DNA of 64,000 nt. Source: Desulfosudaceae bacterium. GTDB taxonomy: Bacteria > Desulfobacterota > Desulfobacteria > Desulfobacterales > Desulfosudaceae. Location: positions 320,001 through 384,000 of the forward strand of contig CAXXDV010000003.1 in NCBI GenBank assembly GCA_963674745.2, in the 5' to 3' direction. Shown in pieces: positions 1-64,000 of the stretch. Positions within the stretch are counted from its first letter, which is position 1. Every line of letters starts with the position of its first letter. The translations under genes were made by a program, and so were the position numbers. Under the pieces are notes generated by a model. The model was not told the DNA's origin and ran no database searches. It saw only the letters and a program-made list of their open reading frames with translations.

Positions 1-63
1 CCAGTTTTCTTCACCCTTATGTAAATCTGTCTCGATGCCTGATCACCGCAAAACATCGATTTC

Positions 64-246
64 ATTGCCAGGGCAGGTCTTCTGGCTCCCCCGCCTTTTC
101 AGCGGCCTTCCCATATGACTATAATTATACAGTGGCGCATCCAGGCTGAAAAGGTTCCGGTTTATTATGACCGGACCGGGGTTACAGCGGCGGGACCGCT
201 CCCGATTCACACGGGATTCCCTATTAAGCTATGTCACCCTGACAAT
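64..246 (-). ncRNA. Cobalamin riboswitch 1 (controls a gene beyond the left edge of the window)
   Basis: Minus strand reads AATAGGGAA..GTGAATC..GCGGTCCCGCCGCTGTAA...CCACTG...TGGGAAGG...GAGCCAGAAGACCTGCC (B12 box); P1 formed by 64-73 and 237-246. Confidence 0.93.
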
Positions 247-320
247 ATTTTATTAGAATGGCCCGGATTCAGGCTGGCATTTAGAAATAATCTGGGCCCA
301 TTCTGGTTTGTATATTTAAT

Positions 321-1580
321 TTAATCGGTCATGGTATGGATAAAACAACCACCACCGCCACCACCACCACTACCGCCTCCCGGTGCGTTACCGCCGACAA
401 ATACGACCCGGATGGGGTTTAAGGCGGTGTCAATGGATTCGTCAACGGCATCGGTATTGGTGTTTAAAATATCCACCCGGTGGTCCGTCTGGTTGCAGAC
501 CCAGAGCAGTCCGTTTACGTCTGTGTAGACACCGGACTCCATGCCGGCGATGTTTTTATTCTCAAGCCCGGTGACGGCCGTGCCAACGGGATTGGCGGCG
601 GATGGATCAAAGGAGTAGAGGGTATTGTCTCCCCATCCGGCATACCCTACAAAATAACCCCTGGTCGGAGAAACGATGGCCATGCCGGAGATGTTGCCGT
701 AAGGATGGTCCGTGTCATCACCGTCATCCAGGATGACTTGCGTGCCGTATGTGTCGGGATTAATGACGGCAATACCGCCGGTATATTCGGCTGCATAACG
801 GCCGACACCTTGAACATAAATTAAGCCATTGGCTGCCAGGTACTGAATCCCTCCCAGGTTCCTGATGTTTACGGGGATGCCTTTCATATCGCCGGTGCCC
901 CGGCCGGTATCGATCTCCGTGTCTGTGTCGGTATCAAAAACAGCCACGTAGGCGGTGTTGGTCAGCCATGGATCGGGATAGGCCGCCTGTGTCATGCGCT
1001 GCATGGCGATAAACAATTTGTTACCCACGATCACGGCACTTTTCATTTCCGGGCAGCCGTCGCCGTCGTCATAGGCGCTTAAATCCAGTTCGCCGATTTT
1101 AAAACCCGCTTCATCGGCGGCTGAAGGATCAACGATCCAGGCTTTTGTTGAGCCATAGCGAAGAATATACGCTTTTTGACCGCTTGCAAAAACCATATCC
1201 TGGGGGTTGCTGGTCGGATCAGAGGGCGCGTCCAGAGTGGAATACTGCCAGATGGGTGTGGCCGGCGCGTCAATTGAGAACTTGGTGACGTTGTCGGCAA
1301 AATATTTTTCAATGCGATAAAAAAAATTGCCGTATGCGGTCACGGTAATGTCCGATATGGTCGCGGCCAGGTTGTTGCTGGCTGTCCGGGGGCCGCCGAC
1401 CGGGTTGACCGAGATGACCGAATGCGCGCCGGAAGAATAATCGGCTGCGGCCGTGGCCACCACCGCTGTCTGGTCGGCCTGGGCAACCGATCCCACGGGA
1501 ACCAGGATGAAAGCCGTCAACATAATGACGGCCGGTAATAACAGGTAAAGGCTAAATCGTTTTCTCCCTTTTGATTGCAT
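321..1580 (-). CDS. Exported, putative beta-propeller (BtuG/YncE-like) protein with poly-Gly-CFI C-terminal tail
   Basis: GGAGG RBS before ATG 1580; signal peptide ending AQA; beta-rich repeats; C-terminus GGGSGGGGGGGCFIHTMTD; directly downstream of btuB. Confidence 0.65.
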   Translation of the reverse strand: MQSKGRKRFSLYLLLPAVIMLTAFILVPVGSVAQADQTAVVATAAADYSSGAHSVISVNPVGGPRTASNNLAATISDITVTAYGNFFYRIEKYFADNVTKFSIDAPATPIWQYSTLDAPSDPTSNPQDMVFASGQKAYILRYGSTKAWIVDPSAADEAGFKIGELDLSAYDDGDGCPEMKSAVIVGNKLFIAMQRMTQAAYPDPWLTNTAYVAVFDTDTDTEIDTGRGTGDMKGIPVNIRNLGGIQYLAANGLIYVQGVGRYAAEYTGGIAVINPDTYGTQVILDDGDDTDHPYGNISGMAIVSPTRGYFVGYAGWGDNTLYSFDPSAANPVGTAVTGLENKNIAGMESGVYTDVNGLLWVCNQTDHRVDILNTNTDAVDESIDTALNPIRVVFVGGNAPGGGSGGGGGGGCFIHTMTD

Positions 1581-1611
1581 GAATTTCCTCCCTTTTCTGA
1601 TATTTATATTA

Positions 1612-3672
1612 TCATATGGTGTACTTGATTTTAAATGTGAACGACTTTCCCGGCAGGGGATAGCCGTTAAAATCTTCATACTGATTATCCGTCATATTTT
1701 TTGCTTCGAGGCTGATCAAAACGGATCTGTAAAGCAAGGAAACACCGGCGTTGACTTCTTTTTTATCCGCCGCCTTGAGCAGATTGGCGGTATCGTAATA
1801 CATGTCATTTTCCGTCAGGTATTCGAGAAAAAGTTTGACCCCGGCATATTTCGCCTCCAGGCGTCCCAGGTAGGAAGACTCAAAACGTCCCGGAAGCTGC
1901 TTGCCGTCAAAAACCGGGGTGGGACTCTGGTTTTCCGTGTCCTGAAAAGTGGCATTGGCTGTCAGTCTAAAATATTTGCAAAAATCCATATGCCCCCGGG
2001 CCTCGACCCCGGAGATCAGGGAGCCGGATATATTTTCCGAACGGCCGATGCCGCGGGCATCGTAAACACGGGTGATCAGGTCATCCACATCGTTTCGGAA
2101 ATATACGGCGGAAAATGAGAGGTTGTGGACCGGTGATGAATCAATTTGCCAGTTACATTCAAGGCCGATATCAAAATTGGTGCCTTCTTCAGCCGTCAGG
2201 TCCGTATTGCCGGTGAAGAACCCACGGTCGCCGAACAGTTCAAAAAAAGACGGTTCCCGCTGATATCGGCCCAGATTACTTTTAATGGTAAGCCAGGCAA
2301 GGGGATGATAATCGATACCGATTTGCGGCAGGACATAATCTTCGGTGTTGGAAATGCGGTCATTAACGGAGCTGTCAAGAAAATCCTCGGTGGGGCTGAG
2401 TTTGTCCTTGAGGTGGATATATCGCAGCGCCGGCGTAATCATGACCTGGTCCTGAAGCAAAGCCACCCGGTACTGCAGTCCCAGGGAAAGTTGATCCCGG
2501 TGACTTTTGTCCAGATCAGAACCGGAAAGCAGATTCTCCGGCACGTATTTTTCCCGGTGGGCGTCAACGGTCATGGACAACACGTTGCTGCCGGAGATGC
2601 TCTCCAGGTAGGTGCCGCAACCGTATTTCTCGGTAATATATCTCAATTGCTGGTGTCCCAGGCCGATGGCGCCCTGGCTGTCGTCGTATTCTTCTTTTTT
2701 TCTGGTGTAGTCGATTTTTGTACTGGAGTTGATGCCGTATGATGTCAGATCGTCGGCCGTCAGTTTCAGGGTGCTGATGTGGTATTCCGTATCCAGTGAC
2801 GTATTGGCGTCCGGACTGTTGTTAAATCGCGGCAGTCCCTGGTCTTTGAAAAACCAGTGATGGCTGAAATCGACACGCAGGTGGTCATCGGCATCATAAC
2901 CCAGCTTGGCCAGGATGTTGGCCTGATCAAACTGAGCGTTGTTCCTCTTGACGGTCCGGTCATCGGCCTTGTTGTACTTGGTTTGGTTGTCGTAGGTGAA
3001 TTCAAAATCGTTGTCCGAATCCAGGTAGTCGGCCGAAATCAGGTAATCCCAGTTACCGGGTTTGTGGTTGATAAAACCGGAAAAAGTGCGGGTGTTAAAA
3101 GAACCGAAACCGGTACTGGCGTTCATGTCCAAGGCCTTTCGGCTGCGGATGGTTTTGATGTTGACGACACCTCCGATCGAAGACCTGCCGTAGTTGATCG
3201 GTGCGCTGCCCCGGTAAATCTCTATGGCCGCCACATCCGATAAGGCGATATTGCTCAGGTCGACCCCGCCGCCGGAGGCATCGTTGAGTAAAACCCCGTC
3301 TAAATAAATCATCACCTGCTCGCTGGTGGATCCTCTCAGCGTCATGGTGGAAAAGCTGCCCAAACCGCCGGACTGGCGCACCTGGATACCCGCTTCTTTT
3401 TCAATGACCTCGGCCAGTCCTTCCATTTTGCTTTCAAACTGATCCCGCTGGATAACGGTACAGAAGGTCGATGTGGCGTTGACGTCGACATCGCCGGTCT
3501 GGAAATCAGTGTCCTGGTGCTCTGCTGTTACAATGATGGTATCCATGACCAGCGGTGATGCCGGCGGCTCTTCAGCCGCAACCGGCAATACCGTTTGAAG
3601 GCAGAGCAGCACGGTTGCCATCAGCAGTGTCTGCAGGCGGGAAAAGTGTTTAAAAAAGGCGCTATGTATCAT
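1612..3672 (-). CDS. btuB: TonB-dependent cobalamin receptor
   Basis: TonB box DTIIVTA; plug motifs LRGS..QVMIYLDGV and IEIYRGS..YG..IGGVVNI; barrel C-terminus; downstream of a Cbl riboswitch. Confidence 0.9.
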   Translation of the reverse strand: MIHSAFFKHFSRLQTLLMATVLLCLQTVLPVAAEEPPASPLVMDTIIVTAEHQDTDFQTGDVDVNATSTFCTVIQRDQFESKMEGLAEVIEKEAGIQVRQSGGLGSFSTMTLRGSTSEQVMIYLDGVLLNDASGGGVDLSNIALSDVAAIEIYRGSAPINYGRSSIGGVVNIKTIRSRKALDMNASTGFGSFNTRTFSGFINHKPGNWDYLISADYLDSDNDFEFTYDNQTKYNKADDRTVKRNNAQFDQANILAKLGYDADDHLRVDFSHHWFFKDQGLPRFNNSPDANTSLDTEYHISTLKLTADDLTSYGINSSTKIDYTRKKEEYDDSQGAIGLGHQQLRYITEKYGCGTYLESISGSNVLSMTVDAHREKYVPENLLSGSDLDKSHRDQLSLGLQYRVALLQDQVMITPALRYIHLKDKLSPTEDFLDSSVNDRISNTEDYVLPQIGIDYHPLAWLTIKSNLGRYQREPSFFELFGDRGFFTGNTDLTAEEGTNFDIGLECNWQIDSSPVHNLSFSAVYFRNDVDDLITRVYDARGIGRSENISGSLISGVEARGHMDFCKYFRLTANATFQDTENQSPTPVFDGKQLPGRFESSYLGRLEAKYAGVKLFLEYLTENDMYYDTANLLKAADKKEVNAGVSLLYRSVLISLEAKNMTDNQYEDFNGYPLPGKSFTFKIKYTI

Positions 3673-3701
3673 CGTTGAAGTACTCTTTAAGCTGTTATTG
3701 C

Positions 3702-3740
3702 AAAAAAAAACCCCGAATCGATATAATCGATCCGGGGAAA
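3702..3740 (-). terminator. Expression-platform terminator of Cbl riboswitch 2
   Basis: Hairpin CCCCGGATCGAT-TAT-ATCGATTCGGGG followed by a T9 run on the minus strand, between riboswitch and btuB. Confidence 0.75.
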
Positions 3741-3796
3741 TCCCTTTTTTATCCTCTGATCTGTCGAAAGAAATCTCTCCACGTGATTTCTTTTTT

Positions 3797-3963
3797 ATAT
3801 CCAGGCAGGTCTTCTGGCTTTCGGATCATCCTACTGATCGCGCCTTCCCGCCGGAATTCAATGCCGACAGTGGCTGATGCGATGTTCGTTCCCGATTACA
3901 GCGGCGGGCCCGCCCCCGACTTTAACGGGGTTCCCTTTTATGTGCCGAGGCACACCTGAATAT
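3797..3963 (-). ncRNA. Cobalamin riboswitch 2
   Basis: AAAAGGGAA..GGCGGGCCCGCCGCTGTAA..GCCACTG..CGGGAAGGCG..AGCCAGAAGACCTGCC on minus strand. Confidence 0.93.
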
Positions 3964-4291
3964 TATGTCTAAACGTCTGTCTAGCAAACCGAAAAGAAAA
4001 AAGCAATATAATTTTAATATCGGCTTATGACCGGGATATGATGTGACGGAACCGATCACCCGGGCAACAGGGTATCAACACTTTCGAAAAAAAGATCAGC
4101 GTCTGGATTTCTTGTGCTTATTTGACTGGAACGATATTTTGTTTTATAATCAAACATTTCCGATTTTGATTATTTCCATGCCATCATTGCCTCTATATTA
4201 TTGACCTGTGCTTTTAAGAAGCAGAAAAGGATACACTGTTTTATATTTCGGCCAGGAGCGATAAACTCAAAACAACGTGAAAGGAGCAAAA

Positions 4292-4507
4292 ATGGAAAAA
4301 AGCGAAAAAGGATTTGTACCGACATTGTTGCTGTGCCTGTTTTTGGGCGGCCTGGGTGTGCACAGATTTTATGTGGGCAAGATCGGGACGGGTATATTGA
4401 TGCTGTTAACCCTGGGGGGACTGGGGATATGGGTGTTGATAGATCTTATCATGATTGCCGTCGGCTCTTTTAAGGACAAGAAAGGCCTTCCCATAAAAGC
4501 TTCCTGA
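4292..4507 (+). CDS. TM2 domain small membrane protein
   Basis: LLCLFLGGLGVHRFYVGKIGTG...GIWVLIDLI signature; AGGAG RBS. Confidence 0.9.
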   Translation: MEKSEKGFVPTLLLCLFLGGLGVHRFYVGKIGTGILMLLTLGGLGIWVLIDLIMIAVGSFKDKKGLPIKAS

Positions 4508-4710
4508 CGCCGCCGTTCGTTTGTGCTCGATGCCTGACCCCTGAAGTTTATTGTTAAAGGGTGTCTTTTACGCCATTGGTTCTTTTTATATGGCCGGACC
4601 TTCAGGCGCCTCTTGGGGATTTATGCTTTTTCCGGCAAAGGGTTTGCTGTATCTTTATCCGCCCGGCGAGTGCTTGATCATTAAAGAACCATCTTGATCG
4701 GGAACAGGGA

Positions 4711-5508
4711 TTATAAACTGCCTTTATTTAGAAAAATAAAGGGTTTGCCGGACACGGGGTTTTTGCCCACATGAACGTCTGTCCGGTAAATTTCTTTTAG
4801 GGATTGTTCGGTCAGGACTGATTCGGCCGGGCCTGAATGATAAACGCGTTTTTCTTTTCGATCCAAAAGGATCAGCCGATCCGCATATTCCGCGGCCAGG
4901 TTCAGATCGTGCATGACCATGATGACCGTCAGCTTCAGTTCTCGGTTCAGTCGGGAAATCAGGTTCATAATGCGTTGCTGATGGGTAATGTCAAGATGCG
5001 AAGTGGGCTCATCCAGCAGCAGGATTTTCGGTTGCTGGACCAGTGCCCGGGTGATGGCCGTCAATTGCCGTTCACCGCCGCTGATCTCATTCATGCGGGC
5101 ATCTTCAAATTCTGAAATACCGGTCAATTCCATATATTGATCGGCCACTTCCATATCTGTCCGGGATTCAAAAACCTGGTATTTACGAAAAAAAGGAATA
5201 CGTCCCAGTAGCACATATTCCCTTACGGTCAGCAGAGAGGATTGAACGGTCTGACCGACAACCGCCATGACGGCTGCCAGTTCCTTACGGGAATATTTTT
5301 CCAGGGGCCGGGAATCGATATCAATAGCCCCCCGCCCGGGCTTGAGCTGACCGGTCAGGGTTTTTAACAGGGTTGTCTTACCGGCGCCGTTGGGTCCGAT
5401 TATGCCGATGACGTCGCCCTTGGCTATGTCAAAGGTAATGTCCTCGAGAACGGTTTTCCCGGGATACCCACATGAAAGATTGTTCAGTCTTATAAAAATA
5501 TCGCTCAT
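4711..5508 (-). CDS. btuD: Cobalamin/iron-chelate ABC transporter ATPase
   Basis: Walker A GPNGAGKTT, signature ISGGERQ, Walker B LLLDEPT, H-loop MHDLN. Confidence 0.88.
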   Translation of the reverse strand: MSDIFIRLNNLSCGYPGKTVLEDITFDIAKGDVIGIIGPNGAGKTTLLKTLTGQLKPGRGAIDIDSRPLEKYSRKELAAVMAVVGQTVQSSLLTVREYVLLGRIPFFRKYQVFESRTDMEVADQYMELTGISEFEDARMNEISGGERQLTAITRALVQQPKILLLDEPTSHLDITHQQRIMNLISRLNRELKLTVIMVMHDLNLAAEYADRLILLDRKEKRVYHSGPAESVLTEQSLKEIYRTDVHVGKNPVSGKPFIFLNKGSL

Positions 5509-5517
5509 TGTTGATCC

Positions 5518-5639
5518 GACGGTTTCGTAAAAAGTTCAAGATCAAGGCGCGCAAGGCCCGAGAAATGCAGCGAACTTTTGTACGTGAATTTTCGAGGGGC
5601 GCAGCGCAACGAAGATGTTGGGCTTTTTACTGAATCGTC
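5518..5639. repeat. MITE-like intergenic element with imperfect terminal inverted repeats
   Basis: GACGGTTTCGTAAAAAG at left end, CTTTTTACTGAATCGTC at right end; fills the btuC-btuD gap. Confidence 0.7.
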
Positions 5640-5641
5640 TT

Positions 5642-6646
5642 TCATAGGGTGATTTGTTTCTTGCCTAAAATATAAATAAAAATCGTCCCGCCGATAATTC
5701 CGGTTATGACACCTACCGGCAGCTCCAGGGGGGCGATAACGGTGCGGGCGGCCACATCACATAAAACCAGGAAGAAAGAACCGGCCAGAAACGAACTGAT
5801 CAGCAGCAGGCGGTGATCGGTGCCGGTGAGAATCCGCATGGTATGCGGCACGATCAGACCGACAAAACCGATAATACCGGACACGGAGACACTTAAGCCG
5901 GTCAGCAGCGAGGCCAGGATAAACAACCATTTTTTGGTCCGTTCCACGTTGATGCCCAGTGAGGCCGCTTCCTCCTCGCCCAGGGCCAGGGCGTTTAAGT
6001 CCAGGCAGAAAAAATAGCTCATGACCAGGCCGGCCAGGGTGCCGGCTGATACGATTTTCACCAGGGTTATATCCGTAATATCCAGAGAGCCCATGATCCA
6101 GAGCACTATCGTATGAATGTCTTCTGATTTGGAAATCGACATCAGCAGCATGACCAGGGAAGAAGAAACAAAACTGATCATGACGCCGATCAGCAGCATG
6201 TTGTTTGTTTTCAGCGTTCCCGCATTAAGGCTGAGGTAGTAGACCAGCATGATCACGGCGGCAGCACCGGCAAAACCGGAAATGGGATAGGCAATGACGC
6301 CGATGATGCTGTCTAATTTGAAAAGAATATTAATGCATACGCCCAGGGAGGCGCCGCCGAAAATGCCCAGGGTGTAAGGCTCCACCAGGGGATTCCTGAA
6401 CATGCCCTGAAGCAGCGTTCCCGCCAGGCTCAGGGCGCCGCCGACGACGATGCCCAGGAGCAGGCGGGGCAGGCGGATATCAAGCAGGATACTGGACTGG
6501 ATGTTTCCCCGGCCCTCGAAAAGAAGCCCGGGGATGCTTTTGACGGGGATGTCCGCCGATCCCACGCAAAGGGACAGGATCGCGGCGCCGATCAATGCCG
6601 TTGTCAGTCCGGCCAGGGTGGTGATAATTTTTGTTTTTCTGCGCAT
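5642..6646 (-). CDS. btuC: FecCD/BtuC-family ABC permease
   Basis: IRLPR, QGMFRNPLVEP, LGEEEAASLG and GIIGFVGLIVPH motifs. Confidence 0.9.
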   Translation of the reverse strand: MRRKTKIITTLAGLTTALIGAAILSLCVGSADIPVKSIPGLLFEGRGNIQSSILLDIRLPRLLLGIVVGGALSLAGTLLQGMFRNPLVEPYTLGIFGGASLGVCINILFKLDSIIGVIAYPISGFAGAAAVIMLVYYLSLNAGTLKTNNMLLIGVMISFVSSSLVMLLMSISKSEDIHTIVLWIMGSLDITDITLVKIVSAGTLAGLVMSYFFCLDLNALALGEEEAASLGINVERTKKWLFILASLLTGLSVSVSGIIGFVGLIVPHTMRILTGTDHRLLLISSFLAGSFFLVLCDVAARTVIAPLELPVGVITGIIGGTIFIYILGKKQITL

Positions 6647-6648
6647 GA

Positions 6649-7521
6649 TTACTTTTCTTTACCCTGCAGCTCGGGATGGATCAGCGGCACGATATAGGCC
6701 AGGGCTTCGGCAAAGCTGACCGGTGTCGGGCTGCAGACAATTTCCGGATCCAGCACGTAAATCTGACCGGTTCTGGACGCATTCAGGGCGTGGTAGCCCA
6801 TCCAGGTTTCTTTCTCTTTTTCAGCACCTGTTTTATCCGATCCCATGGTGGCAATAAGGATAACGTCGGGATTATTGGCCATTACCTTTTCACGACTGTA
6901 ATTGCCCGACGTTTCCTCCGCCGCCACATTGATGCCACCGGCAAAGGTAATGTATTCATTTATAAAAGTCCCCTTGGGCGAAGTGTGCAGGGGGTTAAAT
7001 CCGATTTGGATAAACACCTTTCGTGGCGCCAGCCGACGGGTACGGCGGGTTATGTCATTAACCTTCGCTCGGGCTTCGTTGATAATCGCCTGTGCCTTTT
7101 CCGCTTCTCCGACCAGGTGGCCCAGTGTCGACATCATGGTGCAGATTTTTTCAAAAGTGGCCGGATTTTCGTACTGCTCCACCCGGATACCCAGGCGCTT
7201 CAACAGCTTGAGCTGGTTTTCGTTGGCCAGAGGGTTGGCGATGACGATATCCGGATCCAGGCTGATGATTTTTTCCACGTCCGCCTGGATAAGAGAGCCG
7301 ATTTTTATTTTGTTTTTAGCGTCTTCCGGAACATTGCAGTAAGTGGTGTCGGCAATGAGGCGATCATCGGCGCCAAGCAGGTAGATCATTTCCGTAATCA
7401 GCGGGCCCAGGGAAATAATGCGCCGGGGAATTTCAGCGTATACCTGAGTTGTAGGCAGGGTCATTCCCCAGAAGACAATCAAAGTCGTAGCCCATTTTTT
7501 TAATATTTTACGTTTTAACAC
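6649..7521 (-). CDS. btuF: Periplasmic cobalamin-binding protein
   Basis: Signal peptide; RIISLGP..TEMIYLLG and EKIISLDPD helical-backbone motifs. Confidence 0.85.
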   Translation of the reverse strand: MLKRKILKKWATTLIVFWGMTLPTTQVYAEIPRRIISLGPLITEMIYLLGADDRLIADTTYCNVPEDAKNKIKIGSLIQADVEKIISLDPDIVIANPLANENQLKLLKRLGIRVEQYENPATFEKICTMMSTLGHLVGEAEKAQAIINEARAKVNDITRRTRRLAPRKVFIQIGFNPLHTSPKGTFINEYITFAGGINVAAEETSGNYSREKVMANNPDVILIATMGSDKTGAEKEKETWMGYHALNASRTGQIYVLDPEIVCSPTPVSFAEALAYIVPLIHPELQGKEK

Positions 7522-7526
7522 GTTCG

Positions 7527-9557
7527 TTATTCCCGGTGCTTCTGGTATATGCCGGTCAACAGGGCGTTAAAGGCGGTTTTTATCACAATCGGCAGATCGT
7601 CCCGGGTGATATGATTATTTATCTGCGTCATCTCTTTTTCCGCCACCTGCGAGCAGATGTCAAGCGCCAGGCGATTAAAGGCGGTTAAATCCGTCAGCAG
7701 TCCCTTCTCATAATCATCATTGACCGCCAGGGCGGTTTCCACAAAACCGGCAAAAGCAGGGTCCAGCAAAAGTGTTTCAATATCCGCGACGATTTTGTTC
7801 GCCGGCCGGCTGCATTTACAGGCGGCCGGGTCGACCAGATGATACAACGAGATATCCCGTTCTGACAGGCGCTGGAATATGCCCCTTTTTTCCGTCAGGT
7901 GGTTCTGTTTCCGCACCGCCTCTTTGACGCCGGCGTAGACCGCTTCGGCGATCATTTGACCGAGCCGGGAATGGCCGCCGGCGTTTTCAAGCGGTTTTTG
8001 CTTTCCCATGCCCTGAACGACGATGATGTTGTCGGTGCCGGTGCCGGTGGCCCGGTATCGGCCGTGATTAAAGCTGCTGCGAATGTCCATGTCCAGCAGG
8101 GCCGCTGTTTTGGCTTCGGTAGCGGTGATGACGGCCCTGGACATGGCCCGTCGGGTCAGGGGTATGCTGGAAAGAATGATCATATTGATGGTGCCGGGCT
8201 CATAATAGCGCCCCTCGTCGGCCGACATGCGCAGGGCATTGGATTTGACACCCGCTGTTACAAAGGCCCATATGGTCAGATCTTTAAATGAGGCTTTTTG
8301 AATGGACAGGTTGTCCATATCGGCACCGGTGAACAGCAGTGCGGCACTTTTTTCGCTGCGGTCGAGAACCTTCAGCACGTGGCGCTGGAAAGTGTCGATC
8401 CCGATGCTGTGGCTGATAGGCCAGCAGGGGGGCGGAAAATAATGATTGCCAACGGTCCTGATGTCGTCCCGCCAGCCTTCTAAGGTAGAAAGAACGGTCA
8501 CGGGTTTTGTGAAATCCAGGACCAGGGTTTTGTGAATAAAATCATAAATCCGGCTCTGAACGATACGGCCGTCCTTTACATAATCCGGCATGTCAATCGT
8601 GGGGGATAGCCCATCGGTTTCCACGACCGCTTCTTTTTCGACCAGGTTGCCGGTGTCTGAAAACGATTTGGTATAAATTGAAGCAGCCAGCCAGGCCACA
8701 AAATCTCCGGTATGGGTGGCCGCCCGGCAGGTCAGGTCACAGGGGAAATAATAAACCCGGTTGTTTCTGACCGCGGAGACGTCTTTCCAACCGGTCAGTT
8801 TGAAAAAGGCCGCGGCCGTGCGGTCGTCTCCTTTGCAGCCGTAAATAAACTGGGGATCAAAGGACTGCCACTGGTCCCTGGTTACGGGAATGACCGCACC
8901 GTTTCGTTCAATGCCATGGGGAAGGCCGCCGGCGGCACGGATGATCTCATTCTGGAAGGAATCCAGGCCGGGGGTCATGATCGTTTTTTTACCCATCAGC
9001 CGGATGACCCGCTGTTTATCTTTTTCCGGTATTCCGGCTGTTTTTCGGGCAATCAGGTCAAGGTCGGCTTTGATCCGGTTGATGATTTGGGCGGCCTTTT
9101 CTTTTTTGCCCAAAAGCAGTCCCAGCTGGTGGATCGTTTCAAAACTTTTGGCCAGGGTGCCGGTCTCAAGAAAAAGGACCGGGATGCCAGTGTCTGCAAA
9201 GCGCTCTTCCACGGCCAGGTGCATGTCCGAAAGAAAGATAATGTCGGGCGCCAGTGCGGCAATGGTATCAAGCGAAGGGGAAGAAAAACCGCCCACGACG
9301 GTCATCTTGTGGTCCGGGTCAAGATCCGCGTCGTGATAGGTGATACCTTTTAACGCGCCCCGGGCACCCAGCGCGAATATGATTTCCGTAATCGATGGCA
9401 CCAGGCTGACCGCCCGTTGAAAGGGCTTATCAATTTCGACCGGCTGAAAGTTGACGTCCAGGATGGTGTCGGAAAAACAGCCCCCCGGTGTTGGCGCGGC
9501 TATCATGAACAGCCATATGATGATAACGGCCGTCGGCCGGGTTAATTTTTTGTGCAT
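7527..9557 (-). CDS. cbiZ: BtuF-type binding domain fused to adenosylcobinamide amidohydrolase (CbiZ) domain
   Basis: N-half RAVSLVPSITE; C-half FTGADMDN, VTAGVKSNA, PGTIN, TATEAK, ATGTGTD and GGHS..G (CbiZ motifs). Confidence 0.85.
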   Translation of the reverse strand: MHKKLTRPTAVIIIWLFMIAAPTPGGCFSDTILDVNFQPVEIDKPFQRAVSLVPSITEIIFALGARGALKGITYHDADLDPDHKMTVVGGFSSPSLDTIAALAPDIIFLSDMHLAVEERFADTGIPVLFLETGTLAKSFETIHQLGLLLGKKEKAAQIINRIKADLDLIARKTAGIPEKDKQRVIRLMGKKTIMTPGLDSFQNEIIRAAGGLPHGIERNGAVIPVTRDQWQSFDPQFIYGCKGDDRTAAAFFKLTGWKDVSAVRNNRVYYFPCDLTCRAATHTGDFVAWLAASIYTKSFSDTGNLVEKEAVVETDGLSPTIDMPDYVKDGRIVQSRIYDFIHKTLVLDFTKPVTVLSTLEGWRDDIRTVGNHYFPPPCWPISHSIGIDTFQRHVLKVLDRSEKSAALLFTGADMDNLSIQKASFKDLTIWAFVTAGVKSNALRMSADEGRYYEPGTINMIILSSIPLTRRAMSRAVITATEAKTAALLDMDIRSSFNHGRYRATGTGTDNIIVVQGMGKQKPLENAGGHSRLGQMIAEAVYAGVKEAVRKQNHLTEKRGIFQRLSERDISLYHLVDPAACKCSRPANKIVADIETLLLDPAFAGFVETALAVNDDYEKGLLTDLTAFNRLALDICSQVAEKEMTQINNHITRDDLPIVIKTAFNALLTGIYQKHRE

Positions 9558-9589
9558 GGTTTTTCCCTTTTGATTGCTTCGGACCGGGC

Positions 9590-9630
9590 AAAAAAAAACC
9601 GGACCGAAAAATTGGTTCGATCCGGGATTT
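9590..9630 (-). terminator. Expression-platform terminator of Cbl riboswitch 3
   Basis: CCGGATCGAA...TTCGGTCCGG hairpin plus T9 run on minus strand. Confidence 0.65.
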
Positions 9631-9691
9631 CCCTTTTTTATCCTGAAAACCGATCAAGTTCGCCCCGATGCCGCGCCAGGCGATAATCTCA

Positions 9692-9858
9692 TGTTCAGGC
9701 AGGTCTTCTGACTCCCGGATCATCCTGCCGACCGCGCCTTCCCGTTTTTAGCTTCAAAAACAGTGACTTTATGCGATGGCCGTCCCCGGTTACAGCGGCG
9801 GGCCCGTCTCCGACTTACACGGTGTTCCCTTTTGATCCTCCTGGGAGGAACCTGAACA
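9692..9858 (-). ncRNA. Cobalamin riboswitch 3
   Basis: P1 TGTTCAGG/CCTGAACA; AAAAGGGAA..ACGGGCCCGCCGCTGTAA..CGGGAAGGCG..GAGTCAGAAGACCTGCC. Confidence 0.93.
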
Positions 9859-9980
9859 AGTATTGGCATTATTTTTAGAACCAGGCCCCTTTTTTGTCAA
9901 GGAAAATTACGGCCGCGTTTCAGGTTGCATTCAGGTATACCCTGTCATATTATCAAAAAATACCGGCCTAAAACAATCAT

Positions 9981-10012
9981 TAACCCGGATATTTCATGAA
10001 ATATCCGGGTTA
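9981..10012. repeat. Perfect 32-bp palindrome; partial copies elsewhere in window
   Basis: TAACCCGGATATTTCATGAAATATCCGGGTTA; half copies near 46992, 55449 and 58258. Confidence 0.75.
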
Positions 10013-10043
10013 GAAGACAGACTTTAAACCGGAATATTCCGCC

Positions 10044-11579
10044 ATGAAAACAAACAGGACCGTTAAGTCCTTTCGTTATACAGATCTGTTTGCATACCTG
10101 TTTTTGATCATCATCATTCTGATCGTTTTCGGACAGATCACCGGCCATGAATTCATTAATTTTGATGATGATATCTACATTACCAGCAATATTCATGTAA
10201 AAGCCGGTCTGTCATCCGAAAGCGTTGCCTGGGCATTGACAACCATGAAGGCGGAATTCTGGCACCCTTTGACGTGGTTGTCTTTGATGCTGGATACCCA
10301 ACTCTATGGCGTAAAAGCCGGCGGGTATCTGTTTACCGGCCTTTTACTGCATATATTCAGTACCCTTTTTTTGTTCGGAATTTTTAAAAACATGACCGGT
10401 TCCGTGTGGAACAGCGGGCTGGTGGCGGCACTGTTTGCGATTCACCCCCTGCATGTGGAGCCGGTCGCCTGGATCGCGGCGCGCAAGGACGTCCTGAGTA
10501 CCTTTTTCATGATGCTGACCGTATTGTGTTATCTCCGATATGTTAAAAAACCGGGTATGATAACGTACCTGTCGGTCTGTTTATGTTTTGCGGCCGGGTT
10601 AATGGCCAAACCCATGCTGGTGACATTGCCCTTTGTCCTGCTTTTACTTGATTACTGGCCCCTCGAGCGGGCAGGTGCAAACGGTGGCATTACTTTTTCC
10701 CGGGTGAAAGCCCGGGTATGGGAAAAAATACCTTTATTGTTTTTGTCCGCTGCCGCCGGTGCCCTCGCCGTGCTTGCACAGAAAGCCGGCGGGGGGATCG
10801 GAACAATGCAGACCTATCCGTTTTCCCTCCGCATAGCCAACGCGTTGGTGTCCTATGTCGGTTACCTGTCAAAAACCGTCTGGCCCCGTGACCTGGCTTT
10901 TTTTTATCCCTATCATTTTGATTTTTCGGCGGCCCGCACAGGCGTTGCGCTGACAGTTGTTGTTCTGTTGACATTATTATCCCTTAAACTGTGGAAGCGC
11001 TGTCCGTATCTTATCGTCGGCTGGCTCTGGTATCTGGGAACACTTCTGCCGGTGATCGGGCTCGTCAAAATCGGCGGGGCGGCCATGGCGGACCGGTACA
11101 CCTACATTCCGCTGATCGGTATCTTTGTTATGATCAGCTGGGGTGTCTCCGATTTGCTGAAGCATACGCGATGGAAAAGGGGCGCCTTTGGTGTTTTTTC
11201 CATTGTACTGATCATTCAGTTTATGGCCATTGCCCGGGTGCAAACCGGTTACTGGTCTGACAGCACACGCTTATTCGAACATGCTATTGAGGTCACGGAA
11301 GACAACTATATGGCCCATAATAATCTCGGCAATATCAAATTCCGGCAGGACAAAATTCATGAGGCCATGGCACATTATGCCGAAGCCCTGCGGATCAGGC
11401 CTGACTTTCCCGAAGCATTAAACGGGATGGGGGCTTCCCTGGTTCGCAGCGGAAGGATAGACGCGGCGATTGATTGTTTTCAACAGGCCCTGAGGTTGAC
11501 ACCGGATAACACGATTATACGTAACAACATTGACAAGCTCGAGGCTTTAAGCAAGAGCAGGAAGCAGAACCGTAACTGA
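10044..11579 (+). CDS. TMTC-like GT-C-fold membrane glycosyltransferase with C-terminal TPR repeats
   Basis: FINFDD acidic loop, WHPLT, FAIHPLHVEPVAW..RKD, ADRYTYIP; TPR motif AHNNLG. Confidence 0.8.
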   Translation: MKTNRTVKSFRYTDLFAYLFLIIIILIVFGQITGHEFINFDDDIYITSNIHVKAGLSSESVAWALTTMKAEFWHPLTWLSLMLDTQLYGVKAGGYLFTGLLLHIFSTLFLFGIFKNMTGSVWNSGLVAALFAIHPLHVEPVAWIAARKDVLSTFFMMLTVLCYLRYVKKPGMITYLSVCLCFAAGLMAKPMLVTLPFVLLLLDYWPLERAGANGGITFSRVKARVWEKIPLLFLSAAAGALAVLAQKAGGGIGTMQTYPFSLRIANALVSYVGYLSKTVWPRDLAFFYPYHFDFSAARTGVALTVVVLLTLLSLKLWKRCPYLIVGWLWYLGTLLPVIGLVKIGGAAMADRYTYIPLIGIFVMISWGVSDLLKHTRWKRGAFGVFSIVLIIQFMAIARVQTGYWSDSTRLFEHAIEVTEDNYMAHNNLGNIKFRQDKIHEAMAHYAEALRIRPDFPEALNGMGASLVRSGRIDAAIDCFQQALRLTPDNTIIRNNIDKLEALSKSRKQNRN

Positions 11580-11594
11580 TCTTCGGGACAAGCA

Positions 11595-14500
11595 TCACGC
11601 CTCATCCATTCTCGTATCTATCTCGGCACCGGTTAGCAGGTTTTTGATCATATTTTTCAGGTAGTGCAGGTCTTCCAGTATGATGTAACCACAGGGGATC
11701 AGCAGAAGCGTGATGAATGTTGCGAACATCACACCGAATCCCAGACTGATGGCCATTGGAATCAGGAACCGGGCCTGCAGGCTTTTTTCCAGAAGCATGG
11801 GGGTGAGCCCGCCGAAAGTGGTTACCGAGGTCAGGATAATGGCCCGGAAGCGTAATTTACCACTTTCAATGACCGCTTGCTGAGCGTCAAAATCGTTTTC
11901 CAGGCGGAGATGGTTGACGCGGTCGATGAGTACCAGTGAATCATTGACCACCACTCCGGAAAGACCGACAATACCCAGCAGGCTCATGAAGCTGATGTTA
12001 TAACCCATCAACAGGTGCCCCAGAACAGCGCCGACAATGCCGAAAGGAATGGCTGCCATCACGATCAACGGCTGAGAAAAGGACTTAAAGGGCACGGCCA
12101 GCAGCGCATAGATACAGAACAGGGCGATAATGAATCCCCTGCGGATATCACCCATGACCTCTTTTTGTTCCTGTCCTTCCCCTTCAATCGTATAGCGTAA
12201 ACCGGGGTATCGGGTTTTTAAAAGAGGGAGAAAGTCACTTTCCAGGCTCTGCCTGATCTGGCTGGCGTTGGACATCTTTTCGTTGACATCGGCGGAGACT
12301 TTGATGACGCGCAGGCGCTGAGCGCGATCAATGGCGGCGTAACCTCGTTGCATGTTTACCTCGGCCACCGCGGAAAAAGGGACCTCATTGCCGTCGGCAG
12401 TGCGAATACGCATCTCTTCGGCATTGCCCAGGGATTTGCGTTCTTCGTCCGGATAGCGGACAAGTACTTTGATCTCGTCTTTGTCCCTCTGAAAACGCAT
12501 GGCTTCTGCGCCATAAAAAGCGTGGCGGACCTGTTGGGCCAGGTCGGCCAGTTTCAGACCGAGGTTGTCCGCGGCCGGCTTCAACTTGAGCTGCATTTCC
12601 ATCTTGCCGGGCAGAAAACTGTCGTTTATGTCAAAGACGCCGGAAAAGCCTTCCAACTCGGTTTTTAACTCTTCGGCCGCCTTCATCAGCACATTGTGAT
12701 CGTCCAGGGACAGATGCACTTCTATCGGATTCCCGGCACTGTGGATCTGGCTCTGGAAAACCAGTGATTCGGCATCCGGGACTTTGCCCACCCGTTGCCG
12801 CCATTCCCGAACCAGATCGGCAGCACTGATATTGCGCTTTTCGCCTTCCAGCAGTTGTATCCAGACCTGGGCCAGGTGGCCGCCGCTGTCTGCACTGCCG
12901 CGGTGTCCGAACTGGGCGCCTATTAAAGAAACCGTGTGCTCCAGCAACGGCGGGGCGTCATCCGGCCGGTCGGCATCTTTTTCCGCCAGCAGCTGCTGAG
13001 CGGTTTCTTCGATGTGTCTGACCACCGCCGTGGTACGTTTTTGGGGGAATCCGGAAGGCATGGTTATCTTGCATTCCAGGACGTCGCCCTCCACTTTTGG
13101 GAAAAAGGTGTATTTGATAATGCCGGCCGACCAGAGCCCGAAAGTGAGCAGGAGAATGGCTATACCGAAAGCCAGAGTGGCGTATCGCCAGCGGACACAA
13201 AATGTCACCAGGTTGTGATAAGGGACCTGTACGATCCAATTCAACCAGCGGGTCATTCGTTTGGACCGATGTCCGGCTTTCTTTATCGCCTTGCTGCGGG
13301 ACAGGTGGGCCGGCAGAATAAACAGTGATTCTACCAGCGAACCCAGCAAAACCACGATAACCACCAGCGGAATGTTGCGCATGAACATCCCCATGGAACC
13401 GCCGATATTCAGCAGCGGCCAGAAAGCCGCCATGGTGGTCAGCACGGCGAAAATTACCGGACGGCCCACTTCAAGAGTGCCGTTGATTGAAGCTGTTAAC
13501 TGTGTGCCGCCTTCTTCCTGATGACGAAAGACGTTTTCGCCCACGATAATGGCATCGTCCACCACGATACCCAGCACCATAATAAAAGCGAACAGGGAGA
13601 TCATATTCAAAGAAACATCGTAATGGGGCAGCATCATCAATCCAAAAGCGAAACTGATGGGGATACCCAGGGTCACCCAGAAGGCCAGTCGCAGATTTAA
13701 GAAAGCACCCAGCAGCAAACTGACCAGCAGCAACCCCAGGGCCATGTTTTTCATGAGCAGGTCAATGCGGCTTTTCAGGATGGTGGACATATCCCGGTAG
13801 TAATCAACAGAAACACCTTCAGGCAGGGTGGGTTGCAGTTGCCGGACAAAACGTTTAACCGTGGCGGCCACCGCCAGTGCGTTCTGATCGGCCACCCGGT
13901 AAACATTAATAATGGCCGCAGGTTTTCCCTGAAAACCGGCATACAGGTCAACATCGGCAAAACCTTCTGTAATCGAGGCAATTCGGTCAAGGGTGATCCG
14001 GCTGCCGTCAGGTCTGGTGATCACCGGGATATCCCGGAATTCATCGGCATAATAGCAGCGTCCCTTGGTACGGATGAGCACCTCGCCGGCTTCGGCATCG
14101 ACTTTCCCGGCCGGCAGATCCAGGCTGCTGCGGTTTACGGCCTGGGCCACGGCGCCCAGGGTCAGGCCATATTCCCGCAGTGTGGTTTCCGAGACATCGA
14201 TGTGAATCTCACTGGGACGCACCGCCGCCAGTTCGGCCACGGTAACACCCTTGAGGTTGGTTAAATCGTCCTGGGCGGTTTGTGCGATGTGTTTGATGGT
14301 GGCTTCGGGTACGTCTCCGTATATGGCGACACTGATGACCTGGGTCCGCCGTGTGATTTCCCGGACGACCGGTTCTTCGGCTTCCTCGGGCAGGGTGGTA
14401 ATCCGATCCACCTCGGATTTGACTTCATCCAGCAGTTTTTTGATGTCCCAGCCCCCCATGACCTCGATGGTCACCGTTCCGGAACCTTCTCTGGAAACCG

Positions 14501-14747
14501 AATCGATCCGCTTGATGCCATCCAGGCCGGCCACGTTTTCCTCGACGCGCCGGACAACGCCCTCTTCCACTTCTGAGGGGGAGGCACCCGGATAAGCGAC
14601 GGAGATGCTGATTTTATCCAGCTCACTTTCGGGAAAGATTTCCAGTTTGATGCCCAGGGCGGTGACGATGCCGGCAACCAGAAAAAACAGCATGAGCAGG
14701 TTGGCGGCGACATGATTTTCTGCAAACCAGGCGATTGTCGTCCTCAT
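11595..14747 (-). CDS. RND efflux permease (AcrB/AcrD/AcrF family)
   Basis: 1050 aa; GIVVDDAIIVGEN, RFRAIILTS.TT and PMAISLGFG motifs. Confidence 0.93.
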   Translation of the reverse strand: MRTTIAWFAENHVAANLLMLFFLVAGIVTALGIKLEIFPESELDKISISVAYPGASPSEVEEGVVRRVEENVAGLDGIKRIDSVSREGSGTVTIEVMGGWDIKKLLDEVKSEVDRITTLPEEAEEPVVREITRRTQVISVAIYGDVPEATIKHIAQTAQDDLTNLKGVTVAELAAVRPSEIHIDVSETTLREYGLTLGAVAQAVNRSSLDLPAGKVDAEAGEVLIRTKGRCYYADEFRDIPVITRPDGSRITLDRIASITEGFADVDLYAGFQGKPAAIINVYRVADQNALAVAATVKRFVRQLQPTLPEGVSVDYYRDMSTILKSRIDLLMKNMALGLLLVSLLLGAFLNLRLAFWVTLGIPISFAFGLMMLPHYDVSLNMISLFAFIMVLGIVVDDAIIVGENVFRHQEEGGTQLTASINGTLEVGRPVIFAVLTTMAAFWPLLNIGGSMGMFMRNIPLVVIVVLLGSLVESLFILPAHLSRSKAIKKAGHRSKRMTRWLNWIVQVPYHNLVTFCVRWRYATLAFGIAILLLTFGLWSAGIIKYTFFPKVEGDVLECKITMPSGFPQKRTTAVVRHIEETAQQLLAEKDADRPDDAPPLLEHTVSLIGAQFGHRGSADSGGHLAQVWIQLLEGEKRNISAADLVREWRQRVGKVPDAESLVFQSQIHSAGNPIEVHLSLDDHNVLMKAAEELKTELEGFSGVFDINDSFLPGKMEMQLKLKPAADNLGLKLADLAQQVRHAFYGAEAMRFQRDKDEIKVLVRYPDEERKSLGNAEEMRIRTADGNEVPFSAVAEVNMQRGYAAIDRAQRLRVIKVSADVNEKMSNASQIRQSLESDFLPLLKTRYPGLRYTIEGEGQEQKEVMGDIRRGFIIALFCIYALLAVPFKSFSQPLIVMAAIPFGIVGAVLGHLLMGYNISFMSLLGIVGLSGVVVNDSLVLIDRVNHLRLENDFDAQQAVIESGKLRFRAIILTSVTTFGGLTPMLLEKSLQARFLIPMAISLGFGVMFATFITLLLIPCGYIILEDLHYLKNMIKNLLTGAEIDTRMDEA

Positions 14748-15943
14748 GAGGTGCTCTCCCCGGTGGGCTGGGTGTCGGGTGTCGGGGGCAAATCGAGGAA
14801 CCTCACTTTCATCCCGTCGGTAACCGCCTTGAGCGGTGAAATTACCGCCAGGTCGCTGTCTTGTAACCCGTTACGGATGATGACCCCCCGTTCATCTTTT
14901 CGGGCAATCTCCACCGGGCGGAAATACAAACGACCCGTGTCCGGGTCAACCACCCAGACGGCGGACTCTCCGCGCAGGGCGGCCCTGGGTAAGACTGCGG
15001 CCTGTTCCAGGGGGCGACCGGCAATTTCAACTTCTACAAACTGGCCGACAGCCAACGGGGGCTGAGTGGCATAGGGGGCGGGCACACGTATGATGATATT
15101 GACCAGACGGGTCCTGGCATCTATGGCGCCTTCCGCGCGGAAGACGCGACCTGACCAGGTCATTTCCCTGCCCGCCACCCGGGCCCGGATTGTGGCTTTG
15201 GAACCGGTTCCCAGGCCACTGGTAAATCCGGGGACGGCCAGCCAGTTCAGGTCGTTGTTTTCCAGGGGGACCACGATTTCGGCGGTGTCAGTGGCATAAA
15301 GACCGGCCAGAACCTGTCCGGGCGTGACATACTGGCCCACATCCACCTGCTCGTCGGCTACCCGGCCATTGAAAGGCGCGGTGATCCGGGTCCGTGCCAG
15401 GTTCAGCCGGGCCTTTTCCAGATTGGCTCGCTGGGCGTCCAGGCCGGCCCGGGCGGCCATCAGTTGCGGTTCCCTGGCCACCAAAGGAGGCACGGGTATA
15501 TCCGGATTGATTCGCCGCCATTCCGCCTTGGCGGCAGCGGATTCCTGGAGGGCTGTTGCGTAATGACTTTCCGCCTCTTTAACACCGGCTTCAGCCAGAA
15601 TAACGGCAATTTCATAATCCCTGGGGTCAATGACCAGCAGTTCTTCATCTTTGATAAAACTGCCGCCGTTGACCAGGTTGTCCGACACCTGCACAACCTG
15701 GCCGCTGATCTGGGGCACAAGCCGGCTTTCGGTTGTTGCCTGGACCGTCCCAAGGCCGGTGATGGCCATTTTTACGGTGCCGATGTGTACCGGAACCGTA
15801 CGCACCAGCGGCAGGAGGTACTCCGACTGTTGATGCGCAGGACCTTTCCGGCATGCTTTAAACAGCATTAATCCCGTCACACCGATAATGATAAGGCCCA
15901 GTGTCACTGCCGTTTGAATAATGATCTTCCGTTTAGTTGTCAT
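14744..15943 (-). CDS. RND periplasmic adaptor (membrane fusion protein)
   Basis: N-terminal TM; ITAPFNGRV lipoyl-like motif; coiled hairpin; overlaps permease start. Confidence 0.9.
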   Translation of the reverse strand: MTTKRKIIIQTAVTLGLIIIGVTGLMLFKACRKGPAHQQSEYLLPLVRTVPVHIGTVKMAITGLGTVQATTESRLVPQISGQVVQVSDNLVNGGSFIKDEELLVIDPRDYEIAVILAEAGVKEAESHYATALQESAAAKAEWRRINPDIPVPPLVAREPQLMAARAGLDAQRANLEKARLNLARTRITAPFNGRVADEQVDVGQYVTPGQVLAGLYATDTAEIVVPLENNDLNWLAVPGFTSGLGTGSKATIRARVAGREMTWSGRVFRAEGAIDARTRLVNIIIRVPAPYATQPPLAVGQFVEVEIAGRPLEQAAVLPRAALRGESAVWVVDPDTGRLYFRPVEIARKDERGVIIRNGLQDSDLAVISPLKAVTDGMKVRFLDLPPTPDTQPTGESTS

Positions 15944-15949
15944 GCTGTT

Positions 15950-17416
15950 TTATCCGTTAACATGAGGCCTCTCTCCTGTTGCTTCCTGCTCCCAGTTTCC
16001 GCCCAGCGCCCGGTAGAGAGAGATGCGGTTGGTATATATCTGATACCGTGTTTTAGTCAGGCTGATTTCTGCCTGGAAAACGGCCTGCTGAGCGTCCAGA
16101 ACATTCATATAGTCAATTAAGCCCCGCTGGTATCGATCCAGCGCGGTCTCTTGCGTGGCGTTTGCTTCATTATAAAATATCTGCAACCGGTCCAGACGTT
16201 CGATCTGCTGCTCCCGTGTCAGCAGAGCGCCTTCTACCTCGGCAAATGCGGTCAACAGTGTTTTGGCGTAGTCGGCAAGTTGCTGCTGATAGCGGGCCCT
16301 GGCAGCTTTTTCAATGGCCTTGAGCTTTCCGGCGTCGAACAGGGGCTGGAAAATTCCGGCACCGATTTGCCAGAGTTCGCTTTCCGGTTTAAAAAGAAAG
16401 TCCAGTTCGTCACTGGCATAACCAAAACTGCCGGTCAGCGATATTCGCGGAAAACGGTTGGCCCGGGCCACGCCGATGCGGGCGCAGGCCGCTTCCAGCG
16501 CGGCCTCGGCCGCGCGGATGTCGGGCCGCCGTTGAAGCAGGTCCGAAGGAAGCCCGGCCGGGACCGGCGGCGGCAGGACGAACCGGCCGGGCCTCACCGG
16601 GTTTATTTCTTCAACCGAAGGATAGACGCCCTGCAGGACGGCCAGCGATTGGCGCGCTCGTCCCAGGGCTTCAACCAGGGATGGAATTTCCGCCTGGTAC
16701 TGGGCCAGGGCCTGTCTGGCCTGATGAACGTCCAGAATGGACGCCAGACCCAGTCGATATCTGTTCTCAACCAGATCAAGGCTTTCCTGAATCGTTTTTG
16801 TCAGTTGCCGGGTGATCTGTAGCTGCTCGGTCAATGATTGCATGGAAAAATAACGGCTGACAGCTTCGGCAATCAGGGATTGCGCAATCGTCCGACTGTT
16901 TTCTTCGGCGGCCAGCAGGTCGGCCCGGGCCGCCTGCGAAGCCCGCAAGAGACGTCCCCATAGATCGACTTCAAACGACGCCGGAAAAGCCAGAGAGAAA
17001 GAATCGCTTTTGATAACGATGTTGTCCTCCGTAAGGGGGTTGATCATGGGCTGTTTTTGCCGCCCGGCCTGGGCGTCCAGTCCCAGTGCCGGGAAACGGG
17101 CGGCCCGGGCCTGGACCTTCAGGGCATGGGCTTCCAGGACACTGGCTGCGGCTTTCCGGATATCGGGATTGCCTGTGATGACATTGGCTATTACCTGGTT
17201 CAACCGGGGGTCTTCAAATTCTTCCCACCAGTTATCATCTGAATCCCGGGAAGTTTCTTTTGGCCGGATGCCGTCCACCACGGCCGATAGATACTTATCA
17301 GGCAGGTTCAAACCGGTATCCGGTCTTTCATAATCCGGTCCCAGGCGCAGGCAGCCGGGTATGGCCAGGCCGACGAGTATCGCTACCACTGTCAAAAGAC
17401 TTGACGCGCGATTCAT
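15950..17416 (-). CDS. Outer membrane efflux lipoprotein (NodT/OprM family)
   Basis: Lipobox IPGC; WWEEF.DP.L, FEVDLWG, GLPSDLLQRRPDI, LYRALGG. Confidence 0.92.
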   Translation of the reverse strand: MNRASSLLTVVAILVGLAIPGCLRLGPDYERPDTGLNLPDKYLSAVVDGIRPKETSRDSDDNWWEEFEDPRLNQVIANVITGNPDIRKAAASVLEAHALKVQARAARFPALGLDAQAGRQKQPMINPLTEDNIVIKSDSFSLAFPASFEVDLWGRLLRASQAARADLLAAEENSRTIAQSLIAEAVSRYFSMQSLTEQLQITRQLTKTIQESLDLVENRYRLGLASILDVHQARQALAQYQAEIPSLVEALGRARQSLAVLQGVYPSVEEINPVRPGRFVLPPPVPAGLPSDLLQRRPDIRAAEAALEAACARIGVARANRFPRISLTGSFGYASDELDFLFKPESELWQIGAGIFQPLFDAGKLKAIEKAARARYQQQLADYAKTLLTAFAEVEGALLTREQQIERLDRLQIFYNEANATQETALDRYQRGLIDYMNVLDAQQAVFQAEISLTKTRYQIYTNRISLYRALGGNWEQEATGERPHVNG

Positions 17417-17622
17417 GAATGTTGCGTCTCCGTTTTTAATTAGGGCCGAAGGAAACAATGCCGGGTTTTTCAGCCGGATTTACACACCCGTGTTCTATAT
17501 TTACAACGGGCTTTATGCCCGTGCAAAAAACCGCCGTGTATTTCAAACATGTATAAGAAACGATTGAAATATACGGCGGTATTAGTAAGTACCAGGTCCC
17601 CGGGAAAGTCCGTCTGTTCAGG

Positions 17623-19155
17623 TCAGACAGCCCGGGCCAGCGGATGCGCCTGTTCGATTCTGGCGAATTCCATATCAAGTTTTTTAAGGCGGTTTTTTGT
17701 TTCACTGTCCCTGGTCGTCATTTTTGTACCGGTGTTATCCGCTCCGATATCCTGAGCAGGCGTATTATATCCTTCCCATAGCGGGTGCAGGTTATGGAGC
17801 AGCCCTTCTTTGTAAAGATTTGCCAATGTATTTAAAAAAACCAGCAGGGCTTCATTCCCTTTCCGATGGTCCGTGGAAAGGGCCAGGTGAGGCTTGTCTT
17901 CCAGTATCTGACCGACCAGCCTGGTCAGGATGTCAGAGGGGCCGATCTCGACAAATATCCGGATTCCGTCCGCATACATTTGTTCAACCTGGGAAAAAAA
18001 GCGGACGGGTTTTTCGCAATGCGTTTTCAGCAGTTTGCGAAACAGGTCCGGATCATTGTTGACTTTTCGGCCGAACAGAAAAGAATATACATCACAATCC
18101 GCCGGCCGGAATGTCAACCCTTTCAAATATCGGAAAAATTTTTCCGCGACGTCTACGGCAAGCGGACAATGCGGTGCGGCTGAAATGGGGATGAGCTGGT
18201 TGCCGATATCTTCATCGTCAAGAATTTTATGGGCCCGGCGGACGGATTCCTTGACCCCGGAAAGAACAGTCTGCCGGAGCGTGTTGTAGTTCGCAATCCA
18301 GACATCGTCGATTCCGTTGGCATCCAGAATCTCCTGGATCTTTTCCGCAGACGCCATCACAATCAGGATACATCCCCGGGTCGCCAGGGGGCAGGCCACA
18401 CCCAGTTCACCGCGGTAGCGGATGGCGTCAAGCATTTTTTCACTGTCGAGAATGCCGGCGCACCGGAAAGCACTGATATCTCCGAAGCTATGGGCCGCCA
18501 CGGCGTCGGGATGAAGGCCCATTCCTGTGAGAAGGGCATAGATCGATTCTCCGACGACGGCAATGCCGGGATTTGTCCAGTCCGCGCCCGAAAGTCGCAG
18601 AAACGCTTCCCGGGCCGATGTTTCATCCATAATGTTTTCCGGAAAGACCACTTCCTGAACGGATTTGTCGCCAAAACGCGTGCTTCCGAGCCCGTTCCAG
18701 ATCCGGCGTGCCGTCGGGAATACGTCGGCCATCGGCCCTCCCATGCCCAGGTACTGGGCGCCCTGCCCGGGGAAGAGAAAAGCCGTACGTCCGAGAGGCG
18801 CGCCCCGGCCGTAAAACAGGCCGGCCGCTGGAAACGAAAACGGGGTCTTTGGATGCTCCTTGATCATTTTTCGTATCTGGATCAGTTTTTTTTCCAACTC
18901 CAGTTCAGTATAGGCGGTTAAGGCCATGCGCATTCCGGCGTTCATACCATTGTGGCCAAAATCCTGCTGAGATTGCCGGGAGACACGTTTAAGATATCCG
19001 ACCTGCTTTCGCTCTGCATCCAAGGCACTGATCCAGTGGTCGATTTGATCGATAATATCGTCGGAATGATCGCCGCAGCCAACTACCAGTTCAGGGATTT
19101 GATATCCCCTGTGTGCCGGTTTATTTCCGACATGTTGCCTGGTATCTGCATCCAT
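17623..19155 (-). CDS. Stand-alone acyltransferase (PfaB/FabD-like) with N-terminal KS-AT linker-like region
   Basis: FLFPGQGAQY, AHSFG nucleophile, IANYN, PVRF, FVEIGP. Confidence 0.85.
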   Translation of the reverse strand: MDADTRQHVGNKPAHRGYQIPELVVGCGDHSDDIIDQIDHWISALDAERKQVGYLKRVSRQSQQDFGHNGMNAGMRMALTAYTELELEKKLIQIRKMIKEHPKTPFSFPAAGLFYGRGAPLGRTAFLFPGQGAQYLGMGGPMADVFPTARRIWNGLGSTRFGDKSVQEVVFPENIMDETSAREAFLRLSGADWTNPGIAVVGESIYALLTGMGLHPDAVAAHSFGDISAFRCAGILDSEKMLDAIRYRGELGVACPLATRGCILIVMASAEKIQEILDANGIDDVWIANYNTLRQTVLSGVKESVRRAHKILDDEDIGNQLIPISAAPHCPLAVDVAEKFFRYLKGLTFRPADCDVYSFLFGRKVNNDPDLFRKLLKTHCEKPVRFFSQVEQMYADGIRIFVEIGPSDILTRLVGQILEDKPHLALSTDHRKGNEALLVFLNTLANLYKEGLLHNLHPLWEGYNTPAQDIGADNTGTKMTTRDSETKNRLKKLDMEFARIEQAHPLARAV

Positions 19156-19172
19156 GCTTTTTTCTCTCCATG

Positions 19173-19200
19173 GGAAAGGCCCCGGCCTTTCGGCCGGGGC
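19173..19200 (-). terminator. GC-rich GAAA-loop hairpin (weak terminator or mRNA stabiliser)
   Basis: GCCCCGGCC-GAAA-GGCCGGGGC followed by CTTT on minus strand. Confidence 0.45.
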
Positions 19201-19237
19201 GTGTTGTTATAAATTCCGGGAATTTCCCGGTTCATCA

Positions 19238-20998
19238 TTATTCCACGAATACCCGGTGAAGTTCCCATCCGCCTTTGCTGTTTCCATATTTGTCCGTATA
19301 GATGCTGGCGGGGTTGGCCGTACCGATATACAGGCCGGTGTCTTCATCTACGGCTACGGACCGGAATCCGTAATTGGTAAAATTCCCCAGACCATCACGG
19401 GTGACCCGTATGGCTTTTTCGTTGCTCGAGGGGAAGCGCCATAAGTCAGCGCCGTACTCATCCTGGCTGGGCGTCCAGAGCCAGGGGAAATCAAATGTGG
19501 GGAAGGAAAAAAAGTCATTGCCCCAGTAATTCTGTTGCAGATTATCCCAGTCCAGCCAGAGATAGGAATGGTCCATGGTGCCGACGAACAGTTGATCGGC
19601 ATAAACAGCCATGGTCCAGGTATAATTGTTGTAAATATTGCCAAATCCTGACTCACCGTATTTCCCGGCGACACCGCCCATATTGTTAATGCGATAGGTC
19701 CAGTAGCCGAAGAAGCTGTTTGAAACATAAACCGGCAGGGTGCGGTCACCGTAAAGCAACTCCACTTTTTTGTTTTCGCCAAATCCGGAACCACGGAAGA
19801 GTGCCGTGGCTCGCCAGGTATTGAAATAGGTCACGGGAAAATCAAAAAGCCCCATGTTGTAGTGATTGATGAATACCACCGCGGATTTGCCGTGGACATG
19901 CATGGTGCCCCAGTAAAGATATCCGTCAAAAGAGGCCATGGCGCCGACGCCGTATATTGAGGCATTCAGCGGATCAGGCTCATATTCGTCGCTCTGCCAG
20001 ACTTTCGTCCAGCGGTAATAGTCGTTGCCGCTCAGACCGCCGGCCGGTACCACCGGGCTCATCCATATCCCGGCATTGGCCGGATTCTCACCACGGCTGG
20101 GCCAGGTGCCGACAAAAACACGACCGTTGTGCTCGACGATTTCAGCCCCGCCACCGTCCAGGCCCCCTACCTCGACAAAAGAAAACGGATCGGCCTGACT
20201 GCCGGTCCAGCGCAGAACCTTACCCCCGCTGATTTCGTCAGCTACAGCGGCATAAAGGACGCCATTCATAACCAGCCACTTCCGGATATTCTGGTATTGG
20301 GGCAGGGTAGCCGACTTAAGAAAAGCGCCGGTATTGGCGTCAAATACAAACATGTTAATGCCGCTGCCAAGCGCTACTGGACCGCTCAGAAAGACCATAC
20401 CGTCAAAAGCGACCGCGGAGCGCAGGCCGAAGGTCGTCTCCAGGCGCATCCGGTCTGCAATGCCGGTCAGGGAACCGGTTTTATCCGTCAGGGACCGGGT
20501 ATTGATATCATATGTATATATTTTAGGCGGTCTGTAATCACCGAAGACATCCGGAATCGTGTTCATCATTTCAGTGGAGGGATACATGCCCTGTTGATAC
20601 TCACAGGCCCACAGATCGTTTTCATAAGGAGAAACACTGCTCAACAGATCTCCCAGTCCGATTCCACCGGTCTCATCCGTGGTATAGGAACTGAATGCAC
20701 GGACCAGGCAGAGCATGTTGGCGGCAGTGCCGAACCACAGCTTGTCTCCTGCCTTGGTCAGCCCCCAGAGATAGTTCTGATTTGCCTTGGGGCTCTCCCC
20801 CCAACCGTCGCAATCCGGTCCGGGCACATATGAATTACCAAGGCCGTTATAACATTCGTCGACTTCCGCCCTGGCCACCAGTTCATGGTCGAACGACACT
20901 TGTGGCACCTCTGGCGGATGAAATCCCATCCCGAAACCGGGCAGGGTGATCGTGAGACACATCCCCACCGCTAAAAAGATTAAAGTTAATTTTTTCAT
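19238..20998 (-). CDS. Secreted aromatic-rich, putative beta-propeller protein of unknown function
   Basis: RBS then MKKLTLIFLAVG signal peptide; repeated L(W/Y/F)xGT strand motifs (KLWFGT, RVFVGT, YLYWGT, QLFVGT, GLYIGT). Confidence 0.7.
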   Translation of the reverse strand: MKKLTLIFLAVGMCLTITLPGFGMGFHPPEVPQVSFDHELVARAEVDECYNGLGNSYVPGPDCDGWGESPKANQNYLWGLTKAGDKLWFGTAANMLCLVRAFSSYTTDETGGIGLGDLLSSVSPYENDLWACEYQQGMYPSTEMMNTIPDVFGDYRPPKIYTYDINTRSLTDKTGSLTGIADRMRLETTFGLRSAVAFDGMVFLSGPVALGSGINMFVFDANTGAFLKSATLPQYQNIRKWLVMNGVLYAAVADEISGGKVLRWTGSQADPFSFVEVGGLDGGGAEIVEHNGRVFVGTWPSRGENPANAGIWMSPVVPAGGLSGNDYYRWTKVWQSDEYEPDPLNASIYGVGAMASFDGYLYWGTMHVHGKSAVVFINHYNMGLFDFPVTYFNTWRATALFRGSGFGENKKVELLYGDRTLPVYVSNSFFGYWTYRINNMGGVAGKYGESGFGNIYNNYTWTMAVYADQLFVGTMDHSYLWLDWDNLQQNYWGNDFFSFPTFDFPWLWTPSQDEYGADLWRFPSSNEKAIRVTRDGLGNFTNYGFRSVAVDEDTGLYIGTANPASIYTDKYGNSKGGWELHRVFVE

Positions 20999-21149
20999 TT
21001 GGTCCTCTCCTCTGTTGTGTTGTTGATCCCGGGCGCCGTTCTTCCCCCAAAGCATGGCAGCCCTTATTGATATTCCCCAAAATAAAGCTGATGGATTGTT
21101 TATGTCTGTCGTTATAATTTTCGGTACAACTCCCTGAATATTTTTATCG

Positions 21150-21785
21150 TCAGATGCGGCTGCTGATCGATTTCCGTTGCCGGTATAAATTCGAATCCAC
21201 CATCGCCGCCATTTTTTCCACATCCAGCCCGTTGCCCAAAAATGAACTGACTTCTTGGGCTTTGTCCAGCGGGGCGCTCAATATGTCACTGTAATGGACA
21301 TAGATCACGTGAAAGTGGGGCTGCCCCTCGAGCCATCGGTAAGTTGCCGCCAGATATTTTTCATATTTGGCGGCCATGACTTCGTCCGGCACACCCGCTT
21401 CGGTAGTGGTGCCGCGGCGCGCCAGCATTTTTTGTTGGGATGCCAGGATCTCTTCCATATTCCGCTGCATGAAAATTACGTAGTAGAAGATGTCTTTGGG
21501 CAGCATGGGCAGCAGGGCGGATATGGCTTTGATGACCTTCCCTTTTTCCGCCATCAGCCAGGTATCGTCCGCCTCCAATTGTTTGATTTTTTCCAGCTCA
21601 TAATACCCGTTGGGATTGTCTTCATTGGCCTGGCGGATATTGTCGGTGACAACAGGCATACCACCGGCCGCGAGCATGCGCATCATCATGCTGGTGCCGG
21701 AGCGCGGCAAGCCGGAAACCAGGGTGATGGCATCGGAGACCGGCGGTATTTCATAGGGGTCAGACAATTGCGTATTGCTTTTCAA
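21150..21785 (-). CDS. Sulfotransferase family protein
   Basis: 5'-PSB loop SGLPRSGTSMMM; DNPNGYYE; FMQR..EILASQ 3'-phosphate-binding motif. Confidence 0.85.
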   Translation of the reverse strand: MKSNTQLSDPYEIPPVSDAITLVSGLPRSGTSMMMRMLAAGGMPVVTDNIRQANEDNPNGYYELEKIKQLEADDTWLMAEKGKVIKAISALLPMLPKDIFYYVIFMQRNMEEILASQQKMLARRGTTTEAGVPDEVMAAKYEKYLAATYRWLEGQPHFHVIYVHYSDILSAPLDKAQEVSSFLGNGLDVEKMAAMVDSNLYRQRKSISSRI

Positions 21786-22644
21786 CTTTATCCTCCTCGG
21801 TCACGCTCATTAAAAAATTTCTGACATGATGGACAAACTGGTCCGGCAGCCGGGCCGGGAACAGGTGACAGGCTTCAGGGACAACGGTTCTTCGGCAGTT
21901 GGTCATGTTTTCTGACAGGTAATTGCAAACAGGGATCAGCGGAGAATACTGGCCATAAAGGGCCAGGGCAACATGATTTATCTCCTTAATGCATTCTTCG
22001 GTCAACCCGGCGATCTCTTTGATGTCGGTTTTGGCGGTGGTTTCATCCAGAATTTTCAAAATAGCGTCGGCCTTGATCGACAGGCCCTTGCGCATGCCGA
22101 AATCAGACAGATCGTCAACGGCTTTACCCTCGCTCAGCTCTTTCAAACGGTATTCCAGATAGTACATATTAAATCCGTTTAAAATTTCCGGGAGTTTGGG
22201 GTTGATCCGGCGCAGCATCTCCTCGCGCTGTTTGCGATAAGGCCATTTTTCCAGATCAATGAGATGCCGCAAGGCCGGGATGTTGCCCTCGGCCAGAACC
22301 AGTCCGGAGACTTTTTTCGGGTATAGATGGGCCGTGTGCAGGGCGACCAGTCCGCCCAGGCTGTGGCCTACCAGAAAGGCCCGTTCCAGTCCGATGGCAT
22401 CCATCAATGCGGAAAGGTCTCGGGCCAGGTCAAGGGAAGTGTAACCGGTTTCAACGAATTGGCTGTATCCATGACCCCGCATATCGTAAACGGTGACCCG
22501 GAAATCCTGTTTCAGGCTGACCAGGGCTTTATTGGCATACCAGAAGGACATGTTGCCACCCATCCCATGGATGAGTATGACATCGGCCCCTTCTCCTTTT
22601 TGCAGGTAATGATGCTTGATTCCATTAACAGTAACAAACGGCAT
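21760..22644 (-). CDS. Alpha/beta hydrolase (candidate thioesterase)
   Basis: LIHG oxyanion motif, YDMRGHGYS, GHSLGG nucleophile elbow, C-terminal His (ACH). Confidence 0.85.
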   Translation of the reverse strand: MPFVTVNGIKHHYLQKGEGADVILIHGMGGNMSFWYANKALVSLKQDFRVTVYDMRGHGYSQFVETGYTSLDLARDLSALMDAIGLERAFLVGHSLGGLVALHTAHLYPKKVSGLVLAEGNIPALRHLIDLEKWPYRKQREEMLRRINPKLPEILNGFNMYYLEYRLKELSEGKAVDDLSDFGMRKGLSIKADAILKILDETTAKTDIKEIAGLTEECIKEINHVALALYGQYSPLIPVCNYLSENMTNCRRTVVPEACHLFPARLPDQFVHHVRNFLMSVTEEDKVEKQYAIV

Positions 22645-22666
22645 GAATTAACTCCTGTGACAACAT

Positions 22667-24277
22667 TTATGAGATATAACCAAGTCCTTTCAGGCGTTTC
22701 ATGATCAACGCCATATCTTCTTCATCCATTTCCGGCGCGTCGGTGGTTTGCGGCGCCATCGTCGAAGTGGATGGCCCGATAACCAGCGGCCTGGCGGTCA
22801 GGGCTTCAGGGGTCATCATTTCTACCGGCACACGCCCCTCATAATCATCGGGGACGGCCAGCCCCTGGCTGTAAAGCATGGCCGGGGCCACATCGAGAAT
22901 GTTCAAGGGGGGGAGCCACTCCCCGGCCCGGATGCCCGGTCCTCTGGCCATGAATACGCCCATGGGGTAGTGGACACCGACACACTCGGCCCTTGGTTTG
23001 ACGACTTCATCAGATTTGACCGTGGATACCAGGCCGTTATCCCGCAACTGCAGGGTCAGATCAGGTGCCATATCAGAATCGGTGCCGGCAAAAGCTTCTT
23101 CCCGCGTCCATATTTTTTTCACCACCGGTTTTCCGGTGGTCGGATGGGTAAACGAGAGGAGCTGGTCCCGGAGCCGGTTGCGCACGTTATCGTAATCTTC
23201 GGGCCGGATACCGGTATCACTGTTTTTCCCCTTCACATTGATGGTAATACCGTTGCTGCTGGGTGTGTTGACAAAGGCGGTGGTCCGGTCCCAATCCAGC
23301 AAATGGCCATGATTCTTGACCGCTTCCATAGAGACATCACCGGCGTTTTCCGAATCGGTTACCGCCCGGTCGGACCAGGTCAGGTAACCGAGTCGTTCCA
23401 GCAGGGAGTTTAAATAAAAGCATTCCTCGCTGGGACCAAACCCGTGATCGGAAACGATAAAGACGTGGCCTTCAGGTCCGGCCGTTTTGGCCAGCCGTTC
23501 GATCATGACATCCAGTTGCCGATAGTGGGCGAAAAGAATGGATTGAATCCGTTTTTCATCTTCGGACAGGCCGCTGGCATAACAGGCCGGATCAAGCAGC
23601 CGGTAAAATACATGCTGCAGCCGGTCGGTACTGTCCAGCACCAGGGCATAAAGATTACAAGGGCCATTTTCGGCCAGAAAGGACAACACCCTGACCCACT
23701 GATCATCCTTGTACGTGTGGTATTTGATCCAGTTTTCGGATTCTTCCGGAGAACAGCCGGCCACCACTTTTTCTTCCAGGCCGAAATCATGAGCGATGAT
23801 TTTAAGATCGAATCCGGGAATGGTCTTCAGCGTGTCCATCAAATCTTTGGGATGGCAGGCGTGCCGCAGATGACGCCAGGTCACAAATCCCGGAATGCTG
23901 TAGCCGGCAATTGGCAGGGGTGGGGACATGACCGGATAATTGAGGCATACCGAAGACCTTCCCAGGCGGGTCAGCAGCGACCATACGGTTTCACATTTCA
24001 ATTGTTTGGTGCTGACAAAGCGCAAAAAACGGCTGCCCGGAGATTCCGGGCGGAAAAAGTCCAGTATGCCGTGGGCTGCTGGACTGCGTCCGGTCATGAT
24101 TGTCGTCCAGGCCGGCGGGGTGATTGGCGGGATCGTGGACGCAAGTTCAGCCCGGACCCCTTCGGCGGCCAGTTGCCGCAAGAAAGGCATATGGCCGGCT
24201 TCCATCAGCGGGTCCAGGATAGAGAAGGTGGCCCCGTCAAGACCGATGACCATGGTTGTCGGTTTTTTCGAATTCAT
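22667..24277 (-). CDS. Alkaline phosphatase superfamily (type I phosphodiesterase/NPP-like) protein
   Basis: IGLDGA, STIPPITPPAW, DRLQH, VSDHGF, GVH; C-terminal RLKGLGY. Confidence 0.88.
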   Translation of the reverse strand: MNSKKPTTMVIGLDGATFSILDPLMEAGHMPFLRQLAAEGVRAELASTIPPITPPAWTTIMTGRSPAAHGILDFFRPESPGSRFLRFVSTKQLKCETVWSLLTRLGRSSVCLNYPVMSPPLPIAGYSIPGFVTWRHLRHACHPKDLMDTLKTIPGFDLKIIAHDFGLEEKVVAGCSPEESENWIKYHTYKDDQWVRVLSFLAENGPCNLYALVLDSTDRLQHVFYRLLDPACYASGLSEDEKRIQSILFAHYRQLDVMIERLAKTAGPEGHVFIVSDHGFGPSEECFYLNSLLERLGYLTWSDRAVTDSENAGDVSMEAVKNHGHLLDWDRTTAFVNTPSSNGITINVKGKNSDTGIRPEDYDNVRNRLRDQLLSFTHPTTGKPVVKKIWTREEAFAGTDSDMAPDLTLQLRDNGLVSTVKSDEVVKPRAECVGVHYPMGVFMARGPGIRAGEWLPPLNILDVAPAMLYSQGLAVPDDYEGRVPVEMMTPEALTARPLVIGPSTSTMAPQTTDAPEMDEEDMALIMKRLKGLGYIS

Positions 24278-24576
24278 TATATCGCCTCGCTTTGCGTGAC
24301 AAAATTAATATCTATAAAATCCACCAGATCAGCGACCCGGATGTCTGTTATCTCCTGCTGGGCCAGTTCCGTGAAGTATTCCGTAAATGGAAAAGTTTGA
24401 CCGTAATGCTCTTCTAAAAACTCTCCCAGAACGACCACATCAATGGACTCCATCCCCAGATCTCCCAGCAGATAGGTTTCCAGGGTGATTTCATCGGAAA
24501 ATTCCCAGTCCTCTCCGACCTTTTCAAGGGTGTCGAGGATATCGTTAAAGATGGTTGCTTTATCCGGTTTGATCAT
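24277..24576 (-). CDS. Free-standing acyl carrier protein
   Basis: Acidic 99 aa protein; DLGMESID Ppant-serine motif. Confidence 0.9.
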   Translation of the reverse strand: MIKPDKATIFNDILDTLEKVGEDWEFSDEITLETYLLGDLGMESIDVVVLGEFLEEHYGQTFPFTEYFTELAQQEITDIRVADLVDFIDINFVTQSEAI

Positions 24577-24578
24577 TT

Positions 24579-27500
24579 CTATCCAACCTCCTGTTTTCGT
24601 AGTTGTTTGATTGGCAATATCCGGGCCGATACGAAATCGTCCGTATGGGAAACGGACACGGCGACCTGCTGCTCCAGGCTGGGGACGAGGCGGCTTTGTG
24701 GTATCAGGTTGCCTCGCCGGTCGTCGTAAAGCGTGATGTCAGCAGGCGCCACGGCTCTCCCGCGGTTTTCCCGGAGAAAAACACGGACCGCGTCTTTGGC
24801 GGCAATACGTTCGCTCAACCAGCGTCCGATCAGGTCGTTCTGCCGTAGTCTTTCCCGGAAGAGCGGACGTTCGTCGGCGTTCAAATAAAGGTATCCGATG
24901 GCTTTCTGCCATATGGTCTTGTCCAATTGATCATAGCAGGGAACGGTGCACTTTATTTGACGGGCAACGGATGTTTCATCGGAAACCGTGCTGCTGATTG
25001 TATGCTGAAGGGGAAACCGGTAGAACCGGTAAAGCTCTCCGGGCAGGTCAAATCGCCGGTGCGTCCAGCCGGTAACCCGGGCCCATGCCCGGCCGCTTTC
25101 ATTAAAGATAACCAGATCTGACCGGACAAACTGATGGCTGATATCACGGATGCGCATCCGGCACCAGAGCCATTGTCCCGGTCGGGGCGGGCGGGTGAAT
25201 AAAACGATTTCCTTCACACCGGCCGGAAAGGTGATAAAGCGGTCCGATAAAGCCTCCTGTGCCCAGTATCCGGTAAGCTGGGCGCAGGCATCCAGCAGCA
25301 GCGGATTGATCAGAAAAGCCTGTCGATTATTTTCGCTGAACAAGTCATGATTGCCCGGGGCCTGAAGCAGGGCGATGATTTCATTCTGGTCTGTTCGCGT
25401 CAGGGCGTTGACGATCTGGAAACGGCGGCCATGCGTCATCAGTTTTTGAACATACATCTGCCCGGCCCTTTCCGCGGCCTGAGGTGTCGTCAGTTCGGCC
25501 GGGACCGGCTCCGGCGGCATCGTTTCGGGATAATCAGCCGCATAGAGGACCCGGGCCTCGGTCGATGGGGTTCGGCCGGCCTCACGGTTGAACAGCCTCA
25601 CGACGGCTTCGTCTTTTGCGATCAACCGGGCTTCGGCCGCCAGATGAACGCCTTTTTCCTCGTCCACTTCTATCCAGCGGTTGGCTTTCACGTCCCTGAT
25701 GCCGATCGGTGTTTTACCGGAAAACAGGAAGGCCGCGGCCTCTATCATTACTTCCATGTTCAGGGTAAGCGGGGTAATGATCAGCGGGAAAAGCCGGTTG
25801 TCGACCTGGGAAATATCACCCCCGAATGGATGATCCAGCAGAAAAACATCATGGTTCAAGTCGATATGCCGTTCGGTATGTAATCGCTGGCCGGCTTCCA
25901 GGACGGTCATCCTGTCTACCATCGGCCAGGGGGCTTTCGAGCCGGACTGATCGTTCCGGGCATTCGTCCGGTCGTGACCCGTCAGGCCCATTGTCATTTC
26001 CTTCTGCAGGTCCAGAAATCTGGCCATGGTGTCCATGTATTTTTCCATGGCGCGTGTTCTGGATTTCTTCGTCCGGTCTGCCGGTCTGGATTTTTCCGCC
26101 CGGTTTGCCGGTATGTCGCAAAACGCCGTCGGCGTAATCTTTTCGCGCCATGTCGCCAGCGTCGTTTCATCCCATTGCAGCTCCGGAAGCCCCAGGTCCA
26201 GGTCGACCAAGGCAGTTGATTTTTCAGGTACGGATTCTGACTGCTCAGGCACGACAGACCTGTCGTCCACTGTCAGAAGATCCAGCGCCAGGTCCACATG
26301 CTGGGCCGCCAGCATTCCCAGCAGATGACACAACTGCGCGGTTCCGGAACGCCGGCTGGTGTTGGCCGGGACTGTCATCACGGATTTTCCGCGCAGGATA
26401 TCATCGACAAATCCGCACAGGTTGTTGCCCGGCCCGACCTCGATGAAAATCCGGGCGCCGTCCTGAAACATGGCTTCCACCGTCTCCCGGAAGCGTAACT
26501 GGTGTAACCAGTACCCGACCATCAGTTCGAGAATGTCATTGCGTTCCCTGGGATAGAGGGCAGCAGTTACCGGGGAATAAACCGGAACGCGGGCGGATTT
26601 AATCTGCAAAGCGGAAAAAGCCGCTTCCAGAGGGCTGGCCTGATGGGTTGCCATAGGGGTATGATGCACTTCCCGGGAAGGCAGGTCCGTGAATAAGAGG
26701 CGGGATTTCTTGAGAGATGACCGCAGCCGGTCCATGGCCCCGGTTTCTCCGACCACGACCACCTGGTGCGGACAGTTATCGTTTGATATGTGAATATCCC
26801 CTGCTATATCGTCCAGCAAAGGTTTTACTTTTTTGACACTGGCGGAGACCGCCACCATGGACGTGTCGGGTGTTTCTCCCCGATCTTCATAGATGGCGGC
26901 GATCCGTTCCTGATGGCGATACAGGTCCTGCTTGTCCAGAATTCCGGAAGCAATCCAGGCGCTGTATTCGCCGGCGCTGTGGCCGACTATCATGTCCGGG
27001 GCAACACCAAAGCGATACAACAGGTCGTTCATGGCCAGGCTTGATGACAGTATGGCCTGCAAACCGCTGTCCACTTTCCAGAATTCGGCTTCCAGCGAAT
27101 CATACTCTTCCCGGGACAGCAGGGTAGCGGGAAAAATAAACTGGCTGGGCAGGTACCGGCTTTTCTTGTTGCGGTCGGCAACCGTCATGTTTATTTCGTC
27201 AAAGGCGTCCCGGACCGGCGGGAAATGCAGGCACAGATCCATCATCATGTTGGTGTAGGCGGCCCCTTCGCCCGGAAACATGAAAGCAACTTTGCCTGTT
27301 TTAGCCAGTGGTTTTTCGAAGTAATAAATTCCCTTGATATCTTTTATTTTTCTGCAATTGGGCGCCTTCAGGCGGGTCACGGCATATTCCAGTTTTCTGG
27401 CCAGGTCATCTGCGGACTCGGCAATGACGGCCAGTCGTTGTGCTTCAGGGGTAAAATTTCTCAGCAGCGTCCGGGACAGGGCTCTCCAGTCAAATCCTTC

Positions 27501-29114
27501 TTTTTCCTGTATCTTCGTCAAAACCTGCCGGCAGGCCGTTACCAGGCCGGCCCGGGAAACATCGGCAAAAAGGAACAGGGCGACATCCCAGTCCGGACCG
27601 CGTGATGTCATCTTCCGGCAGGCAGCAGCCACCGGTTCGGTGTTTCCGGTTGTCGTCGATTTCGGGGCTTTTTTGGTCGGTTCCCGGTATTCTTCAAGCA
27701 CCACGTGGGCGTTGACGCCGCCGAAGCCAAAGGCGTTGACGCCCGCCCGGCGGGGTATGTACGGGGAGATACGGATCCATGGACGGGTTTCGGTGTTGAT
27801 ATAAAAAGGCGTATTTTCCAGATTGAATTTCGGGTTGGGTGTATCGCAATTCAATGTCGGCGGCAGAACTTTATGATGAAGCGCCAGAACCGTTTTGATC
27901 AGGCTGGCGATACCCGCCGCCGGCATGGCATGGCCGATCATGGACTTGACCGCTCCCAGCGCGCAGTGACGGGCGGCACCGTCGGCCTTTTTCCCGAACA
28001 CCGTGGCCAGGGACTGGATTTCCGCGGCATCGCCAACACTGGTGGCCGTGCCGTGGGCCTCGATCAGCCCGATCGTTCTGGGGGGGATCCCTGATGCCTG
28101 GTAAGCGCGTTCCAGAGCCAGTATCTCTCCCTCAACCCGCGGTGCGGCCACGCTGATGCCCCGGCCGTCGCTGGAACTGCCCACCCCGCGAATCACGGCA
28201 AAAATGCGGTTGCCGTCCCTTTTCGCGTCGGCCGTCCGTTTCAGAACGACGATACCGACGCCTTCGCCCGGCAGCATGCCGTCGGCTTCTGTGTCAAAAG
28301 GGCGGATTCGCCCCTGTTTGGACATGGCGCCCAGGGTACAGAAAACATTCAGAAAGGGGATGTTGTTGAAAATATGGACGCCGCCCGCCAGTGCCAGGTC
28401 GCTGCGTCCGGACAGAATCGCGGAAACAGCCGCGTCCACGGCAAACAAAGATGAGGCGCAGGCCGCGTCGATGATGTAGTTCGGCCCCATCAGGCCCAGC
28501 CGGTTGGCCACCCGGCCGGCGGTAATGTTGGGCATGACCGATGGTGCCGTTTCCGCTTCAAACGGTTTTAACGAGATCAGCAGGTTGTCCTTGAGTTCGT
28601 CGCCGGCACCGGGCGGCAGGTCCGGATGCAGTTGTTCCACCAGGCGCACGGTCTGGTCGACGATGAAGGTGCGCTGCAACAGGTTGAAGGCACCGGTACT
28701 CAAATAACTGCCTCTTCCCAGAATAAATGCCGTATTCTCATGGTCCGGGCCACCCGGTGCGATGCCGGCATGGCGCAGGGCCTGGTCCGCGGTTTTTAAT
28801 ACCAGAAATTGATCGGGTTCGCCGCCATTGACCGCCTTGGGCATGATACCGAACTCGGCCGCATTGAAACGAAAGGGGGAGTCCAGGTATCCGCCCCGTT
28901 TGGCATATACTTTGTCCCGGTCGTTAAAATCCGGATCGTAGAAACGCTCGGTGTCCCATCGGTCCGTTGGGGCATCGGTTACGGCATCGACCTTATGAAT
29001 GATATTGTGCCAGAACGTTTCCAGGTCGGGTGCCCGGGGAAAACGGCAGGCCATACCGATCACAGCCACGGTATCGTCAATATTTTCGGGTTTTATCTGA
29101 TAATCTGAATTCAT
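24579..29114 (-). CDS. Type I PKS: KS-AT-DH plus partial PPTase-like C-terminus
   Basis: KS DAACASS/HGTAT/GHAM; AT GHSAG; DH LLDHPFG...LLDACAQ; terminal RIAAKDAVR...VSVSHT. Confidence 0.9.
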   Translation of the reverse strand: MNSDYQIKPENIDDTVAVIGMACRFPRAPDLETFWHNIIHKVDAVTDAPTDRWDTERFYDPDFNDRDKVYAKRGGYLDSPFRFNAAEFGIMPKAVNGGEPDQFLVLKTADQALRHAGIAPGGPDHENTAFILGRGSYLSTGAFNLLQRTFIVDQTVRLVEQLHPDLPPGAGDELKDNLLISLKPFEAETAPSVMPNITAGRVANRLGLMGPNYIIDAACASSLFAVDAAVSAILSGRSDLALAGGVHIFNNIPFLNVFCTLGAMSKQGRIRPFDTEADGMLPGEGVGIVVLKRTADAKRDGNRIFAVIRGVGSSSDGRGISVAAPRVEGEILALERAYQASGIPPRTIGLIEAHGTATSVGDAAEIQSLATVFGKKADGAARHCALGAVKSMIGHAMPAAGIASLIKTVLALHHKVLPPTLNCDTPNPKFNLENTPFYINTETRPWIRISPYIPRRAGVNAFGFGGVNAHVVLEEYREPTKKAPKSTTTGNTEPVAAACRKMTSRGPDWDVALFLFADVSRAGLVTACRQVLTKIQEKEGFDWRALSRTLLRNFTPEAQRLAVIAESADDLARKLEYAVTRLKAPNCRKIKDIKGIYYFEKPLAKTGKVAFMFPGEGAAYTNMMMDLCLHFPPVRDAFDEINMTVADRNKKSRYLPSQFIFPATLLSREEYDSLEAEFWKVDSGLQAILSSSLAMNDLLYRFGVAPDMIVGHSAGEYSAWIASGILDKQDLYRHQERIAAIYEDRGETPDTSMVAVSASVKKVKPLLDDIAGDIHISNDNCPHQVVVVGETGAMDRLRSSLKKSRLLFTDLPSREVHHTPMATHQASPLEAAFSALQIKSARVPVYSPVTAALYPRERNDILELMVGYWLHQLRFRETVEAMFQDGARIFIEVGPGNNLCGFVDDILRGKSVMTVPANTSRRSGTAQLCHLLGMLAAQHVDLALDLLTVDDRSVVPEQSESVPEKSTALVDLDLGLPELQWDETTLATWREKITPTAFCDIPANRAEKSRPADRTKKSRTRAMEKYMDTMARFLDLQKEMTMGLTGHDRTNARNDQSGSKAPWPMVDRMTVLEAGQRLHTERHIDLNHDVFLLDHPFGGDISQVDNRLFPLIITPLTLNMEVMIEAAAFLFSGKTPIGIRDVKANRWIEVDEEKGVHLAAEARLIAKDEAVVRLFNREAGRTPSTEARVLYAADYPETMPPEPVPAELTTPQAAERAGQMYVQKLMTHGRRFQIVNALTRTDQNEIIALLQAPGNHDLFSENNRQAFLINPLLLDACAQLTGYWAQEALSDRFITFPAGVKEIVLFTRPPRPGQWLWCRMRIRDISHQFVRSDLVIFNESGRAWARVTGWTHRRFDLPGELYRFYRFPLQHTISSTVSDETSVARQIKCTVPCYDQLDKTIWQKAIGYLYLNADERPLFRERLRQNDLIGRWLSERIAAKDAVRVFLRENRGRAVAPADITLYDDRRGNLIPQSRLVPSLEQQVAVSVSHTDDFVSARILPIKQLRKQEVG

Positions 29115-29123
29115 TATAGCCTT

Positions 29124-32100
29124 TTATTTTACGGCCAGGCGGTTCAAGGATTCACTGCCGATAATTTCCAGGCCTTCCATCATGCCGGTTAGCGAGCCTT
29201 CAGGTGTGAGAAAAAACACATCCGCCGACTTGATCCCGTTGTTATCCGGGGTCCGGACCCGCACTTCGCAACGCAGATCGTCCCCGTTGCGGGGGGCGTC
29301 AAAACGGAAGAATTTTTTCAGACGGGTCGGCAGGGGCGTGGCATTCATCCGGTTCCGCATCCACAAAGAAACCAGCTGAAGACCGCTGTCAATGATCAGC
29401 GGATCGATCAGCCAGTCATAATCATCGGAGGCAGCGGTCCTGGGCAGGTAAGCCTTTGGACGGGAGGCTTTCAGCCGGCCGATGATGCCGTCTTTTCCAA
29501 TGGTTTCCACATGCTGAATGCCGTGCCACAAGGGGCCGTGAAAGAGCTGCTTTTCATAAAGTTCAGAGACGGACAGGGTGAACGGCTCCGGGTCGGAAAT
29601 ATCCAGGGAAATATGCCGTCCAGGGGCCGGTTTTTCCCGAAGCAGCTCAACGTTAGCCCGGTAATAGATGCGTCGTTTATCGCGGCTGTCCCGGATCTGA
29701 ATATCCAGCGTGATCTGCCGGTTTGTGCTTATTACCGGATTCACTACGATGTTAATGGTTTCAAATCCGTTTTTCAGCACAACGCCCTTGAGCACATGAA
29801 AATTACTAAAAGTGCTGAGGAAATAGTCCGGATACCGGAAGGCCACGGCTTCGGCCATTATTTCCATGGCCATGGCCATGGGAAGTACCGGATAGCCGTC
29901 CAGTTTGTGGTCCTGGAGATAGTAATCATGATCGGTGTCCAGGCGGTGAACCAGTTCCACGTTTCCGTTTCCGCTGGGATAAAAATTGGAATTAGAAGAG
30001 AGCAGGGGCAGAGCTATCGTTCGGCTGTCGGCTGTCAGGGCTCTTTTTCGGCTGTCCCATCCGCCGTAAATGACTTCCGTGGCGGTTGCCGGTCCGTACA
30101 GAAGTTCGTTGATGAAGTGATTCACGCCCTCGTCCCGGGGAATCAGCGAAATGCCGGCGGCACTGAATTTTTCCTTGAGTTCCGCCGACACCATGCCCCG
30201 GCTTTCCCAGGGGCCCCAGATGAATGAGACGATCCGTCCCGGCCAGACCCGGTTCAGGTAAAGGGCGGTCTTGTTGTAGACTTCGTTGGCCGCGCCGTAG
30301 TCAGACTGACCGGCATTGCCGAATCTTCCGGCCACCGAAGAAAAAAGGGCCAGAAAACGAAGGCTGCCGGCCTGCAGGGCCTGGCTGAGAATAAAGAGGC
30401 TGTCCGCCTTGGTATCGAAGACCCGGTCAAATGATGTGATATCCTTGTCTTTGATCGGTTTGTCTTCAATCCGGCCGGCGCCGTGAATAACGCCGTCGAT
30501 TCCGCCATACGTTTCATTGATTGTATCGATCAAGCGGGAAAAACCTTCCGCGTCGGTGACGTCTCTTTGCAGATAATGGGCCTCAGATCCGAGTTCGCCT
30601 AACCGGTCCAGCGTTTCCCGGATTTCGCGTTGGGCGACCAGACGGTGATAGGCATTTTCAAGATCGGCCGGTCGGACTTTTTCACTTTGTGATTTCAGTT
30701 GTTCCGCCAGTATCGCTTTCAGTTGTCTTTCATCCTCGATGCCGATGGTTTCCGGATTCTCTTCCGCCAGCGGTGTTTTACCCACCAGCAGCAGCGTCGG
30801 CTGAAACCGTCTGGCCAGTTCCAGGGCTATGGCGGACGTAATCCCCCGGGCGCCGCCGGTGACCAGCAGGCGCGAACCGGGGCCAATCGTTATCTTCGGC
30901 GGATGGTTTGTTATCAACGGTTCTTCCAGAATGGCCAGAACCAGGCGGCAACCGTCCTGATATCCGACTTCGATATCCGCGGAGGGGGTCAGCAGTTCGT
31001 TGGTAATCTGGGTGGCAATGGTTTGTGGCGTGTCTTTGGGATCGTTATCCACAACCCGTATATTGAGGCCCGGCATTTCTTCGGCCAGGGCCTTTAAAAA
31101 ACCGCTGACGCCGCCGCCGACCGGCGAAAAATCCGGTTCGCCGGGTTTTTCGATTTCGACGACGCTGGCAAAAGTACCGCCCATGGCCGTAGCTGCAACA
31201 ATCCCGGAGACACCCGCCGGATTCGCCGAGGTCAGGTCCGTGGCCAGCAGTTTGGTGAGATAGAAGAGGCTTTTGATCATTGTCGCCGCTTCTTTTTTCC
31301 AGGTGGCCAGATCCGGGAAGGGGAAAGCACTGCCCGCTGCCAGAGGTGCCAGATGGAGCAGGGCGGTAACTGGGCCGTGGGTTTCCCGGATGTCATCCAC
31401 CGTTTCGGCCAGCCGGTCAAAATTTGTGAAATCCGCGCAATATACGGCCGTGTTGAAGTTTTCCGCGGTCAGATCCGTTGCCGGCAGATCATGCTCGAGA
31501 ATGATGACATTATAGCCCAGAGGTTCAAGCCCGGCCACAACCGCCCGGGCCAGCGGATCCCCCGGTATCATGGTCACCAGCACGGTGCCCTCGGCGGGAA
31601 ATGATTCCGGACTGACAATCAGGCCGCGTTTTTTGGCATAGAGGGTATATCGCCTGACCGGTGGTATATGGAGCGGGTCCGGCCGCTCTTCCGACGGTAA
31701 CGTGCCCGGCACCGAGGGGATTATCTGCTGTTCCATCCAGTCAGTCAAATCACCGAGACACGCGGCGTCCCCGGGAAACGGCCGGTCGGCTGCCGTCTTT
31801 GCGCCGGGTATGTCGGATTTAAACACTTCTGTCCATTTTGCGATAACCGTTTCTGTCAGCGCCTTGTCCATATTCAGATCGTTTTTCAGCCTAAGGTCCG
31901 GTTCCAGTATTTCCGCAGGATAGCCGGTATGCGATTCAACGATTTGATATAATACGTTCCTGACTGTCTTCTGGTCAGCGGTCAGGGAGGCCGTCGACGG
32001 CGTGACGGTCTCCGCTTTCCCAACAGCGGACGCTTTGTCGTCGATATTTTCTGTTTTTAACTGGTCCCCGATGACGGATTCCAGGCCGATTACAATATCG

Positions 32101-35100
32101 TTCAGCGTGACGCTTCTCCCCAGGCGTTCCCGGCCGGCATCGGTCATCTGGATATGGTGTTCCGCCAGTTTCTCCTCAAAGTGGGCCAACACCTCCATCC
32201 GTTTGATGGAATCAATACCCAGTTCCGCGTCAATCTCCTGATCCAGTTCCAGCATATCGGCGGGATAGCCGGTCAGGTCGCCGACAATGGAGATCAGGGT
32301 GGCTTTGATGTCAAACGGGGCGACGGTTGTGACGGCCGGGGCTGATGCGGCCACCTTACCGGCCGGTGGCCCCTGGGCTTCCGATACCAGGGCCTGCAGG
32401 CCGTCCAGCAGGTCCGCCAGCGTATGACTGGCCACCAGGCTTTCCATTCTGCTTTCCTGAAGCGTGACGCCATGCTGCTCCAGGGCGGTCTCCAACTCCA
32501 TCATGGCCTGCATCCGTTTGATGGAATCGATGCCCAGGTCGGCGTCAATTTCCTGGTCCAGTTCCAGCATTTCCACGGGGTAGCCGGTGCAGTCGCTGAC
32601 GATTTCCAGCAGAATGGTTTTCACATCAAGGGATGGGATGCGTTCCTCTTTTTCCGGAACGGTTGTTTTCGTTGCCGAAAGGTCCGGGGAAGCGACCGGT
32701 GGAACACTGAAGTCCGGTGGCCGGTCGGAAATGGGATGGTTTATATCCGGTTGAACCATTTCCGGCATGATTCCGTTTACTGAAACAGGGCCGATGGCGG
32801 TCTCGTATCCCCGGCATTCCCCGAGCCCGGCGCGGTCTGACGATCCGCCGTTCAGCCAGGCTGTCATAACCGCTTTTTGTGTGTCCAGAAACTGACTCAT
32901 TAAATCCTGAAATCTGGCAATCATCATATCATCCGTGGTCGCCGGATTCCTGTTTGTCTCTATGGGCACGGACTGGCCCTGTTGATCGGTTGGTGAAGGC
33001 ATGGTCTGGCTGTTCCACTCCCATTCAAAGGTATTAATGTTATTAAAATCCGTCGGGTTTTCGGTGTTCCCGGTTTCTGTCTCTTGCGCTTCATCGACAA
33101 AACCGACCGGTCGCGGAACAACGCGTTCCGGGGGCGGTTGGTCGGCGGGGCGAACCGTCCCGCTGCCGATGATAAAGCGGGCTTCAGGAATATCGGATTT
33201 TTCGTCAGAAAGCGTATCCTGCCGGTCAAATCGCCGGCAATCACGCCCCGCGAACAGCCGCTCCAGTTGCAACTCAACGCCGGCCACAAATATGACCGCC
33301 AGGGCATGCTGCAGTTCTGTTACGTCCGCCCTGCCTTTTTTGTTTGTGGCTACAGCCTGGTGTGGTTTGTCTTTAAGAATGGCTTTGATCAAATTGGTCA
33401 GAACGCTGTTGGCGCCGACCTCTATGAAAATCCGAGCGCCGGCTTCATACATGGCTGAAATTTCCGCTGAGAAGCGAACCGGGCTGACCAGTTGTCCGGC
33501 CATCAGTTTTTTGATTTCCGGCCCGTTTTCGGGGAAAGGGGCGGCAATGGTATTTGAAAAAACCGGTCTTTGAGGGACGCCAAAATCAATATTTTCCAGG
33601 AAATTTTCCAGTTTTGACTTCGCGGCGTCAACGAGGGGGCTATGAAAGGCGCATGCCACGGGAATTGTTTTGCATGGTATTTTCTCTTGTTCGAGTTTTT
33701 CCATAGCCGCTTTGACCCCGGCCCGGCTGCCGCTGATGACGGTCTGTGACGGTGCATTCAGGTTGGCGATCCAGACCCGATCCAGGTCTTTGAGCAGTGG
33801 GATGACTTCCGACTCAGATGCTTTGACCGCGGCCATGGTGCCGGGCTCTGACCCGGACGATTCGAGGATAAAACGCCCCCGGGCTTCGGAAATCCGGGCC
33901 AGGTCTTTTTCTGCCAGAACCCCTGCCGCAAACAGGGCGGGATATTCGCCGTAACTGTGACCGGCCGTCATATCGGGAACGACGCCCAGAGTCGTCAGCA
34001 ACTCATGCATAGCCGTGTCCACCGCGCCCATGGCAGCCTGGGTAACGTCGGCCCGGGTCAAGGCGGATTCATCGGCTTTTTTTTCTTTGTCGGTAAAATA
34101 AATCGGTGGATTAATAATTCGGCTCAGACCGGCGGGAAAAGCTTTTGCAAGATGCCGGTCGAAACGTTCCAGCGTTTCCCGGACCAGGGGAAAGGACAGG
34201 GCCAGATCGTTGAGCATACCGGGATACTGGGATCCCTGACCGGGATAAACAAAGGCGATTTTGCCTGTTTCCGAAACCGGCCTGTAGCTGAAATAGACAC
34301 CCGGGATGTGTCGGTCCCGGGTGTCTTGTTCGGCCAACAACATCAGGGCTGTCTTGATCTTGTTTTTCAGATCGTCTGTGGAGGAAGCTACGACGGCCAG
34401 GCGGACATTGTTCTCCGCCGATGGGGTCACGGCCATGGTGTAGGCCAGGTCTTTCAGGGGTGTTTCCGGATATCGGGCCAGCTGATTTTCCAGGTATTGG
34501 ATACGGCCGGTAACCGCCCCGGTTGTTTTCCCCTGAAAAACAAAAAGTTCCGATTCCCATTCCGGCTTGAAAGCCGTTTTTCCGGCGGATCCTGTCGGCC
34601 CGGAATATTCCTCCAGTACCGCGTGGAAGTTTGTTCCGCCGAAGCCGAAGGCACTGACGCCGGCCCGCCGGGGCCGGCCGGCGGTGGCAAACCAGGGCCG
34701 GGCCCGGGTGTTCAGGTATAAGGGATTGTCTTCACCGGTCAGATCGGGGACCGGTTTTTCCAGGCCTGCCGTCGGCGGGATCACCTTGTGGTGCAGGGCC
34801 AGAACGGTTTTGACCAGTGAAGCGATACCGGCCGCGCATTTGGTATGGCCGATCATTGATTTGATCGACCCTACGGCACAGCTGCGGGGGGGCATATCCG
34901 TCCCCGAGAAAAAGGCGTGCAGGGCGGCGGCTTCGGATTTGTCACCTGCGACTGTACTGGTGCCATGGGCTTCGATCAAAGAGATGGTTGCCGGTTCGAT
35001 AGCGGCCCTTTCATAGGCCCGGGCCAGGGCCGCGATCTGTCCCTCCGGCTTGGGAACGGTCAACCCCTTGCCGCGCCCGTCACTGGAAGCCCCGACGGAC

Positions 35101-35981
35101 TTAATAACGGCGTAAATCGGGTCGCCATCTCTTTCGGCGTCGGCCAGGCGCTTTAAGATAACCGTGGCCACCCCCTCTCCCAGAACAATACCATCGGCGT
35201 CCTGATCAAAGGGGATGCTTTTGCCGGTCGCGGACAGGGCGCCGACTTTGGAAAAACAGGTGTAGGCATAGGGGCTCATCAGCGTGTCCGTACCACCCAC
35301 GATGACCATATCGCTCTCCCCGGTCGCAAGCTCCAGGATACCCGTTCGCAGGGCGGCCAGGGCCGAGGCACAGGCCGCGTCAATGGTACAATTGGTGCCG
35401 CCGAGATTGAACCGGTCGGCGATCCGGCCGGCGGCAATATTGGTGATGATGCCGGTAAAGGCGTCTTCGCGCCATTCAGGGACCGCCGTACCGAGGCCGG
35501 ATAGAATATGGTCGGCACTTTCCCCGAAAAACCGGGGGACTTGCGATCGGAAACTGTATTGCTGACCCAGATCACCTTCGCCGGCGCCTGCGCCGACGAA
35601 CACGGATGTCCGGCTCCGGTTAAATTCGCGGTCCATGTAACCGGCGTCGTCCAGGGCCAGCCGGGTGCTTTCCAGGACCAGCAGCTGTGCTGTTTCGATG
35701 AATTTTAAAGCCTTGGGCGGGATGCCGAATTGAAGGGGGTTAAAAGGAATATCCGGCAGAAATGCGCCCCACTTGGATACAATACGGTCTTTCCCAGTGG
35801 GGGCGGTGTCGAAATAATACCGACTGTCCCATCTTTGAGGCGGGATCTCCGTAATCGATACAGTCCCTTTGACAATATTCTGCCAATAGGACTTTAAATC
35901 CGGTGCATCCGGAAAAAATCCGGCCATTCCGATAACAGCTATGTCAGTTACGGCACTGACATTTTGATCCGCGTGTGTCAT
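29124..35981 (-). CDS. PfaA/HglE-like iterative type I PKS: KS-AT-ACP-ACP-(degenerate ACP)-KR-DH
   Basis: KS DAACASA/HGTST/GHTK; AT GHSYG..AFHS; two LGIDSIK ACPs; KR TGGARGIT..YGAAN; DH HKLDGYPVLP..DSGLQ. Confidence 0.93.
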   Translation of the reverse strand: MTHADQNVSAVTDIAVIGMAGFFPDAPDLKSYWQNIVKGTVSITEIPPQRWDSRYYFDTAPTGKDRIVSKWGAFLPDIPFNPLQFGIPPKALKFIETAQLLVLESTRLALDDAGYMDREFNRSRTSVFVGAGAGEGDLGQQYSFRSQVPRFFGESADHILSGLGTAVPEWREDAFTGIITNIAAGRIADRFNLGGTNCTIDAACASALAALRTGILELATGESDMVIVGGTDTLMSPYAYTCFSKVGALSATGKSIPFDQDADGIVLGEGVATVILKRLADAERDGDPIYAVIKSVGASSDGRGKGLTVPKPEGQIAALARAYERAAIEPATISLIEAHGTSTVAGDKSEAAALHAFFSGTDMPPRSCAVGSIKSMIGHTKCAAGIASLVKTVLALHHKVIPPTAGLEKPVPDLTGEDNPLYLNTRARPWFATAGRPRRAGVSAFGFGGTNFHAVLEEYSGPTGSAGKTAFKPEWESELFVFQGKTTGAVTGRIQYLENQLARYPETPLKDLAYTMAVTPSAENNVRLAVVASSTDDLKNKIKTALMLLAEQDTRDRHIPGVYFSYRPVSETGKIAFVYPGQGSQYPGMLNDLALSFPLVRETLERFDRHLAKAFPAGLSRIINPPIYFTDKEKKADESALTRADVTQAAMGAVDTAMHELLTTLGVVPDMTAGHSYGEYPALFAAGVLAEKDLARISEARGRFILESSGSEPGTMAAVKASESEVIPLLKDLDRVWIANLNAPSQTVISGSRAGVKAAMEKLEQEKIPCKTIPVACAFHSPLVDAAKSKLENFLENIDFGVPQRPVFSNTIAAPFPENGPEIKKLMAGQLVSPVRFSAEISAMYEAGARIFIEVGANSVLTNLIKAILKDKPHQAVATNKKGRADVTELQHALAVIFVAGVELQLERLFAGRDCRRFDRQDTLSDEKSDIPEARFIIGSGTVRPADQPPPERVVPRPVGFVDEAQETETGNTENPTDFNNINTFEWEWNSQTMPSPTDQQGQSVPIETNRNPATTDDMMIARFQDLMSQFLDTQKAVMTAWLNGGSSDRAGLGECRGYETAIGPVSVNGIMPEMVQPDINHPISDRPPDFSVPPVASPDLSATKTTVPEKEERIPSLDVKTILLEIVSDCTGYPVEMLELDQEIDADLGIDSIKRMQAMMELETALEQHGVTLQESRMESLVASHTLADLLDGLQALVSEAQGPPAGKVAASAPAVTTVAPFDIKATLISIVGDLTGYPADMLELDQEIDAELGIDSIKRMEVLAHFEEKLAEHHIQMTDAGRERLGRSVTLNDIVIGLESVIGDQLKTENIDDKASAVGKAETVTPSTASLTADQKTVRNVLYQIVESHTGYPAEILEPDLRLKNDLNMDKALTETVIAKWTEVFKSDIPGAKTAADRPFPGDAACLGDLTDWMEQQIIPSVPGTLPSEERPDPLHIPPVRRYTLYAKKRGLIVSPESFPAEGTVLVTMIPGDPLARAVVAGLEPLGYNVIILEHDLPATDLTAENFNTAVYCADFTNFDRLAETVDDIRETHGPVTALLHLAPLAAGSAFPFPDLATWKKEAATMIKSLFYLTKLLATDLTSANPAGVSGIVAATAMGGTFASVVEIEKPGEPDFSPVGGGVSGFLKALAEEMPGLNIRVVDNDPKDTPQTIATQITNELLTPSADIEVGYQDGCRLVLAILEEPLITNHPPKITIGPGSRLLVTGGARGITSAIALELARRFQPTLLLVGKTPLAEENPETIGIEDERQLKAILAEQLKSQSEKVRPADLENAYHRLVAQREIRETLDRLGELGSEAHYLQRDVTDAEGFSRLIDTINETYGGIDGVIHGAGRIEDKPIKDKDITSFDRVFDTKADSLFILSQALQAGSLRFLALFSSVAGRFGNAGQSDYGAANEVYNKTALYLNRVWPGRIVSFIWGPWESRGMVSAELKEKFSAAGISLIPRDEGVNHFINELLYGPATATEVIYGGWDSRKRALTADSRTIALPLLSSNSNFYPSGNGNVELVHRLDTDHDYYLQDHKLDGYPVLPMAMAMEIMAEAVAFRYPDYFLSTFSNFHVLKGVVLKNGFETINIVVNPVISTNRQITLDIQIRDSRDKRRIYYRANVELLREKPAPGRHISLDISDPEPFTLSVSELYEKQLFHGPLWHGIQHVETIGKDGIIGRLKASRPKAYLPRTAASDDYDWLIDPLIIDSGLQLVSLWMRNRMNATPLPTRLKKFFRFDAPRNGDDLRCEVRVRTPDNNGIKSADVFFLTPEGSLTGMMEGLEIIGSESLNRLAVK

Positions 35982-36194
35982 TTACCCCCCCCAACTTCTC
36001 ATGAGAGTATTGATGATAACTGTGGATAAAACTGTTGCTTGCATATGCCGATATCAAGTGGTCATTTTTTTAAGAGCGCTTTTGATACCGAACTATTTTT
36101 AAGAAATCCCCTTTTTCTCCCCCATGGCGATCGATGACAGTATCATCAACCCCATTCTCCGATATGAACAAAAACCATAAAAAACGAACGGTTA

Positions 36195-36243
36195 AATAAA
36201 ACAAAAAGCCGGGCTGCCCGTTTTTAATCAGGGCAACCCGGCT
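36195..36243 (-). terminator. Intrinsic terminator overlapping the 3' end of the riboswitch aptamer
   Basis: AGCCGGGTTGCCC / GGGCAGCCCGGCT stem followed by TTTTGTTTTATTT on minus strand. Confidence 0.8.
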
Positions 36244-36310
36244 GTCTTTTGTTTAAAGATCCTGGGCTTTCCGTCATCCGGTCATCCGGATGTTGGCTTT
36301 TTCCTTAATT
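36225..36310 (-). ncRNA. c-di-GMP-I (GEMM-I)-like riboswitch upstream of the PKS operon
   Basis: Minus strand AAAGCCAA-CATCCGG-ATGA-CCGGATG-ACGG-AAAGCCCAGGATCT...AGACAGCCGGGTTGCC matches the GEMM-I P2/P3 layout. Confidence 0.8.
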
Positions 36311-36635
36311 TTGTACATTTGTACAGTTGTTATCTTTTTTGCAAACAGCGTTATTGTTAACGATAACGCTGTTCCGCCTGATAACGATTTTTTAATTAAG
36401 TGTATTAAAAATCATTTGTCAAGAAAAAAATTGGACTGCCCAACATATTTTAGTTTTTCATATAACTGTTTCGATTTAAAAAGAAAATTGTTTTTCTTTT
36501 CCTTTTCAGGCACATCCTTCAAGGCTTTAAATCCGAACCGCACAGCCTTGTTCATGCGCTTTTATGGCGTGGCACGGGTCGGGACAGATGTCGAATAACA
36601 TTATGGAAAACAGTCGCTGATGATGTTTTCGAATC

Positions 36636-36651
36636 TGGACTATATAGTCAA
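36636..36651 (-). promoter_or_regulatory. Palindromic operator-like site TTGACT-N4-AGTCCA
   Basis: GACTATATAGTC palindrome in the divergent PKS/MFS intergenic region; resembles the sites at 59407 and 60688. Confidence 0.4.
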
Positions 36652-36780
36652 TTTATTAAAATGGTTTTTTATTTATTTTTTTTTATATCCCGTATATGGG
36701 TTTATGGGTGACTACGGTCCGGGCCGAGAAGTTTTTTACACGATTCGCATCCGTACAAAGACGGAGGTAAAACCGGCGTT

Positions 36781-37974
36781 ATGTTGGCGGTAGCAGACAG
36801 AAAAGTTTTTGCGACGCTTTTTTTTTCCATATTCAGTGCGGTGATGGGGGTGGGCATCGTCGTGCCGCTGATCCCCATTTATGCAGAAAGCCTGGGGGCC
36901 GGCGGTCTTTATATCGGTTTTGTTTTTGCCTCTTTTTCATTGTCCCGGTCTTTTCTGCTGCCGCTGTTCGGCAAGCTGTCCGATAAGACCGGGCGTAAAC
37001 CTTATATTTTTTTAGGGCTCTTCGGCTACACCCTGGTTTCGGTCGCATTTATCTTTTCCGATTCGGTCCAGGGCCTGATTGTTATCCGTTTTTTCCAGGG
37101 CATTGCCTCGGCCATGGTGATGCCCGTGGTTCAGGCTTATGTGGGTGATATCACACCTGAAAACATGGAAGGCCGGGTTATGGGCATGTTTAACATGTCC
37201 ATGTTCATCGGCCTGAGTATCGGCCCTTTGGCCGGCGGATTTATCAGTGATGCCCTGGGCATGCGGGGCGCGTTTCTGTGTATGGGCGTATTGACGTTTA
37301 CCGGGGCCTTGATGAGTCTGTTGTTCCTTCCCCCGGTGAAGAAAGAACCGGCCGGCCGCCGTGCTAAACAGTCACCGGCGGGCTGGGGCGTGCTTTTGAA
37401 GGATCCGGCATTATGGGCGATTCTTTCCCTTCGTTTTGCTCATGTTTTCTGCATCGGCGTTGTCTGGTGCTTTCTACCGCTGATGTCCAAGAATTTCGGG
37501 TTGTCGACAGGCACCATTGGCTTTTTGATCATGCTGGGCGTGTTCATGAGCGGTATCCTCCAGGTCCCCATGGGAAGGGTCGCCGATCAGGTGGATAAAA
37601 AAAAGATGGCCCTGCTGGGGGCGCTGATTGTGGCCCTGGATATGCTCGGCTATCAATGGGCCCGGGGGTTCTGGGGACTTCTGGCCGCCAGTATCGGTTT
37701 CGGCCTGGGCGGCGGTATTGCCATGCCGCCCTTGATGGCCATGGCCGTCATCAAAGGCGCCCGGACCGGAGCCATGGGGTCGGTCATGTCCCTGCTTACG
37801 CTGGCACACAGCCTGGGCATGCTTTTCGGTGCCCTGAGCGCCGGAATCCTGATGGATTTGTATGGCGTCCGGCAAGGCTTTTTGCTGGCGGCCATGTTTA
37901 TGCTGATGGGGGCGGTCTTTTTCGGGACCTGCTCATATCTTTATAAACGCCGGGCACAAAACGATTTACCTTGA
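36781..37974 (+). CDS. MFS transporter (DHA1-like)
   Basis: Motif A GKLSDKTGRK; IRFFQG; about 12 hydrophobic segments; GGAGG RBS. Confidence 0.92.
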   Translation: MLAVADRKVFATLFFSIFSAVMGVGIVVPLIPIYAESLGAGGLYIGFVFASFSLSRSFLLPLFGKLSDKTGRKPYIFLGLFGYTLVSVAFIFSDSVQGLIVIRFFQGIASAMVMPVVQAYVGDITPENMEGRVMGMFNMSMFIGLSIGPLAGGFISDALGMRGAFLCMGVLTFTGALMSLLFLPPVKKEPAGRRAKQSPAGWGVLLKDPALWAILSLRFAHVFCIGVVWCFLPLMSKNFGLSTGTIGFLIMLGVFMSGILQVPMGRVADQVDKKKMALLGALIVALDMLGYQWARGFWGLLAASIGFGLGGGIAMPPLMAMAVIKGARTGAMGSVMSLLTLAHSLGMLFGALSAGILMDLYGVRQGFLLAAMFMLMGAVFFGTCSYLYKRRAQNDLP

Positions 37975-38106
37975 TTGCGCCTGATTGACACCTTTATCGG
38001 GTTTCTATAAGATGTCGGGGCAATAAGCATAAGGGGCACCTCTAAAGAGTGATGTCGTCGGTTATCGCGCTGTGTCGAAAATGAATTTGAATTGCGGATT
38101 GCTTAT

Positions 38107-38826
38107 ATGTGGAAAATGGTCATGCTCATGATGGCGTCTTTTATGCTGATGCCCCCTCCGGACGGCCGGGCCGGTGATTCTCCGGACGAATGTGTTATCC
38201 TTCTGCACGGATTGGCCCGGACAGAGCGCTCGATGGAAAAGCTCGGCCGGCACCTTGCTGCCCAAGGCTACGGCGTTGTTAATGCCGGCTATCCCTCTCG
38301 AACGGCAACTGTTCAGGAACTGGCCGAAGAAACCATTCCATCGGCTGTGGCCGGGTGCCGTGACAACGGCGCCAAAAAGATCCATTTTGTCACTCATTCC
38401 ATGGGCGGTATCCTGGTCAGATATTATCTTGCTCATAACAGCCTGCCTGAACTCGGGCGGGTGGTCATGCTGGCACCGCCCAACAACGGCAGCCCGGTGG
38501 TTGATAAACTGAAAAACAATTTTACGTTCCAGTGGCTTAACGGCCCGGCCGGGCAGCAACTGGGCACCGGCGAAAGCAGCCTGCCGAAAAGCCTGGGCCC
38601 GGTCGATTTCGACCTGGGTGTCATTGCCGGGGACCGGTCGGTTAACCTGTTGTTGTCCCGGATGATCCCCGGCCCTGATGACGGCAAGGTGGCGGTGGCC
38701 GATACACGGGTCGAAGGCATGAAGGACCACATTGTCATTCATGCCACGCATCCGTTTATTATGAAAAACGCACAGGTCATTGACCAGGCACTCTTTTTTT
38801 TGAAGAAGGGGGCTTTCAAAAGATAG
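38107..38826 (+). CDS. Exported alpha/beta hydrolase (lipase/esterase-like)
   Basis: ILLHGLAR, THSMGG, APPNNGS, DDGKV, ATH. Confidence 0.85.
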   Translation: MWKMVMLMMASFMLMPPPDGRAGDSPDECVILLHGLARTERSMEKLGRHLAAQGYGVVNAGYPSRTATVQELAEETIPSAVAGCRDNGAKKIHFVTHSMGGILVRYYLAHNSLPELGRVVMLAPPNNGSPVVDKLKNNFTFQWLNGPAGQQLGTGESSLPKSLGPVDFDLGVIAGDRSVNLLLSRMIPGPDDGKVAVADTRVEGMKDHIVIHATHPFIMKNAQVIDQALFFLKKGAFKR

Positions 38827-38840
38827 GGGGAGGGCCGGGT

Positions 38841-39356
38841 ATGAATCGAAAAGCAATCAATATCAGCTGGGCCTTTATTGCCCTGGGTATGCTGGGGGTA
38901 TTTTATTCAAACCTGAATCCCGATGCCTTCTCCCGCAACATGGTTACGGATTATTTTAAAAATAATAAATCGATACTCCAACCGTATTTAAACGCTGATG
39001 CCATATATGACAATTACGCCAAAAGCGGAAATGTCTTTGTCGGGTTTTCCGGTTTTGATCTTTCAGATGAAATCCAGATGGGCATGATGGAAACGTTTTA
39101 TTTTCGTGGCGCTTATTCTTTATATCCCAGAAAAGTTTATATCGCGGACAAGGACAAGGTAGTCAATAATGCCCGGGATATGGCACGGCATAACGTCATG
39201 CCGTCGATTGATATGATCCAGAACAACCGGATAGAATACGTTCTGTTTTTAAAAAATGGATCGGATGACGGCGGTGTCGGGCTGAATGTATATACGGCTC
39301 CGAGATTTATTGAAAAGTTAAATAAAGTGCAGATAAAGCAAGGTATTGAGCGCTGA
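38841..39356 (+). CDS. Hypothetical membrane-anchored protein
   Basis: N-terminal TM; GGAGG RBS; YSLYP motif; 2 bp upstream of the next gene. Confidence 0.65.
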   Translation: MNRKAINISWAFIALGMLGVFYSNLNPDAFSRNMVTDYFKNNKSILQPYLNADAIYDNYAKSGNVFVGFSGFDLSDEIQMGMMETFYFRGAYSLYPRKVYIADKDKVVNNARDMARHNVMPSIDMIQNNRIEYVLFLKNGSDDGGVGLNVYTAPRFIEKLNKVQIKQGIER

Positions 39357-39358
39357 CC

Positions 39359-40726
39359 ATGACGCCTGTTTACGCATTAACATATATGATGTTGATTGTC
39401 TTTTTCGGCTACGTCCTGCTGGCTTTTATCTTCAAGGGTGAAAGCCTTCCGTTCTCAGAGTGTCTCGGCTTGTCCCTCGCTGTCGGTGCCGGCGCCATGG
39501 GCAGCCTGCTTTTCGGGATATCCCTGTGCGGCTTTTCGCCTTCGAGAATGGTGTTTTTATTGATTATCATACTTGTTGGCTGCCTTTACTTGATCGGGGC
39601 AAAATATCAATGGCTGGTGAAAATACAGCCTGTGGATTCAAAAGGCGATGTGGTTAATCTTGCCAACGTGATGGTGTTCTGCTCCTTTTCCCTTTTGATG
39701 GCCGGCATCGCCATCCACGCTCTCGGGTTTCCGTTGTATGAATGGGATGCCTTCAGTATATGGGGGCTCAAGGCCAAGGTGTTGTTCTATGAAAGCCTGG
39801 CCCATAAACCGGATTATTTTTATGACCTTTCTTTAAGTTTCAGTCACCTGGACTACCCCCTGGGTGTTCCCTTTCTTATTTCAGGTTTTTACGGGTTACT
39901 GGGCGAGGTAAATGATACCTGGGCAAAAATCATATTCCCGTTTTATTACCTGTCGCTGGCCCTGATTTTATACAATGGCTTTCAATGGAAACTTGATAAA
40001 CTCAAGGCGGCCTGTCTGGTATTGATCACACTGGGTGCCGGGGGCTTTGTCCGGTGGGCGGGTGCCGGTACGGCTGACCTGGCCCTGACGGTATTCTACG
40101 GGTGTGGTGTCTGTTATCTGTTAAGATACCTGGACGATCAAAAGCGCTGCCACCTGATTCTGACCGTCCTGTTTGCATATTTTTGCACTTTTACCAAAAA
40201 CGAAGGTATGGTGTTAGGCTGTTTCATCGTTTTGGTGATGTTCCTGTTTAATCTCCTTAACAGGGAAAAATCAGACTGGAAACAATTCATCGCCTGTACC
40301 GGTGTGTTTCTGGGCCTCCTCCTGCTCTGGTTGTATTGGCGTCGTGATCTGCCGCGAACCAGTGAAGATTACGCGCAACTTGCAGGGATCAAGCTTTTGC
40401 TGAATAATTTTTACCGGCTTAAAATTATATTACCCGCGTTTATCGAGCAATTGTATGCTTTCAAGCTCTGGGGCGGGATATGGGTGCTCCTGGCAGTATT
40501 CGCAATTCTTGGCAGAAAGGCCTTCAAACATCGATATGTGAAAGCCGCCTGGCTTTTGCTGGTGCTGCATGCAGGGCTCTATATGTTTGTTTTTATCATT
40601 ACCCCCTGGGATGTCCGGGAACTGCTTGACGTTTCACTGGACAGATTGATACTGCATTTCATACCCGTCACCGGCTTGCTTATCGGCCTTCACTGGGCAC
40701 GGATATCGTCTGACAGCTCAGGCTAA
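39359..40726 (+). CDS. Multi-pass membrane protein, GT-C (PMT/ArnT-like) glycosyltransferase-like
   Basis: WDAFSIWGLKAK, HLDYP, ADL and TKNEG motifs; more than 10 TM segments. Confidence 0.7.
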   Translation: MTPVYALTYMMLIVFFGYVLLAFIFKGESLPFSECLGLSLAVGAGAMGSLLFGISLCGFSPSRMVFLLIIILVGCLYLIGAKYQWLVKIQPVDSKGDVVNLANVMVFCSFSLLMAGIAIHALGFPLYEWDAFSIWGLKAKVLFYESLAHKPDYFYDLSLSFSHLDYPLGVPFLISGFYGLLGEVNDTWAKIIFPFYYLSLALILYNGFQWKLDKLKAACLVLITLGAGGFVRWAGAGTADLALTVFYGCGVCYLLRYLDDQKRCHLILTVLFAYFCTFTKNEGMVLGCFIVLVMFLFNLLNREKSDWKQFIACTGVFLGLLLLWLYWRRDLPRTSEDYAQLAGIKLLLNNFYRLKIILPAFIEQLYAFKLWGGIWVLLAVFAILGRKAFKHRYVKAAWLLLVLHAGLYMFVFIITPWDVRELLDVSLDRLILHFIPVTGLLIGLHWARISSDSSG

Positions 40727-40758
40727 AAAAATACGCGAATTGGTGACGAATATATCAG

Positions 40759-41472
40759 TCAGGCTTCAAGCCGGCCGGCCTCGATGCGTTGGGCGTCTTC
40801 GGTTTCCATTATTTGAAGAATACGGGCATAAAGCATGGATTTCATAACGCCGACGATTTTTCGGCTTTTGCTGTGGGCCTTGCCCCAGGCGATGGCCTGG
40901 TCGGTCAGTTCGTCGATGTTATAGGCACCCAGCATAATCCCGGAGGCAACGCCCTGTTCCGCCGTCATCCGCTTGGCGGTCAACGACATCTCCCGGAAGT
41001 CCAGCGGTGGAATGATGTCCCGCAACAGGGCCACCATGCCCGGCAGAAAGGGCATGCCCAGATCGACCTCCGGAAAAAAGAAATATCCCCGGCCGGTTCG
41101 CATAAAGCGGAAATCAAAAGCGCAGGCGGCAATGGCCCCGCCGGCCGCCGCGTGGCCGGTAATGGCCGCCACCGTCAGCAGGGGCGACGTCATTAACCGG
41201 CGTAGAAATTCATTTAATTGATGGAAAAAGGCCTTGTAAACAGTTTCTTCGCCCGCTTCCATGGTCGGCAAAAGCCAGGCCAGGTCCAAACCGTTGGACC
41301 AGATTTTTTCGTGGGCCGATTCAACCACCAGTACCGTGGCTTCAGTCCTGGCTTCAATTTCATCCATGGCCGTGAGGATGGCGGTTAAGAAATCAGGGTT
41401 AAACCGGTTTTCGCCATTGTGCCAGGTCATCACAGCCACGTTCTCATCAAGACGATAATCTAACAGTGCCAT
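40759..41472 (-). CDS. Enoyl-CoA hydratase/isomerase family protein
   Basis: WSNGLDL, AAITGHAAAGG, FPEVDLG. Confidence 0.9.
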   Translation of the reverse strand: MALLDYRLDENVAVMTWHNGENRFNPDFLTAILTAMDEIEARTEATVLVVESAHEKIWSNGLDLAWLLPTMEAGEETVYKAFFHQLNEFLRRLMTSPLLTVAAITGHAAAGGAIAACAFDFRFMRTGRGYFFFPEVDLGMPFLPGMVALLRDIIPPLDFREMSLTAKRMTAEQGVASGIMLGAYNIDELTDQAIAWGKAHSKSRKIVGVMKSMLYARILQIMETEDAQRIEAGRLEA

Positions 41473-41530
41473 TTTTATTCTCCTTGTTTGTCGGGCCGGA
41501 TTTGCCCAATCCGGCCGATGCTTCGAATAG

Positions 41531-42841
41531 TTACAGCAACCCGTAATGTTTTGCCTCTCCGGTCAGTTGGTCTCTGAAATCCGGATGGGCGATGGCAATC
41601 ATGGCCTTGACCCGCTGGGAGGTGGTCTTCTGCCATAAGTCGGCAATACCGTGCTCCGTGACCACGTACATGACATCGGCTCTGACAGTAGTGACGGCCG
41701 TTCCGGGAAGAAAGCTGGAGGTGATTCGGGAATGCAGGTTGCCGTCTTTAGTGGAATAGGTCGATTTGAGTGCGATAAACGATTTGCCGCCATGGGACTG
41801 GGTGGCGCCCCGGACAAAATCGGCCTGCCCGCCGGTACCACTGTACATGCTGAAACCGATTGATTCCGAGGCGATCTGTCCGGTCAGGTCGACCGACAGG
41901 GCATTATTAATAGAGATGAAGTTGTCGTTGCGTTCAATGTGCCGCCGGTTGTTGACATAGTAAATCGGGCAGAAACACATCATGGGATTATGATCGACAT
42001 AGTCGTAGGTCGCCTGTGACCCGATGCAGATCCCGCCAATCACCATTTTGCCGTGATGAAAGTTTTTGGCCCTGTTGGTAATCACCCCGCGCTGGGCCAG
42101 ATCAACCATCGAGTCGGTCAGCATTTCGGTGTGTACGCCCAGATCTTTCTTATTATCCAGAAAGTGGCCGACCGCGTTGGCTACGCCGCCAAGACCGATC
42201 TGGATGGTGGCACGGTCCGGGACCCGTTCGGCAATCAGCGCGCCGATGGTTTTTTCATCCTCTCCAATGGGAATTTCCGGGATATTCGGCAGGACATGGC
42301 TGTCTTCCACGATGTAATCCACATCGTTGACATGAATCATGTTTTCAAATCCATGCACGTAGGGGGTATGCTCATTGACCTGGACGACGATTTTTTTGGA
42401 TACATCACGCATCAGGCTGTTGTGATACACGCCCGTTGGCCCGAAACTCATGAACCCTTTATCGTCAGGAGGAGATACCTCCATCAGGAATACGTCCACA
42501 TCGATTACACCCAGGCAGGCTTTGTCGGCATTTGAAAAATGAAAGGAAAAGTTTTCGACGTTGCCTTCGGCGGCAAACATGCGCTCTACCGGACCATAAA
42601 AAATGGTCACGTAGTTGATGTGCCCGCGGTATTCTTTTTTTAGGAACTCAAACGGGTACATCAACAACCCTGACCAGAGCGTAACGTTTTCCAGCTCCTG
42701 GTACCGGGCGCAAAGCGTGTTAATTAACGCCGGCGGAGCGCTGTTGGCGCCGGACATCATCACGTCATCGCCTGATTTGACAATAGACACAGCTTCTTCG
42801 GCGGTTACCAGTTTTTCTTTATACGCTTGTCTCCAATCCAT
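41531..42841 (-). CDS. Acetyl-CoA hydrolase/4-hydroxybutyrate CoA-transferase family protein
   Basis: QIGLGG, DLGVHTEM, VDLTGQ, SGTGGQADF, VVTEHGIA. Confidence 0.92.
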   Translation of the reverse strand: MDWRQAYKEKLVTAEEAVSIVKSGDDVMMSGANSAPPALINTLCARYQELENVTLWSGLLMYPFEFLKKEYRGHINYVTIFYGPVERMFAAEGNVENFSFHFSNADKACLGVIDVDVFLMEVSPPDDKGFMSFGPTGVYHNSLMRDVSKKIVVQVNEHTPYVHGFENMIHVNDVDYIVEDSHVLPNIPEIPIGEDEKTIGALIAERVPDRATIQIGLGGVANAVGHFLDNKKDLGVHTEMLTDSMVDLAQRGVITNRAKNFHHGKMVIGGICIGSQATYDYVDHNPMMCFCPIYYVNNRRHIERNDNFISINNALSVDLTGQIASESIGFSMYSGTGGQADFVRGATQSHGGKSFIALKSTYSTKDGNLHSRITSSFLPGTAVTTVRADVMYVVTEHGIADLWQKTTSQRVKAMIAIAHPDFRDQLTGEAKHYGLL

Positions 42842-42955
42842 AATGCTCACCTCATGCTTTAAAATTTCTGTTAACCCGGATACCTCGCGGGTTGGTTTGA
42901 ACCCGAATTCCCGGCCCCTTCTGCAAGGCACAGAACATGCTGATAAGCATTCATG

Positions 42956-42970
42956 GCAAAAGACGTGCCA
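42956..42970 (-). promoter_or_regulatory. Sigma54 (-24/-12) promoter
   Basis: TGGCAC-GTCTT-TTGC on minus strand, about 115 bp upstream of the CoA-transferase start. Confidence 0.8.
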
Positions 42971-43133
42971 GCCTTTCGTAAAAATATAATATCAATAATT
43001 ACGGTTGGTTATGGGGATTGCGCTCCGGGGCAAAAAAATGGAAAGGCCGGTGGGCTGTAAGCATCCTTGACGGGTTGTCAAAAAATATACCACAGACTGT
43101 TGCTTGCCGGGTCCGGCCGGCTGCGTTTTTTTC

Positions 43134-43180
43134 TTGACAGAAGATGGCTGCCGGGTAAATAATTAACTAACTGGTTAGTT
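43134..43180 (+). promoter_or_regulatory. Sigma70 promoter and TetR-type operator
   Basis: TTGACA at 43134, AT-rich -10 region, then palindrome AACTAAC-TG-GTTAGTT at 43165-43180. Confidence 0.65.
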
Positions 43181-43206
43181 GTTAATGTCCACGTATTGGA
43201 GTCACA

Positions 43207-43866
43207 ATGGCAAAGGCTGCAAAAAAGGAAGACAAAACAAAAACGCGTGATCTGGAAAAAACCCGTCGGCTCATACTGGATGCCGCTGCAGACGAATTTT
43301 CAGAATTCGGTTTTCCCGGCGCCCGGGTGGACCGGATCAGTCAGCGGGCCGGCTGCAACAAGGCCATGATCTATTATATTTACAAAGACAAGCAGGAGCT
43401 GCACCTGGCTGTCCTGGAAAACCTGTTCGAAGAAAAAGTACACGAAGTCAAAACCCATCTGGACAAAGACAAAAGCGGCCTGGAAGATCTTTTCCCCATG
43501 CTGCAGGGATATTTAAAGATATTCATTGAAAAATCAGCCTATGCCAGAATCATTCTCTACGATATCGCCACCGGTGCCGGGACCCTGCGCGAACTGAAAA
43601 AGCGCCGGCCGGACCTTTTTGCCGAACTGGATGTCATTGCCGCCATGTTCGAAGACATGGGAGAATCGGGCGTGATCCGTAAAACAGATCCCGACAAAAC
43701 CGTCACCATGATTGTGCTGCTGGTGATCGGCATGGCCAATGTACTGCCGCACATGGACTTGATCGCGCCTAAAAACACGGCCCGATATAAATCACTGTCC
43801 GACCAGAAAAAGTGGCAGGCCTATCTGTCGGAGATCATGGGACGGATTTTGACGCCCGATGATTAA
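43207..43866 (+). CDS. TetR/AcrR family regulator
   Basis: ILDAA..EF...GF.GARVDRI...AGCNKAMIYY helix-turn-helix. Confidence 0.93.
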   Translation: MAKAAKKEDKTKTRDLEKTRRLILDAAADEFSEFGFPGARVDRISQRAGCNKAMIYYIYKDKQELHLAVLENLFEEKVHEVKTHLDKDKSGLEDLFPMLQGYLKIFIEKSAYARIILYDIATGAGTLRELKKRRPDLFAELDVIAAMFEDMGESGVIRKTDPDKTVTMIVLLVIGMANVLPHMDLIAPKNTARYKSLSDQKKWQAYLSEIMGRILTPDD

Positions 43867-43950
43867 GGCGTTTTGATTGCATCAAATATGGATAACACGT
43901 TTGTTTTGTTTCAGGCCGTTCGAGAATGATGTGGGCCGTTCGAAAATGTT

Positions 43951-44009
43951 GTAGGGGCGGCCCCCTGTGGCCGCCCGACAAAAGGGCACCCACAGGGGGG
44001 TGCCCCTAC
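43951..44009. repeat. GTAG-family REP doublet
   Basis: GTAGGGGCGGCCCCCTGTGGCCGCCC ... GGGCACCCACAGGGGGGTGCCCCTAC. Confidence 0.8.
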
Positions 44010-44094
44010 GTCAGCATGCGTTAAGAACCCGGACCAGATCAACCCGTGAAAGATTCGGCATAAGACAGAAAAATCGTAATGGAGGATGGGAACC

Positions 44095-45348
44095 ATGAAC
44101 AACGACAATATTTTATTCGAACCCCTGACTTTGGGCAAACTGACCCTTTCCGGCCGGGTCTGCAAAACCGCCACGTCAGAAACCCGGGCCTCCGAGGACG
44201 GGTTCGTCACCGATGAACTGCTCGAATTTTACGAGCCCATCGCCAAAGCCGGAACACCCCTGATCATTACCGGTAACCTCTATGTAACCGACGAAGGCAA
44301 ATCCACCTACCGCATGTGCGGAGTTGACGCGCCGGACAAGATCCCGGGATTGAAACGATGGGCGGATCTGGCCCATGAGCATGGTTCCCTGCTGTTCGGC
44401 CAGATCAACCATTGCGGCCGCCAGGTGTTTGCCCGGGCCATGGGGCTGGATTCAGCGGTTTCCGCCTCGAATGTAACCGAAAAGGTCATGGGCACCAAAC
44501 CCCGCCCCCTGACCGGGGATGAAATCAAGGAGACAATCAAACGGTTTGCCGACTCCGCCCAATACTGCATGGAAGCCGGTTTTGACGGAGTCCAGATCCA
44601 TGCCGGCCACGGTTACCTGATCAACCAGTTTCTTTCGCCCTACACCAATCGCCGCAAAGACGATTACGGCGGCAGTTTTGACAAATGTATGCGCTTTTTA
44701 CTGGAGGTCTACCGGGCCATACGCGAACGCGTGGGCGATGATTATCCCCTGATCGTCAAGATCGGCGGTGCCGACGCACTGACCGGCAGGGCCGGCCTGA
44801 AAACATCCGAACTGGTCGAAGTGGCCCGGGTTCTTCAGGAAGAAGGGCTGGACGGGGTCGAGATTACGGTCGGTCACTATGAATCCGGGTTCCCCATGAT
44901 CCGGGGCACATTCGGTGATTTCTTCAAAGGGCTCATGAAAGAGGGCATCGGTTTTCAGATGACCCCATTCAGAAAAGCGGGCGTGACCCTGTTCCGGCAT
45001 CCCATATCATGGATGTTTAATGTGATCTGGCCCCATTACGAAGGTTTCAACACCCACTATTCCCTGGCATTCAAGAAAAAACTGTCCATTCCCGTCATCT
45101 GCGTGGGCGGTTTTCTGACCCGTCAGGCTGCCACCGACGCCATTAACAGCGGGCTCTGCGACGCCGTTTCCGTGGGCCGGGCCATGATCGCCGATCCCTA
45201 TCTGTACAAGCATTTTAAAGAAGGCATCACCGGCCCGGAATGCACCTTCTGCAACGGCTGTATTGCCCGGGCCGGCCGCCTGCCGGTGGATTGTTATGAC
45301 ATGGAGGTTAAAGAAGCCCAGAAAAAAATGCTGGCGATGGCTTCATAA
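44095..45348 (+). CDS. NADH:flavin oxidoreductase (old yellow enzyme family)
   Basis: QINHCGRQ, AGFDGVQIHAGHGYLINQFLSP..NRR.D.YGGS; C-terminal CxxCxxC. Confidence 0.93.
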   Translation: MNNDNILFEPLTLGKLTLSGRVCKTATSETRASEDGFVTDELLEFYEPIAKAGTPLIITGNLYVTDEGKSTYRMCGVDAPDKIPGLKRWADLAHEHGSLLFGQINHCGRQVFARAMGLDSAVSASNVTEKVMGTKPRPLTGDEIKETIKRFADSAQYCMEAGFDGVQIHAGHGYLINQFLSPYTNRRKDDYGGSFDKCMRFLLEVYRAIRERVGDDYPLIVKIGGADALTGRAGLKTSELVEVARVLQEEGLDGVEITVGHYESGFPMIRGTFGDFFKGLMKEGIGFQMTPFRKAGVTLFRHPISWMFNVIWPHYEGFNTHYSLAFKKKLSIPVICVGGFLTRQAATDAINSGLCDAVSVGRAMIADPYLYKHFKEGITGPECTFCNGCIARAGRLPVDCYDMEVKEAQKKMLAMAS

Positions 45349-45350
45349 AT

Positions 45351-45430
45351 GTAGGGGCGACCCGCCGGTCGCCCGAATCACTGGTGCCACAATCAACCTC
45401 GTCATCCTCTGGCTTGACCAGGGGATCCAG
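45351..45430. repeat. GTAG-type and CGTC-type REP-like hairpins
   Basis: GTAGGGGCGACCCGCCGGTCGCCC at 45351-45374; CGTCATCCTCTGGCTTGACCAGGGGATCCAG at 45400-45430. Confidence 0.65.
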
Positions 45431-45465
45431 AAAAAATAAGATTATTCATTTTATGAGATAAAAAA

Positions 45466-46851
45466 ATGACCCAACCCGCAACCGATAACATCGTCGTCGC
45501 CAACACCGACCACGAACAAAGCCCGTATCAACTGCTCGAACAAACCCTAAACGAGGCCAACTTCCTCCAATCCGTGGAAAACGCCTGCCAGGCGTCGGGC
45601 AAAAACAAGGCCGATTTTTTGATTGTCATCAAACCCAACATCTCCATGATGCTGCGGCGGGCGGATATCGGCACCTACACCGACACCTTTATGGTCATCC
45701 ACCTTCTCCGGCTGCTGCTGACCGCCGGCTATACCCGCCTGACCGTGGTGGAAAGCGGCAACCTTTACGGCAACTGGTTTAAAAACCGGTCGGTCGTTCA
45801 GGTGGCGGCCCGGGCCGGGTATTTTGAAGAATCCGTTATCGAAGAATATCAGGGGGAGGCGAGCTGGGACATTCATGTCCGGGGCAGCGGGGTGGATGCC
45901 AAGGTACCGCTGATGGATCTGGAACTGGATACCATCAGCCATGATTTTGGTGATGGCGCGGCACCCATCGGCCGGGTCTGGGCCGAGGCGGATTTCCGCA
46001 TCGGCATTTCAGGCTTAAAATCCCACTTTTATTCCTATTACACGGCCGCCATCAAAAACATTTACGGCTGCCTGCCCGAGCAGGACAAGGTCACGGCCTA
46101 TCACTGCAAAAGAAAGGTCGGGCCCTGGACGGCCCGGCTGATTGCGGATTTTCCGGTTCATTACTCTATCGTGACGGCCTACTCGGCGGCCGACGGCTGG
46201 ATGGGCGTGAAAATGAAGGCCATCTTTGTCAAGCCCCACACCGTTGTTGCCGGTGCCGATATCCAGGCCGTGGACAGCGTGTGTGCCGGTTTGATCAACC
46301 TGCCCCCGGAAAAGAGCATCATGTACCGCTGCCTGGCAGAACTCAATCCCCCCAGACCTTATCAGTTAAAAGGAAACGCCCAAACGCCCGATCCCTGGCG
46401 CAATGTGCCCACAATCCTGCCCCTGTTCTCCTGGCTCATCGAAGCCAACGCCAACCTCATGGATTTCGGCGGCTCCATTGCCACCGGCGGCAATGACGAC
46501 TGCTTTCCCGTCAAACAGTCCAGCCGGGGCTTTTTAAAAACCCCCCTGTATTATGCCTCTTTTCCGGTCTCGTTTTTCTGCGATATCGGCATTGTTAAGC
46601 TGAATTTCAGACGCCGGCAGTTCCAACGCGGCCTGCTACAAACAGGCGCCAAAACCCCCTTTATCATGAAGCACGCTTATATCACCGAGCGGCTGGAACT
46701 GTTTTCCCATGATGACCTGCAAGTACTGGCCGATCTGGCCCATCGCAACCCTCAGGATAAAACTACCTGTTCCGGTCACTATGTTTTCATAGATAAACAG
46801 CAGATCGATTTCCCCGGCCGTTTCTTCGTGGCCATCCTGGCCGCCGTGTAG
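45466..46851 (+). CDS. DUF362 domain protein (frame continues to 46983 past a TAG)
   Basis: VIKPN, LKSH..YTAAIKN.YG and D..AVD motifs typical of DUF362. Confidence 0.75.
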   Translation: MTQPATDNIVVANTDHEQSPYQLLEQTLNEANFLQSVENACQASGKNKADFLIVIKPNISMMLRRADIGTYTDTFMVIHLLRLLLTAGYTRLTVVESGNLYGNWFKNRSVVQVAARAGYFEESVIEEYQGEASWDIHVRGSGVDAKVPLMDLELDTISHDFGDGAAPIGRVWAEADFRIGISGLKSHFYSYYTAAIKNIYGCLPEQDKVTAYHCKRKVGPWTARLIADFPVHYSIVTAYSAADGWMGVKMKAIFVKPHTVVAGADIQAVDSVCAGLINLPPEKSIMYRCLAELNPPRPYQLKGNAQTPDPWRNVPTILPLFSWLIEANANLMDFGGSIATGGNDDCFPVKQSSRGFLKTPLYYASFPVSFFCDIGIVKLNFRRRQFQRGLLQTGAKTPFIMKHAYITERLELFSHDDLQVLADLAHRNPQDKTTCSGHYVFIDKQQIDFPGRFFVAILAAV

Positions 46852-47034
46852 ATATTAAATTATGTCCGGAACAACTGCGGCAACAACGGATTCTCGGAGT
46901 TGGCCGATGAATTATCCCTGCTGCCGGAACGCCAACCCCGCCTCTTTAATCCCGACCAGCCTTATCCCTTCTGCTACCGGTAAAAATTCGGCTAACCCGG
47001 ATTTTATTCCGCAAGGCGCAGGTTGCATGGTAAT

Positions 47035-47150
47035 GTAGGGGCACCCTCCCTGTGGGAGCCTATTCAAAATCTAGCGGAAGGCTCTACAACATGCCTTACA
47101 TCCCGTCATTCCGGCCAGTGAAACGGAGCGGAACGTGAGCCGGAATCCAG
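47035..47150. repeat. Degenerate GTAG REP plus CGTC REP
   Basis: GTAGGGGCACCCTCCCTGTGG at 47035; CGTCATTCCGGC...GCCGGAATCCAG at 47104-47150. Confidence 0.6.
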
Positions 47151-47267
47151 GTATAAATTGATATGATTCATTACGATATAAAAAGGCACGGTGTTAAATG
47201 CCTATCGTTGGGGCAAAGCCGCAATGTTGACATCAGTAGCAAAATAAGATAAAAAATTTTCAATATC

Positions 47268-47540
47268 TTTTCCACTTAATTCGCGGGGATGGGGTTTACC
47301 ACCATGAAAATAAATTTAACGCTTAATCCAGTGGCAATAGGTGTGCTCAGTAATACCCTTTCAGCTTTCCATGTTTGCCCCCTTAATATAGTGATTAATG
47401 GAAAAGTAAAAAAATAAATATTGGAAAAACAAACATGGAAAATATGGGGGAATATTTTCCATGTTTGGGGGGTTAATATCATGATTAATGGAAAATTTTC
47501 CACCTATATACTCCAATAACATGGAAAAATTTTCCATTTA
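47268..47540. repeat. AT-rich block of TGGAAAA/TTTTCCA motifs containing a 40-bp direct repeat
   Basis: About 10 motif copies in both orientations; direct repeat at 47366-47405 and 47456-47495. Confidence 0.7.
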
Positions 47541-47578
47541 TTAAACGTTATGCTCTAAAAAATATTCCCAATCATACT

Positions 47579-47809
47579 ATGGAACTTATGGGCACAATAT
47601 TCCAAATTATTCTTGGGCTTTTATGCGGGGTTTTTATAATCGCGTTTTTTGCGAGAAAATTTCACTTTGGACTTGAGTGGTTTGAACACGTCGGAAGGAA
47701 TGATGATAAAGCATTTGAAGCGTGGGGTAAAAGTTTAGATAAGTATAGCTGGACATTACTTTTAGGTGCAGTAGCATGTGCCTTGCTTTATAAATGGCTT
47801 TACATGTAA
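47579..47809 (+). CDS. Gene cassette 1: small two-TM membrane protein
   Basis: Lies between the GTTATGC core site (47547) and attC1; two hydrophobic helices. Confidence 0.7.
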   Translation: MELMGTIFQIILGLLCGVFIIAFFARKFHFGLEWFEHVGRNDDKAFEAWGKSLDKYSWTLLLGAVACALLYKWLYM

Positions 47810-47824
47810 CTAACAGAAATAAAA

Positions 47825-47947
47825 GCATAACAACACCATGCACTTGACTCGCAAGGGCGGGCGGCTTTTACATTATCGAGGTTCGGTGTTAACGTGGCTT
47901 TAGGAAAGTCACAGTTCCTTGCTCCCAAGTGACGGTGGACGTTATGC
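47825..47947 (+). mobile_element. Integron attC site 1
   Basis: GCATAAC ... GTTATGC; inner arms CACCATGCACTTG / CAAGTGACGGTG with an extra base. Confidence 0.85.
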
Positions 47948-47961
47948 TTTATGAGGTAATA

Positions 47962-49326
47962 ATGAAAAATATTGTCTTAGCTATAGTTTTAATCATGTTG
48001 GTGTTTATGGCTTCATGTAACGATAAACATAGCAGCAATGATGAGCCTTCTGACATTTACGATTTGAATTGGAAACTTTCAATTATAGGCACTTCTGGAG
48101 AAAGTGTGGACACAATCATTACTGGCAGCACAGTAACCCTTATGCTGGAGATTATCAACGATACCCTTGAAGATATTGAGATTACATATGAGCATTGCAC
48201 CCCATATGATTTCCGTATTTACATGGGAGAAGAGTTGATTTGGGAATCGGATGCGGCAGATTGTTGGTATCTTGATAACGAGTGCATAGAAGCAGGAAGT
48301 AAACTTGTATTCACAGAAGAATTTACTGCTGTTCAATGGAATACTGACGAGCAACAATATTATGATTTACCCCCTGGGAAATATACCTTCCAGGCTAAAT
48401 TTTCAGGCACATCGGTGATTAACGCCGATTTAAACCTGACTATAGATGAGACGCTTGATTTTGATAATAATCCCAGCAGCAGTACAACTGAACCTAATTA
48501 CTCCAGCAATAGCACAGTTGACACCAATAACTCCGGCAGTAGCAAATTAAACACCTATATAGATCTTAGATATGCAGAATTTATGAATGAATCATATTAT
48601 TCAATAGCAGAAAATCTTGCTGGAATTTTAGGTGTTGCGCCAGTATTTTTTAATCAAAATCTTTTGGGTGATATTAGAGGTTCAGCACTTGGAGACAATA
48701 AATGGATTAAAGAAGGATATGAATATACTACCGCGAATGGCGCTTATATTACCGTTTGGGTGGATCATGATGATCAGCCGTATATTATAACATATCTTTT
48801 AAGACGTTTCGGGGCATTGGACGGTTTGTTATACGATCAGGATGAAGCTAATTCAAAAATTCAGACGGTATTAGAACAAATGGGAATACGGTTTGATGGG
48901 ACAGAGGATCTGAAATCAGGAGGACTTTCTTTTGGTGTTTTTCATATTAAATGGTACGAGATTAAATTTCAGCAAACATTTCAAAATGACTCTTTAGCAT
49001 ATCCCTACATTTATGCTGAAGTCGAAGGAAATACCGGAGAAATTAATTTTCTTAAAATTCACAGATGGTATTACAATTTAAGGGAAATAACTGCATTCTT
49101 ACCAGACGATAAATTAATAGAAATAGCAATTGATTATTATGAGTCGAGAGATGCGTATAGGTTTTTACGCGAAAATATAACATGTTATGGATATTATATA
49201 GTCAATGAAGTTTTGTGTAAAAAAGTGGGAAAAGCTAAAACTGGTCAATGGGGTTCTGAGGTATATGTATTTATAGATATTCAGAATGGAGAGATTGTAG
49301 ATACTGAAATAATTGCCTTCGGTTAG
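47962..49326 (+). CDS. Gene cassette 2: lipoprotein with a BsuPI-like Ig-fold N-terminal domain
   Basis: Lipobox MASC; YDFRIY..ELIW...LPPGKYTF pattern; Ser/Asn linker; AT-rich. Confidence 0.7.
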   Translation: MKNIVLAIVLIMLVFMASCNDKHSSNDEPSDIYDLNWKLSIIGTSGESVDTIITGSTVTLMLEIINDTLEDIEITYEHCTPYDFRIYMGEELIWESDAADCWYLDNECIEAGSKLVFTEEFTAVQWNTDEQQYYDLPPGKYTFQAKFSGTSVINADLNLTIDETLDFDNNPSSSTTEPNYSSNSTVDTNNSGSSKLNTYIDLRYAEFMNESYYSIAENLAGILGVAPVFFNQNLLGDIRGSALGDNKWIKEGYEYTTANGAYITVWVDHDDQPYIITYLLRRFGALDGLLYDQDEANSKIQTVLEQMGIRFDGTEDLKSGGLSFGVFHIKWYEIKFQQTFQNDSLAYPYIYAEVEGNTGEINFLKIHRWYYNLREITAFLPDDKLIEIAIDYYESRDAYRFLRENITCYGYYIVNEVLCKKVGKAKTGQWGSEVYVFIDIQNGEIVDTEIIAFG

Positions 49327-49452
49327 TTGAAAAATATTGTTTAATTATAAATTAACCCAAAACCCTTCTTTTTTTGAAGTGTATTTAAACGCTGATATTT
49401 ATAAAGCGAATATATTTACCGAAGGAATTGTGAAGGGGCGATGATTTATATT

Positions 49453-49510
49453 GCATAACAATTCTCTTCACCAGATCGCTTACAGCGCCTGGTGAGCGAA
49501 GACGTTATGA
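49453..49510 (+). mobile_element. Integron attC site 2 (58 bp)
   Basis: GCATAAC-AA-TTCTCTTCACCAG ... CTGGTGAGCGAA-GAC-GTTATGA. Confidence 0.88.
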
Positions 49511-49539
49511 AACCATATCAATGAAAGTAAGGTCCAGGT

Positions 49540-49887
49540 ATGAATAAATTACTATTTATTATCGCTGTCATTGTTTTAGGTTTTTTTGCATATCAAGAAT
49601 TTGTTGGGAAAAAATTAGAGCCTTTATATGAAAAACCGTATGTTATCTTGTATGGAAAGCCAACTTGCGGTTGGTGTAAGAAAATGGAAAATGATTTGGA
49701 AGCACGAGATATCCCATATGAATATGCAAACCTGAAAGAACAGGCAGCAAATGATGAACTGCATCCAAGAATGCAAAAGGCTGGATTAAGAATAAGCAGT
49801 TATAAATTACCTGTAATGGACATCAACGGAAAGCTTTATATACGTCCCGAAATAGAAATTGTTGCAAAAGCCTATCAGGACATTTGA
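49540..49887 (+). CDS. Gene cassette 3: membrane-anchored glutaredoxin-like protein
   Basis: N-terminal TM; YGKPTCGWC; LPVMDING cis-Pro motif. Confidence 0.85.
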   Translation: MNKLLFIIAVIVLGFFAYQEFVGKKLEPLYEKPYVILYGKPTCGWCKKMENDLEARDIPYEYANLKEQAANDELHPRMQKAGLRISSYKLPVMDINGKLYIRPEIEIVAKAYQDI

Positions 49888-49924
49888 AATTTATATGTTG
49901 TTGTTAAACAATGGTAAAAATATT

Positions 49925-50048
49925 TCTCAACAACGCCACCCACACGCACTGGCAGGGGTGCGCGGCCTTATTTTTGGCATAGTTTGGTGTTAAACACACT
50001 TTAGCGAAATCCGAAAATCCTGCTCGCCGGTGGCTGCCGCCGTTGAGT
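49925..50048 (+). mobile_element. Integron attC site 3 (imperfect)
   Basis: TCTCAAC ... GTTGAGT; internal similarity to attC1 (GCGGC.TT, GTT.GGTGTTAA, CTTTAG.GAAA, CC.TGCTC). Confidence 0.7.
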
Positions 50049-50065
50049 CGAGAAGAAAGGAAAAC

Positions 50066-51004
50066 ATGAAACATCTTGTATTGTTTCTTTGCCTGTTGAT
50101 GATGTTTGTGGGTTGCGGAAGGGATCACTTTCAAATTGTAAAACAAGACACCGTTGCGAATGGCGATGCTGTGCTTCTTCGTTGGAATATCCCCAAAGGC
50201 AAGGCCGTGGCCTTCAAGACAGCCATCTCTCCCGTTGATCCCTCAAAGGACAACGTGATGAAAATTAATCTCGAGAACATGTTTGACGGAATATCGGAAG
50301 ACGAATCACCTCCTGAAGAAATAACGAAGGCCCTCAACCGTGAACTCCGGTTGCCGAAAGACTACTCTGAGGTGACCATACTGCGAGGCAGGGACACGGA
50401 TACCATTTCTGTCGCGATGATTTCGGGGGATTTTAATCCGCCTGAACCGGCTGAAGGCATCGCCGATGAAGCCTATCAAAAAATTATTGCTCAGATGGAG
50501 GGTTCCGTCCAGTTGCGTGGGGATATCACGCCCAGTGGATCAATTCGGACATTTTATCTCGAGTCCAGGCAAAAGAATCTACTGTCAATGTTTTTTGAAT
50601 TGCCCCAATCGCCTGTCCGAATTGGAGACTCCTGGGAGCTGGATGTCAATTTTGTTTCGATGGGACATGGCTTTATTTGTGATTCGGCAAAACGGGTCAA
50701 CCGGGTCACGCTGGTGTCTTTAGAGCCAACTGATTTTCAAGATCAAATCGCTACACTTGAATACACCCTTTCTGAAAGTGTCAAAGGGAAGTTTTCTGTT
50801 CCAATGTTGGGAGAGGATAAGCCGACAAACATGTCGTTCAGTTTCATTGGCAAGGGAGAGTTTCTCGTCCGAAAAGGCATTTGGAAGAGTTTTGTAGGAC
50901 GGATGGAAATGAAGGGAACCGGAATGATGACTGCAGACGTACAGCAGGTGTTTGCCATGGAGCCGATGAAAAAAATCCCAAAGGAATATCTGAAATTAAA
51001 GTAG
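50066..51004 (+). CDS. Gene cassette 4: hypothetical lipoprotein
   Basis: Lipobox FVGC; starts 17 bp after attC3; LP..PVRIGDSW motif. Confidence 0.75.
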   Translation: MKHLVLFLCLLMMFVGCGRDHFQIVKQDTVANGDAVLLRWNIPKGKAVAFKTAISPVDPSKDNVMKINLENMFDGISEDESPPEEITKALNRELRLPKDYSEVTILRGRDTDTISVAMISGDFNPPEPAEGIADEAYQKIIAQMEGSVQLRGDITPSGSIRTFYLESRQKNLLSMFFELPQSPVRIGDSWELDVNFVSMGHGFICDSAKRVNRVTLVSLEPTDFQDQIATLEYTLSESVKGKFSVPMLGEDKPTNMSFSFIGKGEFLVRKGIWKSFVGRMEMKGTGMMTADVQQVFAMEPMKKIPKEYLKLK

Positions 51005-51110
51005 AGAAATTCAGGAAGGGGGAGGGGGGCAGCAAACAACTTTAAAATAAACGGTGGAATCCCAGGCCCCCTCTGGCTGCCGCCGTACTACCGGCTGACA
51101 GAGAAACGTA

Positions 51111-51476
51111 ATGAGAAGATGGGTTCTCCTTGGCTTGTCCGTAATGCTTTTGACTGCTTGTGCTCCGGCCCGCAGGACGCCGGACACGATGTTCGACCAT
51201 CAAACGATGGTGGAGATGCTTGATCGAATCAGTCTGACGGCGCCACCCGATCCGAGCAGCAACAGCGCATGTGCGGAGCCGATTCACATGGCGCTAACTA
51301 TTAGCGACGGCGTACACATGGGAACATGTTGTGCCGACGGTCTCGTGTGGTCGTATCGTTCGGATAGAGGCTGGTACCAGCCGACTAAAGCAGAAATGGT
51401 AATCTGGCACAGGGCTCGCACCGTGGGTATGCAAAACCCATGTGAAGTTGAGGCGCGGACCGAACAAACAAACTGA
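51111..51476 (+). CDS. Small Cys-rich lipoprotein (possible cassette 5)
   Basis: Lipobox LTAC; preceded by TGGCTGCCGCCGT, identical to the attC3 right arm. Confidence 0.55.
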   Translation: MRRWVLLGLSVMLLTACAPARRTPDTMFDHQTMVEMLDRISLTAPPDPSSNSACAEPIHMALTISDGVHMGTCCADGLVWSYRSDRGWYQPTKAEMVIWHRARTVGMQNPCEVEARTEQTN

Positions 51477-51651
51477 TATCTATGGACGAATTTCGGGGGC
51501 AGTATATCCATTTATCATTGTGCAAAATATAAGCACACTGTTCTCAAATTTCGGATTTTTCAGGGTTTCGGGTTATACACAATTCGCTGAGTACCTCTTC
51601 CGGAACTGCGATTGGTTGTGTTTTGATTTTTATCTTTTTTTATAGAGAGAA

Positions 51652-51671
51652 TTTCTGTTATATAACAGAAA
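51652..51671. promoter_or_regulatory. Perfect 20-bp palindrome, candidate operator
   Basis: TTTCTGTTATATAACAGAAA upstream of the TlpA-like operon. Confidence 0.5.
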
Positions 51672-51743
51672 AGGTGTAATCGACTTGCGAAAAGAATAAA
51701 TACCTGTGGGTGGAGAGGGCATTATTCAACAAGGGGAGATGCG

Positions 51744-52328
51744 GTGAGACAAAGCAGATTCATCAGGGTGCTTATAGTGGTATCGGCGGTTTTTGCCTTT
51801 CTGGGAAGTATGGTCTGTCTGCCGGCAAAGGCTGAAACAAAACCCGGTGCGGTGGCCGAAGGTAATATCCTGCCGAAATTTAAACTCGATACACCGACTG
51901 ACCCGGAGATAAAACAGTATCTGGGGGTCGACGGGGAAAGGGATTTTACCCTGGATCAGCTTCCTTCCAGGCTGATTGTTGTTGAGGCGTTCAGCGTTAT
52001 GTGCCCGGCCTGTCACCAGAACGCGCCCAAGGTTAACCAGCTGTATAATATTATTTCAGGTGATGCGGAATTAAAATCAGATATTGTGATGATCGGCATC
52101 GCCCTGGATAATGAGGAAAAACTGGTCAGCGCCTTTCAGAAAAAATTTAAGGTGAAATTTCCATTATTCCCGGATCCGGACGGTAAAATTGATAATGCCC
52201 TGACAGGTGTATCAACCCCCACTTTAATGATTATGGACAACACCTGCAAAGTGCTTTTTGTCCATGGCGGGATTATCGATGATATGGATTATATCCTGAC
52301 GGTTATACGTTCTCTAAAGGAGAGCTGA
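51744..52328 (+). CDS. Exported TlpA/ResA-like thioredoxin-fold protein
   Basis: Signal peptide; CPAC; FPLFPDP; STP cis-Pro. Confidence 0.85.
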   Translation: MRQSRFIRVLIVVSAVFAFLGSMVCLPAKAETKPGAVAEGNILPKFKLDTPTDPEIKQYLGVDGERDFTLDQLPSRLIVVEAFSVMCPACHQNAPKVNQLYNIISGDAELKSDIVMIGIALDNEEKLVSAFQKKFKVKFPLFPDPDGKIDNALTGVSTPTLMIMDNTCKVLFVHGGIIDDMDYILTVIRSLKES

Positions 52329-52372
52329 AAAACGTTTATACGTTTCTTGTCCCATTCTGTTAGAAGGCGTCG

Positions 52373-53269
52373 ATGCAGAGCGATATAGAAAAAATTGACC
52401 ATCCGGTTTTAAAAAACCTGCCACCGGCGATTAAAGCTGAAATCGCGAAAATGGCTCAAGAAAAATACGTATCCGCCGGCCAGACTGTTTTTGTCCAGGG
52501 AGATCCGGGCGACAGTTTTTTTATGGTCAAAGCGGGATCGCTTCGCGTATTCAGGCGGATGGATGAGATCGAAACCGAGCTTTCAGTGCTCGGTCCCGGC
52601 GACAGCTTCGGCGAAATGGCCCTGCTGACAGGCGCACCACGTTCGGCCAGCGTTGAGGCGTTAAGCGATACCCGCCTGATTACACTTTCAAAAGAACAGT
52701 TTGACAATATCCTGAAAAATTACCCGGAAGTTTCATTAACGCTGATCCGGCAGATGTCCGTCTGGCTGACCGACAATGACCGGATGCTCGAGCAGAAGCA
52801 CAAAACCCAGTATCGTCATCCAAAGTTGTCTCTGTTCGATTTTTTCTTTATCATTTTCTTAAGCTGCTTTTGTGCGATTGTTTTTAATCATACCAATCCG
52901 AACGGAATCACGCTTTTCCCTAAAACCGAACTGAATGGTCATATCGGTTTTATCTCTCCGTCGGCGGCGGTCCGGGAACTGGAAAACGGGGATGCATTGT
53001 TTGTCGATGCCATGCCGTCGAATTTTTTTGATCAGGAACATATTGCCGGAGCGCTCAATATACCGTTGTCCTTTTTTGATATCATGTATTTGATGAATTT
53101 AAGCGACGTCGATAAATCCCGAATGGTTATCGTTTACGGCCGAACCATCAGCAGGTATTATGACGTGGCTGTGGCCAACAAGCTGTATCTGCAGGGGCAC
53201 AAAAATATTAAGCTTCTGGAAGGCGGACTGCCTGCCTGGAAGGATGGGGGGTATCCGCTGGAGCCATGA
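52373..53269 (+). CDS. cNMP-binding domain - TM - rhodanese-like fusion protein
   Basis: FGEMALL..PRSASV; TM segment; FVDA..HIAGALNIP..LEGGLPAW. Confidence 0.85.
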   Translation: MQSDIEKIDHPVLKNLPPAIKAEIAKMAQEKYVSAGQTVFVQGDPGDSFFMVKAGSLRVFRRMDEIETELSVLGPGDSFGEMALLTGAPRSASVEALSDTRLITLSKEQFDNILKNYPEVSLTLIRQMSVWLTDNDRMLEQKHKTQYRHPKLSLFDFFFIIFLSCFCAIVFNHTNPNGITLFPKTELNGHIGFISPSAAVRELENGDALFVDAMPSNFFDQEHIAGALNIPLSFFDIMYLMNLSDVDKSRMVIVYGRTISRYYDVAVANKLYLQGHKNIKLLEGGLPAWKDGGYPLEP

Positions 53270-53727
53270 AACCTTTCCTGCAATTTATCAAAGACGTGAT
53301 CACCAGCGAGTACCTGTCGTTTATTTTACGGATATATGTCGGTGTTGTGTTTATTTATGCCAGCATGAGTAAAATTCCCTATCCGGCCCAATTCGCGGAA
53401 TCGGTGGCCGCGTATCAGATTGTGCCTTATTGGGGGATCAATCTGGGGGCGGTGATTTTACCCTGGCTGGAGTTGTTCTGTGGAATCTGTCTGATCATCG
53501 GTTTGAGGACACGAGTGGTTGCTGGTATCACCGGCGGTCTGCTGCTGATGTTCATTGTTTTCATTCTTATTAATATGTCCCGGGGGGTAGAGATCGGTTG
53601 CGGCTGTTTTGATACCACCGGTGAAATCATCGGCTGGAAGAAAGTCATTGAAGATACGATCTGGTTTTTTATGGCCGTACAGATATTTTTATATGACCGA
53701 AGGCTCGTATTTAGAAATCGATTATGA
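53266..53727 (+). CDS. MauE/DoxX family membrane protein
   Basis: LPWLE..G and CGCF motifs. Confidence 0.88.
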   Translation: MKPFLQFIKDVITSEYLSFILRIYVGVVFIYASMSKIPYPAQFAESVAAYQIVPYWGINLGAVILPWLELFCGICLIIGLRTRVVAGITGGLLLMFIVFILINMSRGVEIGCGCFDTTGEIIGWKKVIEDTIWFFMAVQIFLYDRRLVFRNRL

Positions 53728-53775
53728 AGATATGCCAGGCCGTTTCTGTCAGAATCCTGAACTGGGAGAATAAAA

Positions 53776-54135
53776 GTGAAGTCAACAATTATCATTTCTG
53801 TTTTTTTGCTGCTCATCGGTTTACTTGTACTGGGTTGTCCGGCGTGTAGTTCCAAAGATGATTATATCGGTACATATACCGCGGTTGATGACGATGGCCC
53901 GACGCATAAAGAAAATATCATCGTGCTGAAGGAATCCGGTCAGGGCACCTGGAAATGCTGTGGTGAAGAATCAGATCATGAGGTTTCTTTCTCCTGGACC
54001 ATCAAAGGCAAAGAAATGAGAATTTATACCAAAGGCGGTGGCGTTATGACCGGCGAACTGAGGAAGCATTCTTTTGTTATGCGTCTTCCGGAAAGAAAAA
54101 CGCTTACTTTTCATAAAACCGGTGATGTCGAATGA
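53776..54135 (+). CDS. Hypothetical lipoprotein
   Basis: Hydrophobic N-terminus with Cys; GGAG RBS. Confidence 0.6.
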   Translation: MKSTIIISVFLLLIGLLVLGCPACSSKDDYIGTYTAVDDDGPTHKENIIVLKESGQGTWKCCGEESDHEVSFSWTIKGKEMRIYTKGGGVMTGELRKHSFVMRLPERKTLTFHKTGDVE

Positions 54136-54240
54136 CTTGTAATCGGGGGCCAGGCAACTTCATGGAACCATAAAAGGCCGGGCGGGCAGAATGCTTGAAG
54201 CCCTTTTTCGGCAAGATCTCCAGGCGGGGGGGACAGCACG

Positions 54241-54480
54241 ATGAATGAACATCCTTTTGATAAGAATGACAGGGCGCAGGCGTTAATGGCGAAGGCGAAC
54301 AATCTGGATGAATTAAAGACGATTATCAAGCGGAATAAGATTGTACTGCAAGGCGGAAGCCAACCCTTTAACGCACACATGCTAATCCTGGCAATTGACC
54401 GTTATCTGGAGGATGGGGATACGCGTCATTTAACAACTGCCGGAAATTTTCGATCTACGGTGGACAGGTTAAAGCCGTAA
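54241..54480 (+). CDS. Hypothetical protein
   Basis: 79-aa ORF with plausible helical composition, convergent with the next gene. Confidence 0.5.
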   Translation: MNEHPFDKNDRAQALMAKANNLDELKTIIKRNKIVLQGGSQPFNAHMLILAIDRYLEDGDTRHLTTAGNFRSTVDRLKP

Positions 54481-55284
54481 TCAAGCCCTGTGACGCCGGA
54501 CGATCTTCTCAAACATCAATACCAGCCCCTCGTTCATTGTATAGTTGGATTCAATATCAAGGTTCTCATCGGAGGCGGCATCAAAATAGATGTGAAGACT
54601 TGATTCAAGGCCTTCTTCCGGTTCCCAGTAGCAGACCATGATGGGGAACAGGGGCAGGGGATGCAGGACAATTGAAACATCCGAATCGATATGGCTGTCA
54701 ATCTTCTTTCCATCAAAAATATCCAGCATGTCCTTAAACAGGTCGGTATAGGAGTCCGCCAGTTGTTTTAACGGTTTTTCACATCGTTGTTGAAAATGGG
54801 CATACCGTTCAGGTCCGCCGGCGAGTTCCCGGAATGTGATCCAATTGCCCCGGGGCGGTATCCCCGCCCCGTTTAAGATGTAGTTCAATGCCGGCACAAC
54901 CATATAGGCATTGATATGCACCTCGGACGACAAATTGCCCTGCATGTCAACACTGAAATCCTTGCCGAAAATTTTTATGGTCAGTTTATTGTCGGCAAAC
55001 CGGGCGCCCAGGCGTTTGGCCGCCGCAGAAAGATCAATCAAAGAAACCTCGTGCTTCAGTGTTTCAATGGCCTCCAGCTTGTATTCATCAACGGTATTGG
55101 GCTTTTCAACCGTGCCCCCATACCGCTCAATCACCTCCCGGTCCAGATGCGGGCATACATCTATGGGTTTTTTCCCTTTGAACACGGCCACGGCAAATGC
55201 CATGCAGGTCTGTTCATTACAGTCCCTGCAGTTGGAACCATTCAACAACTTATATATTTCCATTGGATTATTGATATGTGACAT
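54481..55284 (-). CDS. Fe-S (AcsC N-terminal-like) domain plus DUF3786 protein
   Basis: IYKLL..NCRDCNEQTCMAFA...CPHL; WITFREL.GG..F. Confidence 0.85.
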   Translation of the reverse strand: MSHINNPMEIYKLLNGSNCRDCNEQTCMAFAVAVFKGKKPIDVCPHLDREVIERYGGTVEKPNTVDEYKLEAIETLKHEVSLIDLSAAAKRLGARFADNKLTIKIFGKDFSVDMQGNLSSEVHINAYMVVPALNYILNGAGIPPRGNWITFRELAGGPERYAHFQQRCEKPLKQLADSYTDLFKDMLDIFDGKKIDSHIDSDVSIVLHPLPLFPIMVCYWEPEEGLESSLHIYFDAASDENLDIESNYTMNEGLVLMFEKIVRRHRA

Positions 55285-55524
55285 TCAGAAATAGTCCTTT
55301 TCTTTTGGCTCTAAACAGGGCTCTTACGAAGCCATTAAGATTGATGTAGCAGTTTTTAAATCCCAGCGCAACAACCCGGACGCTGGTATTCTCTGAAAAG
55401 CGCAAGATGCGTGCTATGTAGCCCCCCCCCCCCCCCTGTGGGTACCCTTTCATCAAATATTCGGGTTGGCCTTTATCTCCTCAAATGCGCTCAAATTCGT
55501 CGCCGGGTCGAAGCGATAATGTTG

Positions 55525-55719
55525 CGGAGTTACCCACGAAAAGTAGACACCCCATTCAATTAGGTTTATATACCTAAAAGGAGGTGTCCAATGGCTAAAA
55601 AGAAAACAATATATTCAGAGTTTTATCGGAGAGAGGCGGTCCGGTTAGCCGATTTACCGGACCGGACAGCCGCTGACGTGGCCAGGGAGCTGGGGAAAAT
55701 TGAAATTTTAAAACCATAA
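55525..55719 (+). mobile_element. IS3-family remnant (left IR and truncated orfA)
   Basis: IR-like GGAGTTACCCACGAAAAGTAGACAC; GGAGG RBS; 55591-55719 encodes MAKKKTIYSEFYRREAVRLA...AADVARELG (HTH) then stops. Confidence 0.78.
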
Positions 55720-55839
55720 TCAAGGCGGAGTTAGCCCAGGTCGCCCTTGGCTGAAGACGTTGTGGCTTTTAAATAAACAGTTGATTGTACCTAATATTGT
55801 ATGTTATTTTGTACAAAATAAACACAAAAGAGGTGCAAA

Positions 55840-56121
55840 ATGCAAAAGTTTAAAATCGATCAAGACATCAGATCAATGTCGGAAGTCAGAAATGCCATGG
55901 CTTCTTACATCAAACAAGTCCATGACACCAAACGTCCGGTTATAATTACGCAGCATGGCAAAGGCGTAGCTGTACTTTTGGGTGCGAATGAATTTGAAGC
56001 CATGCAAGAAAAGATTGATCTTCTTTCAGACATCCAAACCTCTCTCAACCAACTGGCAAAAGGAGAAGGGATTCCCCACCAAAAGGCAAAAGCCAAATTA
56101 TTGAAGAGAGTCCCCAGATGA
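55840..56121 (+). CDS. Phd/YefM family antitoxin
   Basis: PVIITQHGKGVAVLL motif. Confidence 0.92.
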   Translation: MQKFKIDQDIRSMSEVRNAMASYIKQVHDTKRPVIITQHGKGVAVLLGANEFEAMQEKIDLLSDIQTSLNQLAKGEGIPHQKAKAKLLKRVPR

Positions 56122-56414
56122 AAATCGTATGGTCTCCCCTTGCTGTTGAAAGAGCCTCAGAAATAGTTGATTACATTTCACAAGATAAGCCTTTGGCAGC
56201 AGACAATTGGATTAATTCTGTGTTTACAAAGGTTGACCAGCTCAAAGCTAATCCAGAAATTGGACGGATCGTCCCTGAAATTAATGAACGTCAATTCAGG
56301 GAATTAATTTACGGAAATTATCGGATCATTTATTACATCGGAACAAAACAAATATCCATACTTACTATTCGACATGGGAAACAGATATTGCCAATAGATG
56401 AAATTAAGGCATAG
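56118..56414 (+). CDS. RelE/ParE family toxin
   Basis: MKIVWSPLA..YI..D.P.AA; GRIVPE..RELIYGNYRIIY..IRH; ATGA overlap with antitoxin. Confidence 0.92.
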   Translation: MKIVWSPLAVERASEIVDYISQDKPLAADNWINSVFTKVDQLKANPEIGRIVPEINERQFRELIYGNYRIIYYIGTKQISILTIRHGKQILPIDEIKA

Positions 56415-56468
56415 CCAGGCCATTCAGCAGACCGCAAAAACCACGGCTGCTGATGCCCGCCGTTCTTA
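56409..56468 (+). mobile_element. Degenerate attC closing the toxin-antitoxin cassette
   Basis: GCATAGC (AAC changed to AGC) ... CATTCAGCAGACCG / CGGCTGCTGATG ... GCC-GTT; 60 bp. Confidence 0.6.
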
Positions 56469-56578
56469 TAAATGTATGTATGGATAAGGGGAGACCTTAA
56501 TGGCTTATCAACGGCTCATGATTAGCACATTGAAAATTATGAGCTACACGTTACGAGGTGGCATAAAAGGAAGACGTT

Positions 56579-57643
56579 ATGCCTAGAAAGATAGATATTG
56601 TCGGGGCAGGATTGGCGGGACTGGTTGCGGGCATCAACCTTGCCAGTCAGGGCTTCAAGGTGACAATTCACGAGGCGAAGAACGATATCGGGGGAGATAT
56701 ATCCTTTGCCGATGCCACCCTGATGTATCCACTAGTGCTGGAAAGGGAGCTTGGAATCAGCATCCGCGAAGCGCTCGAGCCCTGGAAGTCCGCCCGGATT
56801 CTGGCTTATGGAAAGAGATTCGAGTTTGCCCTGCCTCACCTGACCGAGGCCTATACCATGGAGAGGGGAACGGGAGAACGCTCTCTGGAGAATGTCCTTT
56901 ACAGGCAGGCGCTGGAGAAAGGGGTAGAGGTGATCCCGGGCAGGAAACTTTCCATGAAGGAAATATCGGAAATGCCGGCAGGAACCATCGTTGCAACAGG
57001 TTTGAACAAGAACTCCTTCGAGCTGTTCAATATCCCCCATAGACCCTTCTACGGACACATGGCCACCGGCAGCAGCGATCCTTCCCGTCCCCAGGTAATT
57101 GTATCTTTCGACCGGTTCACCCGGGAGTACGGTTATTATGCCCAGTGTGGTAAATCGTCGGTTGCTTTGGTTTTCAGAATGGACCGGCCTCTGCTGGATG
57201 AGGAAAAGGCTGCCTTCCGTAAACAGCTTGCAGAAGATAACGGTATCGAAATGGACGGCTGGAATGACGATATTTCCGGATGGGCAGCCTGGCCGTTAAA
57301 GGTCTGGAACAATATGAACCTGTCAAGGGAGGGAAAGATATTAGCCGGTACCTTGGCAGGAGTTGTAAGTCCGGTACTTAACTTCGGTGTGAACGGGGCC
57401 TTGGTATCCGGACGGATAGCCGCCATGGCGGTCACTGACCAAAATGCTGCCCGGCGGGAGTTCAGTCGGCTTGCCCCTCTTTATCTGCCCCAGTTCATCT
57501 TCCGAAGATTCCGGGAGTACGCTCCGATATCCCTTCTGAAACTGGGAACCTGGGCGATCCTTTCAACCTATAGCCCCAGAAGCTTCCATCATTTGCTGTC
57601 TTTCGCGCTCTGGCCACCCGGCCTGAAACTAAGAAGGGGATAG
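56579..57643 (+). CDS. FAD/NAD(P)-dependent oxidoreductase (geranylgeranyl reductase-like)
   Basis: IVGAGLAG Rossmann motif; LAG.LAG.VSP..FGV.GALVSG..AA. Confidence 0.75.
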   Translation: MPRKIDIVGAGLAGLVAGINLASQGFKVTIHEAKNDIGGDISFADATLMYPLVLERELGISIREALEPWKSARILAYGKRFEFALPHLTEAYTMERGTGERSLENVLYRQALEKGVEVIPGRKLSMKEISEMPAGTIVATGLNKNSFELFNIPHRPFYGHMATGSSDPSRPQVIVSFDRFTREYGYYAQCGKSSVALVFRMDRPLLDEEKAAFRKQLAEDNGIEMDGWNDDISGWAAWPLKVWNNMNLSREGKILAGTLAGVVSPVLNFGVNGALVSGRIAAMAVTDQNAARREFSRLAPLYLPQFIFRRFREYAPISLLKLGTWAILSTYSPRSFHHLLSFALWPPGLKLRRG

Positions 57644-57827
57644 AATGTGATCTCAACTATAGTCATGTTGGTAATTATTGTTTGGATGTTGATTGCAAAG
57701 ATGCCAACCATTTATTTGTGTCGGTTTGGGTTGTCGGTCCGAGGTCTGTTGATAAAAACAGGCAAAAGCATATATTATGAACATGAAACATACGGGCTAA
57801 CCGCAGACATTTTTAAAAAGGAGAATT

Positions 57828-58253
57828 ATGAAACGGGTCACGGAATATGTATTATGGATTATTGTGTTTGTCTCTATTTCAGCCACCGCTTTTTATTGTG
57901 GTGGGTGTATCGGTTTTTCTCAGGGATACAACTATGCCATCGCTAAAGATGCCCCCTATGATGCCAACACGTCCGTCACGGTCTTAAAAAAGATTAAAGA
58001 TAATGAAATTGAATCGATAGAGGATTATTTTGAAAAACAATTGGACAATGCCATTAACAGGCATTGGTACCATAAACAAAACCCGCCGGTATTTTATGGG
58101 GTGCGTTTTTACGACCAGTCGCAACTGATTGATGAAAATTCAAAAAAGATGATCATCAGTGCTTGTGAATACAGAAAAGAAAATCCGGATCAAAGCGGTG
58201 GCATGGCCCTGGATAGAATCGAAACAATATTAAATTATTATCTCAAAGACTAG
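57828..58253 (+). CDS. Hypothetical membrane-anchored protein
   Basis: AGGAG RBS; N-terminal TM; AT-rich. Confidence 0.65.
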   Translation: MKRVTEYVLWIIVFVSISATAFYCGGCIGFSQGYNYAIAKDAPYDANTSVTVLKKIKDNEIESIEDYFEKQLDNAINRHWYHKQNPPVFYGVRFYDQSQLIDENSKKMIISACEYRKENPDQSGGMALDRIETILNYYLKD

Positions 58254-58273
58254 TGCCTCATGAAATATTCGGG

Positions 58274-59311
58274 TTAGTTATGCCACACCACTCGGGCCTG
58301 CTCCCGTTTGACGACGTTGTCGATTTTGCCTTTGGGATAGCCCAGGGTCAGGGACGTCACGATTTCAAAGGGCTCGGTGATGCCAAGCTGTTTTTTGAAT
58401 TTTGGAAACCCCTGGAGCCCGTCGATCAGGCTGACCCAGCAGGTGCCCAGCCCCAGGGAGTGAGCCGCCAGGACCATGTTCTGGCCGCAGATACCGGTAT
58501 CCAGTTCGACTGACCCGATCCCCCGTTTGTCGGCCAACAGGATGATCAGCACCGGAGCGTGAAAGAAGGTGTGGTAGTCCGGGTCGCTGGCAATGGCGTT
58601 GATGCCGCCCCGGGCCCGGGGATCGAGTTCGTTGGGGCCCCTGAGGCCAATCAGCAGCCGGAGAATGGCTTTCTGCCACAGTCTCAGTGATGCGGTTTTA
58701 TCGCCCGGGACTTGTTTGTCCACCCAGGGCCGGGGCATGGTGGCCTTCATGACCAGCCGGCAGAACTTTTTGCATTTGAGGTCAATCTCATCGATCAGTT
58801 CCTTGTTCCGGATGACAATGAATTTCCAGGGCTGGTTGTTGCCGGCCGAAGGCGCGAAGCGGCCCGCTTCAATGACCCGGTGAACCAGTTTTTGCGGGAC
58901 GGGCTTGCCTCTATAGAGCCTGATGCTGCGACGGTTGTATATCACCTTTTCGGTTTCCGTCAGGTCGGGCTCACATTCTTCGTAGTCTTTTCTCCCGGAG
59001 ATCGGCAAGGGTAGTGTTTTGCCGTTTTCAAAAAGATGGCTGTTTTTCCAGTACCCTCCGGGCACACGATATTCTCCCTCAATGGTAACGGCGTTTTGAG
59101 GGCAGGCGGCCACGCAGTTCTGGCAGGTAATGCAACGGAAATGATCGTAGCGGTCGTTGGAAGCCGCTTTTTTCTCCGGAGTTATCATCAGCAACTGAAT
59201 GGGACAGGAATTTACGCACCTGCCGCATCCGGTGCATTTTTCTTCATCAAGGATAAAACGGGCGTAATCGGCAGGGGGCAGGGTAACCAACCGGTGTTTT
59301 TCAAACAGCAT
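58274..59311 (-). CDS. 4Fe-4S dicluster - nitroreductase fusion
   Basis: CTGCGRCVNSCP and CITCQNCVAACP; RRSIR, APSAGNNQPW, SLGLGTCW. Confidence 0.92.
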   Translation of the reverse strand: MLFEKHRLVTLPPADYARFILDEEKCTGCGRCVNSCPIQLLMITPEKKAASNDRYDHFRCITCQNCVAACPQNAVTIEGEYRVPGGYWKNSHLFENGKTLPLPISGRKDYEECEPDLTETEKVIYNRRSIRLYRGKPVPQKLVHRVIEAGRFAPSAGNNQPWKFIVIRNKELIDEIDLKCKKFCRLVMKATMPRPWVDKQVPGDKTASLRLWQKAILRLLIGLRGPNELDPRARGGINAIASDPDYHTFFHAPVLIILLADKRGIGSVELDTGICGQNMVLAAHSLGLGTCWVSLIDGLQGFPKFKKQLGITEPFEIVTSLTLGYPKGKIDNVVKREQARVVWHN

Positions 59312-59406
59312 CAGGCCTCCTTAGCTTGGCTTCATTTTTGAGGTGCCCTTCAGGCAAAAACTGGTACAGATTTGAGTTTGAATGTAGGTGATGTTAATAC
59401 TAAAGA

Positions 59407-59425
59407 TAGACTGTCCAGTCAAGTA
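59407..59425 (-). promoter_or_regulatory. Promoter -35/operator TACTTGACT-N5-GTCTA (nitroreductase)
   Basis: TTGACT-17 bp-TATTAA on minus strand; 14 of 19 bases identical to the site at 60688. Confidence 0.6.
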
Positions 59426-59624
59426 TTTTTTTTGTGGCTGACGATATTCTGGGCCAAAAGATTTTTGGTCTAATAAATGTATTATTTTATAAAATCAAAA
59501 TGTTATTTATATGGAAGAAGCGTAGTGGGTTTGTGCCGGTTATTTTTTGGTTGTTTTCTGACAGTGGGTATGTTATGTATAGTTACTATTTAAAAAATAT
59601 AAATATATGATAAGGAGATGTATC

Positions 59625-60557
59625 ATGACTGCCAGTCATCAGCGTTTATACCGTATTGCGGAAATAGAACGGATAACAGGAATACCCAGAAGAAGAATCC
59701 ATTTCTATATCCAGTCCGGTTTGCTGAACAAGCCGTTGAAGACTGGTAAAACCATGGCCTACTACGATGAGTCGCATATCGAGCAGTTGCAGTTGATCAA
59801 GCGGGCCAGGGAGCAGGGTGAATCGCTGTTTTCGGTTAAGGACCGTGTTAAAGACATACAGCCGAGAAATGATCGGAAAATTTCGGATTATTACCTGGCT
59901 GACGAAACCGAGGACGTCCGGGTGGCGGAATCACGAAAAAAGCCCCGGGGCCGTAACAGCGTTAAAACCCGTGAACGCATTCTGCGCACCGGATGTGAAA
60001 TGTTCCGCGAATGTGGATATAAAGAGACCAAGTTAAACGATATTACCCGGAAACTGGATATCGGCAAGGGGACCTTTTATTTTTATTTTTCCGACAAAAA
60101 GGAACTGTTTTTAGAGTGTGTGCCGCGGATTTTTGAAGAAATGTTTTCCAGCGGCTGGGATGACATCCGAAAACTGTATGATCCTCTGGAACGGCTCGAA
60201 ATGCGTTTTCAGCTCGTTTTAAAGGAGCTAAAAGGGTTCTGTGCCATTCTTCAACTGGCCAAGGAGGCGATGGCGGATACCGACCCCAAGCTCAAAGAGC
60301 TGGGAAAGAAAACCTACCTCTCTATCCGCGGACCGGTCGAAGCCGACATCAAAAAAGCCATTTCCAGGGGTGCCATAAATACCGTTAATGTGGAAATGAC
60401 GGCCAGTTTCATGATCGCGGCAGTGGAGAACATGTATTATATGCAGGAGATTAATGGAGAGCTTTCCCAGGAAGAGATGAAGGTGCATCTTTTTAATCTG
60501 CTGGCATACGGCCTAGTCGGCATTGGAGAACGAATACCGCTGCCTGAAAAGAAATAA
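59625..60557 (+). CDS. MerR-HTH / TetR fusion regulator
   Basis: YRIAEIE..TG...IHFY...GLL (MerR); TRERIL..G..MF...GY...IGKGTFYFYF.DK (TetR). Confidence 0.88.
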   Translation: MTASHQRLYRIAEIERITGIPRRRIHFYIQSGLLNKPLKTGKTMAYYDESHIEQLQLIKRAREQGESLFSVKDRVKDIQPRNDRKISDYYLADETEDVRVAESRKKPRGRNSVKTRERILRTGCEMFRECGYKETKLNDITRKLDIGKGTFYFYFSDKKELFLECVPRIFEEMFSSGWDDIRKLYDPLERLEMRFQLVLKELKGFCAILQLAKEAMADTDPKLKELGKKTYLSIRGPVEADIKKAISRGAINTVNVEMTASFMIAAVENMYYMQEINGELSQEEMKVHLFNLLAYGLVGIGERIPLPEKK

Positions 60558-60687
60558 TCCTTTTGGTAAAATATCCGGCAGTCAGTTTCTTGTCTACAAA
60601 CTAACCATCTGTGCCGCCCCCACCTAAACGCCAATAACTATTTGTTTTTAATCAATTTTCGAAAATATTAAAGTATTCGTTAATATT

Positions 60688-60706
60688 TACTTGACTTAGC
60701 GGTCTA
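60688..60706 (+). promoter_or_regulatory. Promoter -35/operator TACTTGACT-N5-GTCTA (Fe-S/thiolase operon)
   Basis: TACTTGACTTAGCGGTCTA. Confidence 0.6.
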
Positions 60707-60823
60707 CTATGTATAAGTATATAACCATGATTAGACGCGATTATATCAAGTGCCGTTATCCGTTGAGCAGACCGATCAGGCGTTACGGATATAATGATCG
60801 ATCGATTGATTTAAGGAGGGGTT

Positions 60824-61666
60824 ATGTGTTTGACCTGCGGTGAACATAATGCCGAAAAACTATGGTATCTGGACAAGGAAAAACATCGTATCCGGTCACT
60901 GGGTGTGTTCCGGGACATGGTCAGCAGGCGGTTGAATCCGCTGATCGCTGTCGGTCTGAATCTTATCCGGGCCAAGCAGCCGGATTACGCCGGCAGGCGA
61001 ATGCCTTTTGTCAGCCGGGAGTTGTTGAACTTTTTTGCCAAAACGCTTCATGGAATGCAATTTCTGCCGGACAGGGAGTCGGCGTTTAATATTATCGACA
61101 TGTCCAACGAGCTGGCCCTGACGCCCTGCCTCTGTCACCAGGTGATGGACAGGCACAAGGGGGAAGCACCCATTTACCGGTGCATTGCCATGAATATTGC
61201 GGCGGACATCTGGTTTAAAGATACCTCGAACCTGGATGTAAAACCCGTCACCAAGCAGGAAGCCAAGGACCTGGTGGCCAAATGGCGTTCACGAGGGGCC
61301 TGGCAGAGCGTCGGCTGGCTGTGGGATGCCAATGTGATCTGGGTCTGCAACTGCGACTGGCGGTGTGCCACCTATCGGGCCCCGGAAGCAAGATGGGGCG
61401 GGATTCCCAGCTTTGTGACGGCAACGGCCGCCAATCGAACCGCCTGCATCGGCTGTCGGGAATGCGCCAAGTGGTGTGCCCATGACGGTATTTCTTTCGC
61501 GGAAGACGGCAAAGTCGTGGTCAACCAGGGTAAATGCCGGGGCTGTGGGTTGTGCGTGGAGCATTGTCCCACAAGGACGCTCGGCTTTGAACCCCGGCAG
61601 GAATATTACGACGTACGCACCAAATCAGTCAAACGGTTGAGTAATCAGAAAGTGAATGTGACTTAA
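60824..61666 (+). CDS. 4Fe-4S binding protein
   Basis: CLC, CNCD..C, CIGCRECAKWC, CRGCGLCVEHCP; AGGAGG RBS. Confidence 0.85.
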   Translation: MCLTCGEHNAEKLWYLDKEKHRIRSLGVFRDMVSRRLNPLIAVGLNLIRAKQPDYAGRRMPFVSRELLNFFAKTLHGMQFLPDRESAFNIIDMSNELALTPCLCHQVMDRHKGEAPIYRCIAMNIAADIWFKDTSNLDVKPVTKQEAKDLVAKWRSRGAWQSVGWLWDANVIWVCNCDWRCATYRAPEARWGGIPSFVTATAANRTACIGCRECAKWCAHDGISFAEDGKVVVNQGKCRGCGLCVEHCPTRTLGFEPRQEYYDVRTKSVKRLSNQKVNVT

Positions 61667-61685
61667 TAAAATAATTCTGGGAGGA

Positions 61686-62915
61686 GTGCTAATGCGGGAA
61701 GTTGCGGTAGTCGGTGCCGGCATGACCCGGTTCGGGAAGTTTGCGGATAAAGGGATAAAGGACCTGGTGGCCGAAGCGGTCAATGCGGCGGTTGAGGATG
61801 CCGGCATTGAATTTACGGATATCGAGGCCGCTTATGTCGGCTCGGCGGTGCCCGGTGTTATGACCGGTCAGGAGCAGATAAAAGCCCAGGTTTGCCTGAG
61901 CGCCATGGGGATTGACACCATTCCCATGTATAACGTGGAGAACGCCTGCGCCAGTTCATCCTCGGCACTTAACCTGGCCTGGACTGCCGTAGGCGCCGGT
62001 CAGTTTGATTGTGCCCTGGTGGTGGGGTTTGAAAAGCTGTATGACGAGAATAAGCTGAAATCGTTTATGGCGTTGGGGACGGCCGTTGATATCCAGATGG
62101 TGGAAAAGTTCCTGGCCGATTTCCAGAAAAGGCAGCAGTCCGATGAACAGATTTTGAGCGAAGGCAGCGGGAAAAGCAAAAGTATCTTCATGGATATGTA
62201 TGCTTATTATACGCGACAGTACATGAAGCGGTACGGACTGACCCAGGAACATTTCGCCAAACTGGCGGTAAAAAGCCATAAAAACGGGGCCAACAACCCC
62301 CATGCCATGTACCAGAAAGAAGTAACCCTGGAGGATGTGATCAATTCCGGAGAGGTGGCCTTTCCGCTGACGCGGATGATGTGTTCACCGATCAGCGACG
62401 GTGGCGCGGCTGTTATCGTGTGTTCTGCCGACAAGGCCAGACAGTTTACCGACAAACCGGTCTGGATCGCGTCATCGGTCGTGGGCAGCGGCAAAATCTG
62501 TGACGATCTGTCCGATACCCTGACCCGGCGCCTGGGCCCCAAAGCTTTTGAACGGGCGGGTATCAGTCCGGGTGACTTGGACGTGATCGAAGTCCATGAC
62601 GCCACTTCTCCGTCGGAAATTATTACCCTGATTGAACTGGGCGTCTGCCCGGGTGAAGAGGCGCCCCAATGGATCGATGAGGGGAAACTGGAAGTAGACG
62701 GTACCATTGCCTCGAACCCTTCCGGCGGGCTGGCCGCCAAAGGCCATCCCATTGGCGCCACCGGCCTGGGGCAGGTCAACGAGATCGTTCATCAACTTCA
62801 GGGCAAATGCGGAAAGCGACAGGTCAAAGACGCCAAAATCGGCATGACACATAATGGCGGCGGTATTCTGGGTGTTGACGCGGCGGCCATGGCGCTGCAT
62901 GTTTTTAAACGCTGA
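61686..62915 (+). CDS. Thiolase family protein (SCP-x-like)
   Basis: VENACASS, SDGGAA, IEVHDA, NPSGG..AKGHPIGATG. Confidence 0.92.
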   Translation: MLMREVAVVGAGMTRFGKFADKGIKDLVAEAVNAAVEDAGIEFTDIEAAYVGSAVPGVMTGQEQIKAQVCLSAMGIDTIPMYNVENACASSSSALNLAWTAVGAGQFDCALVVGFEKLYDENKLKSFMALGTAVDIQMVEKFLADFQKRQQSDEQILSEGSGKSKSIFMDMYAYYTRQYMKRYGLTQEHFAKLAVKSHKNGANNPHAMYQKEVTLEDVINSGEVAFPLTRMMCSPISDGGAAVIVCSADKARQFTDKPVWIASSVVGSGKICDDLSDTLTRRLGPKAFERAGISPGDLDVIEVHDATSPSEIITLIELGVCPGEEAPQWIDEGKLEVDGTIASNPSGGLAAKGHPIGATGLGQVNEIVHQLQGKCGKRQVKDAKIGMTHNGGGILGVDAAAMALHVFKR

Positions 62916-62963
62916 TATGGTCGGAACGGTTATGATGAGATTTTAATGAAGATGGGGGAAATA

Positions 62964-64000
62964 ATGGAGAATACGGACAGAACATACTGGAATATGGAAG
63001 TCGAGCCCAAACTGAATACAGAAGAAATGCGGGCCCTGCAACTGGAAAAACTGATTAAAGCCTTGCACTGGCAGTACGAACATACCCCGTTTAACCGGCA
63101 ACGGTTTGATCAGGCCGGTGTTAAACCGGACGACATCCGTTCATTTGAAGATTTTGCCCGGGCCATTCCGCCGGCCGGTCAGGCGGAAGTCCGTGAAGCC
63201 ATCAGCGAGATCGGCTTTGACATGGATAAGTTGATGCGGCATATTTTCGGTGACCAGCGCGTGGATGACCTGTACCTGTTGACCACCACTTCCGGTACGA
63301 CCGGCATCCCTACACCGTATCCCAATTTTAACGCCGCCATTACCGACGCCCAGGAGATCATGTGCCGGGCGGCCTGGCGGATGGGGTTCCGTCCGGGCGA
63401 CCGCATGGCCATTTGTTTCGGGTTGTCCATGCACGCGGCCGGTACGCCCCAGATCCTGTGGTTCAAGAATTTTCCGGGGCTGACCCTGGTTCCCATCGGG
63501 GCTGAAGCCGGGACCGAAAAAATTTTGCAATTCATGCAGTTGTTCAAGGTGAATATTTTCGCCGGGACCCCCTCGCTGGCCCTTCATCTTATCGAGCGGG
63601 CTCCGGAAGTGCTCAACGCGCCGGTTAAATCACTGGGCATAAAAATTCTCATGCTGGGCGCAGAGCCGGGCGCGGGTATACCCGAGGTCAGGCAGAAACT
63701 GGAGTCCGAATACGGGGCCCAGGTATTTGATGCCGGCGCCGGCTACGGGGTCTCCTGCGACCACCCGATCTACCAGGGCATGCACTGGATTGCCGACGAC
63801 TACGCCTATTACGAACTGATCGATCCGGAAACCAAAGAAACCGTTCCACTGGAAAACGGGGCCACCGGTATCATGGCCGGTACCTCGCTTAATCCGCCGG
63901 GTGCTGTCTGGTTTGATATGCGTTTTACCATGATGGATATTCACCAGGTGTTTACCGATCCCTGCCCCTGCGGTCGCAGCGGATTCCGATACAAGGTGGT
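62964..64000 (+). CDS. Phenylacetate-CoA ligase (PaaK)-like AMP-binding enzyme, runs off the window
   Basis: MENTDRTYWNMEVEP...RALQLEKL; TTSGTTG.P P-loop; GAEPG; PCPCGRS. Confidence 0.85.
   Translation, partial: MENTDRTYWNMEVEPKLNTEEMRALQLEKLIKALHWQYEHTPFNRQRFDQAGVKPDDIRSFEDFARAIPPAGQAEVREAISEIGFDMDKLMRHIFGDQRVDDLYLLTTTSGTTGIPTPYPNFNAAITDAQEIMCRAAWRMGFRPGDRMAICFGLSMHAAGTPQILWFKNFPGLTLVPIGAEAGTEKILQFMQLFKVNIFAGTPSLALHLIERAPEVLNAPVKSLGIKILMLGAEPGAGIPEVRQKLESEYGAQVFDAGAGYGVSCDHPIYQGMHWIADDYAYYELIDPETKETVPLENGATGIMAGTSLNPPGAVWFDMRFTMMDIHQVFTDPCPCGRSGFRYKV

Follow-up and report, generated by a model that had tools for sequence, protein, structure and literature searches.

We propose that eight genes of a polyketide synthase (PKS) cluster in the window, the 64,000-nucleotide stretch of Desulfosudaceae bacterium DNA analysed here, form an operon that c-di-GMP turns on and whose product is a modified, amphiphilic long-chain lipid. 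We regard this model as somewhat probable, and the most likely reading of the cluster is that it yields a modified, probably sulfated, long-chain lipid in high-c-di-GMP states. The domain content, catalytic residues and gene order, the overlap of aptamer and terminator in the leader and the terminator following the stand-alone acyltransferase (AT) gene are read directly in the sequence; the product and the chemistry of the AlkP-superfamily enzyme (AlkP) we infer. Open reading frames and Pfam/NCBIfam scans confirm the eleven co-oriented minus-strand genes, in the order and with the families given by a first-pass annotation, and the features of the locus lie as follows:

36391-36422, minus strand: candidate promoter, marked by TTGACA at 36422 and a block rich in A/T
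36229-36307, minus strand: c-di-GMP-I (GEMM-I) aptamer, Rfam RF01051
36198-36242, minus strand: leader intrinsic terminator, a 12-13-bp stem and then a U-tract
29124-35981, minus strand: PKS1, 2285 aa, KS-AT-ACP-ACP-(degenerate ACP-like repeat)-KR-DH by Pfam/NCBIfam
24579-29114, minus strand: PKS2, 1511 aa, KS-AT-DH-truncated PPTase by Pfam/NCBIfam and motif inspection
24277-24576, minus strand: free ACP, PF00550
22667-24277, minus strand: AlkP-superfamily (NPP-like) enzyme, PF01663
21760-22644, minus strand: alpha/beta hydrolase, PF00561
21150-21785, minus strand: PAPS-dependent sulfotransferase, PF13469/PF00685 above cut-off
19238-20998, minus strand: secreted beta-propeller protein by predicted structure, 586 aa from the ATG at 20998
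17623-19155, minus strand: stand-alone acyltransferase, a linker plus AT, PF00698
17525-17579, minus strand: predicted intrinsic terminator at the end of the PKS operon, a -22.6 kcal/mol hairpin and U6
15950-17416, minus strand: OMF, first gene of the efflux trio (11595-17416), by family scans
14744-15943, minus strand: MFP, efflux trio, by family scans
11595-14747, minus strand: RND, efflux trio, by family scans

From PKS1 to the sulfotransferase gene the intergenic gaps measure 9, 2, -1, 22 and -26 nt, and those flanking the secreted-protein gene about 150 and 82 nt. The AT gene is separated by 206 nt from the likely ATG of OMF, and gaps of 6 and -4 nt follow between OMF, MFP and RND. Overlooked in the first-pass annotation, the hairpin plus U6 in the AT-OMF gap is one of six such sites on the minus strand of 11401-36400, and only this terminator and that of the riboswitch lie outside coding sequence; a consensus promoter/terminator scan missed long-loop terminators. 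Given this predicted terminator, the transcription unit probably comprises the eight genes from PKS1 to AT, with the efflux trio as a separate unit. The earlier claim, that all eleven genes form one operon and that RND is an exporter dedicated to the PKS product, would fit the co-orientation and adjacency of the genes. A second, independent case is genome G028, where a cluster of the same family likewise has a close RND trio (51-64%) as its neighbour, which argues for some functional tie between RND and cluster. Also in its favour, other family members have other exporters (HlyD/OMF or MFS), and G484, from the same genus, has neither the cluster nor this RND. Against a dedicated exporter, RND is found in none of 80 related loci, including none of the 61 with at least 8 kb of downstream sequence, a close RND homologue occurs in 94 of 401 genomes of the phylum, and of the 13 other genomes that carry the cluster, 1 has the trio beside it. 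Neither of the closest RND orthologues (75% and 78%) is linked to the cluster: one sits behind a TetR gene in G401, the other is in G516, a genome in which we did not find the cluster's AlkP. We thus consider the eleven-gene operon improbable and retain the eight-gene unit; the trio, which looks like a generic pump, may assist export and is probably not dedicated to this cluster.

The GEMM-I-like leader noted earlier is borne out by an RF01051 match of 48.9 bits (gathering score 35; E 1.6e-6). Like typical c-di-GMP-I riboswitches it scores above the gathering score and its aptamer overlaps a terminator; it differs from them in P2, whose loop is non-GNRA and whose basal C-G pair is swapped. The 5' arm of the leader terminator (-27.9 kcal/mol) is the 3' strand of the aptamer, and because of this overlap we predict a c-di-GMP ON switch. 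At low c-di-GMP the terminator would halt transcription, and ligand binding would sequester the 5' arm and permit read-through, a step that we hold to be very likely. In this riboswitch class, G20 goes with c-di-GMP and A20 with cGAMP; here, the aligned G20-equivalent position is a G (36297), which predicts c-di-GMP rather than cGAMP as the ligand. An orthologous aptamer (41.7 bits) is found upstream of PKS1 in the closest relative, G401, where the terminator is retained (-26.6 kcal/mol) and base changes keep the pairing. The aptamer is present in 2 of 15 clusters checked, and no example of a PKS gene under its control appeared among the 25 titles listed in a literature search. TTGACA at 36422 and the A/T-rich block are common to the window and G401; this candidate promoter, absent from the consensus scan output, serves as a lead only. 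The predicted ON switch offers a handle on when the product is made and how to induce it, and a surface or biofilm use of the lipid would follow only from the c-di-GMP control.

We compared the PKS pair to known lipid synthases. In Table S1 of a 2011 survey (Shulse & Allen), Types M/N/O of secondary lipid synthases comprise ER-KS-MAT-ACPn-KR, KS-AT-PPTase and ACP in Frankia, Streptomyces avermitilis, Renibacterium, Chitinophaga, Dinoroseobacter, Gloeobacter and Parvularcula, and are listed without a characterised product (PMC3098273); the Renibacterium example was still called 'uncharacterized' in 2026 (PMC13291983). The window shares with this published layout two large genes, the first KS-MAT-ACP(1-3)-KR, and a free ACP after the second, in a comparison made at the level of layout. 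The three-gene core was thus already catalogued in Table S1 (PMC3098273), and the description of the locus as a new system was overstated. The window copy differs by having no fused N-terminal ER and no internal ACP in PKS2, by a truncated PPTase, and by the addition of AlkP, sulfotransferase, propeller, stand-alone AT and c-di-GMP riboswitch. The PKS pair is a variant of Types M/N/O rather than a plain member, and the locus falls in a large sub-branch of this family whose members contain AlkP.

Our KS trees place the window with the M-P types rather than A-L: PKS1 lies outside the PfaA/Nostoc clade (99/99), and PKS2 groups with a Streptomyces Type-M-like PKS2 (100/100), in agreement with a quick tree. 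The branch uniting the window PKS1 with other family PKS1s is unstarred (82/91), and the more careful tree does not settle the placement of ArsA. As references, the trees contain plasmid clusters of M/N/O layout in place of the 2011 strains and, for the cyanobacteria, a PfaA-like gene from a Nostoc plasmid in place of HglE; no PKSE sequence is among them. The Streptomyces plasmid cluster of M/N/O layout, whose PKS2 KS groups with that of the window, also carries a related ACP (31%) and hydrolase (26%) and a glycosyltransferase; the plasmid search with PKS2 gave no record spanning 80% of the query. An assignment of the cluster to the Pfa/Hgl architecture does not hold. PKS1 shares the KS-AT-ACPn-KR order with the PfaA-E PUFA synthases and HglE-type heterocyst glycolipid synthases (Types A-L) and passes the PfaA cut-off (TIGR02813, NCBIfam, 1194.8 versus 1010.1 bits), yet the cluster has no KS-CLF, FabA-type DH pair, PfaD or thioester reductase. 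In PKS2 there is one KS, of Cys-His-His type, alongside a PS-DH, and no ER gene is found among the eleven.

The layout also fits ArsA/ArsD (Type P) of the arsABCD phenolic-lipid operon from Azotobacter vinelandii and Beijerinckia indica. The window PKS1 is ArsA-like (35% over 1461 aligned residues), and its relative in G067 reaches 41% identity with Beijerinckia ArsA across 1980 aa. The PKS2 tail resembles the DH-PPTase of ArsD (27-31%; 27% identity over 451 aa for the C-terminal part and Beijerinckia ArsD). In contrast to the Beijerinckia reference, no type III PKS (ArsB/C) is present here; the ArsD part carries a second, fused KS-AT, the tailoring genes differ and an ER is missing. ArsA makes C23-C25 acyl chains (PMC4824345). 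PKS1, with a malonyl-type AT (AFHS) and its catalytic motifs present, would by analogy act as an ArsA-like iterative synthase building a long acyl chain from malonyl-CoA.

In PKS1 the KS comes first and a DH last, and there is no ER; both the DH and the missing ER had escaped the first-pass annotation. Most family members carry an ER, and PKS1 relatives in G067, G242 and G083 have an N-terminal NMO-type ER. The absence of ER in PKS1 of the window, of G401, G402 and G405 and of the second cluster of this family in the genome, together with DH motifs intact in both PKSs, could point to a polyene pigment or antibiotic, in which PKS1 (KR and DH, no ER) makes a conjugated polyene that is capped, sulfated and exported; enediyne PKSE-type synthases make conjugated polyenes. 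The ER of most relatives, the kinship with ArsA/ArsD, and an NMO/PfaD-type ER encoded upstream of a PfaA-type gene elsewhere in this genome speak against such a product, and we rate it as rather unlikely. For the long-chain lipid, an ER acting in trans is slightly favoured over a chain left unsaturated or hydroxylated. PKS2 combines an intact KS with an atypical AT (EVHHTP) and contains no internal ACP. Its C-terminal PPTase consists of the N-terminal half only, another detail overlooked before: the C-terminus gave no ACPS match and no GxDxE/WxAKEA motif; an ACPS match is found in G067 and in the second cluster, and GxDxE in 40 of 59 related PKS2s. It is reasonably likely that PKS2, with its non-malonyl-type AT, performs a last extension or hands the chain to the free ACP, and that a PPTase in trans (a stand-alone PPTase is encoded in the genome) substitutes for the truncated one. 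With the ER and half the PPTase lost, the product could differ greatly from the Ars fatty acyl chain. These losses, with that of the internal ACP, might also mark a decaying Type M/N/O remnant without a product. We consider this very improbable, as all reading frames are open, catalytic motifs are intact, the reduced layout is kept in four related loci (L044-L047, 46-86% identity), and the riboswitch is conserved in G401.

We next turn to the tailoring genes, for which 80 comparison loci were picked by AlkP similarity, so that the relatives counted are not independent. The free ACP represents a distinct family with DWEY..E and ES.D motifs and Ser44, the serine being present in 71 of 72 aligned rows; its gene is directly upstream of that for AlkP in 66 of 79 loci, and the hydrolase gene is directly downstream of AlkP in 67 of 75. 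A PKS is present in 63 of the 66 AlkP-selected loci with at least 5 kb of upstream sequence, and the conserved unit PKS1-PKS2-ACP-AlkP-hydrolase is seen in records of 10 phyla. Rubrivivax gelatinosus (L106) is one cultured bacterium with a cluster of this family. The ACP-AlkP-hydrolase module also occurs behind a FabF-like KS and a PPTase-ACP fusion in loci L065 and L074. The closest solved relatives of AlkP are NPPs and phosphonoacetate hydrolase, and its N-terminal Asp/Thr and SDHG align to the Xanthomonas NPP. The Thr nucleophile and six metal ligands of NPP type are conserved: T53, D215, D218, H222, D277, H278 and H436 occur in all 74 rows and D14 in 73 of them, with D218, H222 and H436 taken by us, by analogy, to be metal ligands. 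A mediocre structure model from a 6-row alignment (pLDDT 66) confirmed only the NPP fold, and the plasmid search with AlkP returned only haloarchaeal proteins (25-28%). AlkP would be a bimetal phosphodiesterase/transferase, presumably cytoplasmic since no signal peptide is apparent. In the hydrolase, H-S-x-G and His260 are invariant (69 of 69 rows), and with Ser95/His260 as catalytic candidates the enzyme is a candidate thioesterase or acyltransferase.

The trio may form a portable off-loading and head-group module, in which the hydrolase would release or transesterify the chain and AlkP would act on a phosphodiester via a Thr53 intermediate. The most likely option for AlkP, itself tentative, is transfer of a phospho-head group from a nucleotide-activated donor; cleavage of acyl-phosphopantetheine off the ACP and the handling of PAP/PAPS-type nucleotides or sulfate are two lesser and equally weighted ones. 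Linkage to sat/cysC, with the complete gene at 2 of 80 loci and partial matches at 2 further ones, is too rare to give AlkP a role in sulfate chemistry. Taken more broadly, and doubtful at this stage, ACP, AlkP and hydrolase may represent an undescribed portable chain-release chemistry in about ten phyla, placed behind type I PKSs and FabF-type systems. AlkP would act on acyl-phosphopantetheinyl-ACP or add to it a phospho- or sulfo-type head group, and the products would be a new class of anionic bacterial lipids. Here, two clusters would be tied to c-di-GMP, one by its riboswitch and the second cluster of the genome by its PilZ-like domains. Among the openly accessible papers searched, none dealt with a cluster containing AlkP or with its product, consistent with the earlier statement that no characterised product is known for the gene set. 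Once identified, the lipid would point to the function of a cluster family that ranges from cyanobacteria to Desulfobacterota and would show what a common, as yet unassigned AlkP-superfamily enzyme does biochemically.

Of the previously proposed long-chain-lipid operon, a secondary-lipid PKS with conserved tailoring genes (AlkP and hydrolase) stands; the sulfotransferase, found in 15 of 80 loci, is not part of the conserved set, nor is RND. The sulfotransferase contains a PRSGTS motif, and the genome has a sat/APS-kinase gene at another site. It is fairly likely that the enzyme sulfates a hydroxyl group, producing an anionic lipid. Its gene overlaps that of the hydrolase by 26 nt, and the two are adjacent in all four closest loci, an arrangement that could also suggest an olefin pathway modelled on the curacin/Ols ST-TE pair: a beta-hydroxyacyl-ACP would be sulfated, and decarboxylative elimination would leave a terminal alkene without sulfate. 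The hydrolase is however also kept in clusters that have no sulfotransferase, which is missing from 65 of 80 loci, and AlkP and propeller would find no explanation, which makes this a quite unlikely analogy. A sulfated lipid, in turn, recalls mycobacterial sulfolipid-1 (Pks2, Stf0, MmpL8), by analogy of function only: both combine an iterative PKS and a sulfotransferase with an acyltransferase near an RND transporter. The PKS here scores below the Pks2 cut-off (451 versus 2400), and family scans found no PapA/Chp-type acyltransferase in the cluster.

The secreted protein has no Pfam or NCBIfam match; it has an N-terminal hydrophobic stretch, and its AlphaFold model (pLDDT 91.9) led fold searches to generic propellers. 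Of the CylK/BrtB-type alkylating propellers, CylK was the top Foldseek match, a weak one (TMq 0.37-0.39, rmsd 9-11), and was not among the 50 rows of a wide fold search, where generic propellers tie at Z 25-26; we keep a CylK-like function as a lead only. An ESM Atlas search returned only unnamed clusters. Relatives number 849 among 8000 scored proteins, with full-length orthologues in 5 of 80 loci. The propeller might, tentatively, bind or mature the product outside the cytoplasm. Judged by their occurrence, the sulfotransferase (15/80), full-length propeller (5/80) and riboswitch (2/15) are local additions. The stand-alone AT, with AHSFG and APHC motifs, is found only in the four closest of the 80 loci, and it is 46% identical to an AT beside a PfaA-type gene in G269.

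All eleven minus-strand genes listed in the first-pass annotation are present, and ORF calls and Pfam/NCBIfam matches place them in the families named there. The six genes from PKS1 to the sulfotransferase are closely packed (gaps of 9, 2, -1, 22 and -26 nt), spacing is wider after the sulfotransferase (about 150, 82 and 206 nt), and the OMF, MFP and RND genes are again tightly spaced. A GC-rich hairpin with a GAAA loop and without a U-tract (window 19156-19205, minus strand; -29.3 kcal/mol) lies directly before the AT start and is possibly an mRNA-stability element. The GEMM-I-like leader is borne out by an Rfam c-di-GMP-I match at 36229-36307 (minus strand; 48.9 bits against a threshold of 35). 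The aptamer has a G in the G20-equivalent position, which we take to select c-di-GMP instead of cGAMP, and c-di-GMP is thus the predicted ligand. Since its 3' strand doubles as the 5' arm of a predicted terminator (36242-36198, minus strand; -27.9 kcal/mol), ligand binding should permit transcriptional read-through; the hairpin z-scores, computed on hand-picked windows, overstate significance. In G401, another cluster-bearing genome, PKS1 is preceded by the same aptamer and terminator. We did not find the aptamer upstream of the clusters in G402-G405 and G067 or of a second cluster in the window's own genome (G000), nor, at the gathering threshold, in seven further clusters, so that 2 of the 15 clusters checked carry it. 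G000 has 5 c-di-GMP-I matches above the cut-off genome-wide, and two related genomes each contain four such aptamers in tandem:

G402:C30:524-873, tandem c-di-GMP-I aptamers (loci L135, L139, L143, L147)
G403:C13:13043-13390, tandem c-di-GMP-I aptamers (loci L131, L136, L140, L146)

We consider it rather probable that the cluster is an eight-gene operon activated by c-di-GMP, in which a long chain would be built by an ArsA-like synthase, passed by PKS2 and the free ACP to an AlkP/hydrolase module and made anionic by the sulfotransferase. PKS1 is composed of KS-AT-ACP-ACP-KR-DH with intact catalytic motifs, and a domain scan found no ER in it; an N-terminal NMO-type ER is present on PKS1 of the relatives G067, G242 and G083. 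PKS2 reads KS-AT-DH; its KS has the Cys-His-His set, and its AT motif, EVHHTP, is atypical, since a variant of YHTP or VHTP is usual among relatives. Only the first half of its PPTase is present, and its tail has no ACPS match; two related PKS2 tails do match ACPS. A polyene product, suggested by analogy with PKSE, is unlikely; PKS1 of G067 shares 41% identity over 1980 aa with ArsA of the Beijerinckia ars operon, our reference, and PKS2 tails share 27-31% with ArsD. According to a passage in PMC4824345, ArsA supplies C23-C25 chains. PKS1 passes the NCBIfam PfaA cut-off, hence the earlier Pfa/Hgl-like label, which nonetheless does not hold. In a careful 22-row KS tree, six PfaA/Nostoc KSs form a clade (99/99) that excludes the window PKS1, the deeper PKS1 branches being unstarred, and the window PKS2 pairs with a Streptomyces Type-M-like PKS2 (100/100); a 60-row quick tree agrees. 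Apart from the absent ER and the half PPTase, the layout instead matches the three-gene arrangement of Types M, N and O (ER-KS-MAT-ACPn-KR / KS-AT-PPTase / ACP), whose products are listed as uncharacterised in Table S1 of Shulse & Allen (PMC3098273); a passage of PMC13291983 still applies that term to the Renibacterium example.

We scanned genome contigs for AlkP with a 6-row alignment, which confirmed at least 506 of 603 candidate stretches. The best 80, picked by AlkP similarity and not independent, were taken as loci; their record titles cover 10 phyla, with the nearest relatives recorded under Desulfobacterales, Thermodesulfobacteriota or Deltaproteobacteria. Among these best 80 of at least 506 loci, a PKS gene occurs in 63 of the 66 having at least 5 kb upstream, the ACP lies immediately upstream of AlkP in 66/79, and the hydrolase immediately downstream in 67/75. 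The 61 of them with at least 8 kb downstream contain a propeller-motif protein (53), SDR (32), glycosyltransferase (23), B12 radical SAM (7), AT (3), OMF (1) and MFP (1). Loci L044-L047 have the window's subtype, in which PKS1 has no ER, PKS2 is short, and a sulfotransferase, a full-length propeller and the AT are present. Occurrence is patchy: of 301 genomes in the class, 6 match the AlkP profile, which gave no match in the same-genus genome G484 (99% complete). AlkP is missing from two plasmid clusters that share the PKS layout and therefore marks a sub-branch; the open-access literature searched yielded nothing on this sub-branch or its product. Two Bryobacteraceae loci have a FabF-like KS followed by the ACP, AlkP and hydrolase genes, and no type I PKS was found there; this gene order suggests that the three form a portable module:

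L065:2547-13971, PPTase-ACP fusion, AlkP, hydrolase and FabF-like KS, adjoining sat/cysC, with a second AlkP paralogue
L074:3490-11946, the same set

That the cluster is a mere remnant is very hard to credit. In rows length-filtered from the best 80 of at least 506 loci, AlkP residues T53, D215, D218, H222, D277, H278 and H436 are invariant (74/74) and D14 is kept in 73/74, the hydrolase H-S-x-G and His260 in 69/69, and ACP Ser44 in 71/72. Given these residues and its closest solved relatives, nucleotide pyrophosphatase/phosphodiesterases, we predict that AlkP is catalytically complete and processes phosphodiesters. The sulfotransferase invites comparison with sulfolipid-1 and with the curacin ST-TE; olefin formation of the latter type appears improbable, and a sulfotransferase of any kind occurs in 15 of the best 80 of at least 506 loci. 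The secreted protein has a predicted beta-propeller fold (model pLDDT 91.9). CylK is its top Foldseek match, but a weak one (TMq 0.37-0.39), and generic propellers tie in a wide fold search. Full-length orthologues occur in 5 of the best 80 of at least 506 loci, other related proteins sharing only the repeated blade motif. Many relatives (P0033-P0118) bear PF13620, PF17210, PF18962, PF00404 and PF00395, which we take to be Ig-like, type IX sorting, dockerin and SLH domains, and the family thus seems to be surface-located, also beyond PKS clusters.

A single 11-gene operon with dedicated RND export, as first proposed, is quite unlikely. A hairpin followed by U6 (17579-17525, minus strand) separates AT from OMF; of six hairpin-plus-U sites found on this strand within 11401-36400, it and the leader terminator alone lie outside genes. 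Across the phylum, 94 of 401 genomes encode a close RND homologue, and 0 of the 61 loci that extend at least 8 kb downstream of AlkP (among the best 80 of at least 506) were found to have RND there. The trio adjoins the cluster in one, G028, of 13 other cluster-bearing genomes, mostly fragmented drafts (G028, G045, G067, G083, G181, G242, G401-G405, G545, G575), and in view of this case the trio may have a helper role. Of the closest orthologues, one (75%) lies behind a TetR gene in G401, whose cluster is split over contigs, and another (78%) is in G516, in which no cluster AlkP was found.

The second G000 cluster belongs to the same family:

C1 about 2,533,270-2,561,430, second cluster (loci L031, L032, L124)

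It encodes PKS1 without ER or DH, PKS2 with a full PPTase, ACP, AlkP, hydrolase, an esterase, two CoA-transferase-like proteins, a propeller-methyltransferase fusion, radical SAM, an HlyD/OMF exporter and a sulfotransferase. RxxxR...[DN]xSxxG motifs, presumably PilZ-like, end its hydrolase and a TPR protein, a possible second link to c-di-GMP. Possible trans helpers in G000 are a stand-alone PPTase, a sat/APS-kinase gene and an ER of the NMO family, which we label PfaD from its family and its place upstream of a PfaA-type gene. The window occupies C3:320001-384000 of G000. A conventional Pfa-type set lies at C3:590954-599518 and C3:1325859-1333000 (L125, L126), its ER and PfaA-like genes ~730 kb away from the PfaBC-like gene. 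Three ordinary cobalamin riboswitches (window 55-256, 3787-3974 and 9681-9870, minus strand) lie within a B12-uptake region encoding a TonB receptor, an ABC transporter and a binding-protein/CbiZ fusion. A low-GC stretch at 47929-51004 (0.355 at 48001-50000) holds two ORFs (465 and 324 aa) without a Pfam match. On either side of the region, at 10044-11579 and 39359-40726 (plus strand), lie two membrane proteins that weakly match PMT_2 and so look mannosyltransferase-like; one of them has TPRs.

Follow-up and report, generated by a model that had tools for sequence, protein, structure and literature searches.

A probable c-di-GMP class I riboswitch with predicted transcriptional ON logic ahead of a PfaA-type polyketide/secondary-lipid synthase operon

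Introduction

GEMM RNAs are common in the delta-proteobacteria, and those without a tetraloop receptor in which a terminator competes with the second hairpin are the closest described counterparts of the leader analysed here. The family description (Weinberg et al. 2007, PMC1950547) gives two adjacent hairpins connected by an AAA linker, with only two exceptions among 322 RNAs. The terminal loop of the first hairpin is "almost always" GNRA, a feature that is near-universal rather than absolute, and a tetraloop receptor is present in almost 50% of the RNAs. GYRA loops are usually found in members that lack the receptor, and two extra A bulges occur in about half of the members without one. In 78 of the 322 RNAs a terminator overlaps the second hairpin, for which an ON model was drawn (Figure 2B of PMC1950547).

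In the Vc2 aptamer of Vibrio cholerae (3IRW/3MXH), G20 and C92 are ligand-contact bases (PMC6140456) and an inter-helix tertiary pair between C44 and G83 is essential for binding (PMC11705072, section 18). The base at position 20 distinguishes the ligands: G is the c-di-GMP state, and riboswitches for cGAMP carry A (PMC6140456). Bc2 of B. thuringiensis is a proven c-di-GMP ON switch that works by antitermination with strong default repression (PMC4933901).

Here we describe a GEMM-I element before a polyketide synthase operon in a 64-kb stretch of DNA, which as a whole is referred to as the window. Full-text literature searches, with the papers returned judged partly by title and abstract, gave none that connects a polyketide or PfaA-type synthase with a c-di-GMP riboswitch; in one paper that came up (PMC11626248), the riboswitch term occurs in the reference list only. 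The words "polyketide", "fatty acid" and "lipid" are absent from the main text of the GEMM paper PMC1950547, and "polyketide" is absent from its searchable supplements.

Results

Layout of the leader

The leader and the genes that follow it are on the minus strand, which is also the strand of all sequence strings in an earlier note on this DNA that named none. The main features are as follows.

36394..36422, minus strand: promoter-like site found by eye, TTGACA (36422-36417), a 17-nt spacer and TTAATT (36399-36394)
36344..36373, no strand assigned: 30-bp palindrome, downstream of the promoter-like site and upstream of the aptamer, with 15-nt arms that are 93% complementary
36229..36307, minus strand: c-di-GMP-I (GEMM-I) aptamer, from the match to RF01051
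36198..36243, minus strand: intrinsic terminator, from sequence and folding; termination is predicted
35982..36197, minus strand: spacer of about 216 nt from the terminator to PKS1, with a Shine-Dalgarno-like run of Gs immediately ahead of the ATG, from the sequence
29124..35981, minus strand: PKS1, 2285 aa, KS-AT-ACP-KR-DH, PfaA family, from Pfam and NCBIfam
11595..29114, minus strand: the remaining co-directional cluster, from ORFs and protein families

The promoter-like site is a match by eye only, which counts against the reading of the leader as an ON switch. It is unlisted in the consensus promoter scan, its second hexamer having no A at position 2; the scan gave only a weaker site at 36474-36447 (minus strand). 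The palindrome is unique in the window, was matched in none of 100 shuffles and forms an 11-bp hairpin in the minimum free energy (MFE) fold of the leader. It could be an operator for an unnamed regulator, or a 5′ RNA hairpin, possibly a stabilising one. A tandem TTTGTACA TTTGTACA repeat at 36310-36325 abuts the 5′ end of the aptamer. As a 16-mer with at most 3 mismatches it was matched in 30 of 100 shuffles, and by this chance standard it may be meaningless.

From the end of the aptamer to the start of PKS1 there are 247 nt on the same strand, without an ORF of at least 120 aa in between. The distance from the end of the U-tract to the start codon at 35981 is 217 nt, close to the earlier figure of about 215 nt, and the consensus scan gave no minus-strand promoter-like site within the spacer 35982..36197.

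Family assignment of the aptamer

When the 64-kb window was compared with all 4227 Rfam families, RF01051 (c-di-GMP-I) matched at 36307..36229 on the minus strand with 48.9 bits and an E-value of 1.6e-6, covering model positions 1-87 of 87. The gathering score of the family is 35, and the covariance model thus bears out the earlier naming of the element as a GEMM-I riboswitch. The score is nevertheless a modest one and counts against a working switch. It is the single GEMM match in the window; the remaining three Rfam matches are distant cobalamin riboswitches. For a 123-nt stretch the folding energy is −47.6 kcal/mol, while shuffled versions average −26.1 kcal/mol (z −6.64), and none of 200 shuffles was as stable.

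The variant family c-di-GMP-I-GGC (RF03167) ranked top by E-value in a scan of the small region, yet its 46.4 bits fall below its gathering score of 59. In its diagnostic column the consensus is G (GCGAA), whereas RF01051 has A (GCAAA), and the base here is A (36270). Because RF03167 is sub-threshold and the diagnostic column is A, the element is, as judged from its sequence, a canonical-pocket c-di-GMP-I aptamer with a reduced periphery. Its parts, all on the minus strand, are listed below.

36305-36303 / 36232-36230: short closing helix, A-G-G / C-C-U, with the GG/CC pairs taken from the RF03167 alignment
36297: G20-equivalent G, the last base of an A-rich joining strand (Rfam alignments)
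36296-36271: first hairpin (RF01051 alignment)
36296-95 / 36272-71: 2-bp stem CC / GG (RF01051 alignment)
within the first hairpin: internal loop AAC / GAC, followed by a 6-bp stem AUCCGG / CCGGAU (alignment and fold)
36285-82: terminal loop AUGA of the first hairpin (RF01051 alignment)
36270-68: AAA linker (RF01051 alignment)
36268-36235: second hairpin with loop AAACA and A bulges at 36263 and 36260 (alignment)
36234-33: G-C after the second hairpin, of which 36233 is the C92 equivalent (alignment)

In the RF01051 alignment the 2-bp CC/GG stem and the AUGA loop stand where the earlier note had seen them, and the G that it had placed before the stem is the unpaired 36297, aligned to Vc2 G20. 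The ligand-contact columns are canonical at high posterior probability: G 36297 corresponds to G20, A 36270 to A47 and C 36233 to C92, the Vc2 numbers being placed on the Rfam columns by inference from the consensus rather than by a computed alignment to the Vc2 sequence. We take A47 of Vc2 to be an intercalating ligand-contact base. Both partners of the C44-G83 pair are also in the aligned columns, as C 36273 within GAC and G 36242 within AG, so that Vc2 and this aptamer have the same bases at the equivalents of G20, A47, C92, C44 and G83 when compared through the Rfam columns. The layout of the first hairpin (2 bp, 3-nt loop, 6 bp) and the AAA linker agree with the family description in PMC1950547.

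G 36297 argues for c-di-GMP over 3′,3′-cGAMP as the predicted ligand. The rule invoked earlier, that G at this position favours c-di-GMP and A favours 3′,3′-cGAMP, agrees with PMC6140456. The Geobacter GEMM-Ib 3′,3′-cGAMP riboswitches described there share the fold and differ in having A at the G20 equivalent.

Departures from the family norm

Outside the pocket, the aptamer departs from the family at several positions. The AUGA loop lacks the GNRA feature, being a single base away from GUGA, a GYRA loop. No tetraloop receptor is present in the second hairpin, where the receptor columns are deleted in the RF01051 alignment; two A bulges take its place, in agreement with the receptor-less pattern described in PMC1950547. 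The 2-bp stem is C-G/C-G rather than the G-C/C-G of the family, a change that Infernal flags as a compensated pair, and non-standard pairs are flagged in the second hairpin of the RF01051 alignment. The third base of the internal loop is C where A is conserved, and it is blank in the RF01051 match line. In Vc2 this A (A25) pairs with G42 (PMC11705072 / PMC6140456); the C found here could lengthen the stem by one Watson-Crick pair, as it does in the RNAfold MFE structure, where a C-G pair forms at the third internal-loop position.

The aptamer is thus like the receptor-less GEMM RNAs in its two adjacent hairpins, AAA linker and extra A bulges in the second hairpin, and unlike them, as described in PMC1950547, in the AUGA loop, the C-G/C-G stem and the third internal-loop base C. 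In Vc2 a GAAA tetraloop docks into a receptor of the 11-nt type, with A33 stacked on A62 (PMC6140456, PMC11705072); the present RNA has neither that loop nor the receptor.

The terminator and its competition with the aptamer

The terminator stem pairs AGCCGGGUUGCCC (36243-36231) with GGGCAGCCCGGCU (36219-36207) in 13 pairs, of which 10 are G-C and one is G-U, across an 11-nt loop (36230-36220); the 3′ arm is followed by the U-tract UUUUUGUUUU, which runs to 36198. A simple terminator scanner did not list it, since the loop exceeds the scanner limit of 8. The scanner did report a "terminator-like" site at 36275-36292 on the plus strand, which is the complement of the first hairpin with its A-rich 5′ flank; no plus-strand gene ends at that site.

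The 5′ arm of the terminator holds the G83 equivalent, the entire 3′ strand of the second hairpin, the C92 equivalent and the 3′ strand of the closing helix. The segment 36243-36231 therefore serves both folds, as had been claimed of the aptamer 3′ strand, and the aptamer itself would be the antiterminator. The aptamer fold has an energy between −21.1 kcal/mol (given structure) and −25.7 kcal/mol (MFE of the aptamer-only transcript, with the same three-way junction). The terminator hairpin alone reaches −27.9 kcal/mol, the terminator with the first hairpin −37.8 kcal/mol, and the full-length MFE structure, which includes the terminator, −47.6 kcal/mol. By these calculations the terminator state is favoured over the aptamer state by about 22 kcal/mol, which makes OFF the predicted default.

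The order of folding was followed in a series of transcript lengths from a presumed start at 36387. All 8 pairs of the first hairpin form at every length, and all 7 pairs of the second hairpin form for 3′ ends from 36232 to 36216. The terminator has 12 of its 13 pairs at 3′ end 36208 and all 13 from 36204, which places the takeover between 36216 and 36208. The mean pair probability of the second hairpin is 0.95 before the terminator 3′ arm has been made and 0.003 in the full leader, where that of the terminator is 0.98; the folds are in effect mutually exclusive, as the earlier note had argued. Exclusivity together with termination as the default gives the leader a predicted ON logic.

This arrangement is like that of the terminator-type GEMM RNAs of PMC1950547, in which the 5′ arm of the terminator overlaps the 3′ strand of the second hairpin and an ON response is predicted. 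Like Bc2, the leader has a c-di-GMP-I aptamer followed by an intrinsic terminator, with the ON logic here being predicted. Bc2, from a Firmicute, controls a collagen adhesion protein and has its terminator directly beside the ORF (PMC4933901); here, in a relative of the Desulfobacteraceae, 217 nt separate the terminator from the PfaA-type synthase operon.

The PKS cluster

PKS1 matches TIGR02813 (omega_3_PfaA) with 1194.8 bits, above the cut-off of 1010.1. The genes that follow it, all on the minus strand, are listed below.

24579-29114: PKS2 (KS, AT-like, DH)
22667-24277: type I phosphodiesterase-family protein
21760-22644: alpha/beta hydrolase
21150-21785: sulfotransferase
19238-21223: 661-aa protein with no Pfam or NCBIfam family above threshold
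17623-19155: acyltransferase
15950-17458: RND efflux outer-membrane subunit
14744-15943: RND efflux adaptor
11595-14747: RND efflux pump

With the PfaA cut-off passed and the genes co-directional, the label "PKS operon" given earlier is right, and the locus can be described more closely as a PUFA-synthase-like secondary-lipid cluster. A 300-nt gap lies within it at 24278-24578. The common strand and the short gaps suggest that the 24-kb cluster may be one transcript. No PfaD-type enoyl reductase was found among the cluster ORFs scanned. A likeness of the sulfotransferase and the alpha/beta hydrolase to the ST-TE pair of CurM and the olefin synthases found no support: a PDB sequence search returned only weak aryl-sulfotransferase matches (E 0.003), generic esterases and epoxide hydrolases.

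Elsewhere in the window, the three cobalamin riboswitches (94-121 bits) are on the minus strand at 55-256, 3787-3974 and 9681-9870. One precedes a fused periplasmic-binding/CbiZ gene and a set of binding-protein, FecCD and ABC transporter genes (9557-4711), another precedes a TonB-dependent receptor (3672-1612), and the third points off the window start. No Pfam or NCBIfam family scored above threshold for two plus-strand ORFs, 38841-39356 (171 aa) and 39359-40726 (455 aa). A plus-strand ORF at 52373-53269 combines cyclic-nucleotide-binding and rhodanese domains and adjoins genes for a MauE/DoxX protein and a thioredoxin-fold protein. GGDEF, EAL and PilZ domains were found in none of the window ORFs scanned.

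Related loci

Scanned with residues 1-600 of PKS1, species-representative genomes yielded 80 loci. Identity is highest in two Thermodesulfobacteriota MAGs (70% and 69%), followed by two Desulfobacteraceae MAGs (66% and 65%); the others are near 50%, in Planctomycetota and other phyla. A search of protein representatives with the same residues brought up nothing but multi-module megasynthases (4000-8000 aa), whose ranking followed the summed KS scores, and was of no use for orthologues.

A GEMM RNA was found by Rfam in none of 22 related loci (L001-L007, then eight more, then seven of the Planctomycetota type), the four closest included. Nor was the riboswitch found in any of the 80 loci with R1, a single-sequence covariance model built from the window stretch aligned to itself, which may miss divergent GEMM RNAs. 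A match of R1 within the window itself (8959-9033, 13.6 bits, E 8.4) is noise. Since no second copy was found, the structure has no support from covariation. With 0 of 22 loci by Rfam and 0 of 80 by R1, the link between riboswitch and operon looks lineage-specific. In an alignment of the 240 nt before the start codon with those of L001-L004, mean column identity was 48%, with no meaningful conservation; by this comparison the leader in the window and the leaders of L001-L004 are not homologous.

The PKS1-PKS2 pair is kept in L001 and L003. Upstream of the PfaA-type pair, L001 (3685-9527) and L002 (5635-9665) have genes for LpxA-like, LpxI, GFO/IDH/MocA oxidoreductase, LpxB and MsbA-like ABC exporter proteins, with the pair following directly on the same strand; in L003 this place is taken by an MFS transporter and an unknown protein. 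The lipid A gene neighbours in L001 and L002, the two closest relatives, hint that the product of the PfaA-type synthase is an envelope lipid. The leaders in the two Desulfobacteraceae MAGs (L003, 9810-9870; L004, 560-640) contain a repeated motif of about 15 nt that ends in GAGTCTA(A/C)T beside TTGACA. It looks like an operator and would be a different solution to the control of the same operon. A Planctomycetaceae MAG (L007, 2143-2188, minus strand) carries an unrelated Acido-Lenti-1 RNA (43.9 bits, gathering score 37).

Discussion

Ligand-stabilised antitermination is the best reading of this leader, with c-di-GMP as ligand, its binding and the resulting read-through all predicted. Transcription probably starts near 36387, and the aptamer would be made first. 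Bound c-di-GMP would hold the second hairpin, the C92 equivalent and the short closing helix; the 3′ strand so held would be unavailable as the 5′ arm of the terminator, and polymerase would continue into PKS1. Without ligand, the 13-bp terminator, which is much more stable, would capture the shared strand as soon as its 3′ arm has been made, some 25 nt further on, and termination would follow near 36200. We infer both the start and the extent of the transcript from the features described above.

The earlier proposal of an ON switch thus gains support from the exclusivity of the folds and from the order of folding, ligand-dependent read-through being the presumed consequence. We consider it probable that the leader is a c-di-GMP class I riboswitch and transcriptional ON switch of the PfaA-type polyketide/secondary-lipid synthase operon. 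Our confidence goes no higher because the element is a single instance and departs from the family at conserved positions.

A decayed or very weak aptamer is unlikely, though the likeliest of the alternatives; the leader would then be mostly a constitutive attenuator, or be controlled otherwise, and the effect of c-di-GMP would be small. Such decay would fit the non-GNRA loop, the A-to-C change in the internal loop and the non-standard pairs of the second hairpin, and no orthologous copy was found in the related loci with either Rfam or R1. The strong palindrome between the promoter-like site and the aptamer points the same way, as a protein bound there is a possible alternative control. Several points tell against decay, however: the bases of the three ligand-contact columns and of the C44/G83 pair are all retained, the aptamer fold is the MFE structure of the nascent RNA, and about half of the family does without a receptor anyway (PMC1950547). 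Moreover, with a dead aptamer before a terminator of 0.98 pair probability, a 24-kb cluster would be silenced, an arrangement that selection would not be expected to maintain.

The missing receptor also bears on kinetics. In Vc2 the contact between tetraloop and receptor accelerates folding (PMC11705072), and rapid folding would be a requirement for a kinetic switch whose window is about 25 nt; this counts against the ON-switch reading. On a more novel reading, to which we assign a small probability, this receptor-less, non-GNRA aptamer, with a flipped pair adjacent to the pocket and the A-to-C change in the internal loop, would be functional but prefer a different ligand, or bind with an affinity that is much weaker and exchanges faster. 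If so, PfaA-type secondary lipid synthesis and RND export would be directly under a cyclic-dinucleotide signal, a class of output of which the literature searches gave no example. The aptamer is in any case a natural test of how much the tetraloop contact weighs in a kinetically driven switch.

It is similarly improbable that the riboswitch and terminator are real and PKS1 is transcribed mainly from its own promoter in the spacer, the switch then governing a short leader RNA or a minor share of the transcripts. The spacer is long, AT-rich and unconserved with the relatives. These points are offset by the scan, in which 36200-35982 has no minus-strand promoter-like site, by the position of PKS1 with no other gene between it and the switch, and by the family at large, in which GEMM was 5′-regulatory to the next gene in 297 of 309 annotated cases (PMC1950547).

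We give a slightly smaller chance to a different or additional ligand, for example 3′,3′-cGAMP or another dinucleotide as in the Geobacter GEMM-Ib variants. The nearest relatives are Thermodesulfobacteriota and Desulfobacteraceae MAGs, and cGAMP signalling occurs in some formerly delta-proteobacterial lineages, which would suit such a ligand, as would the flipped pair adjoining the pocket and the differing peripheral contacts. The position-20 equivalent is nonetheless G and not A, and wild-type Vc2, with G20, binds cGAMP at about 10 μM against picomolar c-di-GMP (PMC6140456); RF03167 remains at 46.4 bits against a threshold of 59, with A in the distinguishing column. A chance match devoid of RNA function, which a single instance of modest score might suggest, is very improbable given an E-value of 1.6e-6 over the window and all families, a score above the curated threshold, the correct orientation and position before the operon, and a precisely overlapping terminator.

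Under the preferred reading, a c-di-GMP ON switch, the switch design is already known, and what is new is the class of gene controlled and the minimal non-GNRA aptamer. In related anaerobes, many GEMM-Ib riboswitches are terminator-type ON switches. If the switch works, high c-di-GMP would directly activate a 24-kb cluster that encodes a PUFA-synthase-like PKS pair, RND efflux and, as tailoring enzymes, the sulfotransferase, the hydrolase and the phosphodiesterase-family protein. A relative of the sulfate-reducing Desulfobacteraceae would then make and export a specialised lipid in response to a sessile or biofilm signal.
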